Source: a candidate division WOR-3 bacterium (GTDB taxonomy: Bacteria; Hydrothermota; Hydrothermia; LBFQ01). From it: a stretch of 64,000 bases of DNA. The stretch covers positions 8,506 to 72,505 of the forward strand of contig JALUCS010000126.1 of NCBI GenBank assembly GCA_027050205.1, read 5' to 3'. Both the position numbers and the translations under genes were made by a program. Shown in pieces: positions 1 to 64,000 of this stretch. The notes beneath the pieces were generated by a model that worked only from the letters and a program-made list of their open reading frames with translations, was not told the origin of the DNA and made no database searches. Numbering within the stretch: the first letter of the stretch is position 1; each line of letters begins with the position of its first letter.

Positions 1-808
1 CGTCCTTCTCCCTGACGTAGGAGGCGTAGGTGGCTATCGCCCCCATACCGAGGGACAGGGTGAAGAAGATCTGCCCCGCCGCCTCAACCCAAACCTTAGC
101 GTCAAAGATACGGGAGAAGTCCGGTTTCCAGATGAACTCAAGCCCCTTAACGGCGCTCCAATGCTCGTTCGGCCCCTTTGAGAAGAATATGACCACCGCA
201 AGGAAGATGGCCATTACGATGAGTAGGGGCATGCCGTATTTGGCGAGGACCTCAATGCCGTACCGGACCCCCCTCTGGAGGACGTACCAGTTGAGGAGGA
301 CCGTTATCCAGAAGATGAGGTACGCGAAGGGGGTAGGCCTGGTGTACTCGGCGAGGAAGGCCCCGAAGGGACGGAGGGCCTCGGCCGTATCCGCCGTCCT
401 TATCGGTTCTGGGAGCCACCCGAAGAGGGCGCTAAGGGAGAAGCCGAGGGTCCAGGATTCTATATAGATGTAGTACATTATGATGAGGACGGGGGCTGCC
501 ACCCCCACCACGCCTATGAGCCTACCGATGAGCTTGGCCCTGCGGGAGCGGAAGAGGGTCCCGATTATACCCACGGTGGAGCCGTGGCCCCTCGCTCCCC
601 CGTACCTGCCCGCCATCCACTCCACCCACATCAGGGGGAGGCCAAGGAGGGCGAGGGAGACGAGGTAGGGGATCATAAAGGCCCCACCACCGTAAAGGGC
701 CACCTTTGAGGGGAATCGCAGGAGGTTCCCAAGGCCTACGGCGTTCCCGGCTGTGGCTAAGACGGCACCGATGCGGGAGCCCCAGTGTTGTCTCGGTCTC
801 TTGGCCAT
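1..808 (-). CDS. Sodium-dependent transporter, NSS/SNF (LeuT-like) family; runs off the left edge
   Basis: Not in the ORF track because it is partial. Manual translation from ATG at 808: MAKRPRQHWGSRIGAVLATAGNAVGLGNLLRFP...GGGAFMIPY...LGLPLMWVEW, the NSS TM1/TM2 signature. Confidence 0.93.
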   Translation of the reverse strand, partial: MAKRPRQHWGSRIGAVLATAGNAVGLGNLLRFPSKVALYGGGAFMIPYLVSLALLGLPLMWVEWMAGRYGGARGHGSTVGIIGTLFRSRRAKLIGRLIGVVGVAAPVLIIMYYIYIESWTLGFSLSALFGWLPEPIRTADTAEALRPFGAFLAEYTRPTPFAYLIFWITVLLNWYVLQRGVRYGIEVLAKYGMPLLIVMAIFLAVVIFFSKGPNEHWSAVKGLEFIWKPDFSRIFDAKVWVEAAGQIFFTLSLGMGAIATYASYVREKD

Positions 809-849
809 AGTCGTCTATTGTAATGAAGAAAACGGCTTAAAGAACGAGT

Positions 850-1203
850 TTATTCCCTTACCGTTGCCTTGAACCTCTCCACCTCGTCGGCCAGACTCTT
901 TAGGACGTAGGTCAGGACGGCGGCGTCGTCCACGTACCCCACTATGGGCAGGAAGTCCATTACAGCGTCCGTAGGGACGAGGAAGTAGAGTAGGGCGGCG
1001 GCGAGGGCGAAGATGGTCCTGTTGCTCAACCGGTACCTACCGCTCAAGGCCTCCCGGAGCATAGCGACCGTCAGGAGGAGGTCCCCCAGGATACCCTTCG
1101 GCCCCCCCTTCCTCAACCTCCCCTCCGCCTCCTTCAGGATCTCCCTTACGTCCCCCATCCCCCTAACGCGGGACAGGGCCAACCGGAACAGGAACTTCCC
1201 CAC
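850..1203 (-). CDS. DUF1232/YkvA family small membrane protein
   Basis: ALLYFLVPTDAVMDFLPIVGYVDDAAV motif. Confidence 0.88.
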   Translation of the reverse strand: MGKFLFRLALSRVRGMGDVREILKEAEGRLRKGGPKGILGDLLLTVAMLREALSGRYRLSNRTIFALAAALLYFLVPTDAVMDFLPIVGYVDDAAVLTYVLKSLADEVERFKATVRE

Positions 1204-1226
1204 AGGGAAATTTTAAGGCCGGAACC

Positions 1227-2195
1227 CTACCGGTTCCTTTTAGTGCGGTCGTACCTCTCAACCCACCTCCGGAGCTCCTCCTTGGAGGAGGCGTAGTCAA
1301 ATGCTTCATACACGACGAAGAAGTTCTCCGGGTCTACCACCCTGGGGTAGAGGAGCTTGGCCGCCTTCAGCCGATCGTTCTCAAAGTCAAACTCCTCCAG
1401 TATGGCCAACACCTGCTTGGATGTGAAGTAGTTCTTGGAAGCGGCCTCCTTAACTATCGCCATCTTCTCGTCGGAGAAAGAGGCGTCCTCTAAGGCCTCT
1501 ATGAGCCTCTCAAAGGCCTCCGGATCCATCGGCTCCCTGTCTTCCTCCTTGTTGAGGTGCTTGACGTACAGGGTGTTCTCCATCCCGTCCTTGACCTCCA
1601 CCTTCCCCTCCCACTCGCCGCGGCCGCACCTCAACCTCACTATGTAGAAGCCGGCCTTCAGGTACTTTCCCGTAGGGGTCGTCGCCTTATGGACGCGATG
1701 GCCGTCCTCGTCCAAAACCTCGCAGGAGCATCCCCTCGGCTCCTTTATCCGCAGGTAGGTCCTCCCGTAGGGCCGACGCACCACCGTATAGTCCCCGTAC
1801 TCCTCCCTCTCCTCCGTCTTCTCCCCATCCTTCTGCTCCATGTACTTGATGTAGAGAACGTTGTCCATCCCCCTCTTTATCTCCAGAACCCCGCTCCAGG
1901 AGTAGTCGTCGTAGCTGACGTTTATGCGGTACTTACCCGGCTTCATAGCCCTGGTGAGGGGTAGGTGGCTGGAGAGGACGAGGCGGTGGCTGCCGGCGCG
2001 GTATATGCGGACGGAGGCCCCTTCGGGGGAGGGGATAACGAGGCGGGTCATCCCCGTCCTCGCCCTGTAGAGGACGTAGGTATCGGTCTCGTACACTTCC
2101 TCGTACGCGTCCTCGTCGGGTAGGTCCACCCTCACCCTGGCCCTCCCTCCATCTACGTCTATTTGCAAACCTTGTGCCATTAACACCAACAGCAT
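1227..2195 (-). CDS. Exported protein with repeated beta-rich (PEGA-like) segments and a C-terminal DUF4476-like domain
   Basis: Internal repeat (..PGKYRINV..WSGVLEIKRGMDNVLYIK / ..AGFYIVRL..WEGKVEVKDGMENTLYVK). C-terminus MDPEAFERL..SFSDEK..YFTSKQV..FDFENDRLKAAKLLYPRVVDPENF resembles DUF4476. Confidence 0.65.
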   Translation of the reverse strand: MLLVLMAQGLQIDVDGGRARVRVDLPDEDAYEEVYETDTYVLYRARTGMTRLVIPSPEGASVRIYRAGSHRLVLSSHLPLTRAMKPGKYRINVSYDDYSWSGVLEIKRGMDNVLYIKYMEQKDGEKTEEREEYGDYTVVRRPYGRTYLRIKEPRGCSCEVLDEDGHRVHKATTPTGKYLKAGFYIVRLRCGRGEWEGKVEVKDGMENTLYVKHLNKEEDREPMDPEAFERLIEALEDASFSDEKMAIVKEAASKNYFTSKQVLAILEEFDFENDRLKAAKLLYPRVVDPENFFVVYEAFDYASSKEELRRWVERYDRTKRNR

Positions 2196-2337
2196 AACGA
2201 GTCTATTCTAAGGACGTGTCGGTGTAAGGGGGCGGAACCGACGAATACACCCTCCAAACCGCTGATTGTTCCTATAAGATAGAACAATTGCGTACGGCCG
2301 CCCTACGCCGCCCCTATTGCTCCGCTTAAGGAGAGCA

Positions 2338-4692
2338 TCACCTCACTACGACGAACTTGCCCGTTGCCGTCCCCCTCTCCGTCATCACCACTACGAAGTA
2401 CAGCCCTTCGGGTAGGTTGGAGATGTTCAGGCTCAACTCCGTCTCCCCTACGCTTATGTTCCTGGTCACCTTCTCCTCCCTTACGAGGTGGCCGGAGGCC
2501 GAGTATATGCGGATGGCCACGTAGTCGGCCGGGTAGGGACTCTCAACGACTAAGGTTATACGCCTGTGCCTGGACTTTGAGTAGGGGTTGGGATAGACCT
2601 TCGCCACCCTCATCCGTGGGCCTGTAGGCTCCACCTCAAACGGCTCGGCCGTAGCGAGGGCGTAGGCGTCGGGCATTCCGTACCCCGTCAGGTAGTTGGG
2701 CGTCGGATAGCCGGGGAGCTGGGAGGCTGTCTCAAGGAGCTTCCGCCGGAGCTTGGCGACGTCCCACGATGGATGGACCTCAAGGGCGAGGGCGAGGGCG
2801 CCCACCGTCAGGGGCGTGGAGTAGGAGGTCCCGGATACGCTCACGAGGGGGAAGGAGTCGTCCACCGCCACCACCGTGAAGGGGGCAGCCACCTCCGGCT
2901 TCACCCGGCCATCCGCGGAGGGGCCGAAGGCAGACCGGTTGGCCGGGAGCCACCTCCCGGAGACGGAGTCCCATATTACGCCGCTAACCGCCACCATATC
3001 GTAGGCGTCGGCGGGGGCCGTAAGCGTTGTGTCCCCTACGAGGGGGTCGGGCAGGGGCCTGTTTCCGACGTTCCCCATGGCGGCGACCACCAAAAGGCCG
3101 TACTTGAGGGCCTGGGAGACCGCCCGTGAGGAGACGGCCGTCCGGCCGTCCATCATATCCTTCGTGTATCCGAGGTCCGCCCCGTAGCCCAGGCTGATGT
3201 TGGCTATCTGCACACCCCGACGCACCGCCCACTCCAACGCTGCTACGAGGAAGTCCTCCTCTATGCGGTTCTCCCACACCACCCCCGTATCCGTACGGCC
3301 CACCTTCTCCGTCTTGGCGAGGTAGTAGGTCGCCCCCGGCGCCACCCCGATCAGCCTCCCCTCAACGTACCCGGCCAGGACGGAGAGGACGCGGGTACCG
3401 TGGTACCGGCCTATCCCGTACTCCGGGGCCTCCGCAACCGTGTCCCCCCTGGCCCGGAAGACCAACCTATCCCCGAAGAAGGTGGGTTTGTCGCACGAGG
3501 TCCACCCGTAGGTGCCAAGGAGGTTGCCGAGGGTGTCGTACACCTCTATACGGTCGGGGGAGGGTACCGCCACCTCCGTACCGTTGAAGGCCACCTCCGT
3601 GAGCATAGGGGCGGAGGCTACGGGTCTCCCACCGACGAAGGCCGTATCGTTCCTGACGTAGGCCACCTTACCGCCGGCGTATACGGGACGGAAGCCGGGA
3701 AACAGGGGGGTGGTACCGCTGCGGGTCATCATATAGACCGTATCCCCGTCGGAGAAGAGTAGGGTATCCCCCTTTAGGTGCATCCCCCCGAAACCCTCTA
3801 CCCTCTTACCCCTCCAGCACTCTATGGAGGATATTGCTCTATCGTAATAGCACAATTTTACGCTGTCCCCAGTGAAGGCCCCCAACGTGAGGGTGTCGGG
3901 TAGGGTGTCTAAGACGGCCATCTGGTAGCCGGTGAAGGTCCTTATGTCCTTTACAGTATCCTCCACCGTATCCACGGTGGCGAGGTGTAGGGTTCCGAAG
4001 CCGGAGGTCCATGCTACGAATATGCTGTCCCCAAGGAGGGCCAGCGAGGGGTTGTACTCGTACCCCATCTGGACGTTCCTAAGGCTCCACGAGCTGTCCT
4101 CGTTCAGGACGTACAGATAGAGGTTCCACGCCCGCGTGTTCGTTCCCTGTAGGGCCTTCTCGTCGGCACCGGAGTAGATGCAGAGGAAGGAGGAGGACAG
4201 GGGGAGGCAGTCGTAGGAGTGGACGTAGAAGGGTATGGGAACGGGGGGAGGGATCTCCCTGTCCTCCAACATCAGGCGGTCCCCACTGTTGAAGTCCATC
4301 TGACCGCCCACCTTAACGCCGAAGAGGGCGGGGTTGTTCAGGTCAAAGCCCGTGTCAAATATCCCGACCTTTACCCCCTTGCCGGTTATACCCAGCGAGT
4401 GGAGGGTGTCGGCCCTTACGGCCTCTACCTGCCGTTTGGACTCCCCGTAGGAGTAAGAGGAGATACCAATATTGCTACTGTTAAGCGGAACAATATTCCC
4501 GGAGCGTTTCACCCTGTACGTAAGGACGGGTACCCCCTCCGGGTTGAGGCGGAAGCCCCTCGGACTCTTCCCTTCCGCGAACCAGTAGAAGGAGAAACGT
4601 TCGGTTAGGGTGGATTTGGTCCTCATATAGAGGGAGTAGGCCTCCGCGTAAGGTACGTCGCTCGCCCTAAGGGACACCCAAAGAGGTACCAT
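2338..4692 (-). CDS. S8 (subtilisin-like) serine peptidase with a large insertion and a T9SS-like C-terminal domain
   Basis: Catalytic motifs VGIFDTG, YHGTRVLSVLAG, AAMGN and SGTSYSTP. C-terminus VYPNP...IRIYSASGHLV...NLPEGLYFV...KFVVVR. Start moved from 4818 to ATG 4692, which has TATAAT 7 nt upstream and avoids overlap with the divergent gene. Confidence 0.9.
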   Translation of the reverse strand: MVPLWVSLRASDVPYAEAYSLYMRTKSTLTERFSFYWFAEGKSPRGFRLNPEGVPVLTYRVKRSGNIVPLNSSNIGISSYSYGESKRQVEAVRADTLHSLGITGKGVKVGIFDTGFDLNNPALFGVKVGGQMDFNSGDRLMLEDREIPPPVPIPFYVHSYDCLPLSSSFLCIYSGADEKALQGTNTRAWNLYLYVLNEDSSWSLRNVQMGYEYNPSLALLGDSIFVAWTSGFGTLHLATVDTVEDTVKDIRTFTGYQMAVLDTLPDTLTLGAFTGDSVKLCYYDRAISSIECWRGKRVEGFGGMHLKGDTLLFSDGDTVYMMTRSGTTPLFPGFRPVYAGGKVAYVRNDTAFVGGRPVASAPMLTEVAFNGTEVAVPSPDRIEVYDTLGNLLGTYGWTSCDKPTFFGDRLVFRARGDTVAEAPEYGIGRYHGTRVLSVLAGYVEGRLIGVAPGATYYLAKTEKVGRTDTGVVWENRIEEDFLVAALEWAVRRGVQIANISLGYGADLGYTKDMMDGRTAVSSRAVSQALKYGLLVVAAMGNVGNRPLPDPLVGDTTLTAPADAYDMVAVSGVIWDSVSGRWLPANRSAFGPSADGRVKPEVAAPFTVVAVDDSFPLVSVSGTSYSTPLTVGALALALEVHPSWDVAKLRRKLLETASQLPGYPTPNYLTGYGMPDAYALATAEPFEVEPTGPRMRVAKVYPNPYSKSRHRRITLVVESPYPADYVAIRIYSASGHLVREEKVTRNISVGETELSLNISNLPEGLYFVVVMTERGTATGKFVVVR

Positions 4693-4765
4693 AGACGCTA
4701 TTATATTTCCGGAGGGTAGTCGGAATACGTCCCCGTCCGTCCCCGCCGTATAATAGTGCGACCGT

Positions 4766-5863
4766 ATGTGGCTACTTCTCCTTACCGCCACCTCTTCCGA
4801 CAGCCTCTTGGTGCGCACAATGAAGCCGGAGATAGAGAAGGTTTTCGTTCCGCCTCCGGACTACACCCTGAACCCCGGCGACCGGGTCCTCATAACCGCG
4901 TACTCAAAGGAGGTCTCCATAGTCCAGTACGAGACCTTCGTAGATAACAACGGCCTCCTACCCCTTGAGATATCCCCCCTCTCCCGCCCTACGGCCGTAA
5001 AGGTCAAGGGGCTGACCATAGACTCCGCCCAGAAGGTCCTCCTAAAGGCCTACAGGAGGTTCATCCCCTCCGTCGGGTACGTGTCCCTCCAGCTCATAGC
5101 CCCCTCCAAGTTCTACGTCATACTCCGGGGGAACTTTGACCCCTCCCTCAACGGCTTCCTTCAGGTCAACGGCCTTACGAGGCTCTCCGACCTCGTTTGG
5201 AAGAAGGGGAAGGCCCTCCCTTACTCGGCCTTCAGCCGGGTGGTTGTCAACGGCGATACCTTCAACCTCTGGAGGTACCTCAAGGAGGGGGACATAAGCC
5301 AGAACCCCCTGCTCAAGGCCTACGATACGGTATTTCTGGATAGGACGGACTCCGTCGTCTATGCCGTCGGGGACTTCTCCAAGGGGAACTACTGGACGAT
5401 AGAGTGGGAGCCGGGGGATAGGGTCCACGACCTCGTCCTTAAGCTCCAGCTCGCCCGCCGTCTCTACACCCTGCGGAGGGTCCTCATAAACGGCCGGGAG
5501 GCCAACTTAAACACCCCCCTGCACGTCGGTGATACGGTTAGTTTTGACTTCGCCATTCCCTACGTCCTCGTCCTCGGAGAGGTCGTCAAACCGGGTGGGG
5601 TGGAGTACGCCCCCCACAAGACCGTCCAGGACTACATAATAGAGTCCTACGGTTTCGGCGAGAGGGCCAACCGCTGGAACATACGGGTGAAACATCCGGG
5701 GAGTACGAAGTTGGAGAGGGTCTCCCTGGACTACAGGCCCGGTCCGGGGGACGTAATAATCGTCGGCACTACCCTCCTGACCTTCAGGGACCTCGTCTTC
5801 CTCGGCCCCTCCATCGTATCAACGGCCGTCCTCGTCTATACTACCTTCTTCTCAAAGCGTTGA
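4766..5863 (+). CDS. Polysaccharide export protein with SLBB domains (Wza/KpsD-like)
   Basis: DYTLNPGDRV (Poly_export), VLVLGEVVKPGGVEY and PGDVIIV (SLBB), C-terminal amphipathic helix. Confidence 0.8.
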   Translation: MWLLLLTATSSDSLLVRTMKPEIEKVFVPPPDYTLNPGDRVLITAYSKEVSIVQYETFVDNNGLLPLEISPLSRPTAVKVKGLTIDSAQKVLLKAYRRFIPSVGYVSLQLIAPSKFYVILRGNFDPSLNGFLQVNGLTRLSDLVWKKGKALPYSAFSRVVVNGDTFNLWRYLKEGDISQNPLLKAYDTVFLDRTDSVVYAVGDFSKGNYWTIEWEPGDRVHDLVLKLQLARRLYTLRRVLINGREANLNTPLHVGDTVSFDFAIPYVLVLGEVVKPGGVEYAPHKTVQDYIIESYGFGERANRWNIRVKHPGSTKLERVSLDYRPGPGDVIIVGTTLLTFRDLVFLGPSIVSTAVLVYTTFFSKR

Positions 5864-6587
5864 AGAGGCGGTGGTAGAGGGGCGTTAGCCTTGAGGGTAA
5901 GGTTAAGGCCACATCCACCAAGGCGTAGAGGGACAGGAGCTTGTGCCTTAATGTCAGGTCGGGGAGCATAACGGGTATCCTCGGTACGTGCATCCTACCG
6001 AAGGACCTTCGGCAAGAGGGACCGGCGAATCCCCAGCGGTACCCCACCTCTGCGGCTACGGATAGCACCTTCCTATTATATATATTAAAAGGATAGGCAA
6101 CGGCGACCACCTCCTCACCGAGGAGGTCCTCAAGGTACTTCTTGGAGTACTCCAACTCGTAGCGGAGTTGCCGGTCGGGTAGGGTGGTCAGGGAACGGTG
6201 GGAGACCGTGTGGGAGCCTACGAGCCAGCCGGAGCGGTGTAGTTCTATTATAGCGGAACGATCCATGTGCCTTACGGGTATACCGAAGTGAGCGTCCCAC
6301 AGGTTCCGCTTGCCAACGAAGTCGGTGATGACGAAGACGGCTCCCTTTACACCCATCTCCTCCATTATCGGGAAGGCCCACCTATGGACCCCCTCAAGGG
6401 CGTCGTCAAAGGTCAGGAGGAAGGCGTCGTAGGGTAGGGGGAAGCGAAGGGCCTTGGGGTCCATAGGGCGAAAGCGGTTGAGGAGGAAGGAGAGGTGCCT
6501 TCGGAAGAACTTCGGGGGTACCCAGTTCCCCGAAAGCCTAAGGTAGGGGGAGACGTCGTGATAGGCGAAGACGAGGGGGTACCTCAC
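5841..6587 (-). CDS. Polysaccharide deacetylase (NodB/CE4)
   Basis: YHDV, LTFDDA, GSHTVSH and AYPF motifs. Confidence 0.9.
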   Translation of the reverse strand: MRYPLVFAYHDVSPYLRLSGNWVPPKFFRRHLSFLLNRFRPMDPKALRFPLPYDAFLLTFDDALEGVHRWAFPIMEEMGVKGAVFVITDFVGKRNLWDAHFGIPVRHMDRSAIIELHRSGWLVGSHTVSHRSLTTLPDRQLRYELEYSKKYLEDLLGEEVVAVAYPFNIYNRKVLSVAAEVGYRWGFAGPSCRRSFGRMHVPRIPVMLPDLTLRHKLLSLYALVDVALTLPSRLTPLYHRLFNALRRR

Positions 6588-6874
6588 GGTGGGTATTGTA
6601 CGGTGGAGGGGTTTTGGGCCGGGGTGGTTATTTGTATTATATCAATATTTTCATAATACGACTAATTTTACTGTTTGATGGTATTTTAGTGTTAAATTGC
6701 AACATTTTAATACAAAGATTTATTTATATGTATAGATAATATAGTTTCAATAAATTGTATAATAATTTTACTTTTTGATAGAAAAGTATTCGTACAACAC
6801 TTAAATATCACACTCCCCACAAACGATTTCCAACCTTTACCCCCACCGGAGGCCGGCCGTATAATATCGCAGGT

Positions 6875-7540
6875 ATGGCCGTATTCAAGAGATTGGCGGA
6901 TATCCTTAGGGCGAACATAAACGCCCTGTTGGAGAAGGCGGAGGATCCGGAGAAGATGCTCAAGCTCATCCTATCCGATATGGAGGAGGCCTTGAGGAAG
7001 GCCACGGTGGCGACGGCCCAGGCCGTGGCCAACGAGAGGCGGCTGAAGGCCCAGTACGAGCGGGCGAAGGCCCTCGCCGAGGAGTGGCAGAGGAGGGCGG
7101 AGGAGGCCCTTAAGTCCGGGGACGAGGCCCTCGCTATGAAGGCCCTCAAGAAGAAGGTGGAGTACGAGGAGAAGGCCGCCCGGTACGAGGAGGCTTACAG
7201 GGAGGCTCACGAGGTCTCCGAGAGGATGAGGGACCAGCTGGAGAAGCTCAAGGCCAAGCTTGAGGAGGCTCGGACGCGGTATACGACCCTCATATCCCGG
7301 AAGAAGGCCGCCGAGGCGCAAAAGACCTTCGCCCAGTACTCCGGTACCTTCGGGGGTGAGGTCTTCTCCAAGTTTGATAAGATGGAGGATAGGATCCTCC
7401 GGGAGGAGGAGGAGGCCAAGGCCCTCGCAGAGCTGTCCGGCGATACCCTTGAGGACGAGTACGACGAGCTTATGAAGGAGAAGAAGGTCCAGAGCGAACT
7501 TGAGGCCCTCAAGGAGAAGCTCGGCCTGAAGGGAGGGTAG
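6875..7540 (+). CDS. pspA: PspA/IM30 family protein
   Basis: MAVFKRLADILRANINALLEKAEDPEKML, long coiled coil, FDKMEDRI. Confidence 0.93.
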   Translation: MAVFKRLADILRANINALLEKAEDPEKMLKLILSDMEEALRKATVATAQAVANERRLKAQYERAKALAEEWQRRAEEALKSGDEALAMKALKKKVEYEEKAARYEEAYREAHEVSERMRDQLEKLKAKLEEARTRYTTLISRKKAAEAQKTFAQYSGTFGGEVFSKFDKMEDRILREEEEAKALAELSGDTLEDEYDELMKEKKVQSELEALKEKLGLKGG

Positions 7541-7545
7541 GGGAG

Positions 7546-7992
7546 ATGAAGGTGAAGATAGTTCCCGGTACGAACGAGAGGCTCCTGCAGGAGGTCAGGG
7601 GGAAGGTCAGGGATTACCTGAAGGACATAGTTGGGGACTTCGTGGAGATGGACGGCATCTTCTCCTTCACCTACGGGAGCGTCACCGTCAACGTTGAGGT
7701 TGTCCCTTGGCACAGTGAGGACGTCTTGGTCAAGGTCTTCTCCTACATAGCAGAGAACGTCTCCCTATCCGAGGAGCTTATGGCCACCCTCCTTGAGATG
7801 AACGCCCGCTTGCCCCTCGGAGCCTTCGCCCTCGGTATGGACAACAGCGTCGTGTTCCGGTACGCCCTCGCCGGGGCCAACCTGAACTTCAACGAGCTCC
7901 TTGCCGCCGTCTATACCGTCGCGACCGTTGCCGACTCCTACGATGAGTTCGTAAAGGGCTACAGCGCGGGGATGGAGAGGAGGCTGGACTGA
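7546..7992 (+). CDS. YbjN/T3SS-chaperone-fold protein
   Basis: Size and pattern YGSVTVNV...LLEMNARLPLGAFAL...ATVADSYD are typical of YbjN-like domains. Confidence 0.65.
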   Translation: MKVKIVPGTNERLLQEVRGKVRDYLKDIVGDFVEMDGIFSFTYGSVTVNVEVVPWHSEDVLVKVFSYIAENVSLSEELMATLLEMNARLPLGAFALGMDNSVVFRYALAGANLNFNELLAAVYTVATVADSYDEFVKGYSAGMERRLD

Positions 7993-7993
7993 T

Positions 7994-8590
7994 ATGGGTA
8001 CCGTATTGCTCCTATTAACCGTAGCAATACTTCTCCTCCTCGTCGGCGTACCCGTATACCTTATATATCTATATAACAACCTCGTCCGGAAGAGGCAGCT
8101 GGTAAAGGAAGCCTGGAGCGGCGTTGAGGTGCAGCTGAAGCGCAGGGCCGACCTCATCCCCTCGTTGGTAGAGGTCGTAAAGGGGTACGCCAAGCACGAA
8201 AAGGAGATATTTGAGAAGATAGCCGAGGCGAGGGCGAAGAGCCTCGGAGTGGGGAGCATCGCCGAGAGGGGTAGGGCGGAGGGGGAGCTAACCCGTGCCT
8301 TGAAGAGCATAATAGCCCTCGCCGAGAAGTACCCGGACCTCAAGGCCAATAAGAACTTCCTTGAGCTGCAGAAGGCCTTAACGGACGTAGAGGACGAGCT
8401 ACAGCTCGCCCGCCGATACTACAACGCCACCGTGAGGGAGTACAACACGGCTATACAGATGTTCCCGGCCGTCCTCATAGCCAGGAGTATGGGCTTTACG
8501 CCGGAGGAGTACTTTGACCTTGACGTAGAGGCCTTCAGGAGCGGGGAGGACGCCGTTCAGCAGCGGAGGAGGCCGAAGATAGAGTTCTGA
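7994..8590 (+). CDS. lemA: LemA family protein
   Basis: N-terminal TM, YNNLV...AWSGVEVQLKRRADLIP...YAKHE...AEKYPDLKAN...ARRYYN. Confidence 0.95.
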   Translation: MGTVLLLLTVAILLLLVGVPVYLIYLYNNLVRKRQLVKEAWSGVEVQLKRRADLIPSLVEVVKGYAKHEKEIFEKIAEARAKSLGVGSIAERGRAEGELTRALKSIIALAEKYPDLKANKNFLELQKALTDVEDELQLARRYYNATVREYNTAIQMFPAVLIARSMGFTPEEYFDLDVEAFRSGEDAVQQRRRPKIEF

Positions 8591-8595
8591 AACGG

Positions 8596-8623
8596 GTTGC
8601 ACATAAGGTATCTTATGTTAACT
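8596..8623 (+). other. dif: dif site (XerC/XerD chromosome dimer resolution site)
   Basis: GTTGCACATAA-GGTATC-TTATGTTAACT. 11-6-11 architecture; arms differ from E. coli dif (GGTGCGCATAA / TTATGTTAAAT) at 2 and 1 positions. Intergenic. Confidence 0.85.
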
Positions 8624-8632
8624 AACCTTTCA

Positions 8633-8671
8633 GGGAGGGACGGGGGCGGTCAAGAGACCTCTGCCCCTCCC
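8633..8671 (+). terminator. GC-rich hairpin downstream of lemA and dif (possible terminator)
   Basis: GGGAGGG...GGTC-AAGA-GACC...CCCTCCC stem-loop; no U-tract. Confidence 0.35.
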
Positions 8672-9378
8672 TCCATCTACCGTTGGCATCAAACTTTCCG
8701 CAATCGCTCCGGCCCCTATTGTTCCGCTTTACAGAATCTACAACCCCCGACCCCGATTTAGCGAAGGGTTGGTCGCCCTGTCCCCTACCCTAACGCCGTT
8801 ACCTATATGCCGTTTTAGGTACGTCTCCCGGACCCGTGGGGTTCCTAAGGTTCTACGGATTCGTAGATGAGAATACCGGTGCAGTCTTAGATCCAACGTA
8901 ACAGTCCTTGATGCGAATAAATCGCCCGTTGGAGGGCCGGGAAGTAATACCGTAGGGTTCAAACCTCGCCCAACCGCACTTTTATTCGTAGTACCCTACC
9001 CTAATTCAGAAACCTCCATCCAACGCCGTCGGGGAACATCCCCAAACTCCACGGGGCCGGCTTTCGTCAAGCATCAAGTTCCATACGACATAGCCCGAAT
9101 CTTATCGGGGAAACCGGCAACAACACCCATGGGACCGCCCGCCGTTTGATAGGGACTCCTATTCGTCGGTTCCTACTTTGATCAAACTGGGATAACCCAA
9201 GGGCGACTTCGGGGACGTCGTCTGTTCCCTTACGTACCGCTTAAGCGGATCTATGTGTTATTGATACGCTAAACCGGAACAATAATCACTCCGGCGAAAT
9301 GGTTTCCGTTGGATCAAGTATTGCTCCTATTAAATAGAACAATACCCAAGACGCCGCCCTCCGTATAATCAACCCGCT

Positions 9379-10620
9379 GTGAGGGGCTTCGTACTCTACC
9401 TTATACCCGTCCTCGCACTCCTATACTCCCTCTCCCTACCCCCCGTAGGCCAGCACGACCATTCCCTCCTCCTGATACACCTGCAGGCCCTCGGCCTCCT
9501 GAAGTACTCCTCCCATCCCCCTACCCTACCCATTTTAGTTAGGGCGGTCTACGAAACCTTAGGGGCGGATTACCAGGTGGTTAGGCTCCTCGCCATACTC
9601 TCCGCCTCCCTCCTCCCCCTTTCGGCCCTCCTCATAGGTAGTCGTCTCGGTAAGGGCGTAGGGCTGTGGGCCTACCTCCTGGCTCTAACGAGTCCCCTCT
9701 TCCTCATCTACGGAAAGGCTCCTCTGTACGCCCTCTTCGGTTTCTCCTTCGGTGCCTTCGCTCTCGCCCTCCATACGAGCGGGAGGCCTCTCCTGGCCAA
9801 CCTCATATCTGCCGTCGCCCTAATCCTGGACTGGACCTCCATCCCCCTCGTCCTCCCCGTCCTCTACGATACCCTCAAAAGGCGAAGGCCTCTCCTCCTA
9901 CTCTACCTCCCCACCCTCCCCATATACGCCCTGTGGGTGGCAGACTTCTCAACAGTAGCCGGCGGGGAGTTCTCCCAGAGGCTACCGTCCCCCCAATCCC
10001 TCCTCCTGTTGGTGCCGGTGGTGGCGTTAAGATTGCTCCTATTTACCGGACCTATAACCCTCCTCGGCATCCTCCACCTCTCCATCCGCCGTACGAGGCT
10101 ACCCCGCTTCCTCCTCCGGTACCTCTACCTACAGCTCGCCTTCGTACTCCTATGGGCGAACTTTTACGTTTATCATACCCCCTACCTCTTCAACCTCCTC
10201 CCCCTTTTGGCCGTAGCCGGGGCGTTGGGAGTTGTAAGGATGGGCGTTAGGCTCAAGGCTTCGCTATTAACCCTTTCCATCATCTACTCCGCTGCTCTCA
10301 CCTTCCTCCTCCTCTATCCCTACAGGACGTTCGCCGCCTCGGATGTGGGTTGTATATTACTACGCTTAAGCGAATCAAAAGCGGGGGCGAGGTACGTCCT
10401 CCCCGAAGGCGGCCGACCCCCGAAGTCCCTCAAACTCCTCCTCACCCTCCTACCCCCCGACGACTCCTCCCCTATAACCGTATCCTTCGGACCGAAAGGG
10501 AGACGCCCCATCGTGTTGTACGGCGATACCGTATCAATAACCGGCTACGGTACGGTCAGGTGCCGAGGGGATACGGGACGGATAGACCGACTATTACTCC
10601 GCTTAAAAGGAATTAAGTAG
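9379..10620 (+). CDS. Polytopic membrane protein, probable GT-C glycosyltransferase (ArnT/PMT-like)
   Basis: About 10-11 hydrophobic segments; HPPT loop motif followed by ..VRLLAILSASL; GTG start 9 nt after TATAAT. Confidence 0.6.
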   Translation: MRGFVLYLIPVLALLYSLSLPPVGQHDHSLLLIHLQALGLLKYSSHPPTLPILVRAVYETLGADYQVVRLLAILSASLLPLSALLIGSRLGKGVGLWAYLLALTSPLFLIYGKAPLYALFGFSFGAFALALHTSGRPLLANLISAVALILDWTSIPLVLPVLYDTLKRRRPLLLLYLPTLPIYALWVADFSTVAGGEFSQRLPSPQSLLLLVPVVALRLLLFTGPITLLGILHLSIRRTRLPRFLLRYLYLQLAFVLLWANFYVYHTPYLFNLLPLLAVAGALGVVRMGVRLKASLLTLSIIYSAALTFLLLYPYRTFAASDVGCILLRLSESKAGARYVLPEGGRPPKSLKLLLTLLPPDDSSPITVSFGPKGRRPIVLYGDTVSITGYGTVRCRGDTGRIDRLLLRLKGIK

Positions 10621-10908
10621 GGCCTTGAGGACCTTAGGAGCAGACCGGAGCGTCCGTAGGCTCAAGAGCAGAGAAGGCCTTTCCCGACAACGTTGAGGAC
10701 ACCCTTGGGCGTATCCTCCATTCCTAATATCCTTTATATATAGGATAGGAGATAGATACATCGCCTTAGACGGGGCGGACCGGCCTTGACCCCTTCTAGA
10801 GCTTCTCATCCCCTACTCTACCTTTATCCCCGCTATCGTACGGCCGTAGGGCCACCGTGCCGGTTAAATTGGCGATTGGGCCGCAGTACCGCAGTAAAAT
10901 CCTATCCT

Positions 10909-13629
10909 ATGGCCAAAAAGACGGTGTACTTCTTCGGCAACGGTGTAGCCGAAGGCCACGGTCTCGGAAAGGACCTCCTCGGAGGTAAGGGCCACGGTCT
11001 GCACGAGATGACCCACGCCGGCCTGCCCGTTCCCCCCGGCTTCACGATAACGACGGAGGTATGCCGGTACTACTACGCTCATAACAGGCAGTTCCCTCCC
11101 GGCCTGAAGGATGAGGTCCTCCAGAACCTGAAGAGGGTTGAGGAGGCCAAGGGGCAGAAGTTCGGCGACCCCCACAACCCCCTGCTGGTCTCCGTCCGCT
11201 CCGGCGCCCCCGTCTCCATGCCCGGAATGATGGACACCATCCTGAACCTCGGCCTGAACGACGAGACGGTGAAGGGCCTCGCCGAGATGGCCAACGAGAG
11301 GTTCGCCTACGACTCCTACAGGCGATTCCTCCAGATGTTCGGCAAGGTCGTCCTCAAGATAGACGATAAGCTCTTTGACAGGGAGCTGGAGGCCGTAAAG
11401 GAGAGGAAGGCGAAGGAGTTGGGTAAAAGTGCGAAGGAGGTTAAGGACACCGACCTGACGGCCGAGGACTGGAAGGAGGTCGTGGAGAGGTTCAAGGAGG
11501 TCATAAGGAAGGAGACCGGATCAGACTTCCCGCAGGACCCCTACCAGCAGCTCTGGATGGCCATAAAGGCCGTCTTTGACTCCTGGAACAACCCAAGAGC
11601 CATAGAGTACCGGAGGATTGAGGGGATACCCGACGACCTCGGAACGGCCTGCAACGTCGTGGCCATGGTCTTCGGCAACCTCGGGGACGACAGCGGTACG
11701 GGGGTGATGTTTACGAGGGACCCCAACACCGGCGAGAAGCGGGTCTACGGTGAGTTCCTCCCTAATGCCCAGGGTGAGGACATCGTGGCGGGTATCCGTA
11801 CCCCCATGCCCCTTTCCAAGAGGGACAAGAAGGACCCCAACCAACTTTCCCTTGAGGAGTGGGACCCCAACGTCTATAAGGAACTCCTTGAGCTGGCCGA
11901 TAAGCTGGAGAGGTACTACAAGGACATGCAGGACATAGAGTTCACCATAGAGCGGAAGAAGGTGTGGCTCCTCCAGACCCGCCGCGGTAAACGCACACCC
12001 AAGGCCGAGGTGAAGATAGCCGTTGATATGGCCAAGGAGGGCCTCATAACCAGGGAAGAGGCCATAATGCGGGTGGACCCCTACAGGTTTGAGCAGGTCC
12101 TCCACCCCTACATAGACGAGAAGGTCGTTGAAAAGCAACTCGGATACGTCCCCGTCATAGCCCATGGGATAGCCGCCTCCCCCGGTGCGGCGACCGGTAA
12201 GGTGGTCTTCCACCCGGACAAGGCTCACGAGATGGCGGAGAAGGGTGAGAAGGTAATACTGGTGAGGGTTGAGACCTCCCCGGAGGACATCAAGGGTATG
12301 GCCGCAGCCGTCGGTATCCTGACGGGGAGGGGTGGCGCCCTGTCCCACGCCGCCGTGGTGGCCAGGGGTATGGGTAAGCCCGCCGTCGTCGGCGCCGAGA
12401 TGTTGGACATCTACGAGGACGAGGGCTACTTCAAGGTGAGCGGAGAACACACCTACAACGGCAAAGAGGTTGTGGTGCGCGAGGGGGACGTCATCACCAT
12501 AGACGGCGGTAGCGGTAAGGTCTATCTGGGGGATATACCGAAGGTAGAGCCGGAGCTGGGCGGTGAGGTGGCGGAGCTGCTTGAGTGGGCGGACGAGGTC
12601 CGGAAGGGCAAGCTCGGTGTGAGGGCCAACGCCGACACGCCAGAGGACGCCCGCAGGGCGAGGGAGTTCGGGGCGGAGGGTATAGGTCTCGCCCGCACGG
12701 AGCATATGTTCTTCGCCGAGGACAGGATAAGGGACTTCCGTACGATGATCCTCTTCGCCTCAAGGAAGGGGGAGAGGTACGAGGAGGCCAAGGAGAGGAT
12801 AAAGTCCTATCAGGCTGAAGACTTCTACGGCCTCTTGAAGGAGATGGACGACCTCCCGGTGATAATCCGCCTCTTAGATCCTCCCCTCCACGAGTTCCTC
12901 CCCAAGACGGAGGACCAGATTAAAGAGACGGCGGAGTACGCCGGGGTATCCGAGGAGGAGATCAGGAGGTTAGTTGAGGCCACCCACGAGGCCAACCCGA
13001 TGCTAGGACACAGGGGCGTTAGGCTGGCCATCACCTACCCCGACATCTACGCCATGCAGACGGAGGCCGTGGCCGAGGCCTACCTGAAGCTCAAAAACGA
13101 GGGCTATAACCCCAAACCCAAGATAATGCTCCCCTTAGTGGCCTTCGCCTCGGAGATGGAGAAGGTGCGGGAGATAGTGGAAGGGGTGCTTGAGAGGTAC
13201 GGCCTGAAGGGGAAGGTTGAGGTCGGGACGATGATTGAGCTGCCAAGGGCGGCGGTTAAAGGGGACGAGATAGCCCGCTACGCCGACTTCTTCTCCTTCG
13301 GGACGAACGACCTCACCCAGACGACCCTCGGATTCTCAAGGGACGACGCCGGTAAGTTCCTGCCGGAGTACATAGAGAAGGGCCTCCTTGAGGACGACCC
13401 CTTCAAGACGGTGGACGACGCCGTGGTGGCCTTGGTGGAGATGGGGACGTCCAAGGGTAAGTGTGAGAAGGACAACCTTGAGGTGGGGGTGTGCGGTGAG
13501 CATGGCGGGGACCCCAAGAGCATACGGAAGTTCTATAAGGCGGGGGTTGATTACGTGAGCGCCTCCCCCTTCAGGGTGCCGGTGGCCCGTCTTGCGGCCG
13601 CCCAGGCCGTACTCGGTGAGAGATGCTGA
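10909..13629 (+). CDS. ppdK: Pyruvate, phosphate dikinase
   Basis: LLGGKG, VSVRSGAPVSMPGMMDT, phospho-His SHAAVVARG, EANPMLGHRG, FSFGTNDLTQ, CGEHGGDP. Start set to ATG 10909 (TAAAAT 8 nt upstream). Confidence 0.97.
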   Translation: MAKKTVYFFGNGVAEGHGLGKDLLGGKGHGLHEMTHAGLPVPPGFTITTEVCRYYYAHNRQFPPGLKDEVLQNLKRVEEAKGQKFGDPHNPLLVSVRSGAPVSMPGMMDTILNLGLNDETVKGLAEMANERFAYDSYRRFLQMFGKVVLKIDDKLFDRELEAVKERKAKELGKSAKEVKDTDLTAEDWKEVVERFKEVIRKETGSDFPQDPYQQLWMAIKAVFDSWNNPRAIEYRRIEGIPDDLGTACNVVAMVFGNLGDDSGTGVMFTRDPNTGEKRVYGEFLPNAQGEDIVAGIRTPMPLSKRDKKDPNQLSLEEWDPNVYKELLELADKLERYYKDMQDIEFTIERKKVWLLQTRRGKRTPKAEVKIAVDMAKEGLITREEAIMRVDPYRFEQVLHPYIDEKVVEKQLGYVPVIAHGIAASPGAATGKVVFHPDKAHEMAEKGEKVILVRVETSPEDIKGMAAAVGILTGRGGALSHAAVVARGMGKPAVVGAEMLDIYEDEGYFKVSGEHTYNGKEVVVREGDVITIDGGSGKVYLGDIPKVEPELGGEVAELLEWADEVRKGKLGVRANADTPEDARRAREFGAEGIGLARTEHMFFAEDRIRDFRTMILFASRKGERYEEAKERIKSYQAEDFYGLLKEMDDLPVIIRLLDPPLHEFLPKTEDQIKETAEYAGVSEEEIRRLVEATHEANPMLGHRGVRLAITYPDIYAMQTEAVAEAYLKLKNEGYNPKPKIMLPLVAFASEMEKVREIVEGVLERYGLKGKVEVGTMIELPRAAVKGDEIARYADFFSFGTNDLTQTTLGFSRDDAGKFLPEYIEKGLLEDDPFKTVDDAVVALVEMGTSKGKCEKDNLEVGVCGEHGGDPKSIRKFYKAGVDYVSASPFRVPVARLAAAQAVLGERC

Positions 13630-14912
13630 TAAGACTGAAGGCCCGCAGGTACCGAAGCCTGCGGTGGGTGGACGTACCTGTGGGCCACTTTAACGTCCTG
13701 ATAGGGCCGAACGCCTCCGGTAAGAGCAACTTCCTTGACGTCCTCCTCTTCATAAAGGATATGATAACCTCCGAGGATGGGGTTATGGGGGCGGTGCGGA
13801 GGCGGGCGCCCGACTTCTCCCACCTCGTATGGATGATGGAGGACGTAGGGGAGGGTTTTGAGTTCGTCGTGGAGTACGAGCTGCCGGAGGAGTACAAGGT
13901 GAGAACCAAGGATAAGCGGGGTAAGGAGAGGCTCTACGACAGGATAAAGTACATGCTGAAGGTGGGAACGGGGGAGTACGGCCCCGCTCCCGTCAGGGAA
14001 CACCTCTATCTGGTGGATAGCTCCTCCACCGAAGAACCGCCTCCGAAACGGGACTTTTTCCCCCAGACGCTCCCGGACAGGCCCCTTATTGACACTACGA
14101 AGAAGAAGGTAAGGACGCCGGTAGGACACAGGATAGTGGCCCGGAGGCCGAAGTACGGCCCAGGGGTCTATATGAGGTCGGAGCGGGGTTCCAGACCCTT
14201 CAACATAACCCTTAGCATAAACCCCCGTAAGTCCGTCCTCTCCGTCCTTTTGGAGGACGAGCGGAGGTTCAGGACCTCGCTGTGGTTCAGGAACGTACTG
14301 AAGAACTCCCTCCTCTTCGTCCATCTAAACGTTGAGAGGATGAGGCGTCCGACCCCACCGAGCGCCCCCACCACCTTCCAGCCCGACGGCTCCAACCTCC
14401 CCACCGTCCTGTTGGACCTGAAGGACAACTACCCCCGGAGGTTTAAGTGGTACGTCTCGCATGTCAGCTCCGCCCTGAAGGACGTTGAGGATATTGAGAT
14501 TCAACGCAGACCGGAGGATAACTTCCTGTACGTCGTCCTCCGCTACAGGTACGGTCTGAAGGCCCCATCGTGGGTACTGTCCGACGGTACCCTCCGGTTC
14601 CTCGCCCTTAGCGTCATCCCCTTCCTCCCACCCCAGAGCCGCATATTCCTCATAGAGGAGCCGGAGAACGGGATACACCCCCGCGCCGTAAGCAGCCTGT
14701 TGGAGGTACTCAAAGGCCCGTCCGACAACCAGATATTCGTAGCCACCCACTCCCCCCTGATACTCCGTCAGATGCAGCCGAAGGACATCCTCGTCTTCAG
14801 GAAAACCGAGGATGGGGCCACGGACATAGTGAGGGGGACGGAGCATCCGGCCCTCCGGAGGTGGAGGGAGGAGGTTCCCCTTGATAAGTTGGTGGTGAGC
14901 GGTATCCTATGA
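13623..14912 (+). CDS. ABC-type AAA ATPase (AAA_21/AAA_15; MAD3-like)
   Basis: Walker A GPNASGKS, signature LSDGT, Walker B IEEPENGIHP, H-loop ATHSP. Confidence 0.85.
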   Translation: MLIRLKARRYRSLRWVDVPVGHFNVLIGPNASGKSNFLDVLLFIKDMITSEDGVMGAVRRRAPDFSHLVWMMEDVGEGFEFVVEYELPEEYKVRTKDKRGKERLYDRIKYMLKVGTGEYGPAPVREHLYLVDSSSTEEPPPKRDFFPQTLPDRPLIDTTKKKVRTPVGHRIVARRPKYGPGVYMRSERGSRPFNITLSINPRKSVLSVLLEDERRFRTSLWFRNVLKNSLLFVHLNVERMRRPTPPSAPTTFQPDGSNLPTVLLDLKDNYPRRFKWYVSHVSSALKDVEDIEIQRRPEDNFLYVVLRYRYGLKAPSWVLSDGTLRFLALSVIPFLPPQSRIFLIEEPENGIHPRAVSSLLEVLKGPSDNQIFVATHSPLILRQMQPKDILVFRKTEDGATDIVRGTEHPALRRWREEVPLDKLVVSGIL

Positions 14913-15526
14913 GCGAGTACGACGTCGTCATACTCGTGGCGGACTCCCACGCGGAGGTCTTTGTGGACGTCCTGCTTAAGGAGAAGAGGGAGGCGATCGG
15001 TGTTGGCCCCATCAGGTACGAGGTGATCGTCCACTACGAGAGCGATCCGGGGGTATTCAAGAACCCGTACGAGCTTCTACGGGCCTATCAGGGCAGGGCG
15101 AGGAAGGTCCTGGTGATGTTGGACGAGGAGTGGAGCGGTTCCCCGGGTAAGGGGGAGATTGAAAAGCGCATCAAGGAACTGATCCTCAGGAACACCACAT
15201 GGGGGGCGGAGGACATAGAGGTCGTAGTCCTGTCGCCGGAGATAGAAGTTTGGGCCTGGTACGACACATGGAGGCTCACGTGGGCTTTGGGGGTTGATAG
15301 GCGGATCGTAGAGGACTGCCGTAAGGAGTACGGGGTGAGGGAGGACGGGAAGCCCGTCAGACCCAAGGAGGCTCTGGAGTGTATATCTAACAACGGAGGG
15401 CCGCCCTACGGTGGAGGTATGTTGAGGCTCATAGCCCAGCGTGTAAGTAGGAGGGTGGCCAAGGCGTGCAGGGACGAGGGGTTCGGGAGGTTCGTTGAGT
15501 TCTTGAGGGCGGTAGGAAAAAGGTAA
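14909..15526 (+). CDS. DUF4276/MAD4-like (TOPRIM-related) partner of the ATPase
   Basis: VILVAD...DPG...VMLDEEWSG...PEIEVWAW...RPKE; coupled to the ATPase by an ATGA overlap. Confidence 0.6.
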   Translation: MSEYDVVILVADSHAEVFVDVLLKEKREAIGVGPIRYEVIVHYESDPGVFKNPYELLRAYQGRARKVLVMLDEEWSGSPGKGEIEKRIKELILRNTTWGAEDIEVVVLSPEIEVWAWYDTWRLTWALGVDRRIVEDCRKEYGVREDGKPVRPKEALECISNNGGPPYGGGMLRLIAQRVSRRVAKACRDEGFGRFVEFLRAVGKR

Positions 15527-15589
15527 GGGTCCCCGCCCTACCCTATCCGTTTTTAAAAAACCCACCTTTCGGGAGTAGAATCGCCACCT

Positions 15590-17629
15590 ATGGTGGAAAC
15601 TCTCCTCTTGAGCGCGGTGGCTCTCGGCGTTCTCGGATTCCTCGCCGCTATCGCCACCTACTACTACATAGGGAGTCTCCCCGGTGGAGAGGGGAAGATG
15701 GTGGAGTACGCTGCGGCCATCCGTAAGGGTGCCTTCGTATTCCTCCGCCGTGAGTACATCTACATCAGTATATTCGTAGTAATCGTATTCCTCGTCCTGA
15801 CCTTCGCCATCAAACCCATGGTCGGTGTGGCCTACCTGACGGGCGCCCTCTTCTCCCTCCTCGCTGGCTTCGTCGGGATGGCTGCCGCCACCCTCGCCAA
15901 CGTCCGCACGGCCTACGTGGCCTACAAGACCAAGAACGCCGGCGACACCCTCTCCGTGGCCTTCAAAGGTGGCTCCGTGATGGGAATAACCGTCGCCGCC
16001 CTCGGTCTCCTTGGCGTCGCCTTCTGGTACTGGCTCACGAAGGATGCGGCGGTCTTGAGCGGCTTCGGTATGGGTGCCTCCTCGGTCGCCCTCTTCGCCC
16101 GCGTGGGCGGTGGGATATACACCAAGGCGGCCGATGTCGGTGCGGACCTGGTGGGTAAGGTGGAGGCCGGGATACCGGAGGACGACCCTCGCAACCCCGC
16201 CGTCATAGCCGACAACGTTGGAGATAACGTCGGAGACACGGCCGGGATGGGTGCCGACCTCTACGAGTCCTACGTTGGCAGCATGGTGGCCACCGTCGCC
16301 ATAGCCCTCGCCGGCTCCTTCTCCCTCTCCAACATGAAGTTAGAGTACGGCGCCCTCCCCATAATCCTCGCCGCCCTCGGCCTCGTGGTCTCCCTGATAG
16401 CCGTGTATGCCATTGACCTCTTCAAGAAGGCCGACCCGCAGACGGCCATAAGGAACGCCACCATAACCGCCGCCGTCCTCTTCGTTATCGGGGCGTACTT
16501 CGTCAACCAGGTCGTCGTCGGCAGCATCGGTACGTGGCTGGCCGTGGTCGGTGGCCTGGTGGCCGGTCTCCTGATAGGTTTTGAGAGCGAATACTACACC
16601 TCCGGAAGCCCCATCAAGTTCATAGCAGAGTCGGCCAAGTTCGGGCCGGCGACCGTGATAATAAACGGCGTAGCCGTCGGATACGAGTCGGTGGTCCTAC
16701 CCTTCATAACCATAGCCGCCGCCATCCTCTTCGGCTACTTCTCCGCGGAGGTCTGGGGTGCGCCCGGTCTCGGCATCTACGGTGTGGCCCTCGCCGCAGT
16801 AGGTATGCTGGCCACCGTCGGCATAGTGATGACCACGGACTCCTACGGCCCCATAGCCGACAACGCCGGCGGGATAACGGAGATGGCCCACCTCGGTGAG
16901 GACGTGAGGGCCATAACCGACAAGTTGGACGCCCTCGGCAACACCACGGCCGCCATAGGTAAGGGTTTCGCCATAGGTTCCGCCGCCCTGGCCGCCCTCG
17001 CCCTCCTGGTGGCATACACCGAGACGGTAGGGCTTGAGGCCCTGGACTTCACCAAGGTGGAGAGCGTCGCCGGGGCCTTCCTCGGAGCGGCCATGCCCGC
17101 CCTAATAGCGGCTATGACCCTCAAGGCCGTGGGTAGGGCCGCCAACAGGATGGTGGCGGAGGTGCGCCGCCAGTTCAAGGAGCTGAAGCTCCTAACCGAC
17201 CCCAACGCCAAGCCCCAGTACGACAAGGCCATAGACATCGTCACCCAGGCCGCCATAAGGGAGATGATCCTGCCGGGCGTCTCGGCCGTCCTCGCTCCCC
17301 TCATCGTCGGCTGGCTCCTCGGCACGGAGGCCCTCGGTTTCTTCTTGGGTGCCGCTCTCTTAGTGGGAGCCTTGATAGCCATCTTCATGGCCAACACCGG
17401 TGGGGCCTGGGACAACGCCAAGAAGTACATAGAGGCCGGGAACTTCGGCGGTAAGGGGTCCGACGCCCACAAGGCCGCCGTCGTCGGCGACACCGTTGGC
17501 GACCCCTTCAAGGACACCACCGGTCCCTCAATGAACATCCTCATCAAGCTCATGTCCATCGTCTCCCTCGTCTTCGGTCCCCTCATCCACCAGTACGGCG
17601 GCGTCCTCCTCAAGTTCTTCACCCACTGA
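15590..17629 (+). CDS. hppA: Membrane-bound ion-translocating pyrophosphatase, K+-dependent (probably Na+-pumping)
   Basis: [56 protein letters not shown] (Ala) indicates K+ dependence; ADLYES carries the Glu found in Na+-PPases. Confidence 0.95.
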
Positions 17630-17649
17630 AGGTAGTACCGGAAAGTAAG

Positions 17650-17680
17650 GGGCGGGGCCCCGTCCCCGCCCTTTTTTATT
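17650..17680 (+). terminator. Rho-independent terminator after hppA
   Basis: GGGCGGGG-loop-CCCCGCCC followed by TTTTTT. Confidence 0.85.
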
Positions 17681-17714
17681 TCAACCGCAACCAGAACGCT
17701 CTTAAAATCCCCGT

Positions 17715-18455
17715 ATGAAGACCCTCATCCTCGGAGCCAACTCCGCCATAGCCAAGGCGGTGGCCGAGATCCTCGCCGGGAAGGGGGAAGAGCTCTATCT
17801 GGCCAGCCGGAACTACGAGGAGACGGAGAGGTTCGCCTCCCACCTACGCGTAAAGTACGGTGTGAAGACCTACGCTGACCGCTTTGACGCTATGGATTAC
17901 GACTCCCACGGCCCGTTCTTCCGCAAGGTACTGAAGGAGATGGGGGAGATAGACAGGGTTCTGATAGCCTTCGGCTACCTCGGGGATCAGGAGAGGGCGG
18001 TCAGGGACTTCTCCGAGGCCAGGAGGATAATTGAGATAAACTACCTTGGAGCCGTTTCCATCCTCACCCACATCGTACCCTATATGGAGGAGAGGGGGAA
18101 GGGTACCATAGCCGCCATATCCTCCGTCGCCGGGGACAGGGGAAGGGGCAGCAACTTCACGTACGGGAGTGCCAAGGGAGCCTTGAGCATATACCTAAGC
18201 GGACTCCGGAACAGGCTGTATAGGAAAGGGGTCCGGGTCGTTACCATCAAACCGGGCTTCGTGGCCACCCCTATGACCGCCCACCTTGACCTTCCGAAGA
18301 GGCTCGTATCCAAACCGGAGAGGGTAGCGAGGGACATCGTGATGGCCATAGAGAAGGGGAAGGACGAGGTATATACGCCCGGCTACTGGCGGTTCATAAT
18401 GTGGGTGATAAAGGCCATACCGGAGCCGATCTTCAAGCGACTGAACCTCCGTTAG
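17715..18455 (+). CDS. SDR oxidoreductase (DprE2-like subgroup)
   Basis: ILGANSAIA, SSVAGDRGR, YGSAK, IKPGFV.TPMT. Confidence 0.85.
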   Translation: MKTLILGANSAIAKAVAEILAGKGEELYLASRNYEETERFASHLRVKYGVKTYADRFDAMDYDSHGPFFRKVLKEMGEIDRVLIAFGYLGDQERAVRDFSEARRIIEINYLGAVSILTHIVPYMEERGKGTIAAISSVAGDRGRGSNFTYGSAKGALSIYLSGLRNRLYRKGVRVVTIKPGFVATPMTAHLDLPKRLVSKPERVARDIVMAIEKGKDEVYTPGYWRFIMWVIKAIPEPIFKRLNLR

Positions 18456-19354
18456 GCCTCTACGGTTGAGTACTCCGGATTCCAGACGGCAAGTAGGTGG
18501 AGGAAGGGGTTGGGCAGGTACCTCCGGTAGCCGGTTTCGGTGTCCCTGATGGCGAGGTACAACCGGTTGAACCTGCGGTAGTCTATGGCTCCGTCCCTGT
18601 GCAGTTCCCTTAAAGCGTAGTATCCGAGTCGCAGGAGCATAGGTCCCCCCTCGTTGAGTTTCTTCAGGAGCTCCTGGGATGCGGTGAGGCTTCCGAGGGC
18701 GTACGCCTTCCAGAGGTTTATCACCCTGCGGTAGTCCCGGACGTGGGAGAGGAGCCGGAGGGCGACGCCCGGACTGTGGCCAGAGAGTTCGTAGAGGACG
18801 GGGTCCTCCTCCCCTACCACCTTTATGAAGTCCCCGTAGCTTAGGGGTGAGAACCTGACCTTCAGGGACCGGGAACGTATGGTGGGCAGGACCCGGTGGG
18901 GGTGGGAGGTTATGAGGATGAAGAGGGTACGCCTCCAGCCCTCCTCAAGGAGCTTGAGCATGGAGTTCTGGGCCTCAAGGGTGGCGTTCTCGGCGTTCAT
19001 TATCACCACCACCTTACGGTTGAGGGCGACGGGGGGCCTTACCACCTCCGCCTTTATCTCCCTTATGCGGTTTATCCCGATGGTGGAGCGGGACTCGTAG
19101 AAGTCTTCGGGCCGAGGCTTCCCCGGAACGGGGGGGACGGGTGAGACGAAGAGGACATCCTGACAGGTTAGACGCCTCACCTTCTCTGCGAGTCCGTACT
19201 TTGAGGCTAGAACCTCAAGGAACTCGTAGGCGAGGGTGGCCTTCCCCACCCCCTCCGGACCCACCAGCATGAGGGTGGGGACCTCCGCACCCTCAAGGAA
19301 GCGGGAGAGGACCCGCTTGGCCACCCCCTGCCCTACCGTCCTCTCAAACATCAC
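18452..19354 (-). CDS. holB: DNA polymerase III subunit delta'
   Basis: GPEGVGK, AQNSMLKLLEE, LPTIRSR. Confidence 0.85.
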   Translation of the reverse strand: MMFERTVGQGVAKRVLSRFLEGAEVPTLMLVGPEGVGKATLAYEFLEVLASKYGLAEKVRRLTCQDVLFVSPVPPVPGKPRPEDFYESRSTIGINRIREIKAEVVRPPVALNRKVVVIMNAENATLEAQNSMLKLLEEGWRRTLFILITSHPHRVLPTIRSRSLKVRFSPLSYGDFIKVVGEEDPVLYELSGHSPGVALRLLSHVRDYRRVINLWKAYALGSLTASQELLKKLNEGGPMLLRLGYYALRELHRDGAIDYRRFNRLYLAIRDTETGYRRYLPNPFLHLLAVWNPEYSTVEA

Positions 19355-20328
19355 CGTCGGCCGAGTATCTCCTTGAGTTTCCTTATGCGGTCTATCCGGT
19401 AGGGGTCTCCCCCGTACTCCACCGTAAGCCAGTAGGAAACGAAATCCCCGAACCAGATGAGGTAGAGCATCTGGGCCAGTCTGCTCTCCCCCTTCGCCCC
19501 AACGCTGTAGGCTCCGAGGACGTAGTCCCGCAGGAGGTCCTCCACTATCTCCATCCGCAACCTTACCCTCGGGTGGTCGTAGTCCGTCTTTAGGAAGACG
19601 AGCCAGGCCTTGGTATCAAGGAATTCGGGGTGGTCAAACCCCTCTATCTCGTTGTGGTTATGCTCCGGGAAGAGCATCACGTGGGCGAAGGCGTTGGCGT
19701 TCTCGTTTATCTGGTTCTTCCAGCGGACGGCCACGGAGCCGATGGAGGCGTCCGCGTATATCAGGGGCAGGCGTTTGTATATTCGGCTGGCCACCTCGTA
19801 CGTGGGGGAGTCCTCACCGTCCAACTCCTCACCGTACCCCTTCAGCTCCTCCGCCGCCTTCAGGAGTTCCCCGTACTCCTCCCCTTTGATTATACCCATC
19901 TCCCTCGCCCCGAAAGCCAGGGCCTTGAAGAGGAAGCCGAAGGCCTCCCTTGGCTGGTATCCGGAGGGTACCGTTACGACAGGCACACCGTCCCCCTTGG
20001 CCATCTCCCGCAACTTCCCCCCCGTCGTGATCACGAACCCCCTCATCCCCCTCTTCACAGCCTGCGAGTATGCCGACAGGGTCTCCTCCGTATTTCCGGA
20101 ATAGCTTACGGCAACAAAGGTGTCCCCCTCACCGTAGAAGGGAGGAAGGTCGTAGTGCCGCACCGTCCTTACGTCAAGGCCGAGCCAGTCGGCGAAGAGG
20201 TCCCCCGCCGCCGCCGAGCCTCCCATGCCCATTATTACGATCCTGCCGCCCTCGTAGGGCCTGAAGGTCCCCTCCGCATCCGGCTCGTAGAGGAGCATAT
20301 CCGGAAACTTCCGTATGTTCTCAACCAT
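19351..20328 (-). CDS. Bifunctional phosphoglucose/phosphomannose isomerase (SIS)
   Basis: GMGGS, SYSGNTEET, QPR, RWKNQINENA, PEHNHNEIEG. Confidence 0.93.
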   Translation of the reverse strand: MVENIRKFPDMLLYEPDAEGTFRPYEGGRIVIMGMGGSAAAGDLFADWLGLDVRTVRHYDLPPFYGEGDTFVAVSYSGNTEETLSAYSQAVKRGMRGFVITTGGKLREMAKGDGVPVVTVPSGYQPREAFGFLFKALAFGAREMGIIKGEEYGELLKAAEELKGYGEELDGEDSPTYEVASRIYKRLPLIYADASIGSVAVRWKNQINENANAFAHVMLFPEHNHNEIEGFDHPEFLDTKAWLVFLKTDYDHPRVRLRMEIVEDLLRDYVLGAYSVGAKGESRLAQMLYLIWFGDFVSYWLTVEYGGDPYRIDRIRKLKEILGRR

Positions 20329-20329
20329 G

Positions 20330-21160
20330 CTAAGATTCTACGCTGGAGCGGAGGAAGGCCACGTACTCCTCCATACACTTCAGGAAGGAGGGGGCATCGT
20401 ACCGGTACCTTGAGGAGAGTAGAACGGAGGTCCTCGGCCTTATCTCCATACCGGGGCCGGGAGAGCGGAGGAGGATCCTGGACCTGGAGCCGAGGGCGTC
20501 CCCTAAGAGTACGGCGGCCTTAAAGGGGGTCGTGGGGAAGCGGCCGGTTACGTGGTATACGCCTCCGGGGACCTCCCCCTCCAACATCTCAAAGATGACC
20601 CGTGCGAGGAAGGGGGCGTAGGTGGGGGAAGAGAGCTGTCCGTCGTGGGCCTTCACCTCCTCACCCTTGAGGAGCATTGAGGGGAGGCGGCTGAAGAAGT
20701 TCCTCCCCCCCGGACCGTAGAGCCACGAGGTCCTTATCACGATGGCGTCGGGGTTCTCCTCCAGAACGTACCTCTCGCCGAGGAGCTTGGTCTTTCCGTA
20801 GACCCCCAGGGGTTGGGGGTAGTCGTCCTCGTAGTAGAAGCCAACCCTACCGTCAAAGACGTAGTCCGTGGATACGTGTACGAGCCTTACCCCCATCTCC
20901 CGGCTTACCCTCGCCAACACCTTGGGGAAGTCCGCATTCACCAGGGTGGCCTCAACCGGATTCCCCTCCGCACCGTCTACGTCCGTGTACGCGGCGGCGT
21001 TTATGACCACCTTCAGCTCCCGTAGGAACTTCCGCAGGTACCTCTCTACGCCCCCTACGTTCCTAAGGTCAAAATCCCTCCTTGAGTGAAACTTGATTAC
21101 GGGGAGTACCTCCCGGAGCGCCCTACCGAGGGTCCCCGTACCTCCTATTACACCTATCAC
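20330..21160 (-). CDS. rfbD: dTDP-4-dehydrorhamnose reductase
   Basis: GGTGTLG, NAAAYTDVD, STDYVFDG, YGKTKLLGE, RTSWLY. Confidence 0.9.
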   Translation of the reverse strand: MIGVIGGTGTLGRALREVLPVIKFHSRRDFDLRNVGGVERYLRKFLRELKVVINAAAYTDVDGAEGNPVEATLVNADFPKVLARVSREMGVRLVHVSTDYVFDGRVGFYYEDDYPQPLGVYGKTKLLGERYVLEENPDAIVIRTSWLYGPGGRNFFSRLPSMLLKGEEVKAHDGQLSSPTYAPFLARVIFEMLEGEVPGGVYHVTGRFPTTPFKAAVLLGDALGSRSRILLRSPGPGMEIRPRTSVLLSSRYRYDAPSFLKCMEEYVAFLRSSVES

Positions 21161-21166
21161 GCCCCG

Positions 21167-22855
21167 TTATTTTACGCCGGGGAAACCCCGGCCGTAGAGG
21201 GAACGGTAGGCCCTGTAGCTCCGTATCACCCTCCGGACGTACTTCCGGGTCTCGCTGTAGGGTATTACGTCTATGAAGTGGGGGAAGTTCAGGAGCTCGT
21301 ACCCGTACCTGCAGAGCCACCTGTCCAAGGCCCCCCTACCGGCGTTATAGGCGGCGGCCACAAGGTGAGGGGAACGGTAGATCTGGAAGGCCTCCCTAAG
21401 GAGGAAGGCACCCATCCTTAGGTTGGTCAGGGGGGCGTAGGGGTCCCTCACCCTCTCCTTCATCTCCCTCCTGAACCGCCTGACGTTGAAGGGCATTATC
21501 TGGGCGAGACCCATAGCCCCCGCCCTTGACCTCGCCTTCCTCTTGAACCGGGACTCCTCCCTGACTATAGCCCGGAGGAAGAGGGGGTCTATGCCGAACT
21601 CCTTGGCCGCCGAGTCTATCTCCCTCCCGTAGAGGGTGTAAGGGAAGGCCATCCTCCCCCACCAGAGGGGTACCCCCCTACCCTTGTCTGCCACCCTATA
21701 CACCCCCGCCAGGACGTAGGAGGCCTTCAGGAAGTTCCCCTCGTCCATCAGCTCCCTTGCCCTCCTGTAGCCGGAGGGGACGTCCTTAACGTACCAGGGG
21801 TAGGCGAGGCTCCAGCCCCAGAGTTTCTCCATCACCTTGCCTATCTCGTAGTTCCTAAGGTTGCCAGCGGTGTCCCAGACGTCCCCCTCCTTCCATGGAA
21901 CGTCCTCCGAAAGTTCAAGGTAGTAGTAGCTTATGGGGTTGTAGGTGCGGAGGTCCCGGACGTAGTTGGTATCCCGGCTTAGTAGGTAGAGCCAGTAGGT
22001 CGCCTGCGTCCATACGAAGGACCCCCTCTCCGCCCTCTTGCGGGCCTCGTAGAAGTAGTTGTACGCGTCTTCAAGGTAATGGACGCCGTAGGCGGAGAGG
22101 CCGAGCCATACGAAGCTCTCCGGGTCCAAGCCGTCATAGGCGGTGGCCGAAATGCGGGCGTAGAGGTCGGAGGCCTCGTAGCGGAGGAAGGGTTTAGCCA
22201 CCTCCGAAGCCATCACTCGGTAGGCCCTCCTGTAATCCCCCATCCTGATGAGCTCCAAGAGGGCCAGGGATATGGAGTCGTAGTCTTCGGCGTTCAGAAA
22301 CCGCACAAGGTGCTTTATGAGCGCCCTCTTCCGGTACTCCGGGGGCATCTTGAGAACCTCGGAGAAGGATACCCCCCTCCTCTTCCACTTCGCCACCAGG
22401 TACAGGCCGTACTCCTCCGGGTCCGTCGTATCCGCCGCCTTGAGGACGGAGTCCCACATCCCGTGGGCGAGCATAACCCGAAGCTTCAATTTCTTGGAAA
22501 CTGGGAGTTTGAGGAGTTTCTTCGCCTCCTTTGTCCTTGGGTAGAGGCGGCCGAGGTCGGCGAGGTAGGAGACCTTGCGGGTCTTCCTGTAGAGGTACTT
22601 GAGGACGGGGTAGGTCTTCGGACAGGGAGGAACCTTGACGGCCGGCGATCCTCCCCCGGCGAGTCGGTTGCAGGCCAGACGGCAGGGCCTCTTATCTTTC
22701 AGTGAGCATATCTCCCGGAGGATGCGGGAGGCTTCCCCCGGAGGGGTGGTCTTGAGGGTTGCCTTTGCGGCGAGGATGTAAGGTCTTATCTCCGGGTAGA
22801 GCTGCTGTAGGGAGTCAAGGGCGCGACTGCTAAGGGCGGCAGATAGTAGGAGCAT
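21167..22855 (-). CDS. Soluble lytic transglycosylase (SLT domain)
   Basis: AIVREESRF, GAMGLAQIMP, AAYNAG, IPYSETRKYV. Confidence 0.9.
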   Translation of the reverse strand: MLLLSAALSSRALDSLQQLYPEIRPYILAAKATLKTTPPGEASRILREICSLKDKRPCRLACNRLAGGGSPAVKVPPCPKTYPVLKYLYRKTRKVSYLADLGRLYPRTKEAKKLLKLPVSKKLKLRVMLAHGMWDSVLKAADTTDPEEYGLYLVAKWKRRGVSFSEVLKMPPEYRKRALIKHLVRFLNAEDYDSISLALLELIRMGDYRRAYRVMASEVAKPFLRYEASDLYARISATAYDGLDPESFVWLGLSAYGVHYLEDAYNYFYEARKRAERGSFVWTQATYWLYLLSRDTNYVRDLRTYNPISYYYLELSEDVPWKEGDVWDTAGNLRNYEIGKVMEKLWGWSLAYPWYVKDVPSGYRRARELMDEGNFLKASYVLAGVYRVADKGRGVPLWWGRMAFPYTLYGREIDSAAKEFGIDPLFLRAIVREESRFKRKARSRAGAMGLAQIMPFNVRRFRREMKERVRDPYAPLTNLRMGAFLLREAFQIYRSPHLVAAAYNAGRGALDRWLCRYGYELLNFPHFIDVIPYSETRKYVRRVIRSYRAYRSLYGRGFPGVK

Positions 22856-22887
22856 AGCGGTGATTATAAAAGCGCACTGCTATCCCA

Positions 22888-23184
22888 TTACCCTATCCCG
22901 TACTTGCTCAGGTAGGCCTTCACGAGGAGGTTGAAGAACTTCGTGTGTTTCCCGTCCATCAGCTTAAGATGCACCAGCTCGTGTACTATCACCTCGTGGC
23001 GGAAGCGGGCGGGTTGCTTGAGTAGGTCGCTGTTTAAGGTGAGCCTTCCCCTCGTTGAGACGCTCGCCCACTTCCGTTTCATCGGCCTCACGTGTATCTC
23101 CTTCAACCTGTCCTCAACCCCTATCCTCCTCGCCCACGTCCAGACTTCGGCGATGAGAATGTCCCGCATTACGTCCTCACTCAT
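22888..23184 (-). CDS. Short YgjP/M48-like zinc metallopeptidase associated with type I R-M
   Basis: MKRKWASVS...VIVHELVHL...HTKFF; overlaps the end of hsdR. Confidence 0.8.
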   Translation of the reverse strand: MSEDVMRDILIAEVWTWARRIGVEDRLKEIHVRPMKRKWASVSTRGRLTLNSDLLKQPARFRHEVIVHELVHLKLMDGKHTKFFNLLVKAYLSKYGIG

Positions 23185-26077
23185 CCGCTATCCTCCTTAG
23201 CAGGTTAAGGATGTCGTTTGCCCATTCAACCCTGTCCTCTATACCTGCCCCTTTGAGGACCTTGTAGAGCCTCCTGCGGAGGCCTCCCTCCTGTCGGGCG
23301 CTCTTACTCCAATAGGGGAACTCCTTCAGGGCCTCGTCTATACCGAGGGCGAGATCTTCGGAGGTATGGGGGTCCAACCCCTTGTGGAGCCGCAGCCACC
23401 ACTTTACGGCGAAGGCACCGTTGGAGAGGTGGGTTTCCCCCATCTGCCTCTGGGCCTCCTTTATCTCCCTTACGAGTTTCTCCAGCTCCTTTAGGGCCTG
23501 CCTGCTGTTTATCTGCCTCTCCTCAAAGGCCTTCCTTATCCTCTCCGCCCTCTCCCCTATGGGTATGAGGAAAGGTTTCTCCTTCCCCTCCTCCGCCACC
23601 ATCCGGGCTATGGTGTTGAGGAGGTTAAACATCCTGACGGTTTCGGGTTTGTGCCTGGCGGTTAGGAGGGACTCAAGGGTTTCGGGGGTTATCTCGTAGG
23701 TCTCTTTAAGGAGGTTTAAGGTTGGGGTACGGGTGTGCCTCTGTACGATTTCGGCTGTCTTTCTAAGGAAGGACTTATCAACATCAACCGAAGGCTCGTA
23801 GGCGCTTCGCAGGATCCTGTACATCTCAACGAGTTTCCTGTAGTCGTCCAAGAAGGGACGGAGGAAGGGGTCGGGGGATAGCACCTCGTAGAGTTCTTGG
23901 AGTTCGCGAAAGAACCTATAAAACTCCTCCCTCAAGGGTTTATCCTTGAAGCGTTGGAGGATGGCTTCGGCGACCCTGTCCGGTTCGTTGGGATCAAATA
24001 CGGGTAGGTACTCCTCCCTCCCCACTCTTATGAGCTCCTCAAAGCGCTCCTTCAGGACGTCTATTCCCTCAACTATTCCCTTGATGTCCTCCGAGTCAAA
24101 GGCGAGGGCCTTTTCAAGGTTGTCAAATATGCCTACGAAGTCAATTATGAGTCCGTTGGTCTTCCTACGTCCGTCTTCGTCCTCGTACGGGCGATTCACT
24201 CTGGCAATGGCTTGGAGGAGGACGTGGTCCCGCATGGGTTTGTCAAGGTACATAGCGTAAAGGATCGGGGCGTCGTATCCGGTCAGGAGCTTCTCCGTGA
24301 CTATGAGAATCTTGGGGTTTTCGTCGGGCTTCCTGAAGGCCTTCCTTACGCGGGTCTCCTCCTCGTCGCTTAGGTGGTAGCGTTTCAGATGGGGAGGGTC
24401 GTTGTGGTTCCGGCTTATTACGACCTCGCTGTATTCAGGGGGCAGGTACCTGTCCAAAGCCTCCTTGTAGAGGACGCACGCCTCCCTATCCACGGCCACA
24501 AGGAAGGCCTTGTACCCCATAGGTTCAACGTTGCTTTTAAAGTGTTCGGCCACAAAACGGGCGATCTTCTCAACTCTTTCGCTGTTTTTGAGCATATTTT
24601 TGAGATTCACCGCCCTATCCAACACCCGGTTTATCTCCTCTATATCGGCCACACCCTCAAGGGCGGCGGCCTTCCAGAACTCCCTCTCCATCGTCTCCCT
24701 ATCCACGACCAACTCGTTTGGGGCCATCTGGTAATGGAGGGGAACGGTGGTCCCATCCTCTATAGACTCCTTTATGGAGTACTTGTCCAGATAACCCCTC
24801 GGAGGGTCATCCACACCGAAGACCTTGAAGGTACCCTTCCCCCTACTCGTCTTATCTATCGGTGTCCCGGTGAAACCTATAAACGTGGCGTTGGGAAGCG
24901 CCCCCATAAGGTAGTTTCCGAGGTCCCCGCCCGTTGATCTGTGAGCCTCGTCTATCAGGACGATGATGTTGGAGCGGGTGTTCAGGTTGGCGTCCGCTTT
25001 ATCAAACTTATGGATCATAGAGACTATCAGGCCGCGGGTGTCCCTCTTGAGGAGTTCCCGGAGGTGTCTTTTGCTCTTGGCAACGTGGAGGTTTCCGAAA
25101 CCGACGGCCTCAAGGTTCTGGAAGAGCTGCTGCTGGAGTTCGTTCCTGTCCACTATCATAAGGACGGTGGGGTTCTTGAAGCGGGGGTCCTCCAGTATAA
25201 GTCTGGCGGCGGTTATCATCGTGTAGGTCTTCCCGGAACCCTGTGTGTGCCATACGAGTCCCCTACGCTTTCCGCGGTCACTGGCCCTCCCTACGACCTT
25301 TCCGACGGCCCTCATCTGATGGGGACGGAGGACCACCTTGGACAGCTCCCCGTCCCTCCGGACGAAGAGGATGTACCTGCCGAGGATTTCAAGGATCCTC
25401 CTCCGGGATACGAAGGCCTTGACGAGGGTCTCAAAGTCCCCGGCCTGCTCGTCTCTGTAATTGAACAGGGCTTTACGGGAGAGGTTCCACGTGGGGCCGT
25501 AGAGGAAGCGGTGGAAGTCTGTAATTACGTATATTTGGCTCTGTACCAGAAGCTCCGGAGCCTCGTCGTGGTACCGTCTTATCTGCTCATGGGCCTCCCC
25601 TATGCCCTCAACCTTCGTAGGGGCCTTGGCCTCAAGGACCACAACGGGGATGCCGTTGACGAGGAAGACGATGTCAAGGCGAACGGTGGAGGTTCCACTG
25701 ACGAAGCGGAACTCCTCGGTTATGTGGAATACGTTGTTCTCCGGAACCTCAAAGTCAATAAGGCGTACGTTCTTCTCCCTTTTCTCCTCCTCAACGAATA
25801 CGGTCTTAAGGCCCCTCAGGTACTCCCACACCTCGTAATTTCCTTCAACGTTGGGCCTCACCCTTACAAGTCTGTCTATCACCTCTTCGGCCTTCGTCCG
25901 GTTTACTATGGCAGTGGGGTTGAGTTTCTGAAGTTGCTCTATCAGAATGCTCCGCAGTACGGGACTACTCTCCCCTCCCCGTAGCCTAAGGGCCTCATCC
26001 GGAGGGAGGTACCTCCAACCCACCTCCTGGGTGTGGCGGATTATAGGTTCCTGAACGGTCTGGCGTTCGGAGAACAT
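23177..26077 (-). CDS. hsdR: Type I restriction endonuclease subunit R
   Basis: Nuclease motif DIVFLVNGIPVVVLEAK...QIRRY, HTQGSGKT, DEAHRS, FTGTP, LLTGYDAP, QAIARVNR. Confidence 0.95.
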   Translation of the reverse strand: MFSERQTVQEPIIRHTQEVGWRYLPPDEALRLRGGESSPVLRSILIEQLQKLNPTAIVNRTKAEEVIDRLVRVRPNVEGNYEVWEYLRGLKTVFVEEEKREKNVRLIDFEVPENNVFHITEEFRFVSGTSTVRLDIVFLVNGIPVVVLEAKAPTKVEGIGEAHEQIRRYHDEAPELLVQSQIYVITDFHRFLYGPTWNLSRKALFNYRDEQAGDFETLVKAFVSRRRILEILGRYILFVRRDGELSKVVLRPHQMRAVGKVVGRASDRGKRRGLVWHTQGSGKTYTMITAARLILEDPRFKNPTVLMIVDRNELQQQLFQNLEAVGFGNLHVAKSKRHLRELLKRDTRGLIVSMIHKFDKADANLNTRSNIIVLIDEAHRSTGGDLGNYLMGALPNATFIGFTGTPIDKTSRGKGTFKVFGVDDPPRGYLDKYSIKESIEDGTTVPLHYQMAPNELVVDRETMEREFWKAAALEGVADIEEINRVLDRAVNLKNMLKNSERVEKIARFVAEHFKSNVEPMGYKAFLVAVDREACVLYKEALDRYLPPEYSEVVISRNHNDPPHLKRYHLSDEEETRVRKAFRKPDENPKILIVTEKLLTGYDAPILYAMYLDKPMRDHVLLQAIARVNRPYEDEDGRRKTNGLIIDFVGIFDNLEKALAFDSEDIKGIVEGIDVLKERFEELIRVGREEYLPVFDPNEPDRVAEAILQRFKDKPLREEFYRFFRELQELYEVLSPDPFLRPFLDDYRKLVEMYRILRSAYEPSVDVDKSFLRKTAEIVQRHTRTPTLNLLKETYEITPETLESLLTARHKPETVRMFNLLNTIARMVAEEGKEKPFLIPIGERAERIRKAFEERQINSRQALKELEKLVREIKEAQRQMGETHLSNGAFAVKWWLRLHKGLDPHTSEDLALGIDEALKEFPYWSKSARQEGGLRRRLYKVLKGAGIEDRVEWANDILNLLRRIADE

Positions 26078-26082
26078 GATCT

Positions 26083-26943
26083 TTACCCCTTCTTATGCCT
26101 TGTGTTATCAAATAAGTTTGGCTCATTTTCTCGCATTTTTAAATAAATATTGGTGTATGGTCTCCCTTCTTCATCAGGGAAACCCCATAAATTAAATTTC
26201 CTACGCCATCTATATTGATCTTTTCTGACCCATCGCACTATAAATGACGCTAATTCTCTTTTTGCTGGTTTTCTCACTTTATTTAATAAAGCTGCTTGAG
26301 TTGAACCTATCAATAAATCAGTAAACTGTAGTAAATCATCATCTGAAGAGTCTTTAGGCACCACTTTTAATATTACTTCAGGATAATTCCCTTTCTCCTC
26401 CTTCTGTAGAATGCTATCATATCTTGCTCGTTGTTGTATGTATTTCTCAAAATTATCAATTATACTACGATTCTTTTTATCTGTTATAAAAGTTATCTCT
26501 AATCTATCATATTCGTTTTCCTGAAGTATATGCCAATTAATACCAGCTTTTAACGCCATAGCAGTAAAACGATTGTACTCGTGAAAATCTTTTGGAAATC
26601 TGCTATGTTCGTAAGCACTACTATAACGATCTACAATGAGACAAGAAAAATTTGCAATCTCTGACAAACGTTGGCGAAATTCTATCATCCATTTTTTAGC
26701 TATTCTTGCTTTTGCACCATATTTACCTGAAAAGGATTTAGGTAATTCCTTAAAATGAATTTCTCTAAAGTAGTTTTCCTCCTCCCTTACCCTATACAAA
26801 ATTTTGCGTGCAATATCAATATCATGACTTTTTATAAATAGCAGACCTATAATTAACCATCGTTTCTCTGGGAGACTTTCATCATGAAAAACATGATACT
26901 TCCCTACTTTCACGATTTCATTGCCCCAAAAATCTCGTTTCAT
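26083..26943 (-). CDS. DUF3800-like (RNase H-like fold) protein, AT-rich
   Basis: VFHDES...EIHF...DSSDDDLLQFTDLL motifs. Confidence 0.7.
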   Translation of the reverse strand: MKRDFWGNEIVKVGKYHVFHDESLPEKRWLIIGLLFIKSHDIDIARKILYRVREEENYFREIHFKELPKSFSGKYGAKARIAKKWMIEFRQRLSEIANFSCLIVDRYSSAYEHSRFPKDFHEYNRFTAMALKAGINWHILQENEYDRLEITFITDKKNRSIIDNFEKYIQQRARYDSILQKEEKGNYPEVILKVVPKDSSDDDLLQFTDLLIGSTQAALLNKVRKPAKRELASFIVRWVRKDQYRWRRKFNLWGFPDEEGRPYTNIYLKMRENEPNLFDNTRHKKG

Positions 26944-26944
26944 C

Positions 26945-27034
26945 CTAACTTTTGATCAAATAATATCCCCACAATCTCCTCCCCTCATCGTCCTCCATCT
27001 CCTCAATCACCCCCGGAACCAAAATCTCCAACAT
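26945..27034 (-). other. 29-codon ORF or gene remnant with a host-type promoter
   Basis: MLEILVPGVIEEMEDDEGRRLWGYYLIKS*; TATAAT 10 nt upstream; ends 1 nt before the DUF3800 start. Confidence 0.3.
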
Positions 27035-27112
27035 CGCTACCGCTATTATACAGCCGAACCGTCGCCCTCAAACTGCCTCAAAGCTCTTCGCCTATGAATA
27101 TGCGGCATAAAC

Positions 27113-28333
27113 CTATCGTTGGAGAGTGGAAAATATATCTTCACAACCCTTAACCCTCCTTTCATAAAATTCTCTCTCAAAATATTCATCCTTAAGGTCA
27201 TTTATAGGAACATATACTTCAACTGGAATACTTGCGTTTTTAAGGTAATTTACCATCACAGGACCAACCTGCTCCCATTTCAATCCCCCAAGACCACACC
27301 CAAGGGCGGGGAAGGCTATTGATTTAACCCCTTCCCTCCTGTAAAACTTCAAAAACCACTTCAAACCCTCACATATCATCTTGAGATTGCTCTTTTCCTT
27401 CCAGTGCCTTTTTGTAGGAAAGAATAGGAACCACCTTTCGCCGTTAAGGCTCTCCGGCTTATAAAGGTAGGGCCTCCCTGGTCTTAATATTTTCCTTTTT
27501 ACGATGTTTTGATACACCAGAAAGGCTGCCGGGTACATGTACTTAAAACGGCTTGCCAAACCCTTTCCCATAACACCGACAGTGTTGACGCTTATAGTTA
27601 ATGTTTGCATCTCGCTATCAAACATATCACCTTCCACTATGTAAAGGTTTGGATAAATTTCCACTTTTCTGCGAGGTTCAAAGAATAAATCGGGGTCAAC
27701 AATAATTTCTATACCTTTAGGTAATTTTCCCACCATTCGTAAAACTTTTTTCTTCATATCTTCGTTAGGTACATAAATAGCCCGTATGTACTTTTTAGGC
27801 ACCCTCTTGGGGATTAAGACCTCGGACTGTAGAAAGGTCTTAGGGAATAAGTACTCCACAGATGGGAATGGGAGCTTGCTTTTCTTAATAAAAGGTTTTA
27901 TGTTTATTATGGCTTCACTTGAATACCAATCCCGTATATCTCGCACCTTCTCAAAGAGTTTTGTTAGATATACATCTCCAGAATCCAATAGAATTGAATA
28001 ATCACTCGCAGCGTTACCTATGGAAACTTTACTTCCACTTCTTTCGGATACTGTTGCATCTACGCCTATCACGAGTAGTTTATTCTTGCGCTTTTTTGAT
28101 AGTCTATACATCATAGCGTTCCTTGGATAGACGTAGAGATTCGCATATTTACTTAAACCCTTTTTTCTTCTTTTTTCAACTATCCCCTCATCTGCTATAT
28201 CTATAAAATTCAAACCAAGTTTTTCAACCTCATCACGGCTCAAAATACCTGAGCGAAGTATAGATTCCAGATTCTCAATTCCCGTAATATAGTACAGTTC
28301 CCTCCTTCGGTCTCGCCTTCTTGCCTTTCTCAC
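27113..28333 (-). CDS. DarT (DUF4433 DNA ADP-ribosyltransferase)-macrodomain (DarG-type) fusion
   Basis: N-half: LYYIT.IENLESIL..GILS, DIAD..IV..R, YANLY..PRNAMMY, GNAAS, QSEVLI. C-half: GDMF...VNTVGVMGKGLA..FK...FPTK.HW...SIAFPALGCGLGGL.W. Confidence 0.88.
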   Translation of the reverse strand: MRKARRRDRRRELYYITGIENLESILRSGILSRDEVEKLGLNFIDIADEGIVEKRRKKGLSKYANLYVYPRNAMMYRLSKKRKNKLLVIGVDATVSERSGSKVSIGNAASDYSILLDSGDVYLTKLFEKVRDIRDWYSSEAIINIKPFIKKSKLPFPSVEYLFPKTFLQSEVLIPKRVPKKYIRAIYVPNEDMKKKVLRMVGKLPKGIEIIVDPDLFFEPRRKVEIYPNLYIVEGDMFDSEMQTLTISVNTVGVMGKGLASRFKYMYPAAFLVYQNIVKRKILRPGRPYLYKPESLNGERWFLFFPTKRHWKEKSNLKMICEGLKWFLKFYRREGVKSIAFPALGCGLGGLKWEQVGPVMVNYLKNASIPVEVYVPINDLKDEYFEREFYERRVKGCEDIFSTLQR

Positions 28334-29625
28334 ACCAGCCCCTCCATGTTGTGTGCTAACTTACCCACCAACTCCTTAGGTATCCTCCTCTTCGCTGTCA
28401 TCAAGTCGTTGAGCAGAGCTTTAAAAACCTTTTCCAACGCCTCCGCTCTCCTCCTCTCGGCCTCTATTTTGTCATCTACGGCCTTCAGTATCTCGGCTAT
28501 GCGTTTCTGCTCGTGGAGAGGGGGAAGAACTAAAACCTGTTCTCGTAATATGCGATAATGACGATTATAACCTCTACTTGGAATTTTAAGATTTAGTAAG
28601 GCATAATAAAGGAAAAGAGGGAAGTATTTTTCGGTATTAGGTATTAAAATTTTAGTACCATCAGCTCCACGTACAAAGGGAAAATCTACGTACTTAAATA
28701 TACGAGTATGATCTCCAAAAACTATCACCGGAAGCGGTCCATAATAGACATCATCTTCGTTATTCCAGTATCCAGCGATTAGATTCTGCCCCTGATCAAC
28801 AATAGGGAATCGCCCCACTGGGAGGTAATTTTGCTGTTTAACTTTGCTAGTTTTTATTCTTTTTTTAAGTATAGCGTCCTCAAACCTCACCACCTCCCAG
28901 TGTTCCGGTATATCTCCCACCTCCGTTTCCTTCAACTTCACTTTATCAACCTCACCGAGAGGCACAGGGCCGTAGGTGAATAGGTGCTTCATCAAAGACT
29001 TCTTGAGTTCCTTGAGAGCCTTTATAACCTCTTCCGTCTTCTCCTTCGCCTCCTGCACAGCCCTTAAGATGTAGGCGATGGCCTTCTGCTCCGGAATCGG
29101 GGGGAGGAGGATGGGAAGAGTTTTTATCCGAGACAAAGCCAATTTAGGTTGCGAAGTTTTAGTAGTTTGTGATCTTATGTACATCTGCCCCATTGGACTA
29201 GCCAAGAAAAATATAAGAAAATTTTGGTCAAGGGATTGAGACAAAATCACAATTCTTGCGGCATTTTCTGTAAGGTGCGCCCCATCCAATTCATCCGGAA
29301 TTCTTCCAACAATACCTATAGTTCCTGCAATTGAAATATAAACATCCGATTTTTTAATATGATAGCGCTGCAAAAGGCGATGTTGGTCCTCAGTTAGGTA
29401 TTTCAAGTTATCCGTAGTTATTGAGAAATTCCTAAAATTTACCACACGGATATACGGATATTTAGTAGGACGCTCTGAAAATTTTTGCCCTTTAGGTAAG
29501 CGTTTCCCACCTTTAACCTCTACCACCTCCCCCAACCTCACCACCTCCCACTCCTCCGGTAAAGGCCCCAACTCCGTCATTCTGTAGCCGGGCGGTACAT
29601 CATCCGTATTTGCTACTCTGCTCAT
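28330..29625 (-). CDS. hsdS: Type I R-M specificity subunit S
   Basis: Two TRDs, each preceded by PE.WEVVR and followed by LPP..EQK.IA.IL helices; the TRDs are AT-rich and the conserved regions GC-rich. Confidence 0.95.
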   Translation of the reverse strand: MSRVANTDDVPPGYRMTELGPLPEEWEVVRLGEVVEVKGGKRLPKGQKFSERPTKYPYIRVVNFRNFSITTDNLKYLTEDQHRLLQRYHIKKSDVYISIAGTIGIVGRIPDELDGAHLTENAARIVILSQSLDQNFLIFFLASPMGQMYIRSQTTKTSQPKLALSRIKTLPILLPPIPEQKAIAYILRAVQEAKEKTEEVIKALKELKKSLMKHLFTYGPVPLGEVDKVKLKETEVGDIPEHWEVVRFEDAILKKRIKTSKVKQQNYLPVGRFPIVDQGQNLIAGYWNNEDDVYYGPLPVIVFGDHTRIFKYVDFPFVRGADGTKILIPNTEKYFPLFLYYALLNLKIPSRGYNRHYRILREQVLVLPPLHEQKRIAEILKAVDDKIEAERRRAEALEKVFKALLNDLMTAKRRIPKELVGKLAHNMEGLV

Positions 29626-29674
29626 ACGGACACCTCCTCCTTATCCACACTGCGGATTATAAAGGCGGAGGGCG

Positions 29675-30034
29675 TTATAGATCATCCTGCCATCCCTCGT
29701 TCCATATCACACCTTCAAGCTTACGCTCAAGTTCGGGTATGTCATCCCTCACCGTCGCCCATAACACCCCAACATCCACACCGAAATAGAAGTGTATCAA
29801 CTTATCCCTCGTCCTGGCTATTATGCTCCACTCAATTTCAGGATATTTTTCCTTCAATTCGGAAGAAACCTTCTTACTCGCTTCCCCCAGAATCTCCAAA
29901 TTTCTGACAACGGCGTCTATAGTCCTCTCGTCCCTTAGAAAGTCCTTAAATCGCATACCCTCGGTATACTCCAAGATCTTCCTACACGCTATCAGCATAT
30001 CAAGGACAAATTCCCTATCTCCCCTTTTATACAT
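29675..30034 (-). CDS. hepT: HepT-like (DUF86, HEPN) RNase toxin
   Basis: DAVVRNLEILGEA...P.IEW...RDKLIHFYFGVD (RX4HXY). Confidence 0.9.
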   Translation of the reverse strand: MYKRGDREFVLDMLIACRKILEYTEGMRFKDFLRDERTIDAVVRNLEILGEASKKVSSELKEKYPEIEWSIIARTRDKLIHFYFGVDVGVLWATVRDDIPELERKLEGVIWNEGWQDDL

Positions 30035-30329
30035 ACTCCAGTTCCTTCTTTATCGCTTCTCTTACGTGTCTTATGCGTATGTTCTCCACTCCGTAAGGCG
30101 TTAGTAGGTCCACTTCCCTTTTGAACAACCTCTCAAGGAAATCGGCGAGGCCTATGAAATCCTTCAAATTTCCCCTGCGGTCTTCAAACTCAACAACAAT
30201 ATCAATATCGCTATCCTCCCCCGCCTCCCCTCGCACTACGGAGCCGAAGATCCCTATCCTCTTAACCCCGAACTTCCTTATCTCCTCGTAATTCTCCCTT
30301 ATCCGCCTTATGATCTCCTCCTTATCCAC
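30027..30329 (-). CDS. mntA: MntA-like minimal nucleotidyltransferase antitoxin
   Basis: FGSVVRGEAGEDSDIDIVV (GSX10DXD), VDL. Confidence 0.9.
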   Translation of the reverse strand: MDKEEIIRRIRENYEEIRKFGVKRIGIFGSVVRGEAGEDSDIDIVVEFEDRRGNLKDFIGLADFLERLFKREVDLLTPYGVENIRIRHVREAIKKELEYV

Positions 30330-30569
30330 ACTGCGGATTATAAAGGCGGAGGGCGTTCTACAGGGGAGGGTGGTGTCCGATATATGTCCGTTAATAGGTT
30401 AGAATGTAGTATCTCTTATTTTTCTCTGCTGTGGCCTTAGATAGTCCTTTTACAAATATCTAAAAATAATTCCAATAATTGAAATTTACAATTTCTAGGC
30501 TTTTTTGGATACCTCTCTTAAACTCTATCATCCGATTTTAATTTTTAGAACACCAAATGTTAAATATTC

Positions 30570-31601
30570 TTAGAATGGTAAATTATTGGAATCAAAGTCG
30601 GGTTCATCAAGAATTCCTGGATTTAAAAGGTCATTTAGCAGCTCAAGGTCACTGGAATCTATTTTATCCTCATTACCTTTGATTATTTTTAATATAAATT
30701 CCATAACATCGGTATCATTAATTATCCAATATATCTGATTATTTGATACATATGCAGCCGCGATTGCTCTTATCTGATCCTCTGAAAATTCATCATATTT
30801 ATTTAATTTTGCTATTATTTCATGGGTTTCAGCAAACGATCTACTATTTAATAATCTCTTTATTAAGATTTCTTTTTCTAGCTCACTTGCTAATTTAATA
30901 TTTGGGAAATTATCCCTGAAAAACTGTGATAGGCTTTTATAGAATATTATATTTGAATTTTTCTTTTCCTGCCATTCCTCAAATAAAAAAGTGTTAAAAC
31001 TATCCTTATCAATAGGAGAAATAAAGTCCTTATCATCTGATATAAAATATAAGTTTTCACCATTAGGCACTTTTTCAAGTAAAACTTCCCAATTTAAAGC
31101 ATCCCCCAAACTTCCTTTTTTTCCTGGAGGATTACCTCTTTCTATACGTATACGTGCTTTTTCTATAATTTCATCATCCGTTTTCAAAATTTCGGATAGT
31201 TCAAAAATTTGCTGTATTATATAATCTGCTTTAAGATCTTTATTTCTAATATCTTCACGAATATTCAGTATCAGCTCGTTATATAATTTTTCACATTCCT
31301 TAAGTAATTTTATAAGCACTTTATACTCCTTATAATCCTTGCAATATTGAGGAAATTCCAACTTGAATTTTTTATTTTGCTTACGAAGCTTGTCGAATGA
31401 AGAAGCTATTTTGTTTTCTCTGTTTCTATAAAATTCTTGAACGACCTGTTCCGGTAGAAATAATTTTATTTCCCCTTCACTACTTTCTAATAATGCTATT
31501 AATTTTTTAAGCTCCTCTAAATCTTCGCTGGTGAAATGATAAAAGGCTAGGAAAATATTTGTATCTATAAATAGATTTATCCTACCCCTTTCATCTTCCA
31601 T
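30570..31601 (-). CDS. PIN-like domain protein (DUF4935-like), very AT-rich
   Basis: FIDTNIFL, QVVQEFYRNR, PPG...GDALNWEVLL, FISDDKDF. Confidence 0.75.
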   Translation of the reverse strand: MEDERGRINLFIDTNIFLAFYHFTSEDLEELKKLIALLESSEGEIKLFLPEQVVQEFYRNRENKIASSFDKLRKQNKKFKLEFPQYCKDYKEYKVLIKLLKECEKLYNELILNIREDIRNKDLKADYIIQQIFELSEILKTDDEIIEKARIRIERGNPPGKKGSLGDALNWEVLLEKVPNGENLYFISDDKDFISPIDKDSFNTFLFEEWQEKKNSNIIFYKSLSQFFRDNFPNIKLASELEKEILIKRLLNSRSFAETHEIIAKLNKYDEFSEDQIRAIAAAYVSNNQIYWIINDTDVMEFILKIIKGNEDKIDSSDLELLNDLLNPGILDEPDFDSNNLPF

Positions 31602-31639
31602 GTCTCACCAACTATTATATCCCTGAAGCACTTCCAATT

Positions 31640-32047
31640 TCATCTGAGAACCACATAAACGTAATAGGGTGGTTTCTCCTTGATGTCGCGTGGTTTCTCA
31701 ATGCCAACATCGCCCTCGTCCAGGATATCCATCAGAATGCTTTCGGCATAGTACCGGATAAGTTCGTCTTCAACCTCGTGGGCATAGCGTAGACTGGTCG
31801 TCCTATAAACCACCACGGCCTTATCAAACTCCCCCGCATATCGGGGAAGCTCCTCCTCCGGGGATGATGTCCGGCCTACGTACATCTGAAGGTAAAGGTT
31901 AGAATTTATAAGCCGGGTGATGCGACGTTTTATCTTCGGGAGGACCTCTTTAGGACGGCCGGTATAGATGGAGTAAATCGTCGGTATGTATCTTGTGCTT
32001 GCAAAGGCTATGAGGATGGCGAGAAATTCTTCAAACGTCAGCTCCAT
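31640..32047 (-). CDS. Hypothetical protein with a GIY-YIG-like core
   Basis: MYVGRTS.PEE...VVY.T...AHEVEDELIRYY. Start at ATG 32047, 6 nt after TATAAT. Confidence 0.45.
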   Translation of the reverse strand: MELTFEEFLAILIAFASTRYIPTIYSIYTGRPKEVLPKIKRRITRLINSNLYLQMYVGRTSSPEEELPRYAGEFDKAVVVYRTTSLRYAHEVEDELIRYYAESILMDILDEGDVGIEKPRDIKEKPPYYVYVVLR

Positions 32048-32096
32048 ATGTGCATTATAAGACCGACTGTCGAGTAGAAGACCCCCCCAAGGCCGT

Positions 32097-32120
32097 ATTG
32101 CTCCGGTATACCGGAGCAAT
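32097..32120. repeat. Perfect 24-bp palindrome, distal copy of the ATTGYTC-N10-GARCAAT motif
   Basis: ATTGCTCCGGTATACCGGAGCAAT. Confidence 0.8.
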
Positions 32121-32706
32121 AAATCGTTTTATTTGGATATGATGATACTTCTTAATAATTTAGAAACGAAACGGCCCCTTGGATATTACGCCGATAGAAT
32201 ACCGCCGTCACTGTTCAATCCGAACCTGGCCGTTGATCTTTAGGGTGTCGCGGAGTTCTCACAGTTTAAACGGAAATTTGGGATTAAGCCGATAGAGGGA
32301 GTCATCCACCGTCCGCATAGGCTCATAGAACTACTGAACTTTTTGGTCATATGAAAATGCTTCGTAAAAATGGTGAAAATACGCAGTTGTTGGCATTAAG
32401 TTGTGTAAAATCTAAATATATCTTAAGGATTATGAAACTCTTTGATTTTCCTGTTTGACAGGACTATATTACAATCGCTATTCTATCATCAGAATCCCCA
32501 AATCTTGGACCGCATCAAGTGATAGCCTCACCTTTAGACGGAAATCGTTTTGGCGTATGCAATACAAAAAACTTTCCACATTGGGAAATGAATCGCCCTA
32601 TCAGCCGAATACCCCGATCCTTTATCGGCGGGAAAGACCTTCATCCTGCCGCTCGTATCATCCGATTCGCTGAATCCCCCATCGGTGTCCTATTGCGGAA
32701 GGTTTC

Positions 32707-33561
32707 CTACCTGTACTTGCCTTCGTACAGCCCCTTTACGAATATGTGCTTGAGGGTATCCCCTACGGAGTACGCCCGGATGTAGTCCCCGGCGACCTCT
32801 ATGGTGGAGCCTCCCTCCCTGTACTCCACCTTCGCCGAGTCCCTGAAGATTACGTATTGTACGTAGCCGTCCTTGAAGGTTATCTCCACCGTCCGGGAGG
32901 TCCCTTGGCCGTTCTCCCACTCCACGCGGGCGTTCCCGAAGATCTTCAGGCTCTTGAGGGTGGTATCGGCCATAACGACCCGGAAGGTGTCGCCTGTCGC
33001 CTTGAACCTCTTGGACTCCGCCACCACGTCCCCTACCCCGAAGGTGGTATCCCTGTGGAGTACGAAGAGGTCCGCCCTTATCTCCACGGTGTCCCTGCGG
33101 AGTATCTTGGCGTAGGCGTCCCCCATCACGTACCCGAAGGCCTCCTTTCCGTCGTAGAAGGCGCTGTCCCCCTCAACGATTATCCCCTTCGTCTTGGACT
33201 CAACGTACACGTTCCCCACCACCCAGGTGGAGTCCCCCCTGGCTACGATCTTGTCCCCGGAGACCTTCCTGTAGGAGTCCTCAAAGTACGCGTCCCCGAT
33301 GAGGCGTAGGAGGCGGTTCTTCCGCCTGTAGTATAGGCTGTCGGCCTTCATCTTCAGGTGGCTTGAGGTTATATCGGCACGGTAGAGCCTCACTATCCCC
33401 GCCCCCTCGTAATACACCCCCCTACTCCCCCTGATGTCATAGTCCCTCGTCTTGACCTTGACGCCCTTGCCGAGTATATAGACCGTTTCCCCACCCTTGA
33501 AGAGGACGGTCATTGAGCCGGCGCTGAAGGTGAACCTACCGGAGAGGAGAATGAGGAACAC
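32707..33561 (-). CDS. LptA/OstA-like beta-jellyroll protein
   Basis: Repeated beta-strand motifs (ADSLYY, GDKI, GNVYV, GDSAFY, GDAY, GNARV). Confidence 0.65.
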   Translation of the reverse strand: MFLILLSGRFTFSAGSMTVLFKGGETVYILGKGVKVKTRDYDIRGSRGVYYEGAGIVRLYRADITSSHLKMKADSLYYRRKNRLLRLIGDAYFEDSYRKVSGDKIVARGDSTWVVGNVYVESKTKGIIVEGDSAFYDGKEAFGYVMGDAYAKILRRDTVEIRADLFVLHRDTTFGVGDVVAESKRFKATGDTFRVVMADTTLKSLKIFGNARVEWENGQGTSRTVEITFKDGYVQYVIFRDSAKVEYREGGSTIEVAGDYIRAYSVGDTLKHIFVKGLYEGKYR

Positions 33562-33564
33562 GCC

Positions 33565-34146
33565 CTATTTTACGGTCGCCCTGCCCACGAAGTAGCCTAT
33601 GGAGAAGCCGAGGCCGGCGCCCAAGAGGACGTCCGAGAGCCAGTGCCTGTCTAGGTATATCCTCGCCGCCCCTACCCCGGTCGCTAAGGCCAGGCTCCCC
33701 CACCTCACCCAGGGGTTCCGGCTGCGGGCGAAGAGGTAGCCAGCGGAGGAGAAGGCGACGGAGGTATGACCGGAGGGGAGGGAGTTGAAGTCGTCGTCAA
33801 GGCTGAAGGGGCGGAAGTAGGTTGCCCCCTTACCCACGCCCGGCCTGGCCCTCCCTATCGCCACCTTGAGGCCGAGGGTGGTTATACCGGTTATGAGGAA
33901 GGAGACTTCCCCCCACTTACCGAGGGAGTAGAGGGCGTCGTCCTTGAGGAGGTATCCGGTGAGGGCGACCCCCGCCCAGCCGAGGGCGTGGACCTTCCCG
34001 TCCCCCAAGGGATTGATGGCATGGAAGAGGAGGTCCAGATTTCGGGACCTATGGCTCTGGACGTACCCCCTCAAAGACTCGTCCGCCGTATATACGGCTA
34101 CGGGTGTCAGAAGGAGGGAGGTGCCGAGGACTAAGCCCTCAACCAT
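33565..34146 (-). CDS. PAP2 family phosphatase
   Basis: KVAIGRARP, SLPSGH, ARIYLDRHWLSDV. Confidence 0.9.
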   Translation of the reverse strand: MVEGLVLGTSLLLTPVAVYTADESLRGYVQSHRSRNLDLLFHAINPLGDGKVHALGWAGVALTGYLLKDDALYSLGKWGEVSFLITGITTLGLKVAIGRARPGVGKGATYFRPFSLDDDFNSLPSGHTSVAFSSAGYLFARSRNPWVRWGSLALATGVGAARIYLDRHWLSDVLLGAGLGFSIGYFVGRATVK

Positions 34147-34919
34147 ACCTGCCTCCGTCTCACCGACCAGACTGCGGCGAAGACCAGGAAGGATAGGGCG
34201 GTGGTGGTGGCGCCGTAGGGGAGGTCCAGGTAGAAGGAGAGGGCGTAGCCGGAGAGGGAGAGGAGGAGGGAGATGAGGCCGCTCATAAGGAGGGATAGGA
34301 GAAAGCCCCGAAAGAGCATAAAGGAGAGGAGGGCGGGGACGACCACTAAGGAGGTCGTGAGGATGGAGCCGAAGACCCGGAGGACGAAGATTATCGTCAG
34401 GGTCTCAAAGAGGAGGAGGAGGGCGTGGTAGATGCCTACGGGGAACCTCTCGGCGGCGGCTATCTCCTCGCTGAAGAGGTAGACCTTGAGGCCGTTGTAG
34501 AGGAAGGCGAAGCCCAAGACCCCGATGAGGAGGAGCAGGAGGATGGCGGCCACGTTCCCCCAGGTTGCGAGGGTGACGTTGCCGAACATATACGACCACA
34601 GGAGGTTGGCGTACCCCCTGTAGAAGCGGAGGGCTATCGCCCCGACGCTCATTAAAAAGGAGAAGGTGAGGCCGATTATGGCGTCCCTCGGCAACCTCCT
34701 ACCGAAGAGGTATATCCCAAGGCCCATCAGGAGGCCGAAGGTGAGTCCGCCGAGGGTAGGGTTGAGGCCGAGGACCACGGCGAAGGCTATACCTCCGAAC
34801 ATAGCGTGGGCCACCCCCGTAGCAGCGAAGGCCATATTCCGGGCGACGACGAAGAAGGAGGCGAAGCCGAGGAGAAGCCCCCCGGACAGCACGGCTGCGA
34901 TGTGGAGGAGCATGCTCAA
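34131..34919 (-). CDS. Metal (Zn/Mn) ABC transporter permease, ZnuB-like
   Basis: AHAMFGG, DAIIG, YMFGN, G.IL..SL.VVPA; multiple TMs. Confidence 0.85.
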   Translation of the reverse strand: MSMLLHIAAVLSGGLLLGFASFFVVARNMAFAATGVAHAMFGGIAFAVVLGLNPTLGGLTFGLLMGLGIYLFGRRLPRDAIIGLTFSFLMSVGAIALRFYRGYANLLWSYMFGNVTLATWGNVAAILLLLLIGVLGFAFLYNGLKVYLFSEEIAAAERFPVGIYHALLLLFETLTIIFVLRVFGSILTTSLVVVPALLSFMLFRGFLLSLLMSGLISLLLSLSGYALSFYLDLPYGATTTALSFLVFAAVWSVRRRQVWLRA

Positions 34920-35707
34920 AATATCCTGACGTTGAGGTTTATGTACCTACCCGGATTGCGGCGTATGTCCTCTATGAGCGCCCGCAGCTCCTTGACGGTC
35001 AGGTTCAACTCGTTGTAGAGGGAGTCCTCGGTCATCAGCCTCTGAACGGTACCGTCCGCCCTGACGAAAGAGTCCACGACGGCGGCCGTCTCGTCCAACC
35101 TGTTGGCCACCTGAAGTATCTGGTAGGATACGGCGTCCACCTTGGCGTTGGCGTTGTCTGCCAGGTCCTTAGTGGAGGCCACCAACTCCCTTAGGTCCCG
35201 GCTAAGGGCCACCAACTCCCTCTGGGTGCGGAGGAGAAGGACGTTGGCGTTCCTTAGGGTGGTATCCGTGCGGGCCGAGATCCTCTCAAAGCTCTGTAGG
35301 ATGCGGTCTATGAGGAAGACGAAGTCCGTAAAGGTAGGCGTCTCCTCTCCCTTTATCAGTGAGCCTTCGGGCAGGAAGTCCCCCTTTCCTTGATAAACGG
35401 CGAGCTTGCGGTTGCCCACCACCCCCTCGTTCTCTATGCGGGCGTAGGCCCCCCTCCGGAGCCTTATCCCCTCGGTGTAGAAGCGTATGATGACGCTGTC
35501 GGTGTATATCTCTATCCGCTCTATCCTCCCGACGTTCACTCCCTGGAGGCTGACGGGGTCCCCGTTTCCGAGGAAGCCCGCCGTCCTGAAGACCGCCCCG
35601 TAGTGATACTTCCTCTTCAGGGAGAAACCCTTGAGCCAAAGGAGGCCGGCCGCCCCTATCCCGAGTGCGAGGAGCAGGAAGAAGGCGGCCTTGAGCTTCT
35701 CCATCAC
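34916..35707 (-). CDS. MlaD/MCE family protein
   Basis: N-terminal TM, GDPVSLQGVNVGRI, coiled coil, GTVQRLMTEDSLY...DIRRNPGRY. Confidence 0.88.
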   Translation of the reverse strand: MMEKLKAAFFLLLALGIGAAGLLWLKGFSLKRKYHYGAVFRTAGFLGNGDPVSLQGVNVGRIERIEIYTDSVIIRFYTEGIRLRRGAYARIENEGVVGNRKLAVYQGKGDFLPEGSLIKGEETPTFTDFVFLIDRILQSFERISARTDTTLRNANVLLLRTQRELVALSRDLRELVASTKDLADNANAKVDAVSYQILQVANRLDETAAVVDSFVRADGTVQRLMTEDSLYNELNLTVKELRALIEDIRRNPGRYINLNVRIF

Positions 35708-36357
35708 TTGGAAAGGCTCTCTTGGACCTTACGCCAGTCCGAAAGGAACTTCTCCAGGCCTATGTCCGTTAAGGGGTGTTTCAGGAGCTTCCAGAGGACG
35801 GCCGGCGGCACCGTCCCTATGTGGGCGCCCGACTTCGCCGCGGCTATGAAGTGGGCGGGGTGCCTTATGCTCGCGGCTATTATCTGGGTGGGTATATCGT
35901 AGAGGGCAAATATCTTGGCCGTCTCCCTTACCACCTCCACCCCGGAGTAGCCTATGTCGTCTATGCGGCCGATGAAGGGGGAGACGAAGTCGGCTCCCAC
36001 CCGCGCGGCTATGAGGGCCTGGGCGGCCGAGAATATGAGGGTGACGTTCACCCTGATGCCATCCCCCTTGAGGCGACGGACGGCCTTCAACCCCTCCGGC
36101 GTGAAGGGGATCTTCACCACGATGTTGGGGTGGATGGAGGCCAGGTCCTTCCCCTCCTTGTACATCCCGTCGGCGTCCTCGGCCACGACCTCGGCGGAGA
36201 CGTGTTCAAGCATCTCCGCCAACTCCCTGTATATCTCGCGCGGATCCCTCCCCGTCTTGGCGACGAGGCTGGGGTTGGTCGTGGCTCCGGAGACAAAACC
36301 CATCTCGTAAAGCTTCTTTATTTCCTCCACGTCGGCGGAATCCACGAATATCCTCAT
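35704..36357 (-). CDS. tal: Transaldolase (small TalC/MipB type)
   Basis: TTNPSL, SAEV (Glu), VKIP, NVTLIFS, SPFIGRIDD (Phe), AASIRHP. The Glu/Phe pair favours transaldolase over FSA. Confidence 0.88.
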   Translation of the reverse strand: MRIFVDSADVEEIKKLYEMGFVSGATTNPSLVAKTGRDPREIYRELAEMLEHVSAEVVAEDADGMYKEGKDLASIHPNIVVKIPFTPEGLKAVRRLKGDGIRVNVTLIFSAAQALIAARVGADFVSPFIGRIDDIGYSGVEVVRETAKIFALYDIPTQIIAASIRHPAHFIAAAKSGAHIGTVPPAVLWKLLKHPLTDIGLEKFLSDWRKVQESLSK

Positions 36358-36399
36358 ATCAACCGTCTATTGTACGCCCGAAAGCGGCCTAACGGACCG

Positions 36400-37962
36400 T
36401 TAGAACACTACGATGGCCTCCTCCAGACTCCCCGCCTTTACGACGTAGGCTCCCCTCTGAAGTCTCAAGGTGAGGGTTCCACCCTTCGCCACCCTACGTA
36501 CTACGAGGCGGCCATCGGCGGAGTAGATGGAGACGGGTAACTCCCTCCCGACGTAGAGCCTTACGAGGCCGCGGCCCACCTGCTCCACCTTAAGGCTGAC
36601 GGGAGGCGTAGGGGCCTCCTCCGCTCCGAGGTCTCCCCCTTCGCCCAAGACGTTGCACCCGGATACGGGGGTGGAGGAGTCAAAGACGTAGAGTCGGCTA
36701 CTGGAGTAGTCCCCGCTGGAGACGACCTCCATACAGGAGTCGTTGTCCACGTCGGCTATGGAGAGGCCCTCAAAGTAGTCGGAGTCGTAGGTCCAGGCCA
36801 CCGTCCCATCCGGACCCCTAAGGACGGCGAGGTGGGGACTGGAGCCGTACCTCGCCCCGGAGACTATGACCTCTATCACCCCGTCCCCGTCTATGTCGCC
36901 TATCTTGCGGCCGAGGGCCTGGTAGCCGCTCCTCGTTCCACTGTAAGACCACTGGACGCTCCCGTCCGTCCCACGGAGGACGTAGAGGTACCCCGTTGAG
37001 GAGGGCATGCATCCGAAGAGGACGTCCTTGACACCGTCGCCCGTTACGTCGGCTATGGTGGGGGAGTTGAGGGATCCCCAGTAGGAGCCGCACCCGGAGG
37101 TCCAGGACCATATTACGGTGCCGTCATGACGGAGGGCTACGACGTTCCCGTTCCCGGCCACCACCACCACGTCGTAGAATCCGTCCCCGTCCACGTCGGC
37201 TACGGCGGGGTTCCCTTGGGTACCTACGGAGTACGTCCATACGGTTGAGCCATCGTTGGCGTTAAGGACGTAGAGGGTGTTGCTCGCTACGGTTATGACC
37301 TCGTCGTGGCTGTCTCCGTCCAGATCCGCAACGGCGACGTTGGCGTAGCTGGAGGAGCCGGAGTGGGACCAGAGGGTGGCGCCGTCGCTACCCCGAAGGG
37401 CGTAGATGCTGCTGCCTACGACGAAGACCTCCCCCACACCGTCCCCGTTGACGTCCTGTATGGTAGCAGGGGAGTAGCTGACGCCAAGGGACCTGCTCCA
37501 GAGGACGGCCCCGTCCGTACCCCGGAGGGCGTAAACCGTCCCGCCGTTGGAGACCACCACCTCAAGCCCCGGAGAGGAGGGGTCCAGCTCGCCCAGGGCG
37601 GGGGTCCCCCAGCCGGTGGAGGAGCCGAGGTACCTCGTCCAAAGGAGGGTACAGTCCGTCCCCCGGAAGACCATCACCCGGCTGGAGCTGTAGGTGAGGA
37701 CGACGATCTCGTTGATGCCATCGTCGTTGATGTCGGCGACGGCGGGGTCACCCTCGCTGCCGGTGTTGAGGGTGGCGGAGCATTTCAGGTGGGGACCCGT
37801 CACCGCCCCCGTTAGCCGTTGGATACCCGCGAGGGAAGAGGAACCGTGGTGCATCATCCAAGTGCTGACGGCCGAAGATACCGGAGGTACCTGGGCCTCA
37901 AGGGAGACCGCACTCCCAGCAATGAAACTTCCAAGTATCGCATACAAAAACCTTCTCATCAA
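36400..37962 (-). CDS. Secreted FG-GAP/PQQ-like beta-propeller protein with a T9SS-like C-terminal domain
   Basis: Normal signal peptide; repeats ADxxxDG..EV and LRGxDGxxxW; C-terminal IYSADGRLV...GAYVVK. Confidence 0.8.
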   Translation of the reverse strand: MMRRFLYAILGSFIAGSAVSLEAQVPPVSSAVSTWMMHHGSSSLAGIQRLTGAVTGPHLKCSATLNTGSEGDPAVADINDDGINEIVVLTYSSSRVMVFRGTDCTLLWTRYLGSSTGWGTPALGELDPSSPGLEVVVSNGGTVYALRGTDGAVLWSRSLGVSYSPATIQDVNGDGVGEVFVVGSSIYALRGSDGATLWSHSGSSSYANVAVADLDGDSHDEVITVASNTLYVLNANDGSTVWTYSVGTQGNPAVADVDGDGFYDVVVVAGNGNVVALRHDGTVIWSWTSGCGSYWGSLNSPTIADVTGDGVKDVLFGCMPSSTGYLYVLRGTDGSVQWSYSGTRSGYQALGRKIGDIDGDGVIEVIVSGARYGSSPHLAVLRGPDGTVAWTYDSDYFEGLSIADVDNDSCMEVVSSGDYSSSRLYVFDSSTPVSGCNVLGEGGDLGAEEAPTPPVSLKVEQVGRGLVRLYVGRELPVSIYSADGRLVVRRVAKGGTLTLRLQRGAYVVKAGSLEEAIVVF

Positions 37963-37990
37963 CGGAGATTGTAAGGCCGATACTGTCCCT

Positions 37991-38851
37991 TTACTCGTAC
38001 TTGTAGAAGCCTTCCCCCGTCTTCCTACCGAGTTTGCCGGCCTCCACCATCTTGACGAGGAGCGGGCAGGGACGGTACTTGGGGTCCTTGAAGTCGTTGT
38101 AGAGGACGAGGAGGATGTTTAGGACGACGTCCAGACCTATGAAGTCGGCCAGGGTGAGGGGACCCATAGGGTGGTTCATCCCGAGCTTCATTACGGTGTC
38201 TATAGCCTCCTTGGTGGCCACCCCCTCGTACAGGGCGCATATGGCCTCGTTTATCATAGGCATCAGGACCCTGTTGGAGACGAAGCCGGGGTAGTCCTTC
38301 ACCTCTACGGGGGTCTTACCGAGCTTCTTCGCCAGCTCTATCACGAGGTTGGCCGTTTCGTCGCTCGTGGAGTAGCCCCTCACCACCTCTACCAACTTCA
38401 TGACGGGGACGGGGTTGAAGAAGTGCATACCGGCAAAGAGCTCCGGCCTACCGGAGTAGGAGGCGAGGCGGGTGATGGATATGGAGGAGGTGTTGGAGGT
38501 CAGGACCACCTCCGGGCGGGTTATCTCACCGAGCCTGTTGAAGATGTCCCTCTTGACGTTCTCGTCCTCAAACACGGCCTCAACCACGAAGTCCACATCC
38601 GCGAAGTCCTCAAGGTTGGTCGTGGTGGTTATGCGGGAGAGGACCTTGGGGATGTCCTCCTCGGAGATTATGCCCTTCTTGGCCTGGCGGCCGAGGTTCT
38701 TCTCTATGGTCTTGAGCGCCCTCTCCAGGTAGCCCTCGGAGACGTCGGCGAGTTTGACGTTGTACCCGGCGAGGGCGAAGACGTGGGCGATGCCGTTCCC
38801 CATCGTACCGGCACCTACGACACCTACGGTCTTGATATCCTCTAACCTCAT
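37991..38851 (-). CDS. hbd: 3-hydroxybutyryl-CoA dehydrogenase
   Basis: [49 protein letters not shown]. Confidence 0.93.
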
Positions 38852-38876
38852 AGGAAGGGGATTCTACGGTCGCACC

Positions 38877-39392
38877 CTACCTACCGAACCTGTCCCTAAG
38901 GTAAAGTATCACCGCCCACCTGTCCTTTTCGGATAGGATGTCCTTGTAGGCGGGCATAGCGCTCCCTATGGGCTTCCCGCCCTCCGAAATCGTCCAGAAG
39001 AGGTACTCGTCCGTGGCTATGTGCCGCTTCATAACGAAGGAGAGGTCGGAGGGTTTGGGGTCCAACCCCTTGGCCGCCGGTCCGTCCCCCTTCCCGTTCT
39101 CCCCGTGGCAGGCTTTACACTGCTGGGTGTATATCTCCTCGCCCCTCTTGAGAAGCTCCGGGGAGGGTTCGTAGGGGTTGGTCTTGCCGGAATACTCCGC
39201 CGGGAGGCCGCCGTGCATGTACAACCTGTGCCGTTTGACGCTGACCTTGGCCATATGCCCCATCATTCGGCCCCTTCCCATTCCCATCATCCCCATCGCA
39301 TGGGAAGGGTGGCTTCCCCCCCTACCGCAAGCCCAAAAACCCGTAGCGATGAGCAGGAGCGTTCCACCTTTGAGGATGTCCTTAACGAGCAT
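38877..39392 (-). CDS. Mono-haem cytochrome c, probable lipoprotein
   Basis: CKACHG, distal MPAY, FWAC lipobox-like segment, Met/His-rich linker. Start at ATG 39392; the longer ORF overlaps the tRNA. Confidence 0.85.
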   Translation of the reverse strand: MLVKDILKGGTLLLIATGFWACGRGGSHPSHAMGMMGMGRGRMMGHMAKVSVKRHRLYMHGGLPAEYSGKTNPYEPSPELLKRGEEIYTQQCKACHGENGKGDGPAAKGLDPKPSDLSFVMKRHIATDEYLFWTISEGGKPIGSAMPAYKDILSEKDRWAVILYLRDRFGR

Positions 39393-39423
39393 CTTTCTAT
39401 TGTACAGGAGAGGAGGGAAAAAG

Positions 39424-39496
39424 TGGAGCGGAGGGGAGTCGAACCCCCGACCCCCTGGTTGCAAACCAGGTGCTCTCCCACCTGAGCTACCGCCCC
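39424..39496 (-). tRNA. tRNA-Ala(UGC); CCA not encoded
   Basis: GGGGCGGTAGCTCAGGTGGGAGAGCACCTGGTTTGCAACCAGGGGGTCGGGGGTTCGACTCCCCTCCGCTCCA. G3:U70 pair, TTCGA T-loop, followed by CTT. Confidence 0.97.
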
Positions 39497-39520
39497 AAAC
39501 GCCCGGAAATTCTAAGGCGG

Positions 39521-40288
39521 TCAACGGGAGTAGTTCAGCCCTATGTAGGTGCTTAGGGGTAGCTCCGGATGTACGGTCGCGAGTACGTCGGAGGAGATGC
39601 TGGCCGTCTGGAGGGTGAAGCCGAGGTAGAAGGTGGGGAACTCCCCGTCGTACCGCATGCTTCCGCGGAGGGTCAAGAGGTCGTAGAGCCTCCAGCTACC
39701 GCCGAGACCGAAGTTTATGCCGGAGTACTGGTCCTTGTAGAGACCCACGGAGGTGCGGATGGTGGCCTTGGGGAGGAAGGAGATGTAGCCACCGAGGAGG
39801 GTCGGCAGGGGTGTGCCGCCTATGTCGGGGGCGTTCACGTTGCGGGCGAAGAGGCCAACGTTCCAGCGGTCGTAGACGGTGAAGGAGGAGGAGAGGTGGA
39901 GACCGAAGGCCTGAAGCCTCGGTACGTCTGGGCGAGGGGTGTTGAGTTGGTAGTAGGAGAAGGAACCTCCAAGGCGGAATCCGGGAAAGACGTTGTGGGC
40001 GTAGCCGAGGGTGGCAGCTATCTCGCTCGCCGTCCCCTTGTACTCGTCCTCAAGGCGGGCGAACCGTCCCTCAAGGGATAGGGCGAGGCCTTTGAAGCCA
40101 ACGCCGACGTAGGCGTCGTTGAATATGGCGAAGGACTGGCTGTAGGCGGCGGAGACGGAGAGCCTTTCGGGGTTGGAGGCGGGGTCAAAGGACACCCTCA
40201 AGGGGGTGGCCTCCGGCATCATCCACAGACCGGCGAGGTGGGGGCCCCCGGCGACGAGGACCCCCGTTATGGCGTTAAAGAGCATCAA
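39521..40288 (-). CDS. Putative outer-membrane beta-barrel (PorV/PorQ-like)
   Basis: Alternating amphipathic strands; motifs DPAS, LGYAH, FRLGGSF.YY, GLFARNVN.P, TLRG. Confidence 0.5.
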   Translation of the reverse strand: MMLFNAITGVLVAGGPHLAGLWMMPEATPLRVSFDPASNPERLSVSAAYSQSFAIFNDAYVGVGFKGLALSLEGRFARLEDEYKGTASEIAATLGYAHNVFPGFRLGGSFSYYQLNTPRPDVPRLQAFGLHLSSSFTVYDRWNVGLFARNVNAPDIGGTPLPTLLGGYISFLPKATIRTSVGLYKDQYSGINFGLGGSWRLYDLLTLRGSMRYDGEFPTFYLGFTLQTASISSDVLATVHPELPLSTYIGLNYSR

Positions 40289-41424
40289 TCGTGTTCCTCC
40301 TCGGGGTTATGCTCAATCTCGTACTCGCCCTCCTCTAGGCCCTTCTTGTGGCGGAGCTTCTTGAGGATCTTGGGGAGGTTGGTGTACTCCATGCTCTCCT
40401 CGGGGAGCCTGTGAGGCTCAAAGATGCCGTGCCTCCTCATTATGTTCGCGAGGTGGTTGGCCTCCTCACGGGCGTAGTCAAAGGCGGGGTCGTCAAAGAG
40501 GTCCCTGGGGCCTACGAGCTTGCCGTTGGCCAGCTGGAAGCCGGCGGCTATCACCCTCGGAGGGCCGTCAAACCGGGAGGGGTTGGCGTGGCTGAAGGGT
40601 ACGGGCATAAGCGGCCCCATATGGCTACCCCTCATCCATCCCTCAACGAAGAAGGGACGGGCGAAAGGCTCTAGGATCTCACCGACGGCGGGGAAGCCGC
40701 TCTGCGCCCTCACTACTAAGACGGGGTCGTCCTTACCGACGTACTTGCCGGCTATGAGGGAGAGCTTCTGCGTAGAGGCCACGGCGGCTATCTCACCGTC
40801 CTTGCGGCGATAGACGGCCTTGACGGTGTACCTCTCTATGCCGCTGATGAGGGCGAGGAGGTCGTAGGTCTCCTCCGGGCAGTCTACGGCGTACTCCTCA
40901 CCGGTCTTTACGTCAAGGACTATGAAGCGGAACCCCTCGTGCATTGAGGGGTCTATCACCAGGCCGGCCGTGTTCTGGGGGTTGGCAAACATCTCGTAGA
41001 GGGGGAGGTTCCAGGCGGAGGGGGAGGTCTTGTCGGCCATGAAGACTATAACAGGCTCGGAGGGCCTCTCCACGAACTCCATCTCCGCCACGCCGGGACC
41101 CATACCCTTCACGTTCCCGCTGAAGGCGTCCGAGAGGAGGTCCTGACCGGCGCCGTAGAGCTTGAGCTCCTTCGCCTTCTCCGTAGCCTTCAAAAAGGCC
41201 TCCCAGGCCAGACGGTGGATGTCCTCGTTATCCACACCCTTGGTGTGGGTCATTATGAGGTTGATGTCGTCCCCTACCCTAAGGACGGCGTAGTCTATGA
41301 GGAGACCGGAGGTCTTCGCCTCCTCAAGTACCTGGGATGCGGCGTCCATGAGGGCGGGATGGGTGCTGGAGTGTCCAACGTACCCACCGACGTCGGCCTT
41401 TATTACCGAAAGGGTCACCTTCAT
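40285..41424 (-). CDS. fbp: Fructose-1,6-bisphosphate aldolase/phosphatase (class V)
   Basis: MKVTLSVIKADVGGYVGH, GDD, YGAGQDLL, YVGKDDP, GWMRGSH, RFDGPP, MEYT. Start at ATG 41424. Confidence 0.95.
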   Translation of the reverse strand: MKVTLSVIKADVGGYVGHSSTHPALMDAASQVLEEAKTSGLLIDYAVLRVGDDINLIMTHTKGVDNEDIHRLAWEAFLKATEKAKELKLYGAGQDLLSDAFSGNVKGMGPGVAEMEFVERPSEPVIVFMADKTSPSAWNLPLYEMFANPQNTAGLVIDPSMHEGFRFIVLDVKTGEEYAVDCPEETYDLLALISGIERYTVKAVYRRKDGEIAAVASTQKLSLIAGKYVGKDDPVLVVRAQSGFPAVGEILEPFARPFFVEGWMRGSHMGPLMPVPFSHANPSRFDGPPRVIAAGFQLANGKLVGPRDLFDDPAFDYAREEANHLANIMRRHGIFEPHRLPEESMEYTNLPKILKKLRHKKGLEEGEYEIEHNPEEEHD

Positions 41425-41494
41425 AGGACGGTATTTTAAAGGGGTAATCGCCCCCTTCCCGGAGTTGGACGGCTTCGGGCGTATAATATCGGAA

Positions 41495-42094
41495 ATGTTC
41501 CCCAAGAGGGTTATCTCGCTCTCTATCCTGATAGTGATAGGCGTCTCGCCGCTGTGGGGACGAGGTAGGAGCCTGTGGATGGAGGTCGGAGGGGGGCCTT
41601 GGCTCCCTATGTTCGGCACCTTCAAGAGCGACCACGACCCCGGCCTCCAGGGGCGCATCCGCATCGGGTACGACGGCCGCTTCACCGTACCCCAAGCCCT
41701 CCAAACTTGGTTTCCTCCCCTCGCCCTGTTCAAGGACGCCTATCCCTTCGCCGAGGTCTATCACTCCTTCAACAGGTTGAAGACGGGGACCTCCGGAAAC
41801 CTCCTGTTCTTCGGGGCCGGAGGTAGGGTCCTAAAGAACGCTGGGAGCTTCGGGTACGGCGGACAGATGTCCCTCGGTTTCCTCTACCTTTACTCCTCCA
41901 AGAGCTACCAACCCGCCGGTATCCTCGGTATTTACGGGAGGTGGGACCTGCGAAGTTTCTACCTCTACGCCGAATACTCCCTGGAGACGTCCGTTGACCT
42001 GAGGTCCTCCTACTCCGTAGATACCTCCCTCTCCTTCCTCCAGAGGACGGCCGGGTGGCACGAGGCGGGGGTGGGGATAGGGATGAGGTGGTAG
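41495..42094 (+). CDS. Putative outer-membrane beta-barrel protein
   Basis: Normal signal peptide, amphipathic strands, terminal W; TATAAT 7 nt upstream of ATG 41495. Confidence 0.55.
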   Translation: MFPKRVISLSILIVIGVSPLWGRGRSLWMEVGGGPWLPMFGTFKSDHDPGLQGRIRIGYDGRFTVPQALQTWFPPLALFKDAYPFAEVYHSFNRLKTGTSGNLLFFGAGGRVLKNAGSFGYGGQMSLGFLYLYSSKSYQPAGILGIYGRWDLRSFYLYAEYSLETSVDLRSSYSVDTSLSFLQRTAGWHEAGVGIGMRW

Positions 42095-42097
42095 CCC

Positions 42098-44110
42098 TCA
42101 AAGGTTCCCGTAGGCCGCCTTCAGAATCTCCAACAGGAGCCTCCCCTTCCCCTCCCTTAAGGCGCGGTCTATGACCTCCTCACCCTTCAAGGCAGAGAGG
42201 AGCATGACCTCAAACGGAATCTCCCTCTCCTCATCGTCCTCCTCCTCTACCGCCATCTCCTCCAGGAGGCCGAGTTCTTCAAGGATGCCCTCCGGGCCCA
42301 CGTTCTCCTCCGAAAGGCGGTCCAGGGCGTACGCCCATCCCCGTATCGCCCCCGTCATCAGTAGGTTGTATAAGTATTCCGAAAAGGACCACAGGGGCCT
42401 GATCACCTTCTCCCCCTTCCTCCATATCACCATCGGGTAGGTCTCATCGTCCACGTCCAACCGCACGAGGGCGACCTCGTCCTCAAAGGGGGAGTCAAAA
42501 ACCCTCATCTTCCGATAACCTCTGGGTTTCCTCCCGAAGTCGGGGACGTCCCCCTCCTCTCCCACCAGGGCCTCAACGGGCAGTATCCGGGAGGACCCCA
42601 CCCTGCCTATCCCCTCTATCCCATAGGAGAAGGTCAGGCCGTTGCACACCCTGTAGAAGTCCATCAGGTAGTCCGGGAGACTTACACCGAACCTCTCCTC
42701 CGCCTCCCTCGCCATCTCCCTCAACCTGTCCTCGGAAACGGGAGGGTTCACCTCAAGCCTTACGTCTATCCCGTCGGATACGTCCTTCAGCCTCCGGGCG
42801 AGGTCCTTGAGCCTTACGAGGAAGCCCAGGGCGTAGTCGCCGTAGTAGTGAAAGACGGCACCCTTCGTTATGAAGTTGCGTCTGGTTGCGAGGATGACGT
42901 CGCTCCTTTTCATAAACTGCGCCCCGGTGAAGTCGGCATCTCCCTTGAAGCGGGTTTCCTCTATCTCAAGGTGTCCCTTAAAAATGGCTCCTCTGAAGGA
43001 CACGTGGGAGAGGAACTTGCTGTATCTCAGAGCCGCCCACTCCCCTTCGCACACGCACCCGTCAAACGTCGCCAACCCCTTGAAGGTGGAGTTGCTTATC
43101 TCCAGATTCCTTATACGGGAGCCGGACAGGTCAAAGATGCCGCCAACCTTGAGCCTGAAGAGGTGCAGGTGGTGGGAGAAGTGCGCCCCACGGATGAGTA
43201 CGTCCGAGCCGAAGGTGGCCTCATCAAAGCCGGAGTACAACCGTATGGACGCCCCGTCAAGGCGGAAGGGTCCCCGGAAGGAGGCTTCGTCCATGTTGAG
43301 GTTGGTTCTTACGTCTATACCGGATAGGTCCGCTTCGGCCCGGAACTCGGCTTCGGTGAAATCGCCCACATTAAAGGTGGCACGGACGAAGTCCGCCCTA
43401 CCCAAGAACTTCGTCCCCATAAAGAGACCCCTCTCTTTAAAGACGCTCTCCCGGAAGGAGACCCCTCCCTCAAAGACGACCTGCGAGAAGTCCGCCCTCG
43501 TGAGGAAGCGGGTACGCCTGAAGGAGGCGAAACCGGAGAAGGTACTCTCCTCAAAGTAGGCGAGGTCGTGGAACACCACGTCGTCAAATATCGCCCTGCC
43601 CAGAAACTTGACCTGCGAAGTGTGGAGCCACGTCCGGAAGGTAGCCCCCTCAAAGATAACGCTCCCGTTGAAGACCGTCTCCTCCCCCTCCTCCCAGAAT
43701 GGGATACCCGTACTGCTCTTGGGGAAGTCAAAGCCGGAGAAATCGTATGCCCTACCGAGGAGTATCCCCCACCGTTCCTCGTACCTGTTCGCCCAGAAGG
43801 GGAGGTTGAGGTACTCCCTAAGTGGTCTCCAGAACTCCCTGTCGCTGAACTCCTTGTCCCATATATCGGCCTCCTTGGACGTGTGGAAGACGCACTTGCC
43901 CCTCTCCGAGGGCGGTATGGCTTCCAGCTCCTCCCTCCCAGCCCACGCGAAGCCGATGGCGTCCCTAAGGCACCCCATGACGGAGCAGATGGACGAGTCA
44001 AGGCCGTAGTCCCTGGCGACTTCCCACGCCTCCGGGTTCTCCCGTACGTTCCTGGCGTGGTGGTCGTACCGGTACTTCCTCCAGGTCCTCTCGTTGAAGA
44101 TCAGTCGCAT
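42098..44110 (-). CDS. Pentapeptide-repeat protein with a C-terminal SMI1/KNR4-like domain
   Basis: Long A.F...A.F repeat region; C-terminal NPPVSE..L...EERFGVSLPDYLMDFYRVCNG...SFSEYL. Confidence 0.75.
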   Translation of the reverse strand: MRLIFNERTWRKYRYDHHARNVRENPEAWEVARDYGLDSSICSVMGCLRDAIGFAWAGREELEAIPPSERGKCVFHTSKEADIWDKEFSDREFWRPLREYLNLPFWANRYEERWGILLGRAYDFSGFDFPKSSTGIPFWEEGEETVFNGSVIFEGATFRTWLHTSQVKFLGRAIFDDVVFHDLAYFEESTFSGFASFRRTRFLTRADFSQVVFEGGVSFRESVFKERGLFMGTKFLGRADFVRATFNVGDFTEAEFRAEADLSGIDVRTNLNMDEASFRGPFRLDGASIRLYSGFDEATFGSDVLIRGAHFSHHLHLFRLKVGGIFDLSGSRIRNLEISNSTFKGLATFDGCVCEGEWAALRYSKFLSHVSFRGAIFKGHLEIEETRFKGDADFTGAQFMKRSDVILATRRNFITKGAVFHYYGDYALGFLVRLKDLARRLKDVSDGIDVRLEVNPPVSEDRLREMAREAEERFGVSLPDYLMDFYRVCNGLTFSYGIEGIGRVGSSRILPVEALVGEEGDVPDFGRKPRGYRKMRVFDSPFEDEVALVRLDVDDETYPMVIWRKGEKVIRPLWSFSEYLYNLLMTGAIRGWAYALDRLSEENVGPEGILEELGLLEEMAVEEEDDEEREIPFEVMLLSALKGEEVIDRALREGKGRLLLEILKAAYGNL

Positions 44111-44157
44111 AGTGGGATTGTAAGGGGGCTTCGGAGCGAAGCGAGAATGCGGACCCT

Positions 44158-44181
44158 ATTGCTCCGCTATAATAGAGCAAT
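44158..44181. repeat. Distal copy of the ATTGYTC-N10-GARCAAT motif
   Basis: ATTGCTCCGCTATAATAGAGCAAT; its spacer is identical to that of the reverse-oriented copy at 6239. Confidence 0.75.
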
Positions 44182-44376
44182 TTTTAATTTTAATCCGTAT
44201 TACCGAAATAATACCAAAATTCGTACAGAGCCACATAAGGGGTTGGAATCCATTCCGGCAGAAGACTCGGATGCTCCCTATGGCCTTTATTCTGCACCAA
44301 TGACTCCTCCGTTGCACTTCCCTTTGCAACCGGTGGAGGTTTTCAACTTTACCCCCCATAAAATACCCACGATGGG

Positions 44377-44886
44377 ATGAGGTGGCTTCCTATCCTCCTT
44401 CTCCTATCCTCCTGCTCGTTTGCTGTAAGGGGGGATATAGACGGCTCAACCCTCACCTCCCCCGAAGTCATCGGTACCGTCGTCCTCGGTTTTGAGGCCC
44501 CCGGAGGGCATGGGGACGTATCCATCGGCGGGAACCTCTTCAAGGAGCCGCCAAGGGGGTTGAGGGGGACGACGGATGGCCTCCTTTACCTCACCTACCA
44601 GCTCATGCCCTACTCCAAAAGGCTCAAGAGGAGCAACCTTCCCCTATTCTCCCCCGGTTTCTCCGTCGGCTACGCCCACAGGTTGGACACAGGCCACAAC
44701 CTCCTCCTCTCCGGCAACCTTGAGCTTAACTTCCTAAGGTACTACGGCCGGGAGGCCTACGACTTCGGCCTACTTTTCCTAACCGTCAGGTATCAAACCT
44801 TCTTCCCGACGTCCGGTAGGGACATCCGCACGGGTGTGAGCTTTGGGTTCGGCTTCAGGGGGGCGTGGTGGTCCGCTCCGTGGTGA
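44377..44886 (+). CDS. Putative lipoprotein or small beta-barrel
   Basis: MRWLPILLLLSSC lipobox; beta-strand pattern. Confidence 0.55.
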   Translation: MRWLPILLLLSSCSFAVRGDIDGSTLTSPEVIGTVVLGFEAPGGHGDVSIGGNLFKEPPRGLRGTTDGLLYLTYQLMPYSKRLKRSNLPLFSPGFSVGYAHRLDTGHNLLLSGNLELNFLRYYGREAYDFGLLFLTVRYQTFFPTSGRDIRTGVSFGFGFRGAWWSAPW

Positions 44887-46097
44887 GGTACCTCCTCCCC
44901 CTACCCCTCCTGTCCTCTTGCGCCTCCTTTAGCCTGGAGATGCCGTACAGGGAGGTGGTTATACTGAATCCGGAGGATGGGGCCATCGTCCCGGACACCT
45001 TCACCCTATCCATCCTCGCCTATGACAGGGGACCGGTACTCCGTAAGGAGATAGTCTACGGATTTCCGGACGGGCCGGTTGAGAGGGGTAGGTTCCCCGG
45101 ATGCTACCGGTTTGAGGCGGTGGTTAAGGTGAATGGGCGTGAGGTGGGAAGGTACGAAGGGTGCGACTCCCTAACGGCGACGGTCAGGGTCAGGGCGAGG
45201 GGGGAGGAGGTAAGGGTGGAGTTGAGGGTGGGAGGAACCGTAAAGGAGGCCACCTACACCGTCGTTGAGCCTTACCCCTACACCTTAACCCCCCTTTCCC
45301 ACGTACGGGATACTGCTGGGAGGAGGGCGGAGCCTCCGGTCAGGTACTACGGTAGGGTTCCCTTGGGGGAGAGGGAACTCCTCGTCTCGTGGGACGACGG
45401 TACTACCGTCCTTTACCTCTGGGGGGATACCCTCAAGGAGGTGCTACGGGGTAAGTGGATGAAGGCGGTGGCCATCGGTGGGAGGGCCTTAGTGGTCGGT
45501 GAGGACGGAAACGGTGGGTTCTACGCCCTCGTCGGTGGGGAGGGCGTCCTGTCCCTCCGTAGGGTGGATGGCCCAACGTACGTAAGCGACGTCCTGATAT
45601 GTGGGCGAGGGGTGGCCTACTTCGGCGACGCCGGGGTGATTTGGTTGGACGACGAAGGAAACTTCGGCCTCTCGGAGGTTCCGATGGTACCCTTCGGTGG
45701 GAAGGGGTGCCTGAACGGTTTGCCCTACTTCTCCTTCCTCTCCGACTCTTCCCTCCTCCTCGTCGGGGCGGATACCCGGACCCTCCCCGCACCGGAAGGG
45801 GCGAAGGGGATCCAAGTCTTCTACGGCTACGGGGACACCCTTCTACTCATCTACGGGAACGGCGGCGGGATAAGGGGTAGGATGTGGGACGGTAGGAGGT
45901 GGGTAAGGACGTACGTCCCTTGGAGTCCGTCCTCTGTGGGGTGCTATGGCCCCGCCGTAGCCTGCGTGTGCCTCTGCCCTATAGCCTTCCCCTTGGTATC
46001 TACGGAGGGTAGATGCTCCATCAACGCTCCGGTCTTCGGGGTGGTGGCTGGGGGTGTTAGGGTTGGGGACCGCACCTACTCGGTTAGGTTCAGGTAG
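44865..46097 (+). CDS. Putative lipoprotein (Ig-like plus propeller-like)
   Basis: ..RYLLPLPLLSSC lipobox; ILNPEDGAIV Ig-like start. The true start may be GTG ~44880-44883. Confidence 0.55.
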   Translation: MVVRSVVRYLLPLPLLSSCASFSLEMPYREVVILNPEDGAIVPDTFTLSILAYDRGPVLRKEIVYGFPDGPVERGRFPGCYRFEAVVKVNGREVGRYEGCDSLTATVRVRARGEEVRVELRVGGTVKEATYTVVEPYPYTLTPLSHVRDTAGRRAEPPVRYYGRVPLGERELLVSWDDGTTVLYLWGDTLKEVLRGKWMKAVAIGGRALVVGEDGNGGFYALVGGEGVLSLRRVDGPTYVSDVLICGRGVAYFGDAGVIWLDDEGNFGLSEVPMVPFGGKGCLNGLPYFSFLSDSSLLLVGADTRTLPAPEGAKGIQVFYGYGDTLLLIYGNGGGIRGRMWDGRRWVRTYVPWSPSSVGCYGPAVACVCLCPIAFPLVSTEGRCSINAPVFGVVAGGVRVGDRTYSVRFR

Positions 46098-46892
46098 ATA
46101 GGGTAATACATACCTTATAAGGAACCGGAAATGCCTTGTGCTACGGGTGAAAATGCGACGTCGGAATGTGGCCGGCGATTTTCCAAGCGGCTTAAGGGGT
46201 CGTTAAAGTCGTATCATTTTTGGATACGTTAAAATTTTGATATTCTGCGGACGAGATGCTCCCCACCTCCTATCGGCATAATCTCACTTGGCTGTCCGTT
46301 CAAAATTTACCATAAGGGGACGTTGGACGTCCGGCGAACTATACCCCTATCGGTGTAATCCCCAAATTTTTACGGGGATAACGGGATGAAATTCGCGGCA
46401 CATTACATAAGATCAATCAAGGTCCGTTTGTGTGTAAATTTCTACTGTTATATGGGTATAGAATTATAGTCTTTATGATGAAATATGAGGAAACTGAACA
46501 TTATCAAAAATATAACCATCAAATTTCTATAAACGGTATAAAGATGCCTGTTTGCTATTCAATTCGCATAGGGTATAGTTTTCCCAACATAAATTTTCCA
46601 TTTTGGATTGAGATAAAATTTGGATAATACTTAAAAAATTTCGCAAAAATTACAAAAATACATAATTACTCGTAATAAGTCATTAAAATCCTGCAAGTTT
46701 TAAATTGAAGGCAGTTAAGGATAGAGGCGTGCGTAAAAATCACAGTACCGTTATTCCCGTTTGACGAGACCGTATAGAAGCTGTCATCCCACAGTATAAC
46801 TCTTAAGGAAAATCCCTCCACCTATTCCAAAAACGACTAAAACCTAAAGAGCGCCCCAAAAGGGCAATGACGGACAGGTTCCTATGCCCGCC

Positions 46893-47753
46893 TCACATTA
46901 TGGTACCCTTCAGTGCTTCGCTGCACTCCGGCGGAGGGTCTTCCGGTAGTCGCTTGGCGATCTCGTGTATGAGGTCTATGATCTGCTGCTTTCTACTGGA
47001 GGAGACCTGAAGAACCTCCTCCGTCGTGAGCTTGGTTGGGGATATGCCGGCGGCCATGTTGGTGACTATCGTTATGAGGGTGTAGCACATCTCCAGTTCC
47101 CTCGCGAGGAAGGCCTCCGGTACGGCCGTCATGCCTACCAGATCAGCCCCCAAGATCCGAAGCGCCCTGATCTCCGCCGCCGTCTCCAGCCTCGGCCCCT
47201 CCATAGCAGCGTAGGTACCCTTGGGTATCACCTCAAGGCCCGCCTCGGACAGGACCTCAAAGGCCACGTCCCTACCCTGCGGGTCAAACGGCTCCGTTAC
47301 GTCTATATGCACCACCTTCTTCTCCTTCAGGGCGTAGTACACCCTGTCTCTTCCCCTGCCCGGATGCTCAAACTCGCCGTCGGGGGTGAACTTGCCCTCG
47401 TAGAAGGTTATCTGGCCGCGGGTGCGGGTCATATCAAGGAGCTGGTCCGGTATGACTATGTCCCCCACCTCAAGGTCGGGGTTTACGGCCCCTACGGCCG
47501 AGATGGCGAAGATCCGGTCGACCTCCAACAGCCTGAACCCCCATATGTTGGCACGGTAGGGTATGCGGTGGGGGGGAATGTCGTGGTTCTTGCCATGGCG
47601 GGCGAGGAAGACGAACTCAAAGCCGTCCTTCCCGGCGATTATGTAGTCGGCCGAAGGCTCCCCCCAAGGGGTCTTCCGTATGTGCCGCCTGTCAAGGATA
47701 TCGTACCCCTCAATGTTGTAGAACCCGGAACCGCCTATAACTCCTATACGCAT
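46893..47753 (-). CDS. mtnP: S-methyl-5'-thioadenosine phosphorylase
   Basis: IGVIGGSG, TPWGEPS, LARHG..H..PPH..PYRANIW, EGPRLET.AE, VGMT.VPE..LARE. Start at ATG 47753. Confidence 0.9.
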   Translation of the reverse strand: MRIGVIGGSGFYNIEGYDILDRRHIRKTPWGEPSADYIIAGKDGFEFVFLARHGKNHDIPPHRIPYRANIWGFRLLEVDRIFAISAVGAVNPDLEVGDIVIPDQLLDMTRTRGQITFYEGKFTPDGEFEHPGRGRDRVYYALKEKKVVHIDVTEPFDPQGRDVAFEVLSEAGLEVIPKGTYAAMEGPRLETAAEIRALRILGADLVGMTAVPEAFLARELEMCYTLITIVTNMAAGISPTKLTTEEVLQVSSSRKQQIIDLIHEIAKRLPEDPPPECSEALKGTIM

Positions 47754-47810
47754 AGGGGGGATTCTAAAGGGGCGATTTACCCCGTAGCGTTCTGCAGTAG
47801 AATACCGACT

Positions 47811-48440
47811 ATGCAGAGGGTCAGTCCTACCCGTATGAACCTCCTCATCCGTAAGAGGCAGATGAAGATAGCCAGACAGGGGGCGGACCTCCTCCGTAAG
47901 AAGAGGGACGCCCTGATGAAGGAGTTCCAGAAGATGCTGAAACCTATAGTGCAGGCCCACAGGGAGCTTGACCGCACGGCCCGTGAGGCCGTAGCCTTCC
48001 TATCCTTGGCCCTCGGTAAGGATGGCCCGGAGGCAGTCAGGTCGGCCGCCCTCTCCAGCGCCGGGAGGCTGAAGGTGTATAAGGAGGAGGAGAAGGTCTG
48101 GGGTGTCAGGATCCCCAACCTCAAGGCGGAGGGGGTTGTAAGGAGGAGTAAAGAGAGGGGATACACCCTCCTAAGCGTGAGCGCCCGCATTGAGCTGACG
48201 GCAGCCGCCTACGAGAGGCTTATGGCCAAGATCTTTGAGTTGGTGCCGCTTGAGGCCAAGATGAAGAGGATCGGACAGGAGATAAGGAAGACGTCGCGGA
48301 GGGTGAACACCCTTGAGCAGAGGGTCATACCCCAGCTTCAGGCCGAGATGAGGTTCATCCGTCAGGTCCTTGAGGACAGGGAGAGGGAGGACAAGTTCCG
48401 TCTGAAGAGGCTCAAGGCCAAGAAAGAGAAGAGAGGTTAG
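47811..48440 (+). CDS. atpD: V/A-type ATP synthase subunit D
   Basis: PTRMNL...GADLLRKKRDALM...EIRKTSRRVNTLEQRVIP...LEDREREDKFRLK. Start at ATG 47811. Confidence 0.92.
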   Translation: MQRVSPTRMNLLIRKRQMKIARQGADLLRKKRDALMKEFQKMLKPIVQAHRELDRTAREAVAFLSLALGKDGPEAVRSAALSSAGRLKVYKEEEKVWGVRIPNLKAEGVVRRSKERGYTLLSVSARIELTAAAYERLMAKIFELVPLEAKMKRIGQEIRKTSRRVNTLEQRVIPQLQAEMRFIRQVLEDREREDKFRLKRLKAKKEKRG

Positions 48441-51230
48441 ATGCTCGTCCTGCTCCTAAGCCAGTGGTCCTACGGGTACAACAAGGTGGATTACAAGAAC
48501 CTCCGCTGGGGCTACCTTGACGGGAAGCACTTTCAGGTGTATTACTATCAGGGTGGGGAGAGGCTGGCGGAGTTCGCCCTTGGGGTACTTGAGGAGGCCT
48601 TCAAGGAGTACCAACCCTACTTTCCGGGAGCCATAACCGAGGGGGAGAAGATTCCCGTCCTCATATACGTCTCCCCCAAGGACTTTGAGATGACCAACGT
48701 CTCCCCTTACCTCGTACCGGAGGGGGTCGGTGGCTTCACGGAGAGCTTCAAGAGGAGGATAGTGGTCCCCTTCGCCGGATCCTATCCGGAGTTCCGGCAC
48801 GTCCTACGGCACGAGCTGGTGCATGCCTTCCAGTACTCCTACTCAAGGGGGCTGTCATCTATGTTCTCATCCCCTCCCCCGCTGTGGTTTGTGGAGGGGA
48901 TGGCCGAGTTCCTGTCGGAGGGGTGGAGCGTCCGCACCGAGGCCTATATGCGGGATATGGTCATAAACCTCTCCCTCCCTCCTCTACGGGAGATGGACTA
49001 CTACGCCGGGTACATAGTCTATCGCTACGGTGAGGCCTTCTTCAACTACGTAAAGGACGTCTACGGGGAGGAGGCCGTTCGGGACTTCATAAGGTACGGC
49101 TTGGGCGGTAAGGTGCAGGAGGCCCTCCGCCGTATCACCCACAAGGACCTCGTGGATATTGACGAGGAGTTTTCTATGTACATAAAGGAGAGGGTCCTGA
49201 AGGCGATGGGTACCTTCAACTTCCCCAACGATATAAAGAAGCTGACGAGCCGTCGTAGGGACAACTCCTTCCTCAACCTCGGTGCCGCCATATCACCGGA
49301 CGGCTCCAAGGTGGCCTTCGTGTCGGATAGGGGCGGGAGGATTGGGATATACGTCGCCGACCTCGCTACGAGGGAGATAAAGAAGCTCCTTTCGGCCGGG
49401 AGGTCCCCGGACTTTGAGAACCTACACGTCGTAAAGCCCTCGTTGAGCATATCTAAGGACGGGAAGCTGGTCACTATATCGCAGGGTACGTACTCGGACC
49501 TCCTCCACATCTACGACATCCGTACCTTCAAGAGGCTCAAGAAGGTCCCCCTGAAATTCTTGGACGGCGCCCATGGCGCCCGCATATCCCCGGACGGCGG
49601 TAAGGTGGTCTTCGTAGGGTACTCCAACGGCGTCCCCGACCTCTACCTCTACGACATAAGGCGAGGGGTGTTCTCCAAACTGACCAACGACCCGTGGAGC
49701 GAGGACGACCCCTATTGGTACGACGATAGCACCGTCATATACGTGAGCGACAGGAACGATAAGGGGGAAATAGGTGCCTACGCCATTTTCAAGGTAAACG
49801 TCAATACCGGCGACATAGAGTACGTCTGGGGCAGGCGGAGGATACTCCGCTCCCCTATAAGGTGGAAGGACGGGATCGCCTTTCTGACGGACTACAGGGG
49901 GGCGGTGAATATGTTCCTCCTGCGGGGGGACAGCATTTATATGCTAACCGATTACTTCACGGAGCTATCCCATCCGGACGTGGCCGAGAACGGTAGGGTG
50001 GTCTTCTCTATGATGTGGGAGGGGGGATGGGACGTCTTCCTCGCCCCTTACTCCTTGGATGAGAAGGGGGAGGTTTCTCTGGAGACGGAAGGAGGTTATA
50101 CCCTGCCCGACTCCAACCTCATCGCTGGGGCAGTTAAGAGGCCTCTGGGCTTCACCCTCGGCATAGACATGGCCTACGGGAGCCTCGGATACTCCTCCTT
50201 TTACGGGACGGTCGGGGCCTTCTACATGCTCCTCTCGGACATCCCCGGAGACAACTGGATATTCCTCCAGCTTCTCGGCCAATCCCAGGACATAAGCAAC
50301 TCCGAGTTCGTGATAACGTGGTACAACTTCAAGGGGCGCCTGGACAAGGTCCTCGGCCTCTCCCAGCTCTGGAACTTCAAGTACACTCCTCCCCATTTCA
50401 TATACGAGAAGAGGCTTTCCGCCGACGTCGGTCTCCAGTACCCGTTTACCCGGTACTTCAGGGTAGAAGGGTACTTCTCCGCCCACTACAACACCTGGAT
50501 AATGTTTCACGAGGACTCCCTACTCTACTACTACCCCAACTGCGTTAGCTACAACCTGTGCATATCGCCCAGATTCACCTATCCTAAGGGGTACGATATT
50601 ACGGCCTCTCTGGTCTACGACGACGTCCTCTTAACCTACTATGGCTCAACGGAGGGCGTAAGGTGGAGGTTGATAGGGGCGACGAGTCTCCCCGGCTCAC
50701 AGGTGGACTTCAGGACGGCCTTCTTTGAGGGGATGTTCTTCAAGAGGGTAACCCACCGGAGCATCTGGGCGAACCGCCTCGTCCTCGCCCGTAGCGTTGG
50801 CAAACATAGGGATGCCTTCACCGCCGGGGGGCCTTACGGTGTGAGGGCTTACGACCTCTTCTACTTCTTCTACGACGAGAACAACAGACCGGTGCGGTTC
50901 CTCATAGGCAACAACCTCGTCCTGTTCAACTCCGAGTTGCGGTTCCCCTTCCTTGACCGCCTCAAGTTCGGTTTCCTGCCCTTTGAGGTTAGGGGCATAA
51001 GGGCGCTCCTCTTCTTGGACATAGGAAACGCCTGGTTTGACGAGGATATACCCCTGAACAAGTTCCAACCTATAAGGGACGGCGTCCTCTGGGACCTCTT
51101 CGCAGACTTCGGGGCCGGTTTCCGTTTCAACCTCGGATACTTCCCCTTGAGGGTGGATTACGCCTTCCCAACGGACCTCAAGAGGGTCTATAGCGGGCGG
51201 TGGATCCTGTCCTTCGGCTGGGACTTTTAG
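48441..51230 (+). CDS. Omp85/BamA-TamA-like barrel fused to a peptidase-MA-like domain and a TolB/PD40 propeller
   Basis: HELVH...WFVEGMAE, ISPDG.KV.F repeats, VRAY and NSELRFP barrel motifs, terminal GWDF. Confidence 0.82.
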   Translation: MLVLLLSQWSYGYNKVDYKNLRWGYLDGKHFQVYYYQGGERLAEFALGVLEEAFKEYQPYFPGAITEGEKIPVLIYVSPKDFEMTNVSPYLVPEGVGGFTESFKRRIVVPFAGSYPEFRHVLRHELVHAFQYSYSRGLSSMFSSPPPLWFVEGMAEFLSEGWSVRTEAYMRDMVINLSLPPLREMDYYAGYIVYRYGEAFFNYVKDVYGEEAVRDFIRYGLGGKVQEALRRITHKDLVDIDEEFSMYIKERVLKAMGTFNFPNDIKKLTSRRRDNSFLNLGAAISPDGSKVAFVSDRGGRIGIYVADLATREIKKLLSAGRSPDFENLHVVKPSLSISKDGKLVTISQGTYSDLLHIYDIRTFKRLKKVPLKFLDGAHGARISPDGGKVVFVGYSNGVPDLYLYDIRRGVFSKLTNDPWSEDDPYWYDDSTVIYVSDRNDKGEIGAYAIFKVNVNTGDIEYVWGRRRILRSPIRWKDGIAFLTDYRGAVNMFLLRGDSIYMLTDYFTELSHPDVAENGRVVFSMMWEGGWDVFLAPYSLDEKGEVSLETEGGYTLPDSNLIAGAVKRPLGFTLGIDMAYGSLGYSSFYGTVGAFYMLLSDIPGDNWIFLQLLGQSQDISNSEFVITWYNFKGRLDKVLGLSQLWNFKYTPPHFIYEKRLSADVGLQYPFTRYFRVEGYFSAHYNTWIMFHEDSLLYYYPNCVSYNLCISPRFTYPKGYDITASLVYDDVLLTYYGSTEGVRWRLIGATSLPGSQVDFRTAFFEGMFFKRVTHRSIWANRLVLARSVGKHRDAFTAGGPYGVRAYDLFYFFYDENNRPVRFLIGNNLVLFNSELRFPFLDRLKFGFLPFEVRGIRALLFLDIGNAWFDEDIPLNKFQPIRDGVLWDLFADFGAGFRFNLGYFPLRVDYAFPTDLKRVYSGRWILSFGWDF

Positions 51231-51236
51231 CTTAGC

Positions 51237-52691
51237 CTACCTGACCACTACCTTAAACACCCTATCCTTGACCTTAACGAAATACACACCGGTGGGCAGA
51301 GATACCCTGCCCTCGCCTCTGAAGACGAGTCTGCCGCTGACGGAATACACCTCACCCTTAACCTTCATCTCAAGCCCTCCCTTTAGTACGGTAAATACCC
51401 CCTTACTCTCCATCCTCCTCTCCTTAACCTCTACCATACCTTTGGTGGTAACACTGAAATACACCATACGATCTGGCTCCCTCCTGTCCCCACCCCATAT
51501 GCCAAAGAGACGGTCGCTGTCGTACTCAAACCCCATATACTCCCCCTCAAGATTGTCCCCGTACATCCTGAAATCCGCAGAGGACACACGCCCAACTACC
51601 TCCCACGTGTTCCCTCTATCAACACTCCTGCCCCACATTACCCTCCAGACACTGTCCCTTCGGGACGTGTCCACCTTCTCAAGATAGCTTACGTACCACA
51701 CGCTCGCACTTTGGGTCAGGGTGGGCTGTATCTGATCCCTGTTCAGCGTGCTGTCTATCCACCTACCCGTCCAACTCCCATAACCTCCGTTGTAGTTGTA
51801 GGCCACCCGCACATTGCACGTTGTCATCCCGTTGAACCTCGTGTATCCTATTGCTATCGTGTCTCCTTTGACTATCATGGTGTGAATCGTTTTCGTTGGT
51901 CTCTTCCAAATTAGCCTGCTCCTTGTGGCACATTTTGTTGTACTATCCGCCAGAAACCATATCGCTGCTGTGTCTATTATGTCCCAAGTTGCGCCGTAGT
52001 CGTCGCTCCTCGCCAGACCGATGGTTATCCTTGAAGGAGATGAAAGGAAGTACTTTGTGCTTGCGTACGAGAGATAAAATCTACCACCGGTGTATGCAAG
52101 ATAGGATACGTTTGCCTCCCTCGTAGAATCAACGATTACGGGCCCTTCCCATGTTATTCCACCATCTGATGAATGATAAACGACTACAACCGGAGTGTCA
52201 GCTTTGTACTCATGAGCCACGCTTACGACGATTTTTCCTCCGGGTGCAACGGCCATTCTGGGATAGTCTTTGGGGATGGTATCCCTTACAGTGTCTCCAT
52301 AGATCATGCCAGTAAGTGTATCGCAATCACCTAATACCCCTCCTATCACCTCACAGAAATGGACAAAGTATCTGCTGCCATGTGGTAATCGTGGGCATAC
52401 CTCAAGATAAACGACAAAAAATCTGCTGGGATTATCAGGATCGGGACGAACAAAAGGATCCGTTCTATTACAGTTTTTAGGAAACGTATCAGCATCACTC
52501 CACGTACTTCCCCCATCGCTACTGTATTTATAATAGACCTTTATATTACCACGGGTATCTGCCTTCATCCAGGCAACCATTACATTGTTGCCGTTAACTG
52601 CCACATGAGGTTCTACGTTCCTATATCCTGACTCTCCTATTTGAACTTCGCTCAGGAAGGGAGGATCAAGGGAAATCAGGAGTGCCAGCAT
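51237..52691 (-). CDS. Secreted sialidase-like (BNR/Asp-box) protein with a T9SS-like C-terminal domain
   Basis: Asp boxes SSDGGSTW, SSDGGITW, SDDYGATW, SVDRGNTW; C-terminal VYSVSGRLV...LPTGVYFVK..KVVVR. Confidence 0.78.
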   Translation of the reverse strand: MLALLISLDPPFLSEVQIGESGYRNVEPHVAVNGNNVMVAWMKADTRGNIKVYYKYSSDGGSTWSDADTFPKNCNRTDPFVRPDPDNPSRFFVVYLEVCPRLPHGSRYFVHFCEVIGGVLGDCDTLTGMIYGDTVRDTIPKDYPRMAVAPGGKIVVSVAHEYKADTPVVVVYHSSDGGITWEGPVIVDSTREANVSYLAYTGGRFYLSYASTKYFLSSPSRITIGLARSDDYGATWDIIDTAAIWFLADSTTKCATRSRLIWKRPTKTIHTMIVKGDTIAIGYTRFNGMTTCNVRVAYNYNGGYGSWTGRWIDSTLNRDQIQPTLTQSASVWYVSYLEKVDTSRRDSVWRVMWGRSVDRGNTWEVVGRVSSADFRMYGDNLEGEYMGFEYDSDRLFGIWGGDRREPDRMVYFSVTTKGMVEVKERRMESKGVFTVLKGGLEMKVKGEVYSVSGRLVFRGEGRVSLPTGVYFVKVKDRVFKVVVR

Positions 52692-52703
52692 ACTTTCACC
52701 TCC

Positions 52704-53333
52704 TCATTTCAGATAAACAGGCCCCACTTCAAACGAGGCGCAGGAGTCTATGGAACCTAATGGAGGCGTAACGAAAAGAGTAAAACCGTAGATCGGCTGG
52801 AAAGATTGATTGGGATAAACGAGATCGTAGAGATACATCGCAACCCTTTCCCACTTACCGGGTTCTTTTATGTGGGCCTTTCTCGTTCCCCATCCTTCCC
52901 ATTCTACCTCCTCGCCTTTGTTGTTAAGGGAACGGAGTTCCGGTACGAAACGTACAGTACAGTACTTCTCCTTGCTTCTGACATAGACGATGAGGCTATC
53001 AACCTTGGGTATCGGATAGTAGTAGAGGTCGTAGTACTTGCCATTATAGGAGTTCTCGTATCCGAACTTATAACCCATCTCCTCGTACCTTCTCTTCATA
53101 TCCACATCGCCCTTTTCTATCCATCTCTGGCCAGCTATGAGTGTAGCACCGGAGTAGGACCTGTGCTTGGGATAGGCGAAGTAGAACCTCTGGTAGGCCT
53201 TTATAACGATCTTGGCATCCTCCTCCTTGGGTACGCTGTCATCGGGGAGTATCAAAGTATCCCTCTTCAGAGGTAGGGCAGCCCACCATCCACCTTCTAA
53301 CTCTACCGGTTGCGACAGAAGGCATAGAAGCAT
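52704..53333 (-). CDS. Hypothetical exported protein (possible paralogue of 53377-54000)
   Basis: Short hydrophobic N-terminus; TAAAAT 8 nt upstream. Confidence 0.6.
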   Translation of the reverse strand: MLLCLLSQPVELEGGWWAALPLKRDTLILPDDSVPKEEDAKIVIKAYQRFYFAYPKHRSYSGATLIAGQRWIEKGDVDMKRRYEEMGYKFGYENSYNGKYYDLYYYPIPKVDSLIVYVRSKEKYCTVRFVPELRSLNNKGEEVEWEGWGTRKAHIKEPGKWERVAMYLYDLVYPNQSFQPIYGFTLFVTPPLGSIDSCASFEVGPVYLK

Positions 53334-53376
53334 AAGGTTATATTTTAAAGGTGAAGCAAAGATTTTGAAAGTGTAT

Positions 53377-54000
53377 TTACTTTACAAGGTATATTGGGCT
53401 TAGCTCTATCTCGTACTCGTAGTCGCCAAAGGTGTCGGCTAGGGGGATGATGTAAAAGCTAAGCGGATAGGGTCTATCGGTACCGTACGAACAAGGCAAG
53501 GAAAAGTGCATCCCGACAGCCGGAGGATTATAAACGTTAAAATCCTTACCTAAACTATCAAGGTCTATACGAATCTCTATCCACGATACGTCAAGGGTTT
53601 GCTTTCGTACTATAGGGCTTCTACAGTATCCCCGATATACAATCTCTCCGCCCATTTCGTACTTTCCCTTCCCCCTGATATAGAAGACGAGATACCTACC
53701 CCAGTCAAGGAGGTCAAGAGGATAGCTTTTAAGATAGGAAGCCATACCGGGCATAAGGAGTTCCGTCCTCCAGCTCTTATCCCTGTACTCCCACACTCCC
53801 TTTAGATGCAGGGCCTTGTAGTCATCTACGACCCTGTACTCCCCGTTGGGTACGGGAATACTGTCGCTCAAGGGTAGTGTGTCAAAGTTGGCTATCTCCC
53901 AGCCCCCGTACTCGTACTTCACCGCACCGACAGCCTTGAGTATGCTGTCCATCTGTCTGCTCTCGTAAAGGTCGGCAAAGAGGTAGGCAAAAAGCAACAC
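53377..54000 (-). CDS. Hypothetical exported protein
   Basis: Similar length and motifs to its neighbour (GGW...D.L.L.D..P, YLVFYIRGK vs LIVYVRSK, C-terminal P.YL.K). Confidence 0.6.
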   Translation of the reverse strand: MLLFAYLFADLYESRQMDSILKAVGAVKYEYGGWEIANFDTLPLSDSIPVPNGEYRVVDDYKALHLKGVWEYRDKSWRTELLMPGMASYLKSYPLDLLDWGRYLVFYIRGKGKYEMGGEIVYRGYCRSPIVRKQTLDVSWIEIRIDLDSLGKDFNVYNPPAVGMHFSLPCSYGTDRPYPLSFYIIPLADTFGDYEYEIELSPIYLVK

Positions 54001-54071
54001 GGCAACCTTGATTTTATAGGAGGCGTATGCCCCGACGAAGTTTTGGCTATCTCGTCCATAAAATAATGGCC

Positions 54072-57000
54072 ATGATAGGCTCCGTTATCCTCGTAGCCGC
54101 TAGCATAGGCGACCTCTTTCCCATAGCAGAGGCCGATTTGGAGGCCGAGGTTATGTTCCTTGCGGGGGTTTCGGCTTTCCGCATAAGGGAATTGAGGGAA
54201 CTTAAGGACATAAGGGACCTGTGCCTCCATTCTGTGGCCAAAGACCTACCGATTTTGACGGCGTCCTCGTGCTACCTTTACGCCGAGAGGTTGAACGGTC
54301 TGGCCAAGTACGACTCCGCCCTCAATTACTACGGCTATGCCTTGAAGGGTATAGAGAAACTCAAGCATCATCGTATAAGGCGGATAGATGTTGTTCTAGA
54401 TTCATCTTTTATTAATTTTATTGCATCGTTTCCGAAAATTCGCCAAGAATTACCCAGAATAATAGACACGTACGGGTATAAGATTACCATAACGCCCGGA
54501 TTGTTGGGAGAATTGGCGAAGGTGGTGGAGGGAGACATATACCTCGGTATGGGAAGGGCGAAGTATTACAAGGTATCTTACGGGTTGGACCCCGAACGGA
54601 TAGACCTCTTCTACAGCACACTATCTGACGCCGAAAGGGACTATAAGAAGGCCGTAGTATCCTATATGGAGATGTTTTTGCCCGGCGTGAAAGACACCTT
54701 CAACTTCCCCAACCCCAAACTGGGCCGAGCCTACCTCCACCTCGCCGCCCTCTACAAACTTAGGGGGGAGATTCAGAGGTCCGACTCCCTATACACAAAG
54801 GCCAGCGACAACCTCGGTAATGTGGCTGCGTGGTACTTCGCCCTCGTATCCGACAGATTCCCGGATATGGAGAGGGCTAAGCCGTACATCCGTAAGGCCA
54901 AACTTTACACCCTCCTATCTTTGGAACCGCTCCTGAAGAGGATCAAGTACGACTACGGGAAGTTAGCCGATACCTACCTAATGCTTGGAAAGATAGCCCT
55001 TGTGGAGGGGAATATGAGACTGGCCCTATCAACCTACCGCAGAGTCAACACCCTAAGCCTCTCTTACGCCTCCGAGTACCTTGACACCGTAGTGTCCGAC
55101 TACCTATGCTTCCTGAACGAGGAGGGATGCGGGGACGGTTGGGTACAGGCAATGCTACGGACAGCCGGGAAGAGATACGAGAGGTTCAACAAGGCCGAAG
55201 CCTACGGGATGTTGGCCGAGACCTACGAGCTGAAGGGGGACTTGAGGAGGGCCGTACGGTACTACGGGAGGATGGCGGAGGTCTATCTGAACTACGGACG
55301 AAGGATTAGAGAAAGAAAAACGAAGAAAAAACTAAAAAATTTAATTGATTATCTCAAAAAATACACCTACTTAAACTCCCCCTCCGGCGCCCAGGTTCTC
55401 TTGGCGGCCGGTGAGATATACGACGCCCTCGGATACCACCACGTCGCCCTCTCCTACTATCGGAAGGCCCTTAAGATATACAGCGATTGCTCCAAAGAGC
55501 GGGACAAAGGGGAGACCTACTTCCATATCTGGAGGAGCTTCCTGATAAGGGGAGACTACGCAAAGGCCTTCAGGTACCGCGACAGCATAACCCGAACGGA
55601 CAGCCTACGGGCGGGGGACCTACACTTCGGGACGGGTAGGTACTACGAAGCGAGGAAGGATTACAGCAGAGCAGTGGAGTACTACCTCCGCGCCCTCAAA
55701 GCCTACTCCTCCCTCAAGGGAAGTCTGAAACTCGTCAAGATGATCGCCACCACCGAACGCCTGATAGAGACCTACGAGAAGCAGGGGAAGTACGGCAAGA
55801 TGAAGGATCTCTACAGGTCCCTCTTCCTATCCTATCAGAGACTCGGAGAACTTGAGGGAGACACGGCCTACTACTCAAAGGCCTTGGAAACGTACGAACG
55901 GCACCTGAAGGACGATACCCTCAAGGAGGTCCTTGGGTCCTCCGCCCTGCTCTACCTGATCTCCGCCAAATTTTACAGGGAGAAGGGAGATTACCGGAGG
56001 GCTATAGAGTACTACCGTAAGTTCTTAGACACCTACGAACGTACCGGGGATACCTCCACCGACCTAAGGAACGTCTATGCGGATCTTGGAGTGCTGTACT
56101 CCCAGATAGGGAAGGAGGACGAGGCTAAGAGGTACTACAAGGCAGCCGGTTTAGAGATACGACCGGAGGACAGGATCCTCGCCACGGCAGAGGCTTACCT
56201 TCAGGAGTGTATGAAGGGTGGTCCCAAAGGGGCGTGCGGGAAGGCGGAGGAACTCCTTACGAAACTCGGACCTCCCTACAGGTACAGGTTGTACGAGGTG
56301 TATTTCGCCCTGGCGACCTACCACCTCCACAATCGCCCTAAGGAGTACGTGGAGCGTATGCTCAAGGCCGTAAGTCTGGCGGACTCCCTACGTACGGTGT
56401 GCCTCTCCGGAAACGTCCCCAAAGGAATAGACTGCGACGACTTCCACCATGCGAGGAACCCCCTCTTCCTCCTCTACTACTACCTAGCCCTAAACTACAG
56501 CCGTTGGGCGGAGGAGGTGTCTAACAGGCGGAGGGACAGCCTCTTCTTTACCTACGTACGGCTATCGGAGGAGTACGCCCTACGGGCCAAGGAGGCCGCC
56601 ACCTCGCCCTACGTTTCGGACGCGGAGGGTGTCGGGGACGCCTTAGAGGACATCTACTTCCTCCTCGGAAACCTGTACTACACGGCCGCCCTGTATAAGA
56701 GCCGGGAGGGGCTGAAACGCTTCGAGAGGGAGGCGGACGCGAGGATAAAAAGGTACAAGGACGAGACCGTAAAGGAGGCTAAATCGGTATCTCGCTACGA
56801 CTTTGTGGGCGATAATATGTACAAGGAAATTACTGATAGTCTCAATAAAGCGAAGGATAAGGTGGTATATAAGACCCCGAAGGAGGAGGACCTGTACAGG
56901 TACGTAATCCTCAAGAGTCGGTGGCGCGAGTACTCCATACGGCGGTGGATGACCTCGTTCAGGGAAAAGAGGGTGATACAACTGATGAAGAAGGAGATAG

Positions 57001-57659
57001 AGGCGGGCTTCAAATCGGGGAGGGGGATGATACTGATGGTTGACGGCAGACCCTACCTGTCAAAGGCCATAAACTCCTTCGTTCAGGGCCTCAAGTACGC
57101 CCAGATGGGATACTTCAAGGAACCGGAGGACCCTAAAACCCTCTTTCAGTTCCACGACCAACTCGCCATCGTTGGCCCGGATATGAACGTACCCGCGATG
57201 AAGGTGGCCAACCTATCCTGTCGGAAGGATATGGACATCGGACCCGAAGACGGGGAACTTTACATCGCCATCACCCCCTCCGTATGCGAGAGGATCAAAC
57301 GCCTACCCTACGACTACCTCAACTCCCCCGCTTGGACAGGGTTCTTCTTTAACGCCCTCCACTACGACATCGTAGCCGAACAGGTTGGCCTCAACACCGG
57401 GTACTCCCTCCTTATACTCTTCGCCTCCCCCAACGAGAGCCTGAAACAGTACTCCACCCTCCTCCACCGTCCCTACACCTCACGGAAGGCCGAAGTATCC
57501 GAGCGTATGGGCGAGATCTCCTCCCTCCTCGGTCTGCGGAAGGATGCCGAGCAGCTGTGCGCCGTAGCCTACGACGAAGACCTCGTCGAGGGGGAGCGGT
57601 GCTACAGGCACCTCTACTGGCTCTACATCCGGAAAGGATACTACGGCCAACTCCGATGA
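54072..57659 (+). CDS. Large tetratricopeptide-repeat protein
   Basis: Many TPR-like units (AY..LA..Y...GD...A..YY). Start ATG 54072 lies 7 nt after TAAAAT; the ORF is open from 54027. Confidence 0.75.
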   Translation: MIGSVILVAASIGDLFPIAEADLEAEVMFLAGVSAFRIRELRELKDIRDLCLHSVAKDLPILTASSCYLYAERLNGLAKYDSALNYYGYALKGIEKLKHHRIRRIDVVLDSSFINFIASFPKIRQELPRIIDTYGYKITITPGLLGELAKVVEGDIYLGMGRAKYYKVSYGLDPERIDLFYSTLSDAERDYKKAVVSYMEMFLPGVKDTFNFPNPKLGRAYLHLAALYKLRGEIQRSDSLYTKASDNLGNVAAWYFALVSDRFPDMERAKPYIRKAKLYTLLSLEPLLKRIKYDYGKLADTYLMLGKIALVEGNMRLALSTYRRVNTLSLSYASEYLDTVVSDYLCFLNEEGCGDGWVQAMLRTAGKRYERFNKAEAYGMLAETYELKGDLRRAVRYYGRMAEVYLNYGRRIRERKTKKKLKNLIDYLKKYTYLNSPSGAQVLLAAGEIYDALGYHHVALSYYRKALKIYSDCSKERDKGETYFHIWRSFLIRGDYAKAFRYRDSITRTDSLRAGDLHFGTGRYYEARKDYSRAVEYYLRALKAYSSLKGSLKLVKMIATTERLIETYEKQGKYGKMKDLYRSLFLSYQRLGELEGDTAYYSKALETYERHLKDDTLKEVLGSSALLYLISAKFYREKGDYRRAIEYYRKFLDTYERTGDTSTDLRNVYADLGVLYSQIGKEDEAKRYYKAAGLEIRPEDRILATAEAYLQECMKGGPKGACGKAEELLTKLGPPYRYRLYEVYFALATYHLHNRPKEYVERMLKAVSLADSLRTVCLSGNVPKGIDCDDFHHARNPLFLLYYYLALNYSRWAEEVSNRRRDSLFFTYVRLSEEYALRAKEAATSPYVSDAEGVGDALEDIYFLLGNLYYTAALYKSREGLKRFEREADARIKRYKDETVKEAKSVSRYDFVGDNMYKEITDSLNKAKDKVVYKTPKEEDLYRYVILKSRWREYSIRRWMTSFREKRVIQLMKKEIEAGFKSGRGMILMVDGRPYLSKAINSFVQGLKYAQMGYFKEPEDPKTLFQFHDQLAIVGPDMNVPAMKVANLSCRKDMDIGPEDGELYIAITPSVCERIKRLPYDYLNSPAWTGFFFNALHYDIVAEQVGLNTGYSLLILFASPNESLKQYSTLLHRPYTSRKAEVSERMGEISSLLGLRKDAEQLCAVAYDEDLVEGERCYRHLYWLYIRKGYYGQLR

Positions 57660-57660
57660 C

Positions 57661-58860
57661 CTACCACTCCACCTCCACTATCTGGGCGTTCTCCTTGGTA
57701 TCAAACGAGGAGGACGTCTTGAAGATGTTGAGGGCATCGTCGTAGGACTGGACTGCCTCCCTTACGAACATCGGCTCCTCCCTCAAATAGAACCTGATGT
57801 GGTAGATGGCAAACAGGAGGCCCATTATCCCCCCCACCACGTACGGGGAGTAAGGCTCACCCACCCCCACGAGACGCTGGAAGTCGTTCTCGTAGAAGTT
57901 ATGGACCTTCGCTACCGCCCTCCCCTCTCTGATCTCCTCCACCTTCCAGAACCCCATCCCCCAGAACTTCATACTCCCCATTATGGCCCGGAAGAAATCC
58001 TCCGGGGTCTCCGGGTTCCCGTAGGCCACCTTACCTATGGATGTGTAGTACAGGGTGACGAAGGTCATCAGGAAGCCGGCGTACCCGGTGAAGCGGAGGG
58101 TCAGGTCGGCGGTCTGGAAGTCCCCCTCCGTCAGGGCCTTCCACGTGGCGTAGGAGAAGTAGTCGGTGGGGAAGTACAGGAAGGCCACCCTCTTGAGACC
58201 CCCGTAGGCCGAGGGGAGGTAAATGTTTCCGGAATCGTCGGCCGGAGGTATGGCCTCCCTTAAGAGGCTAACCTTTTCAAAGAAGTCCGGGTTCTCCTCC
58301 CGATAGAAGTTGAGGGTATCGTACCTAACCTTGGGAAACTCAAGACGTGAGGCTCTGACCTTAGGGACCATACGGCACACGGGGTCCTGCATCGCCACGC
58401 ACTCCACCTCCTCAACGTACACCGTACCCGGAGGCCTATCCAGCGCCAGATCCAAAGTGGCGGCTATGAAGCCCCTCTGAAAGTCGCATATAGGTACGTC
58501 CGAGGGAGCGTGATGCACGTAGAGGTAGGTCTGGGCTATAGGGGAGGCGAGGAGTTTGACGCTATCCTTACCGACCATAACGCTCCCGTACCCGAAACTC
58601 ATAAAGAGGGTCTCGGCGAAGTCAAGGAAGGCGTCTTTCCCTTCAAGTTTGAGCACCTCCCTCGCCCTTTTCAAGGTACGGTAGTTTGCAAAGACGGAGG
58701 CCCTATAGAGTATCTCCTTGCCCTTGGGGTGGGAGGCACGTATGGCATCCTCAAAGTACTGGTTCAGAAACGCCGACCTGTACGCGTACGGGTATCCGAA
58801 AACGAGGGATCTACCCGTACTGGGGTCAAACTCAACGAAATCAAGCGTGTGCTTTATCAT
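57661..58860 (-). CDS. V4R (4-vinyl reductase)-domain protein, apparently tandem
   Basis: GYG...PICDFQRGFIAA...VEEVECVAMQDPVCR; the second half is a degenerate repeat (WGMG..K...GGIMG). Confidence 0.65.
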   Translation of the reverse strand: MIKHTLDFVEFDPSTGRSLVFGYPYAYRSAFLNQYFEDAIRASHPKGKEILYRASVFANYRTLKRAREVLKLEGKDAFLDFAETLFMSFGYGSVMVGKDSVKLLASPIAQTYLYVHHAPSDVPICDFQRGFIAATLDLALDRPPGTVYVEEVECVAMQDPVCRMVPKVRASRLEFPKVRYDTLNFYREENPDFFEKVSLLREAIPPADDSGNIYLPSAYGGLKRVAFLYFPTDYFSYATWKALTEGDFQTADLTLRFTGYAGFLMTFVTLYYTSIGKVAYGNPETPEDFFRAIMGSMKFWGMGFWKVEEIREGRAVAKVHNFYENDFQRLVGVGEPYSPYVVGGIMGLLFAIYHIRFYLREEPMFVREAVQSYDDALNIFKTSSSFDTKENAQIVEVEW

Positions 58861-58865
58861 CTTCC

Positions 58866-59906
58866 TTAAAGGTCAAAATGAAGTTTCAACCTCCGATAGA
58901 GATCCTCGGGGTGCGGGTACGTCCGGACGTAGCGGGCTATCTCCACCCGGAGGAGGCTCTTGGGCTTGTCATCAACCCTCCGCATCACCGTCTCAACTAT
59001 CCGGGCGATCTCCTCCTTCGTACGTCTCGCCTCATCAAGGGCGTCAGCAAGGCGCATTACCTCAAGCTTGTGAGGATACACACCCCTACCCGTACTCCGC
59101 AGACCTACGAATACTCCCCTACCCTTGTACCTGACGTATAGGGCGAAGGGTTTCCCGACGCTCCTTACGGTCTCCCAGGGGTACTCCTCAAGGAGGTTGA
59201 GGAGGTTATCCGTCTCCCTCTTCAACGCTGGGAAGAGCCGCAGGAGGTTGGGGCCGTACTCCGTCTCCCCTACAAACTCCCTCCCCCTAAGCGCCCCATA
59301 GACCACGGCAACGTGAGGGAAGAACAGGATGTAGTGGCCCGTTAAGCCGATGGATACCACCTGATGATGGACATCTACGAGGAAATCCTCCTCGGCCGGC
59401 TCGTCCATAAAGGAGACCGAAAGGACACCCATCGCCTTCAACTCCGGTAGGAGCGACAGGGTATCCACACCCCCGCCCTTGAGGTTCAAGGTAGGCTCCT
59501 CGCCGGTACCGAAGAGTTTCCGGACCGATTCCCTGTTCAACTCCTCTACGTGGATCGTGAAGTCCCAATCGTTCCGCCTTATGGCACTTACGACATCCTC
59601 AAGGACCCTCTGGCTGTACCTCTCAAGGTGGCGGAAAAGGGCCTTACCGTACTTGCGGTGGGCCAGGGCTACGATATTCTCCTTAGCACTCTTCACCTCC
59701 TCCTCGCTTAAAAGTTTCTCGTACCAAGGCTCGCTGACCACGAAGGAATGGGCCATTATCGGAAGTCCCCTTACGAAGTAAAGCGTTAGAAGCGGATCGT
59801 CAAAGGGTTGCCGCCTCAACCGCAGCACAACAGATCTGCGGTTCTTTCGTATATTCCGCAAAATATCAATTAAATTATCAATTTTGCCTCTGATTATTCC
59901 CTTCAT
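58866..59906 (-). CDS. Hypothetical protein with a DUF4388/PATAN-like N-terminus
   Basis: G.I..LIDIL......RSVVLRL.......LYFVRG.PIMA pattern. Confidence 0.45.
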   Translation of the reverse strand: MKGIIRGKIDNLIDILRNIRKNRRSVVLRLRRQPFDDPLLTLYFVRGLPIMAHSFVVSEPWYEKLLSEEEVKSAKENIVALAHRKYGKALFRHLERYSQRVLEDVVSAIRRNDWDFTIHVEELNRESVRKLFGTGEEPTLNLKGGGVDTLSLLPELKAMGVLSVSFMDEPAEEDFLVDVHHQVVSIGLTGHYILFFPHVAVVYGALRGREFVGETEYGPNLLRLFPALKRETDNLLNLLEEYPWETVRSVGKPFALYVRYKGRGVFVGLRSTGRGVYPHKLEVMRLADALDEARRTKEEIARIVETVMRRVDDKPKSLLRVEIARYVRTYPHPEDLYRRLKLHFDL

Positions 59907-60401
59907 AGAAAAACTATTCTAAGGCTGTTCAAAAATCTCCGTCCCTGTGGGAATCGTACTATTTTTACACATTTACCAATTATATATGGAAATTTACAGA
60001 AATATAATTCATAATTTCACCAAAATATTGGATACAATTAGCGCTACACTGAAATTATTAAACACTTTTGGTGCGGTGAAGGTTTGAAAGGGGGAATGAA
60101 ATAAAACACAAATGAAGTTTAAAATGTACCAATAAAGCGTAAAAATTCCAAGAAATATGCGACTTAATACGTTTAAAGTCCAAGATACCTTATTTTTCTT
60201 ATGAAGCTACTCTTAAATAACAATGCGAAAATCCTGCAATCAAAATAGCTATAAAAATACAGCTGAATTTGTGAAATATAATACATAACTCCTTAAAAAA
60301 TTGAAAAATATGCACAAGAAACAAAAACGCCAGGAACACGCCGCCGATTGACCTTCGGCAACCCTACACACCGGAGCAGTTCCGGGATAGAATAACCCTC
60401 T

Positions 60402-62741
60402 ATGCTCTTAATTTTCCTAAGTCAGGCCCAGGGGGGAACGGCCGATACTACTACCACCCCGAAGGCGGTCTATATAGGCCAGATACAGTTCATAGGCGTC
60501 AAGTGGACGAACCATCAGGTCCTGCGCAACGCCGTAAAGCTGACGGAGGGGCAGAGGATAACGGGGATGGACTTCAAGGACGTCCTCAACAGGCTGTGGG
60601 ACCTCGGCATATTTGACGACATCAAAGCCCTCGGAATGCTCCACGGCGACACCCTTGACCTCCTCTTTGACCTCAAGGAGGCCCCGCGGATAAGGAAGAT
60701 AAAGATAGAGGGGGCGAAGAAGGTCAAGGGGAAGGTCTTCACCGACACCCTCCGCAAACTCTTCAAGAACAAGGCGGCTACCGAGAGGAACCTCTTCAAG
60801 ATGAAGAAGCTGATAGAGAGAATATACCACCAGAAGGGGTACCTACAGGTGCAGGTTGAGTACGAGGTGAGCAAACCCAACAAGAAGGGCGAGGTTGAGG
60901 TGAAGTTCAAGGTGAAGGAGGGGGAGAAGTTTAAGGTGGGGTTCATAGACTTCAAGGGGAACAAGACTTACTCCGACCGTACCCTAAGCCGGGTCATACA
61001 CACCAAACCCTACCGCTGGTGGATGAGGCTCACGAACTGGTACGTCTTTGACGAGGACAAGTGGAAGGAGGACCTGCGCCGCATAGAGGACTTCTACCAC
61101 AACCACGGCTTCCCCGACGCACGGGTAGACTCCTTCAGGACCTACAGCATGGAGAAGGGCTTTATGGGGATAGTGGTCTTCTTGAGCGAGGGGAAGGAGT
61201 ACAAATTCGGGAAGTTCCAGTTTGAGGGGAACAGGGTCTTCGGCGACACCCTCCTCGCCCAGCGGGTTGAGAAGGTAAAAAAAAAGTTCAACCCCTTTGA
61301 CTGGATAAAGTACCGCCTCTGGTACCAGGCCCCCCACGCCCTCAACCCGGACCTATACTCCGCCGAGAAGTACAGCCTGATGAAGCAGGAGGTCCTCGGC
61401 CTCTACGCCGATTCGGGATACATATACACCCGCATAGACGATCACCCCGAGAGGCGGGACGGACGCATAGACTTCCGCTGGGACATAACCGAGAACTGGA
61501 GGGTTAAGGTGCGCCTCGTCAACATCTACGGGAACACCCGCACCTACGACCGCGTCATAAGGAGGGAGTTCTGGATGTTTCCGGGGGAGTACTTCTCCCG
61601 CGCCAAACTCATAAGGAGCGTCAGGAACCTCTACTTCTTGAACTACTTTGAGGGGGTACAGCCGGACTTCTCCCCCGTCCCCGACGACTCCCTGTGGATA
61701 GACTTAAACGTGCGGGTCACGGAGAGGCCGACCGGACAGATAAGCGCCGGCGTGAGCTACAGCCAGTTGGAGGGCCTCTTCGGGAACCTCTCCTTCCAGC
61801 AGCCCAACTTCCTCGGAAGGGGTCAGTCCATAGCCATCGTGCTGGAGTACGGGAGCTGGAGGAAGAACTTCCGCCTGTCCTTCACCGAGCCGTGGTTCGG
61901 GGGCGAGCCTACGAGCGTGGGGGCCAGCCTCTACTACCTCACGGGGTACTACTTTGACTACTGGCAGAACAACGTCGGCGTCCAGTTCAACCTTGGCAGG
62001 CGGATCTTCGGGACCTACTGGGGAATAAACGGCTTCTACAAGTTTGAGAGGATAAGGCTCTACGACATTAACCCCAAGTACGCCGGCCAGCCCTTCTACG
62101 ACTACTGGCAGAACAAGAAGGGGGGCCTTTATATGAGTACCATCTCCGGGACGGTCTATTACGACTCAAGGGACAGGGTATTCAACGCTATGAACGGCTA
62201 CAGGGTGTCCTACGAGCTGGATCTGGTGGGTGGCCCTATGGGTGGGGACGTGAGCTTCACCAGACACTTCCCGGAGGTTCAGGCCTTCAAGCCCCTCCCC
62301 TTCTTCGGTGGGGACAAGCTCATAAACGCCTTCAGGGTGAGGGGTGGCCTTTTAACGGGTTTGACGACGGACAAGGACATACCCTTCTTTGAGTACTTCC
62401 TCCTCGGGGACGTGGGTTTCTACGGCCTTAGGGGGTACAACCTCCGGAGCGTCGGCACCCATGTAGGGGGCAGCGTTATAGGGGGTAAGGTGTTTGCCGT
62501 ACTCACGTACGAGTTCCGCATAAGGCCGAGCGAGAACTTCTATCTGCTCGCCTTCGCCGAGGCGGGGAACGCCTGGTGGGAGCCGAGGACGGTCAATCTG
62601 AGAGATCTGAAGCGTAGCGCCGGCGTGGGATTCCGCGCCCAAATCCCCATGCTCGGAATAATGGGGATAGACCTCGGATACGGCTTTGACGACCCCTCCC
62701 ACCGCTGGGTCCCCCACTTCCAGATAGGGGCTACCTTCTAA
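60402..62741 (+). CDS. bamA: Outer membrane protein assembly factor BamA
   Basis: POTRA repeats (GN.RT.DRVIRRE, E.PTGQISAG), NFLGRGQ, FTEPW, LRGY, terminal F. Confidence 0.95.
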   Translation: MLLIFLSQAQGGTADTTTTPKAVYIGQIQFIGVKWTNHQVLRNAVKLTEGQRITGMDFKDVLNRLWDLGIFDDIKALGMLHGDTLDLLFDLKEAPRIRKIKIEGAKKVKGKVFTDTLRKLFKNKAATERNLFKMKKLIERIYHQKGYLQVQVEYEVSKPNKKGEVEVKFKVKEGEKFKVGFIDFKGNKTYSDRTLSRVIHTKPYRWWMRLTNWYVFDEDKWKEDLRRIEDFYHNHGFPDARVDSFRTYSMEKGFMGIVVFLSEGKEYKFGKFQFEGNRVFGDTLLAQRVEKVKKKFNPFDWIKYRLWYQAPHALNPDLYSAEKYSLMKQEVLGLYADSGYIYTRIDDHPERRDGRIDFRWDITENWRVKVRLVNIYGNTRTYDRVIRREFWMFPGEYFSRAKLIRSVRNLYFLNYFEGVQPDFSPVPDDSLWIDLNVRVTERPTGQISAGVSYSQLEGLFGNLSFQQPNFLGRGQSIAIVLEYGSWRKNFRLSFTEPWFGGEPTSVGASLYYLTGYYFDYWQNNVGVQFNLGRRIFGTYWGINGFYKFERIRLYDINPKYAGQPFYDYWQNKKGGLYMSTISGTVYYDSRDRVFNAMNGYRVSYELDLVGGPMGGDVSFTRHFPEVQAFKPLPFFGGDKLINAFRVRGGLLTGLTTDKDIPFFEYFLLGDVGFYGLRGYNLRSVGTHVGGSVIGGKVFAVLTYEFRIRPSENFYLLAFAEAGNAWWEPRTVNLRDLKRSAGVGFRAQIPMLGIMGIDLGYGFDDPSHRWVPHFQIGATF

Positions 62742-62742
62742 A

Positions 62743-63183
62743 TCACCTCCCCTTCAGGGCGTCCCTTATCTCCCGCAGGAGCTTTATCTCCTCCGGAGGC
62801 TCCGGGGGAGCGGCGGGGGCCTCGGCCTCCTTCTTCCGGTTCAGGGCGTTCATACCCTTTATCACCAGGAATATGGCGAAGGCTATAATGAGGAAGTTTA
62901 CGATGTCGTTTATCCACTGACCGTAGGCGAGGACCGTAGCCCCGGCCTCCTGCGCCGCCTTCAGGGTGGGATAGGGACCCGGCTTCGTCCCCTCCTTCAG
63001 GAGGATGAAGAGGTTGGAGAAGTCCGTACCGCCCAGGAGGAGGCCTATGGGGGGCATCAGGACGTTCTGGACGAAGGACTTGACGACCGTACCGAAGGCG
63101 GCCCCTATCACTATGCCCACGGCCATATCCACGACGTTCCCTCGCTGTACGAAATCTTTGAACTCCTTGATGAAAGACCTCAT
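62743..63183 (-). CDS. mscL: Large-conductance mechanosensitive channel
   Basis: [25 protein letters not shown]...NFLIIAF...LLREIRDAL. Confidence 0.97.
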
Positions 63184-63898
63184 AATCGCCTATTATACGC
63201 TTGTGATATAAGTGTGCAAGTATTTAAATTATACGTATCTCCAAAAATTTTCAGGATAAATTAAAAAATTTTTAGAATATACCATATTTGCGTTAAAAAT
63301 TTGAAATATACCACACATTACACGGAGATACGAAACCTCAACCTGCAGGTCATACGTACCCTCCGGCGAGTTGTTTCACCTTTCAGCGTATTCTTGTAAA
63401 AGTGCAACACCAATATATACACATTTAACGATGAAAATTTGAGGCAACGAGAGGCGTCGGGGCGGAGGTATGAGTCGCCTCGTTCAGTTTCAAGGTTGTT
63501 TCAAGGTTTATGAAGAGTGGTTATTTTTATATTTAAAACTTATTTCAGAAAACTTTAGCAATAATTTACAAAATTCATCGTACTCCTAAAAAACGGCTCA
63601 TCTACTGCCGACATCTCGCCCCCGTAGTGATGCGGAGGCTAACTTCGGGAAACAGGGAAAAAACGTCAAAGAAATTTCTAATTTTTTGTTAAAAATTTAA
63701 ATATCCCACATACAGGACTTTAAGCCGTACCGAACCCACGGGATGAGGCTCTTATGTGCGTAAAATTTTTACCAAATTATATCCGATTCTCTTGTGCAAA
63801 ATCTTTTACTCCAACCTCTACGCCCTTCCCATCCCTACCATTTTAAGCCAAAGGGTACAGTTGAGCGTATCCCACTTTCCACGGTATAATACGGTCTC

Positions 63899-64000
63899 AT
63901 GTGGAGAAGAATAGCAGTTGCAGGGGTGCTGATGGCGGGGGTGGTGGGACAGGTGAAGGCTGACGCCAACAGGGCCGGGGCCGTCGTACTTACCATTTAC
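63899..64000 (+). CDS. N-terminus of an exported protein, possibly PorV/PorQ family (partial)
   Basis: MWRRIAVAGVLMAGVVGQVKADANRAGAVVLTIY...; TATAAT at 63885-63890. Confidence 0.45.
   Translation, partial: MWRRIAVAGVLMAGVVGQVKADANRAGAVVLTIY

Follow-up and report, generated by a model that had tools for sequence, protein, structure and literature searches.

In a bacterium of candidate division WOR-3 (class Hydrothermia), most exported proteins, the essential outer-membrane factor BamA among them, start with Met followed by about six hydrophobic residues, and the export machinery therefore seems to be content with far less signal than the textbook rules prescribe. A conventional Sec signal peptide comprises ~18-30 residues, with a positively charged n-region and an h-region of ~7-15 residues. 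Judging from the sequences, the short segment would be, with a probability of roughly 0.62, a SecA/SecYEG micro-signal that is presumably cut by the signal peptidase LepB. The established rules, i.e., a basic n-region and a membrane-spanning core, underlie the models of SecA/SecY initiation as well as all secretome predictors. A whole phylum whose BamA, SurA and LolA carry signals of 6-9 residues would show that natural export can do without most of the signal, and the minimal signal and the share of the mature domain in targeting become directly testable questions, with long and short signals on paralogues within one genome as natural test pairs. The secretomes of WOR-3 bacteria, including many hydrolases of thermophiles, are probably under-predicted. 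A cultured strain of the Hydrothermia is sy37 (PMC12285271; class according to PMC12542636).

The window, which is the whole 64-kb stretch of DNA analysed, contains all nine short N-termini named in the original prediction, four of them with Gln at position 8. On the plus strand, BamA (gene 60402-62741) begins with the putative micro-signal MLLIFLS (60402..60422; predicted cut before Gln8), behind an in-frame TAA (60393-60395) and a -10 box, TAGAAT (60388..60393), whose distance of 8 nt from the ATG suggests a leaderless-type start. The Shine-Dalgarno-led gene of an Omp85/PD40 protein (48441-51230) follows immediately upon an in-frame TAG and encodes MLVLLLS-Q (48441..48461), and a Wza-like protein (Poly_export; gene 4766-5863) carries MWLLLLTA (4766..4789) without a lipobox Cys. 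The remaining six lie on the minus strand: MLLCLLS-Q (53313..53333; gene 52704-53333, with several paralogues elsewhere in the genome), MLLVLMA-Q of a DUF4476 protein (2175..2195; gene 1227-2195), MLALLIS-L of a BNR-repeat protein with a T9SS-like C-terminus (52671..52691; gene 51237-52691), MFLILLS-G of an LptA/LptD_N protein (33541..33561; gene 32707-33561), MLLLSAALS of a lytic transglycosylase (SLT; 22829..22855; gene 21167-22855) and MLLFAYLFA-D (53974..54000; gene 53377-54000), the LptA-like gene and the last one starting with GTG. Pfam backs the names BamA (POTRA + Omp85), Omp85-like, BNR, LptA/LptD_N, Poly_export and SLT; a Pfam search assigned no family to genes 52704-53333 and 53377-54000. 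The -10 boxes ascribed to most of these starts are present in seven of the nine (TAnAAT, 5-11 nt upstream), the genes at 48441 and 51237-52691 being led by a Shine-Dalgarno site instead. A weaker additional candidate is a subtilase with a T9SS C-terminal domain, MVPLWVSLRA (4663..4692, minus strand; gene 2338-4692, probable start 4692). The three conventional signals that had been cited for comparison are real as well: a 22-residue signal of an FG-GAP protein ending in L-E-A before Gln (37894..37959, minus strand), another of 22 residues ending in L-W-G (41495..41560, plus strand) and one of a gene that extends past the window end (63899..63961, plus strand). A further control on the plus strand is a lipoprotein signal with a basic n-region and a lipobox (MRWLPILLLLSS before the Cys; 44377..44412).

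A genome-wide tabulation of N-termini, as proposed along with the original prediction, placed 262 of 1,804 classified proteins (14.5%) in a short class, enriched on exported families and defined as Met plus ~6 uncharged hydrophobic residues, with no charge in residues 2-7 by definition. The same pattern occurs at 12,397 of 413,965 internal positions (3.0%), which gives the background, in 1/86 P-loop proteins and in 0/70 genes of a Bacteroidota control sample. The true number of short-signal proteins is estimated at roughly 200-230, because the strict classifier misses starts of the SLT type (MLLLSAALS was caught by a looser filter only) and admits some cytoplasmic proteins. In 88% of the 262 proteins of the short class, position 2 is taken by L/I/V/M/F. 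The N-terminal stretch ahead of any charged or strongly polar residue has a median of 8 residues and a mode of 7. It thus falls short of the ~18-20 hydrophobic residues of a signal-anchor; uncleaved transmembrane proteins form a separate class. A lipobox-like Cys, as expected for SPase II substrates, occurs in only 3/262, and the signals of the 85 predicted lipoproteins are basic and of full length, a property that the classifier itself requires. Short proteins lack Arg in residues 2-7 and hence any twin-arginine motif. The genome also encodes TatC and separate RR-type signals; TatC was not found in two near-complete genomes of the class that have short signals.

The proteins concerned are predominantly those of the envelope and beyond. 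Among 42 T9SS-like proteins picked by their C-terminus, 31 are short, 8 conventional and 3 other. Pfam matches were obtained for 52 of 83 short proteins scanned, all from regions picked for a high density of the class; by our judgement, 44 of these are envelope or secreted proteins, 7 are neutral as to location and 1 is cytoplasmic. These families include SurA, LolA, SprA, TolC, FadL, OmpA, YceI and YajC, furthermore two amidases, S13, PCuAC, DsbA-like proteins and subtilases. Like Sec/SPase I signals, the short ones are found on extracytoplasmic proteins. A single-sequence structure prediction of LolA reached a pLDDT of 43 and was set aside.

At the end of the short segment, a probable cleavage motif can be recognized. 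The first Gln lies at position 7-10 in 60/262 short proteins; it is directly preceded by Ser, Ala or Gly in 47 of these 60, compared to 23% in mature regions, and Leu occupies -3 in 39. Conventional signals ending in A/G/S before Gln, with sites assigned by eye without SignalP, have Leu at -3 in 13 of 21 cases, and L-x-[S/A/G] before Gln is common to the short and the conventional signals of the genome. The small residue at -1 agrees with a c-region, and Lys and Arg are rarer in residues 8-14 than further on (6% vs. 12%). When short proteins were compared with conventional paralogues (BLAST offset), the predicted first mature residue of the paralogue fell on position 8, 9 or 11 after Ser, Ala or Gly in 10/24 comparisons, so that the short segment stands where the paralogue has its entire conventional signal; in the other 14/24, with indels or distant alignments, this exact register is missing. 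The resemblance to the Q-rule of Bacteroidetes holds in part. Short as well as long signals show an enrichment of Gln directly behind the predicted SPase I site (at position 8 in 12.6% of the short class vs. 1.8% in mature regions), but Gln marks only the above minority of short signals, whereas PMC5837995 puts the share of SPI substrates with Gln at +1 at 71% on average; moreover, Bacteroidota signals are of normal length, as the control sample indicates. A glutaminyl cyclase of family PF05096 was not found in 4/4 class genomes searched, and the two PF04389 matches of this genome, one a short-signal protein of 563 aa and the other weak and partial, are not recognizable as one.

The original prediction had implied an unusual SecA, SRP or signal peptidase. 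This is borne out only in part: SRP is missing throughout the class but does not track short signals across the phylum, LepB and SecY are ordinary, and an insertion in SecA is not special. LepB and SecY are encoded in this genome and in 32/32 genomes, and alignment to E. coli LepB shows the catalytic Ser/Lys region to be intact. No SecA turned up in the assembly of this genome, which is 93.5% complete; it is present in a genome of the same genus and in 30/30 others. SecDF and YidC are present in 5/5 genomes, both ordinary. The insertion in the PBD of SecA was rejected as a special adaptation, being common to long- and short-signal WOR-3 genomes and to two genomes outside the WOR-3 sample. Among the genomes compared, no change in SecY, SecA or LepB tracked short signals, in a comparison comprising 17/30 LepB rows and every SecA except one from Bacteroidota. 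Loss of formylation or deformylation was likewise rejected, with fmt matches in 34/34 and def matches in 31/34 genomes. For several machinery genes, family searches succeeded where motif searches had missed them.

Compared to classical Sec/SPase I signals, the short ones are likewise N-terminal, with a hydrophobic core, a small residue at -1 and low K/R after the site; they are found on periplasmic, outer-membrane and T9SS cargo proteins in cells possessing the machinery and are interchangeable with long ones among paralogues. However, they have 6-9 residues, lack the basic n-region, and consist of the cleavage motif and a preceding core of 3-5 residues, which does not suffice for a membrane-spanning helix and stays below the conventional h-region and total length; the -3 position is mostly Leu, not Ala, also in the long signals of this genome. 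Class III signals (prepilin/archaellin) share a very short leader that is removed, as is presumably the case in WOR-3, but their leader is short and charged, and the long hydrophobic helix behind it remains part of the mature protein, whereas in WOR-3 it is the hydrophobic part that is short, with polar mature sequence behind it. The literature searched yielded no description of such short export signals.

The claim of a minimal, non-canonical export signal is supported by the exported families, the register with paralogues and the shared cleavage motif. The stub of 6-9 residues is probably a Sec/SPase I signal stripped down to Met, 3-5 hydrophobic residues and L-x-[S/A/G], the n-region and the greater part of the h-region having been lost. 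SecA would bind the preprotein via this greasy stub together with determinants in the mature domain and deliver it to SecYEG-SecDF, with no need for SRP. Being uncharged and too short to span the membrane N-in, the stub could traverse the channel, or leave it, to reach the outer leaflet, where the single, ordinary LepB would cut it, often exposing a Gln that could cyclise without an enzyme. Lipoproteins, whose signals have to remain membrane-spanning for Lgt and LspA, retain normal ones. We tentatively go further, although the odds are somewhat against this extension: the uncharged signals of 6-8 residues that would export the periplasmic and outer-membrane proteome might never form a membrane-spanning N-in loop but move as a whole and head-first, possibly N-formylated, through or out of SecYEG, to be clipped at the outer leaflet in SRP-less cells. 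This would be a distinct mode of Sec initiation, possibly with an extra targeting factor, in WOR-3 and most extreme in one order of the Hydrothermia.

A dedicated, lineage-specific receptor or route, be it a chaperone, an adaptor or YidC, might instead read the stub and hand the protein to the membrane, with LepB trimming it. We consider this unlikely, even though an uncharged segment of seven residues is not easily reconciled with insertion of a signal into the lateral gate as described in PMC8082313, short signals are restricted to the phylum, and Ffh/FtsY were not found in 38/38 Hydrothermia genomes, so that membrane proteins, at least, must be targeted by some substitute. No candidate factor was identified, a systematic search not having been part of the analysis, YidC is ordinary, and the repeated switching of paralogues and BamA orthologues from one signal length to the other is more easily explained by a single tolerant pathway than by two.

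Less probable still is that LepB does not remove the stub, which would then be a small hydrophobic anchor or the target of another peptidase, export then depending on signals in the mature domain and on a channel that is permissive in the manner of Prl mutants. A helix of seven residues cannot cross the bilayer, mature domains add to targeting according to PMC8082313, and in 26/262 short proteins (~10%) Ala, Ser and Gly are absent from positions 6-10; in a few BamA homologues a large residue precedes the Gln. Furthermore, prl mutants of E. coli export proteins with signals defective by normal rules, as PMC4826270 and PMC3101351 state for such mutants, prlA4 being SecY F286Y/I408N (PMC4826270). 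The WOR-3 case, however, is natural and phylum-wide, the N-terminal stub still appears to be required, judging by its conservation, and SecY retains Phe and Ile at the F286 and I408 equivalents; prlA4-like changes are absent. Cutting by LepB is also favoured by the shared motif and by the exact register with paralogues whose signals are cleaved, and barrels of the outer membrane, T9SS cargo and the two shuttles, LolA and SurA, must leave the inner membrane. The uncleaved micro-anchor considered in the original prediction is therefore less likely than cleavage.

It is highly improbable that the lineage owes its short signals to the loss of SRP. The class-wide absence of Ffh/FtsY, a second and separable surprise, is accompanied by failure to find the small SRP RNA in three class genomes tested, with a model that also missed an Ffh-positive genome, and the most extreme short signals are those of the Hydrothermia. 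Yet 17 BamA genes with a short signal were counted outside the class: 14 belong to genomes with two SRP54-family matches, two to genomes with one and one to a genome with none, and 5/20 genomes with a conventional BamA signal lack such a match. SRP-positive WOR-3 families also have short BamA signals and SRP-less ones long ones, a distribution on which SRP loss was discarded as the cause; as a necessary cause it is largely refuted. In genomes outside WOR-3, nearly every BamA carries a conventional signal. A single origin of the short BamA signals was also rejected, as a FastTree phylogeny of 72 sequences with signals trimmed off, in which deep nodes are weak, distributes the short signals over no fewer than three distinct clades, and long-signal families are nested inside one of these.

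There is only a very slight chance that the short starts, which are our own predictions, are artefacts and that non-canonical start codons, frameshifts or assembly errors hide normal signals further upstream: an in-frame stop lies within 8 codons upstream in 123/262 short genes, the 160 frames open for at least 6 codons have a mean upstream hydropathy of -0.52 (above 1.0 in only 15), and the short BamA start recurs across independent genomes differing in GC content, in line with the earlier view that a longer N-terminus was hardly missed. A -10 box (170/262), for which the genome-wide spacer peaks at 6-9 nt, or a Shine-Dalgarno site (58/262) is positioned at the short start itself. Leaderless mRNA is not a requirement, since -10 boxes are about as frequent at conventional (63/107) and lipoprotein (51/85) starts, and the 58 short genes mentioned are led by a Shine-Dalgarno site.

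In the source genome of the window, a WOR-3 assembly of the class Hydrothermia (2.05 Mb, 135 contigs, 93.5% complete), 262 of 1,804 classified proteins begin with a very short hydrophobic segment, defined as an uncharged stretch with at least four of L/I/V/F/M/W at residues 2-7 in a protein start without a long helix. The starts are predicted and come from our own gene caller (1,883 genes). The others comprise 107 conventional or N-anchored proteins, 85 lipoproteins, 148 proteins of membrane or intermediate classes and 1,202 other proteins. As the pattern also occurs at 3.0% of internal protein positions, chance may account for some tens of the short-start proteins. Normal Sec signal peptides have 18-30 residues; here the apolar stretch has a mode of 7 and a median of 8. 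These short signals are real, large in number and conserved, and their mechanism is one that we infer.

The segments are associated with exported proteins. When T9SS-like proteins of this genome were picked by their C-terminus alone, 31 of 42 had short signals, 8 conventional ones and 3 other starts, and short starts occurred in 1 of 86 P-loop proteins and 0 of 11 CxxxCxxC proteins. Sixteen of 19 Pfam T9SS-domain matches mapped to gene calls, with short starts in 13 and conventional starts in 3. A Pfam scan of 83 of the 262 proteins, taken from regions rich in them, gave matches for 52, which, judged by family, are envelope or secreted proteins (44), neutral (7) or cytoplasmic (1); the first group includes SurA, LolA, SprA, TolC, FadL, two amidases, S13, PCuAC, DsbA-like, OmpA, YceI, subtilases and YajC. 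Predicted lipoproteins have full-length basic signals, and a lipobox-like Cys occurs in only 3 of the 262. Classical Wza proteins are lipoproteins, whereas the Wza-like protein of the window (4766-5863) has no lipobox Cys. YajC (locus L259, 2603-2923) and several polytopic membrane proteins carry a short signal before the first helix. YajC proteins of other phyla have similar short leaders, and such leaders are a possible evolutionary source of the short signals. Two families of exported proteins of about 210 residues, without a Pfam family, form tandem paralogues at several loci (window 52704-54000; L257, 9849-11852; L272, 7533-9161) adjoining BNR-repeat T9SS cargo.

Position 8 is Gln in 12.6% of short-signal proteins vs 1.8% in mature regions, and K/R are depleted at residues 8-14. 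Where the first Gln lies at 7-10 (n=60), it is preceded by S/A/G in 47 cases (control 23%), with Leu at -3 in 39; conventional signals of this genome that end in A, G or S before Gln have Leu at -3 in 13 of 21, so that both types end in L-x-small. A long-signal paralogue was detected by BLAST for 24 short-signal proteins. In 10 of them the register is exact: the paralogue's predicted first mature residue corresponds to position 8 (8 cases), 9 or 11, and by BLAST offset this position directly follows S/A/G, as in MLVAIIS/IPAFAR (short) against ...LWG/IPTYAR (long), or MVLFLIS/QSVSQ against ...LYA/QPYAQ. The other 14 pairs have indel offsets or align only further in. The short segment thus appears to take the place of a cleaved signal, its own cleavage being putative.

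The best supported reading, with a probability of roughly three in five, is that the segment is a minimal Sec/SPase I signal; the link to exported proteins, the common cleavage motif, the register and the encoded machinery are what was observed in its favor. The segment would work like a Sec/SPI signal, yet differs in two defining features, n-region and length, and is therefore placed as a variant rather than a plain member. SecA would target the preprotein, aided by mature-domain determinants of the kind described in excerpts of PMC8082313. Because seven residues cannot, on our own geometric reasoning, make an N-in spanning helix, the uncharged stub would pass into the outer leaflet, and LepB would then cut it. 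An exposed Gln would cyclize spontaneously, which is possible according to parts of PMC5837995; a type I glutaminyl cyclase was not found in the four Hydrothermia genomes searched. The N-formyl group may be kept, which would take away the last charge; in E. coli, where this depends on SRP, N-out proteins can retain it (PMC5454389, partial text). Literature searches, in which subscription journals were thinly covered, found no description of the trait, which is apparently undescribed in print; the available main text of two WOR-3 papers (PMC12285271, PMC12542636) contains neither "signal" nor "secret". The present analysis adds the register and motif evidence, and it shows that the trait is spread patchily across the phylum and is not coupled to SRP loss.

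That a dedicated targeting factor reads the stub is unlikely. The original prediction had implied an unusual SecA, SRP or signal peptidase, which holds for SRP, as Ffh and FtsY were not found in the class, but not for LepB, which aligns with E. coli LepB through the catalytic Ser and Lys regions, nor for the SecA PBD insertion of roughly 100 residues, which is not specific. LepB occurs in 32/32 genomes (single copy in the source genome), and family searches indicate that SecDF, YidC, Fmt and Def are encoded. SecA was not found in the 93.5% complete source assembly and was found in a same-genus genome and 30/30 others; the C-terminal Cys-rich motif of SecA (loci L280-L285 and L307) is absent in families f1-f4, f6, f7 and f11 and kept in f5, f8 and most others. 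Somewhat less probable still is an uncleaved stub exported through a Prl-like channel, an idea that draws on parts of PMC4826270 and PMC3101351; against it, SecY, present in 32/32 genomes, keeps the equivalents of F286 and I408 unchanged. SecY (L159, 1408-2745) does have an Arg in TM10 that is specific to the class (position of E. coli S405; 9/9 class sequences aligned, 0/21 others) and an Asp in TM5 (A197 position; 9/9, with Asp/Glu in several other families too), a pair that could possibly be joined by a salt bridge close to the periplasmic side.

BamA was found in 148 of 151 WOR-3 genomes, and its N-terminus was read in 70. Among the 33 read in Hydrothermia, no signal exceeds about 14 residues: lengths are 6-9 in f1, f2, f4 and f7, whereas the remaining families of the class have 11-14, in some cases including one Lys. 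The 37 from other WOR-3 families, labelled by eye, divide into 17 short and 20 conventional, and a BamA tree built with signals trimmed off has at least three short-signal clades. Genome samples of 58-100 kb, whose counts include false positives, gave short signals in 10/74, 8/81, 11/60, 3/52, 6/87 and 1/72 proteins for Hydrothermia, 3/73 to 10/87 for ten other WOR-3 genomes, some with conventional BamA, and 0/70 for a Bacteroidota control. About 120 of the best 150 BamA representatives branch elsewhere in the tree than WOR-3 and have, by eye, conventional or longer N-termini, except for P0096, P0106, P0119 and P0145, whose predicted starts are uncharged and 9-17 residues long. Judged from sequence, the spread appears phylum-wide and patchy.

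It is improbable that short signals are a consequence of SRP loss. Ffh/FtsY (PF00448) was not found in 38/38 Hydrothermia genomes, near-complete ones and the source genome included, nor in f11, f23, f24 and f26, and was found in 95 of 151 WOR-3 genomes overall and 14/14 control genomes; several WOR-3 families have a single SRP54-family match only. Outside the class, however, 14 of 17 short-signal BamA genomes have two such matches and 5 of 20 long-signal ones have none, so the type of BamA signal does not follow the presence or absence of SRP. Other SRP-less bacteria exist. The accessible part of PMC8321541 yielded nothing on SRP loss in bacteria.

That the short starts are an artefact is the least credible explanation: the starts are predicted, but 123 of the 262 genes have an in-frame stop at most 8 codons upstream, and in the 160 with at least 6 open upstream codons mean upstream hydropathy is -0.52 (above 1.0 in 15), which agrees with the original view that a missed longer N-terminus is unlikely. 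All nine short N-termini initially reported were recovered from the window, seven with a -10 box, as had been said of most, and two with a Shine-Dalgarno site. BamA (POTRA and Omp85 domains by Pfam) does start at 60402, with the residues MLLIFLSQ; an in-frame TAA occupies 60393-60395, and TAGAAT lies 8 nt ahead of the start codon. At 48441 the Omp85-like gene directly follows an in-frame TAG, and the three conventional signals cited alongside are genuine. Genome-wide, a -10 box was assigned to about 52% of genes, for the most part at a spacing of 6-9 nt from the start, and an SD site to 31%. About half of the genes appear leaderless: their TAnAAT box, which follows a CC(T/G) extension, lies 6-9 nt ahead of the start codon.

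The window has further features. The palindrome ATTG(C/T)T(C/A)-N10-(G/T)A(A/G)CAAT, a pattern derived from the window itself, has six copies, all on its contig (window about 2265, 4471, 8005, 9320, 32097 and 44158), five of which are intergenic or sit at a gene edge, in the neighbourhood of pspA, lemA and envelope genes; it is a possible operator. A low-GC defence island (22888-31601) holds type I restriction HsdR and HsdS, DUF3800, a PIN protein, a short YgjP-like ORF, a DarT-macrodomain fusion in a single ORF (27113-28333) and an MNT-HepT pair, which is flanked by a 46-nt direct repeat (29634 and 30315) that duplicates a promoter. A tRNA-Ala(TGC) lies at 39423-39496 (-), and the bamA-mscL pair is flanked by long AT-rich intergenic stretches (59906-60380 and 63183-63880) in a contig of 56% GC.

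What the first reader, a model, noticed from the sequence alone, without database searches (positions are those of the whole stretch)
2265..10616. Unrecognised 24-bp palindrome concentrated around dif: candidate terminus-organising (matS/Ter-like) site system
Seen: ATTGTTC-CTATAAGATA-GAACAAT (2265), ATTGCTC-CGCTTAAGGA-GAGCATC (2316), ATTGCTC-TATCGTAATA-GCACAAT (3833), ATTGCTA-CTGTTAAGCG-GAACAAT (4471), reverse ATCGTTC-CGCTATAATA-GAACTAC (6239), ATTGCTC-CTATTAACCG-TAGCAAT (8005), ATTGATA-CGCTAAACCG-GAACAAT (9260), ATTGCTC-CTATTAAATA-GAACAAT (9320), with weaker copies at 8718, 10032, 10356, 10593 and possibly 9231. Spacing is always 10 nt and the spacer is itself patterned (usually Y-N-N-T-W-W-A-N-N-R). 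About half the copies lie inside unrelated coding sequences (S8 protease, deacetylase, lemA, GT-C) as AT-rich patches. About 12 copies fall within ~8.4 kb around dif, whereas I found only two in the other ~53 kb (32097, a perfect palindrome, and 44158). Established: dispersed intragenic palindromes that mark chromosomal domains include matS/MatP, Noc and SlmA sites, and parS; this motif matches none of those consensuses as I know them. Inference: binding sites for an unknown dimeric protein that organises, protects or segregates the terminus, or arrests forks or unloads SMC there.
Basis: partly seen in the sequence, partly recalled or inferred. Interest (0 to 1): 0.88.

Follow-up and report, generated by a model that had tools for sequence, protein, structure and literature searches.

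The report
New palindrome array marking chromosome terminus
A 24-base palindromic DNA site is packed, even inside genes, around the point where chromosome copies are unlinked in one order of uncultured heat-loving bacteria, and it likely docks a still unidentified protein that manages the chromosome end during division.

Summary
All 14 listed copies are there. With a relatives-built or combined matrix, 12 copies lie within 7 kb of dif against 3 in the other ~2.04 Mb, and FtsK-orienting octamers flip polarity at this dif. The array follows dif, not genes: five congeners have it, and so do 5 of 5 genomes of the sister genus, whose dif has mostly other neighbours. The second family of the order carries fewer copies. 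A phylum-wide scan hit 11 of 12 order genomes and 1 of 139 others. All 7 intragenic copies use improbable synonymous codons, and one congener has lost the sites. It is not matS, Ter/Tus, parS, a dif-arm copy, a hairpin, a MITE or a regulon. ScpA/ScpB and MukBEF were not found, so SMC unloading is unlikely. Best reading: docking sites for an unknown dimeric terminus protein that works like MatP. The binder was not found; nine candidates were tested, eight fit poorly and one winged-helix orphan remains a weak lead. Earlier scan notes describe similar dif-centred arrays with other motifs in gut Bacilli and Clostridia (unchecked).

The parts
8596..8623 (+). dif (XerC arm left, XerD arm right), the centre of the array
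   Evidence: octamer polarity flip; XerC and XerD genes elsewhere in the genome
2265..2288 (.). site, intergenic (DUF4476 gene / S8 protease)
2316..2339 (.). site, at the 3' end of the S8 protease gene, 51 bp from the previous one
3833..3856 (.). site inside the S8 protease gene; a congener keeps the peptide but has lost the site
4471..4494 (.). site inside the S8 protease gene; kept in G002 and G004 with changed amino acids
6239..6262 (.). site inside the polysaccharide deacetylase gene
8005..8028 (.). site inside the 5' end of lemA, about 590 bp from dif; at the orthologous place in G002, G004, G005, G006
8718..8741 (.). site about 120 bp beyond the XerD arm of dif
9231..9254 (.). weak possible site (12.9 bits)
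9260..9283 (.). site, intergenic
9320..9343 (.). site, intergenic, upstream of the membrane-protein gene 9379-10620
10032..10055 (.). site inside gene 9379-10620
10356..10379 (.). site inside gene 9379-10620
10593..10616 (.). site inside the 3' end of gene 9379-10620
32097..32120 (.). outlying perfect palindrome, 23.5 kb from dif, at the edge of a defence island
44158..44181 (.). outlying site 35.5 kb from dif, with a weak neighbour at 44189

Best explanation
The 24-bp palindrome forms a dense array within about 7 kb of dif and is likely bound by a lineage-specific, still unidentified homodimeric protein that would hold and position the sister chromosome termini until FtsK and XerCD finish unlinking them, as MatP does on matS. 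Shown: the motif, its symmetry, its confinement to dif, that it follows dif across different gene neighbourhoods, selection on the DNA letters inside genes, its restriction to one order, and its loss in one congener. Inferred: protein binding, the dimer geometry (conserved 7-bp arms plus a conserved T/A core), and the role in cohesion or positioning. These genomes appear to lack Smc-ScpAB, MukBEF and topoisomerase IV, so the dif zone may carry more of the final unlinking load (inference).
For: Confinement: 12 sites within 7 kb of dif against 3 in about 2.04 Mb. The dif is real; octamer polarity also flips in relatives, 25/5 against 0/24 in the genus and 16/7 against 9/17 in the sister genus. 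Congeners' dif loci hold 11, 10, 8, 5, 3 and 0 sites. A de novo dyad search recovered the motif in the window as a control and found it again around dif in the sister genus: 8, 8, 5, 8 and 8 sites, among genes whose orthologs in this genome lie on other contigs without sites. Genome-wide, 16 of 20 pattern matches in those five genomes lie within 6 kb of dif (the pattern came from those sites). G017, read almost whole (1.61 Mb), has 4 sites above 20 bits (0.5 in shuffles), all on one contig whose genes lie 2-8 kb from dif in three congeners. Seven of 7 intragenic window sites were matched by at most 1 of 5000 synonymous recodings. 44 of 77 sites in relatives are intragenic, with no consistent excess pairing between arms. 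Phylum scan: 11 of 12 order genomes, 1 of 139 others. In Vibrio, matS density peaks at dif and sets terminus cohesion (PMC11564523, passages).
Against: No binding protein was identified, and no protein tested matches the motif's distribution. The array (about 14 kb) is far smaller than matS macrodomains (546-659 kb in Vibrio). Congener G003 keeps dif and the gene order but has no sites, so the system is dispensable there. In the second family the link to dif is thinner: 0-2 sites on the dif stretch in 6 of 6 genomes, with other copies on contigs not shown to abut dif. All assemblies are fragmented, so outliers cannot be placed. ZapA was found in only 2 of 5 genomes and not in this one, so a Z-ring tether is not shown. 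The absence of topoisomerase IV rests on motif counts in two genomes.
Confidence: 0.55

Rival explanations
1. Replication fork trap: the sites bind an RTP- or Tus-like protein that stops forks near dif.
For: Sites flank dif on both sides. The dif-distal half-site scores higher in 57 of 93 sites, and the sister genus has seven tandem pairs at exactly 25 bp. An orphan 124-aa winged-helix protein of MarR-like shape exists in the second family, a size and fold like RTP (recalled).
Against: Polarity is inconsistent: 4 of 12 in this genome, 10 of 11 in G002, and the sites are not independent. No Tus hit. Known Ter sites are asymmetric and more widely spread (recalled). The winged-helix protein was not found in this genome.
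Confidence: 0.15
2. Accessory sites for Xer recombination: a bound protein shapes, gates or shields the dif synapse, for example against mobile elements, or recruits a topoisomerase there.
For: Weak copies lie 65-120 bp beyond the XerD arm in three genus members, and one overlaps dif in G016. Only one GyrA and one GyrB-type motif match were found per genome.
Against: Most sites are 0.6-6 kb away, too far for cer/psi-type accessory DNA (recalled). The motif does not resemble the dif arms (best 1.9 of about 14 bits).
Confidence: 0.12
3. A second centromere: a parS-like cluster at the terminus that loads a ParB-type clamp.
For: The cluster size is like that of parS clusters (recalled). A ParB-domain gene sits directly beside dif in three genomes of the second family.
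Against: That gene is missing from all 7 genomes of this genus and present in families without the motif. This genome has one ParB and a canonical parS on the dnaA contig.
Confidence: 0.06
4. Operators of an ordinary transcription-factor regulon that happens to sit near dif.
For: The outliers at 32097 and 44158 both begin 47-48 bp upstream of a start codon, and several copies are in promoter-type gaps.
Against: Half the sites are mid-gene, and the genes differ between genera while the distance to dif is kept. The perfect outlier in G004 lies between convergent genes. The shared TetR and Rrf2 proteins are also in the site-less congener.
Confidence: 0.07

Closest known systems
matS/MatP (E. coli, Vibrio cholerae)
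   Same: Palindromic sites, often inside genes, confined to the terminus, with density peaking at dif (PMC11564523 passages).
   Different: 24 bp rather than 13 bp and a different sequence (0 matS matches). The array spans about 14 kb, not hundreds of kb. No MatP or MukFEB hit.
XDS/XerD (Bacillus subtilis)
   Same: Terminus sites distinct from dif; XerC and XerD are present here.
   Different: XDS serves to unload Smc-ScpAB (PMC11894783 passages), which was not found here. The motif is unlike the dif arms. The primary paper was not held.
Ter/Tus and Ter/RTP fork traps
   Same: Sites of 23-30 bp around the terminus (recalled).
   Different: Symmetric with no consistent polarity; no Tus hit; RTP not searched directly.
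ZapT (Caulobacter)
   Same: A terminus-biased binder, with sites mostly within ORFs (PMC7188993 passages).
   Different: ZapT has no consensus motif and spans about 0.9 Mb. A MerR protein is present also in the site-less congener, and ZapA was not found here.
parS/ParB
   Same: A tight cluster of palindromes marking one chromosomal locus.
   Different: Lies at dif. The canonical parS and dnaA are on another contig.

Membership tests
matS/MatP | 13-bp matS consensus (recalled) | tested here: not met
   0 matches in the genome
matS/MatP | MatP and MukBEF homologs | tested here: not met
   No phmmer hit at E<=10 for E. coli MatP, MukF, MukE or MukB; single-sequence queries, genome 93.5% complete
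matS/MatP | Sites restricted to the terminus, peaking at dif, many intragenic | tested here: met
matS/MatP | Macrodomain formation or sister-terminus cohesion | not testable with these tools
   Needs Hi-C or microscopy
Ter/Tus or Ter/RTP | Polar sites oriented oppositely on the two sides of the terminus | tested here: inconclusive
   Distal half stronger in 57 of 93, but 4 of 12 in this genome
Ter/Tus or Ter/RTP | Tus homolog | tested here: not met
   Best E 0.11
Ter/Tus or Ter/RTP | RTP homolog | not tested
   RTP family not searched; no true PadR in this genome
XDS/XerD | Smc-ScpAB present as target | tested here: not met
   ScpB 0 of 19 order genomes, ScpA 0 of 5
XDS/XerD | Site resembles a Xer-binding arm (recalled) | tested here: not met
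parS/ParB | 16-bp parS consensus near the origin | tested here: not met
   The perfect parS is on the dnaA contig C93, with none in the array
parS/ParB | A second ParB-family protein co-distributed with the motif | tested here: not met
REP/MITE-type repeat or RNA hairpin | Shared flanks or arm covariation | tested here: not met
   No shared flanks among non-orthologous sites; arm pairing p 0.99, 0.67 and 0.025; no Rfam match

The most novel reading that the evidence does not exclude
An independently evolved terminus-marking system: a 24-bp site and a lineage-specific (possibly winged-helix) protein that build a compact, about 14-kb dif-centred domain. It would do the last step of chromosome segregation in thermophilic bacteria that lack condensin and topoisomerase IV, which would make dif-centred landmark arrays a recurrent, convergent feature of bacterial chromosomes.
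Probability: 0.4. Interest if true: 0.85.

Novelty: new variant of a known kind. Interest (0 to 1): 0.7.

Why it matters
Dedicated terminus systems are known from few lineages: MatP/matS, XerD/XDS, ZapT, Tus and RTP (reviewed in PMC11894783; PMC7188993). How other bacteria manage the terminus is open. Here is a sharply defined, order-wide site with a natural loss lineage (G003), in genomes where no condensin was found, so the site must do something other than remove SMC. The 24-mer is a ready bait for finding the protein, and the intragenic copies can be recoded silently for a clean test.

Tried and rejected
(EM motif finder) failed its positive control and was discarded. The pattern was mis-spaced and is not used. 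An exact scan of the species-representative genome collection gave 37 rows (36 loci; one is listed twice), nearly all single copies without a convincing dif; records of this genome or very near ones may have been left out. One Paceibacterota contig had 4 copies around a TrpR-like gene, but no TrpR was found in the order. Binder candidates that fit poorly: the ParB-domain gene beside dif in the second family; PadR; TrpR; InsA-like zinc-ribbon/HTH ORFs, multi-copy and patchy; TetR; Rrf2; MerR; a 205-aa orphan HTH protein upstream of lpxK, in 12 of 12 family genomes including G003, 0 of 4 second-family genomes, and with no fold match; and a 114-aa TPR-like orphan present in G003. A 124-aa orphan winged-helix protein downstream of miaB in G017 stays a weak lead: G013 E 1e-37, G007 3e-4, G002 3e-3 (wing only), and not found in G000, G003, G006 or G016; its own fold had pLDDT 50. 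The shared proteins of G000 and G017 were screened by eye, not fully by HMM; part's output was cut. De novo dyad search found no comparable motif at dif in the other families or in G003. Half-site clusters occur on C126 and, weakly, C6, not at the dnaA contig. Paper searches listed no description of this motif; a search of the literature for the motif's letters is still open.
Full report
Observation. The 14 listed copies are at the stated places. A symmetric matrix built from them gives 13 hits above 20 bits in the 2.05-Mb genome, all in the window, against 0.33 in locally shuffled genomes. A matrix from 38 sites of relatives ranks the same 14 first; this is partly circular, since those sites were found with the window matrix and some are orthologous. 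Twelve sites lie within 7 kb of dif and three elsewhere. The motif has conserved 7-bp arms, a variable inner flank and a conserved central T/A core, 23 bits in all (alignment A2).

The landmark. dif at 8596-8623 is the one good match of 11 dif-like places. The FtsK-orienting octamer (recalled consensus) runs 21 forward/1 reverse to its left and 18/39 to its right. XerC and XerD genes and ftsK are present. A perfect parS and dnaA lie on another contig, C93, so this is the terminus and not the origin. GC skew gives no clean signal here. No call names the organism. Earlier notes call it an uncultured hydrothermal-vent bacterium; I read a reverse gyrase by eye and guess phylum WOR-3, which is inference only.

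The array follows dif. dif was located in relatives and up to 10 kb on each side fetched. Congeners hold 11, 10, 8, 5, 3 and 0 sites. Because they share gene order, I ran a de novo dyad search; it recovered the motif in the window and found an AT-richer form around dif in the sister genus, with 8, 8, 5, 8 and 8 sites within 6 kb. There dif is flanked mostly by other genes, whose orthologs in this genome sit on other contigs without sites. Genome-wide, 16 of 20 pattern matches in those five genomes are within 6 kb of dif. In the second family all 7 genomes carry the motif but only 0-2 copies on the dif stretch. G017, read almost whole, has four strong sites on one contig whose genes lie 2-8 kb from dif in three congeners. 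Eighteen dif or putative dif loci from other families gave 0 hits with the sister-genus matrix and 2 single hits with the window matrix. A profile scan of 151 genomes of the phylum hit 11 of 12 order members and 1 of 139 others; of the order hits only G015 contributed no site to the model.

Selection acts on the DNA letters. For 7 of 7 intragenic window sites, at most 1 of 5000 recodings with the genome's codon usage reached the observed score; the five sister-genus sites tested gave p from <0.0002 to 0.009. Site 4471 is kept in G002 and G004 while the amino acids change. G003 keeps dif, the gene order and the peptide under site 3833, but not the site, which points to secondary loss. Arms pair no better than randomly re-paired arms in two groups and only slightly better in the third, flanks are not shared and Rfam is silent, so hairpin RNA and MITE readings fail. 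44 of 77 sites in relatives are intragenic and one perfect outlier lies between convergent genes, against a regulon. The two window outliers do share a promoter-like offset.

Mechanism. A symmetric 24-bp site under letter-level selection is best read as a homodimer's binding site (inference). ScpB was found in 0 of 19 order genomes (5 of 22 outside), ScpA in 0 of 5, and MatP, Tus and MukFEB gave no hits. One gyrase-type motif match per subunit was seen in each of two genomes. SMC unloading therefore has no apparent target. Half-site asymmetry is inconsistent, which weakens a fork trap, though seven exact 25-bp tandem pairs in the sister genus suggest cooperative binding. In Vibrio, MatP delays segregation according to local matS density, which peaks at dif, independently of the divisome (PMC11564523, passages). 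I commit to a MatP-like role, holding or positioning sister termini until FtsK-XerCD unlinking (0.55). Rivals are a fork trap (0.15), a Xer or topoisomerase accessory (0.12), a regulon (0.07) and a second centromere (0.06). Some terminus-linked protein-binding role is about 0.85 likely.

The binder was not found. ParB-like, PadR, TrpR, InsA-like, TetR, Rrf2, MerR and two orphans fit the distribution poorly. A 124-aa MarR-shaped winged-helix orphan of G017 has an ortholog in G013 and a weak full-length match in G007, but none in this genome, G006, G016 or G003. I give it about 10%.

Known systems. It fails membership of matS/MatP, XDS/XerD, parS/ParB and Ter/Tus on the features tested; RTP was not searched. 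Papers: PMC11894783, PMC7188993, PMC11564523 and PMC12542636 were seen as passages. Karaboja 2021 was not held and is known to me from that review and recall. Searches listed no description of this motif; a search by its letters remains open. Earlier scan notes report dif-centred arrays with different motifs in gut Bacilli and Clostridia; I did not check them beyond the PadR lead, which failed here. Verdict: real, conserved, order-specific, a new variant of terminus landmark arrays, with the mechanism inferred.

Noticed in passing
L026:10055-10834, L028:4458-5249, L029:10043-10834: A ParB N-domain protein gene sits directly beside dif in three genomes of the second family. Orthologs occur in the sister genus and in two other families, but not in this genus.
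   Followed up: partly
L103:1289-8568: A Paceibacterota contig with four or more copies of a similar perfect palindrome, three of them around a TrpR-like gene (Pfam E 5e-4).
   Followed up: partly
G000:C93:46549-47877 (L136): DnaA matches the ATPase family, but its C-terminal part matched only generic HTH models and not the DnaA C-terminal family.
   Followed up: no
G000:C91:3267-3881 (L148): A single-copy, very basic three-domain helical orphan upstream of lpxK in 12 of 12 genomes of the family; no Pfam or fold match.
   Followed up: partly
G000:C123:5516-5860 (L072): An IS1 InsA-like zinc-ribbon/HTH ORF directly after parB; four related copies in the genome, at varying places in relatives.
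   Followed up: partly
window 31640-32050 (-): An orphan 136-aa ORF that looks GIY-YIG-like by eye, with no Pfam hit, at the edge of a low-GC defence island (type I restriction, DarT-Macro, PIN; 23177-31601).
   Followed up: no
window 8626-9378: About 750 bp of non-coding DNA beyond dif with no similarity elsewhere in the genome or the fetched loci and no Rfam match.
   Followed up: partly
window ~32180-32410: The flank downstream of the 32097 site matches a dispersed intergenic repeat on C115, C93, C104 and C22.
   Followed up: no
class-wide: ScpB was found in only 5 of 41 genomes (two families), so most of this class appears to lack Smc-ScpAB.
   Followed up: partly
L033:1-1500: A CRISPR-like direct-repeat array (about 21 copies) lies right next to dif in G023.
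   Followed up: no
L241:6277-6648 (-): An orphan 124-aa winged-helix protein downstream of miaB in G017, with very few relatives in large protein collections.
   Followed up: partly
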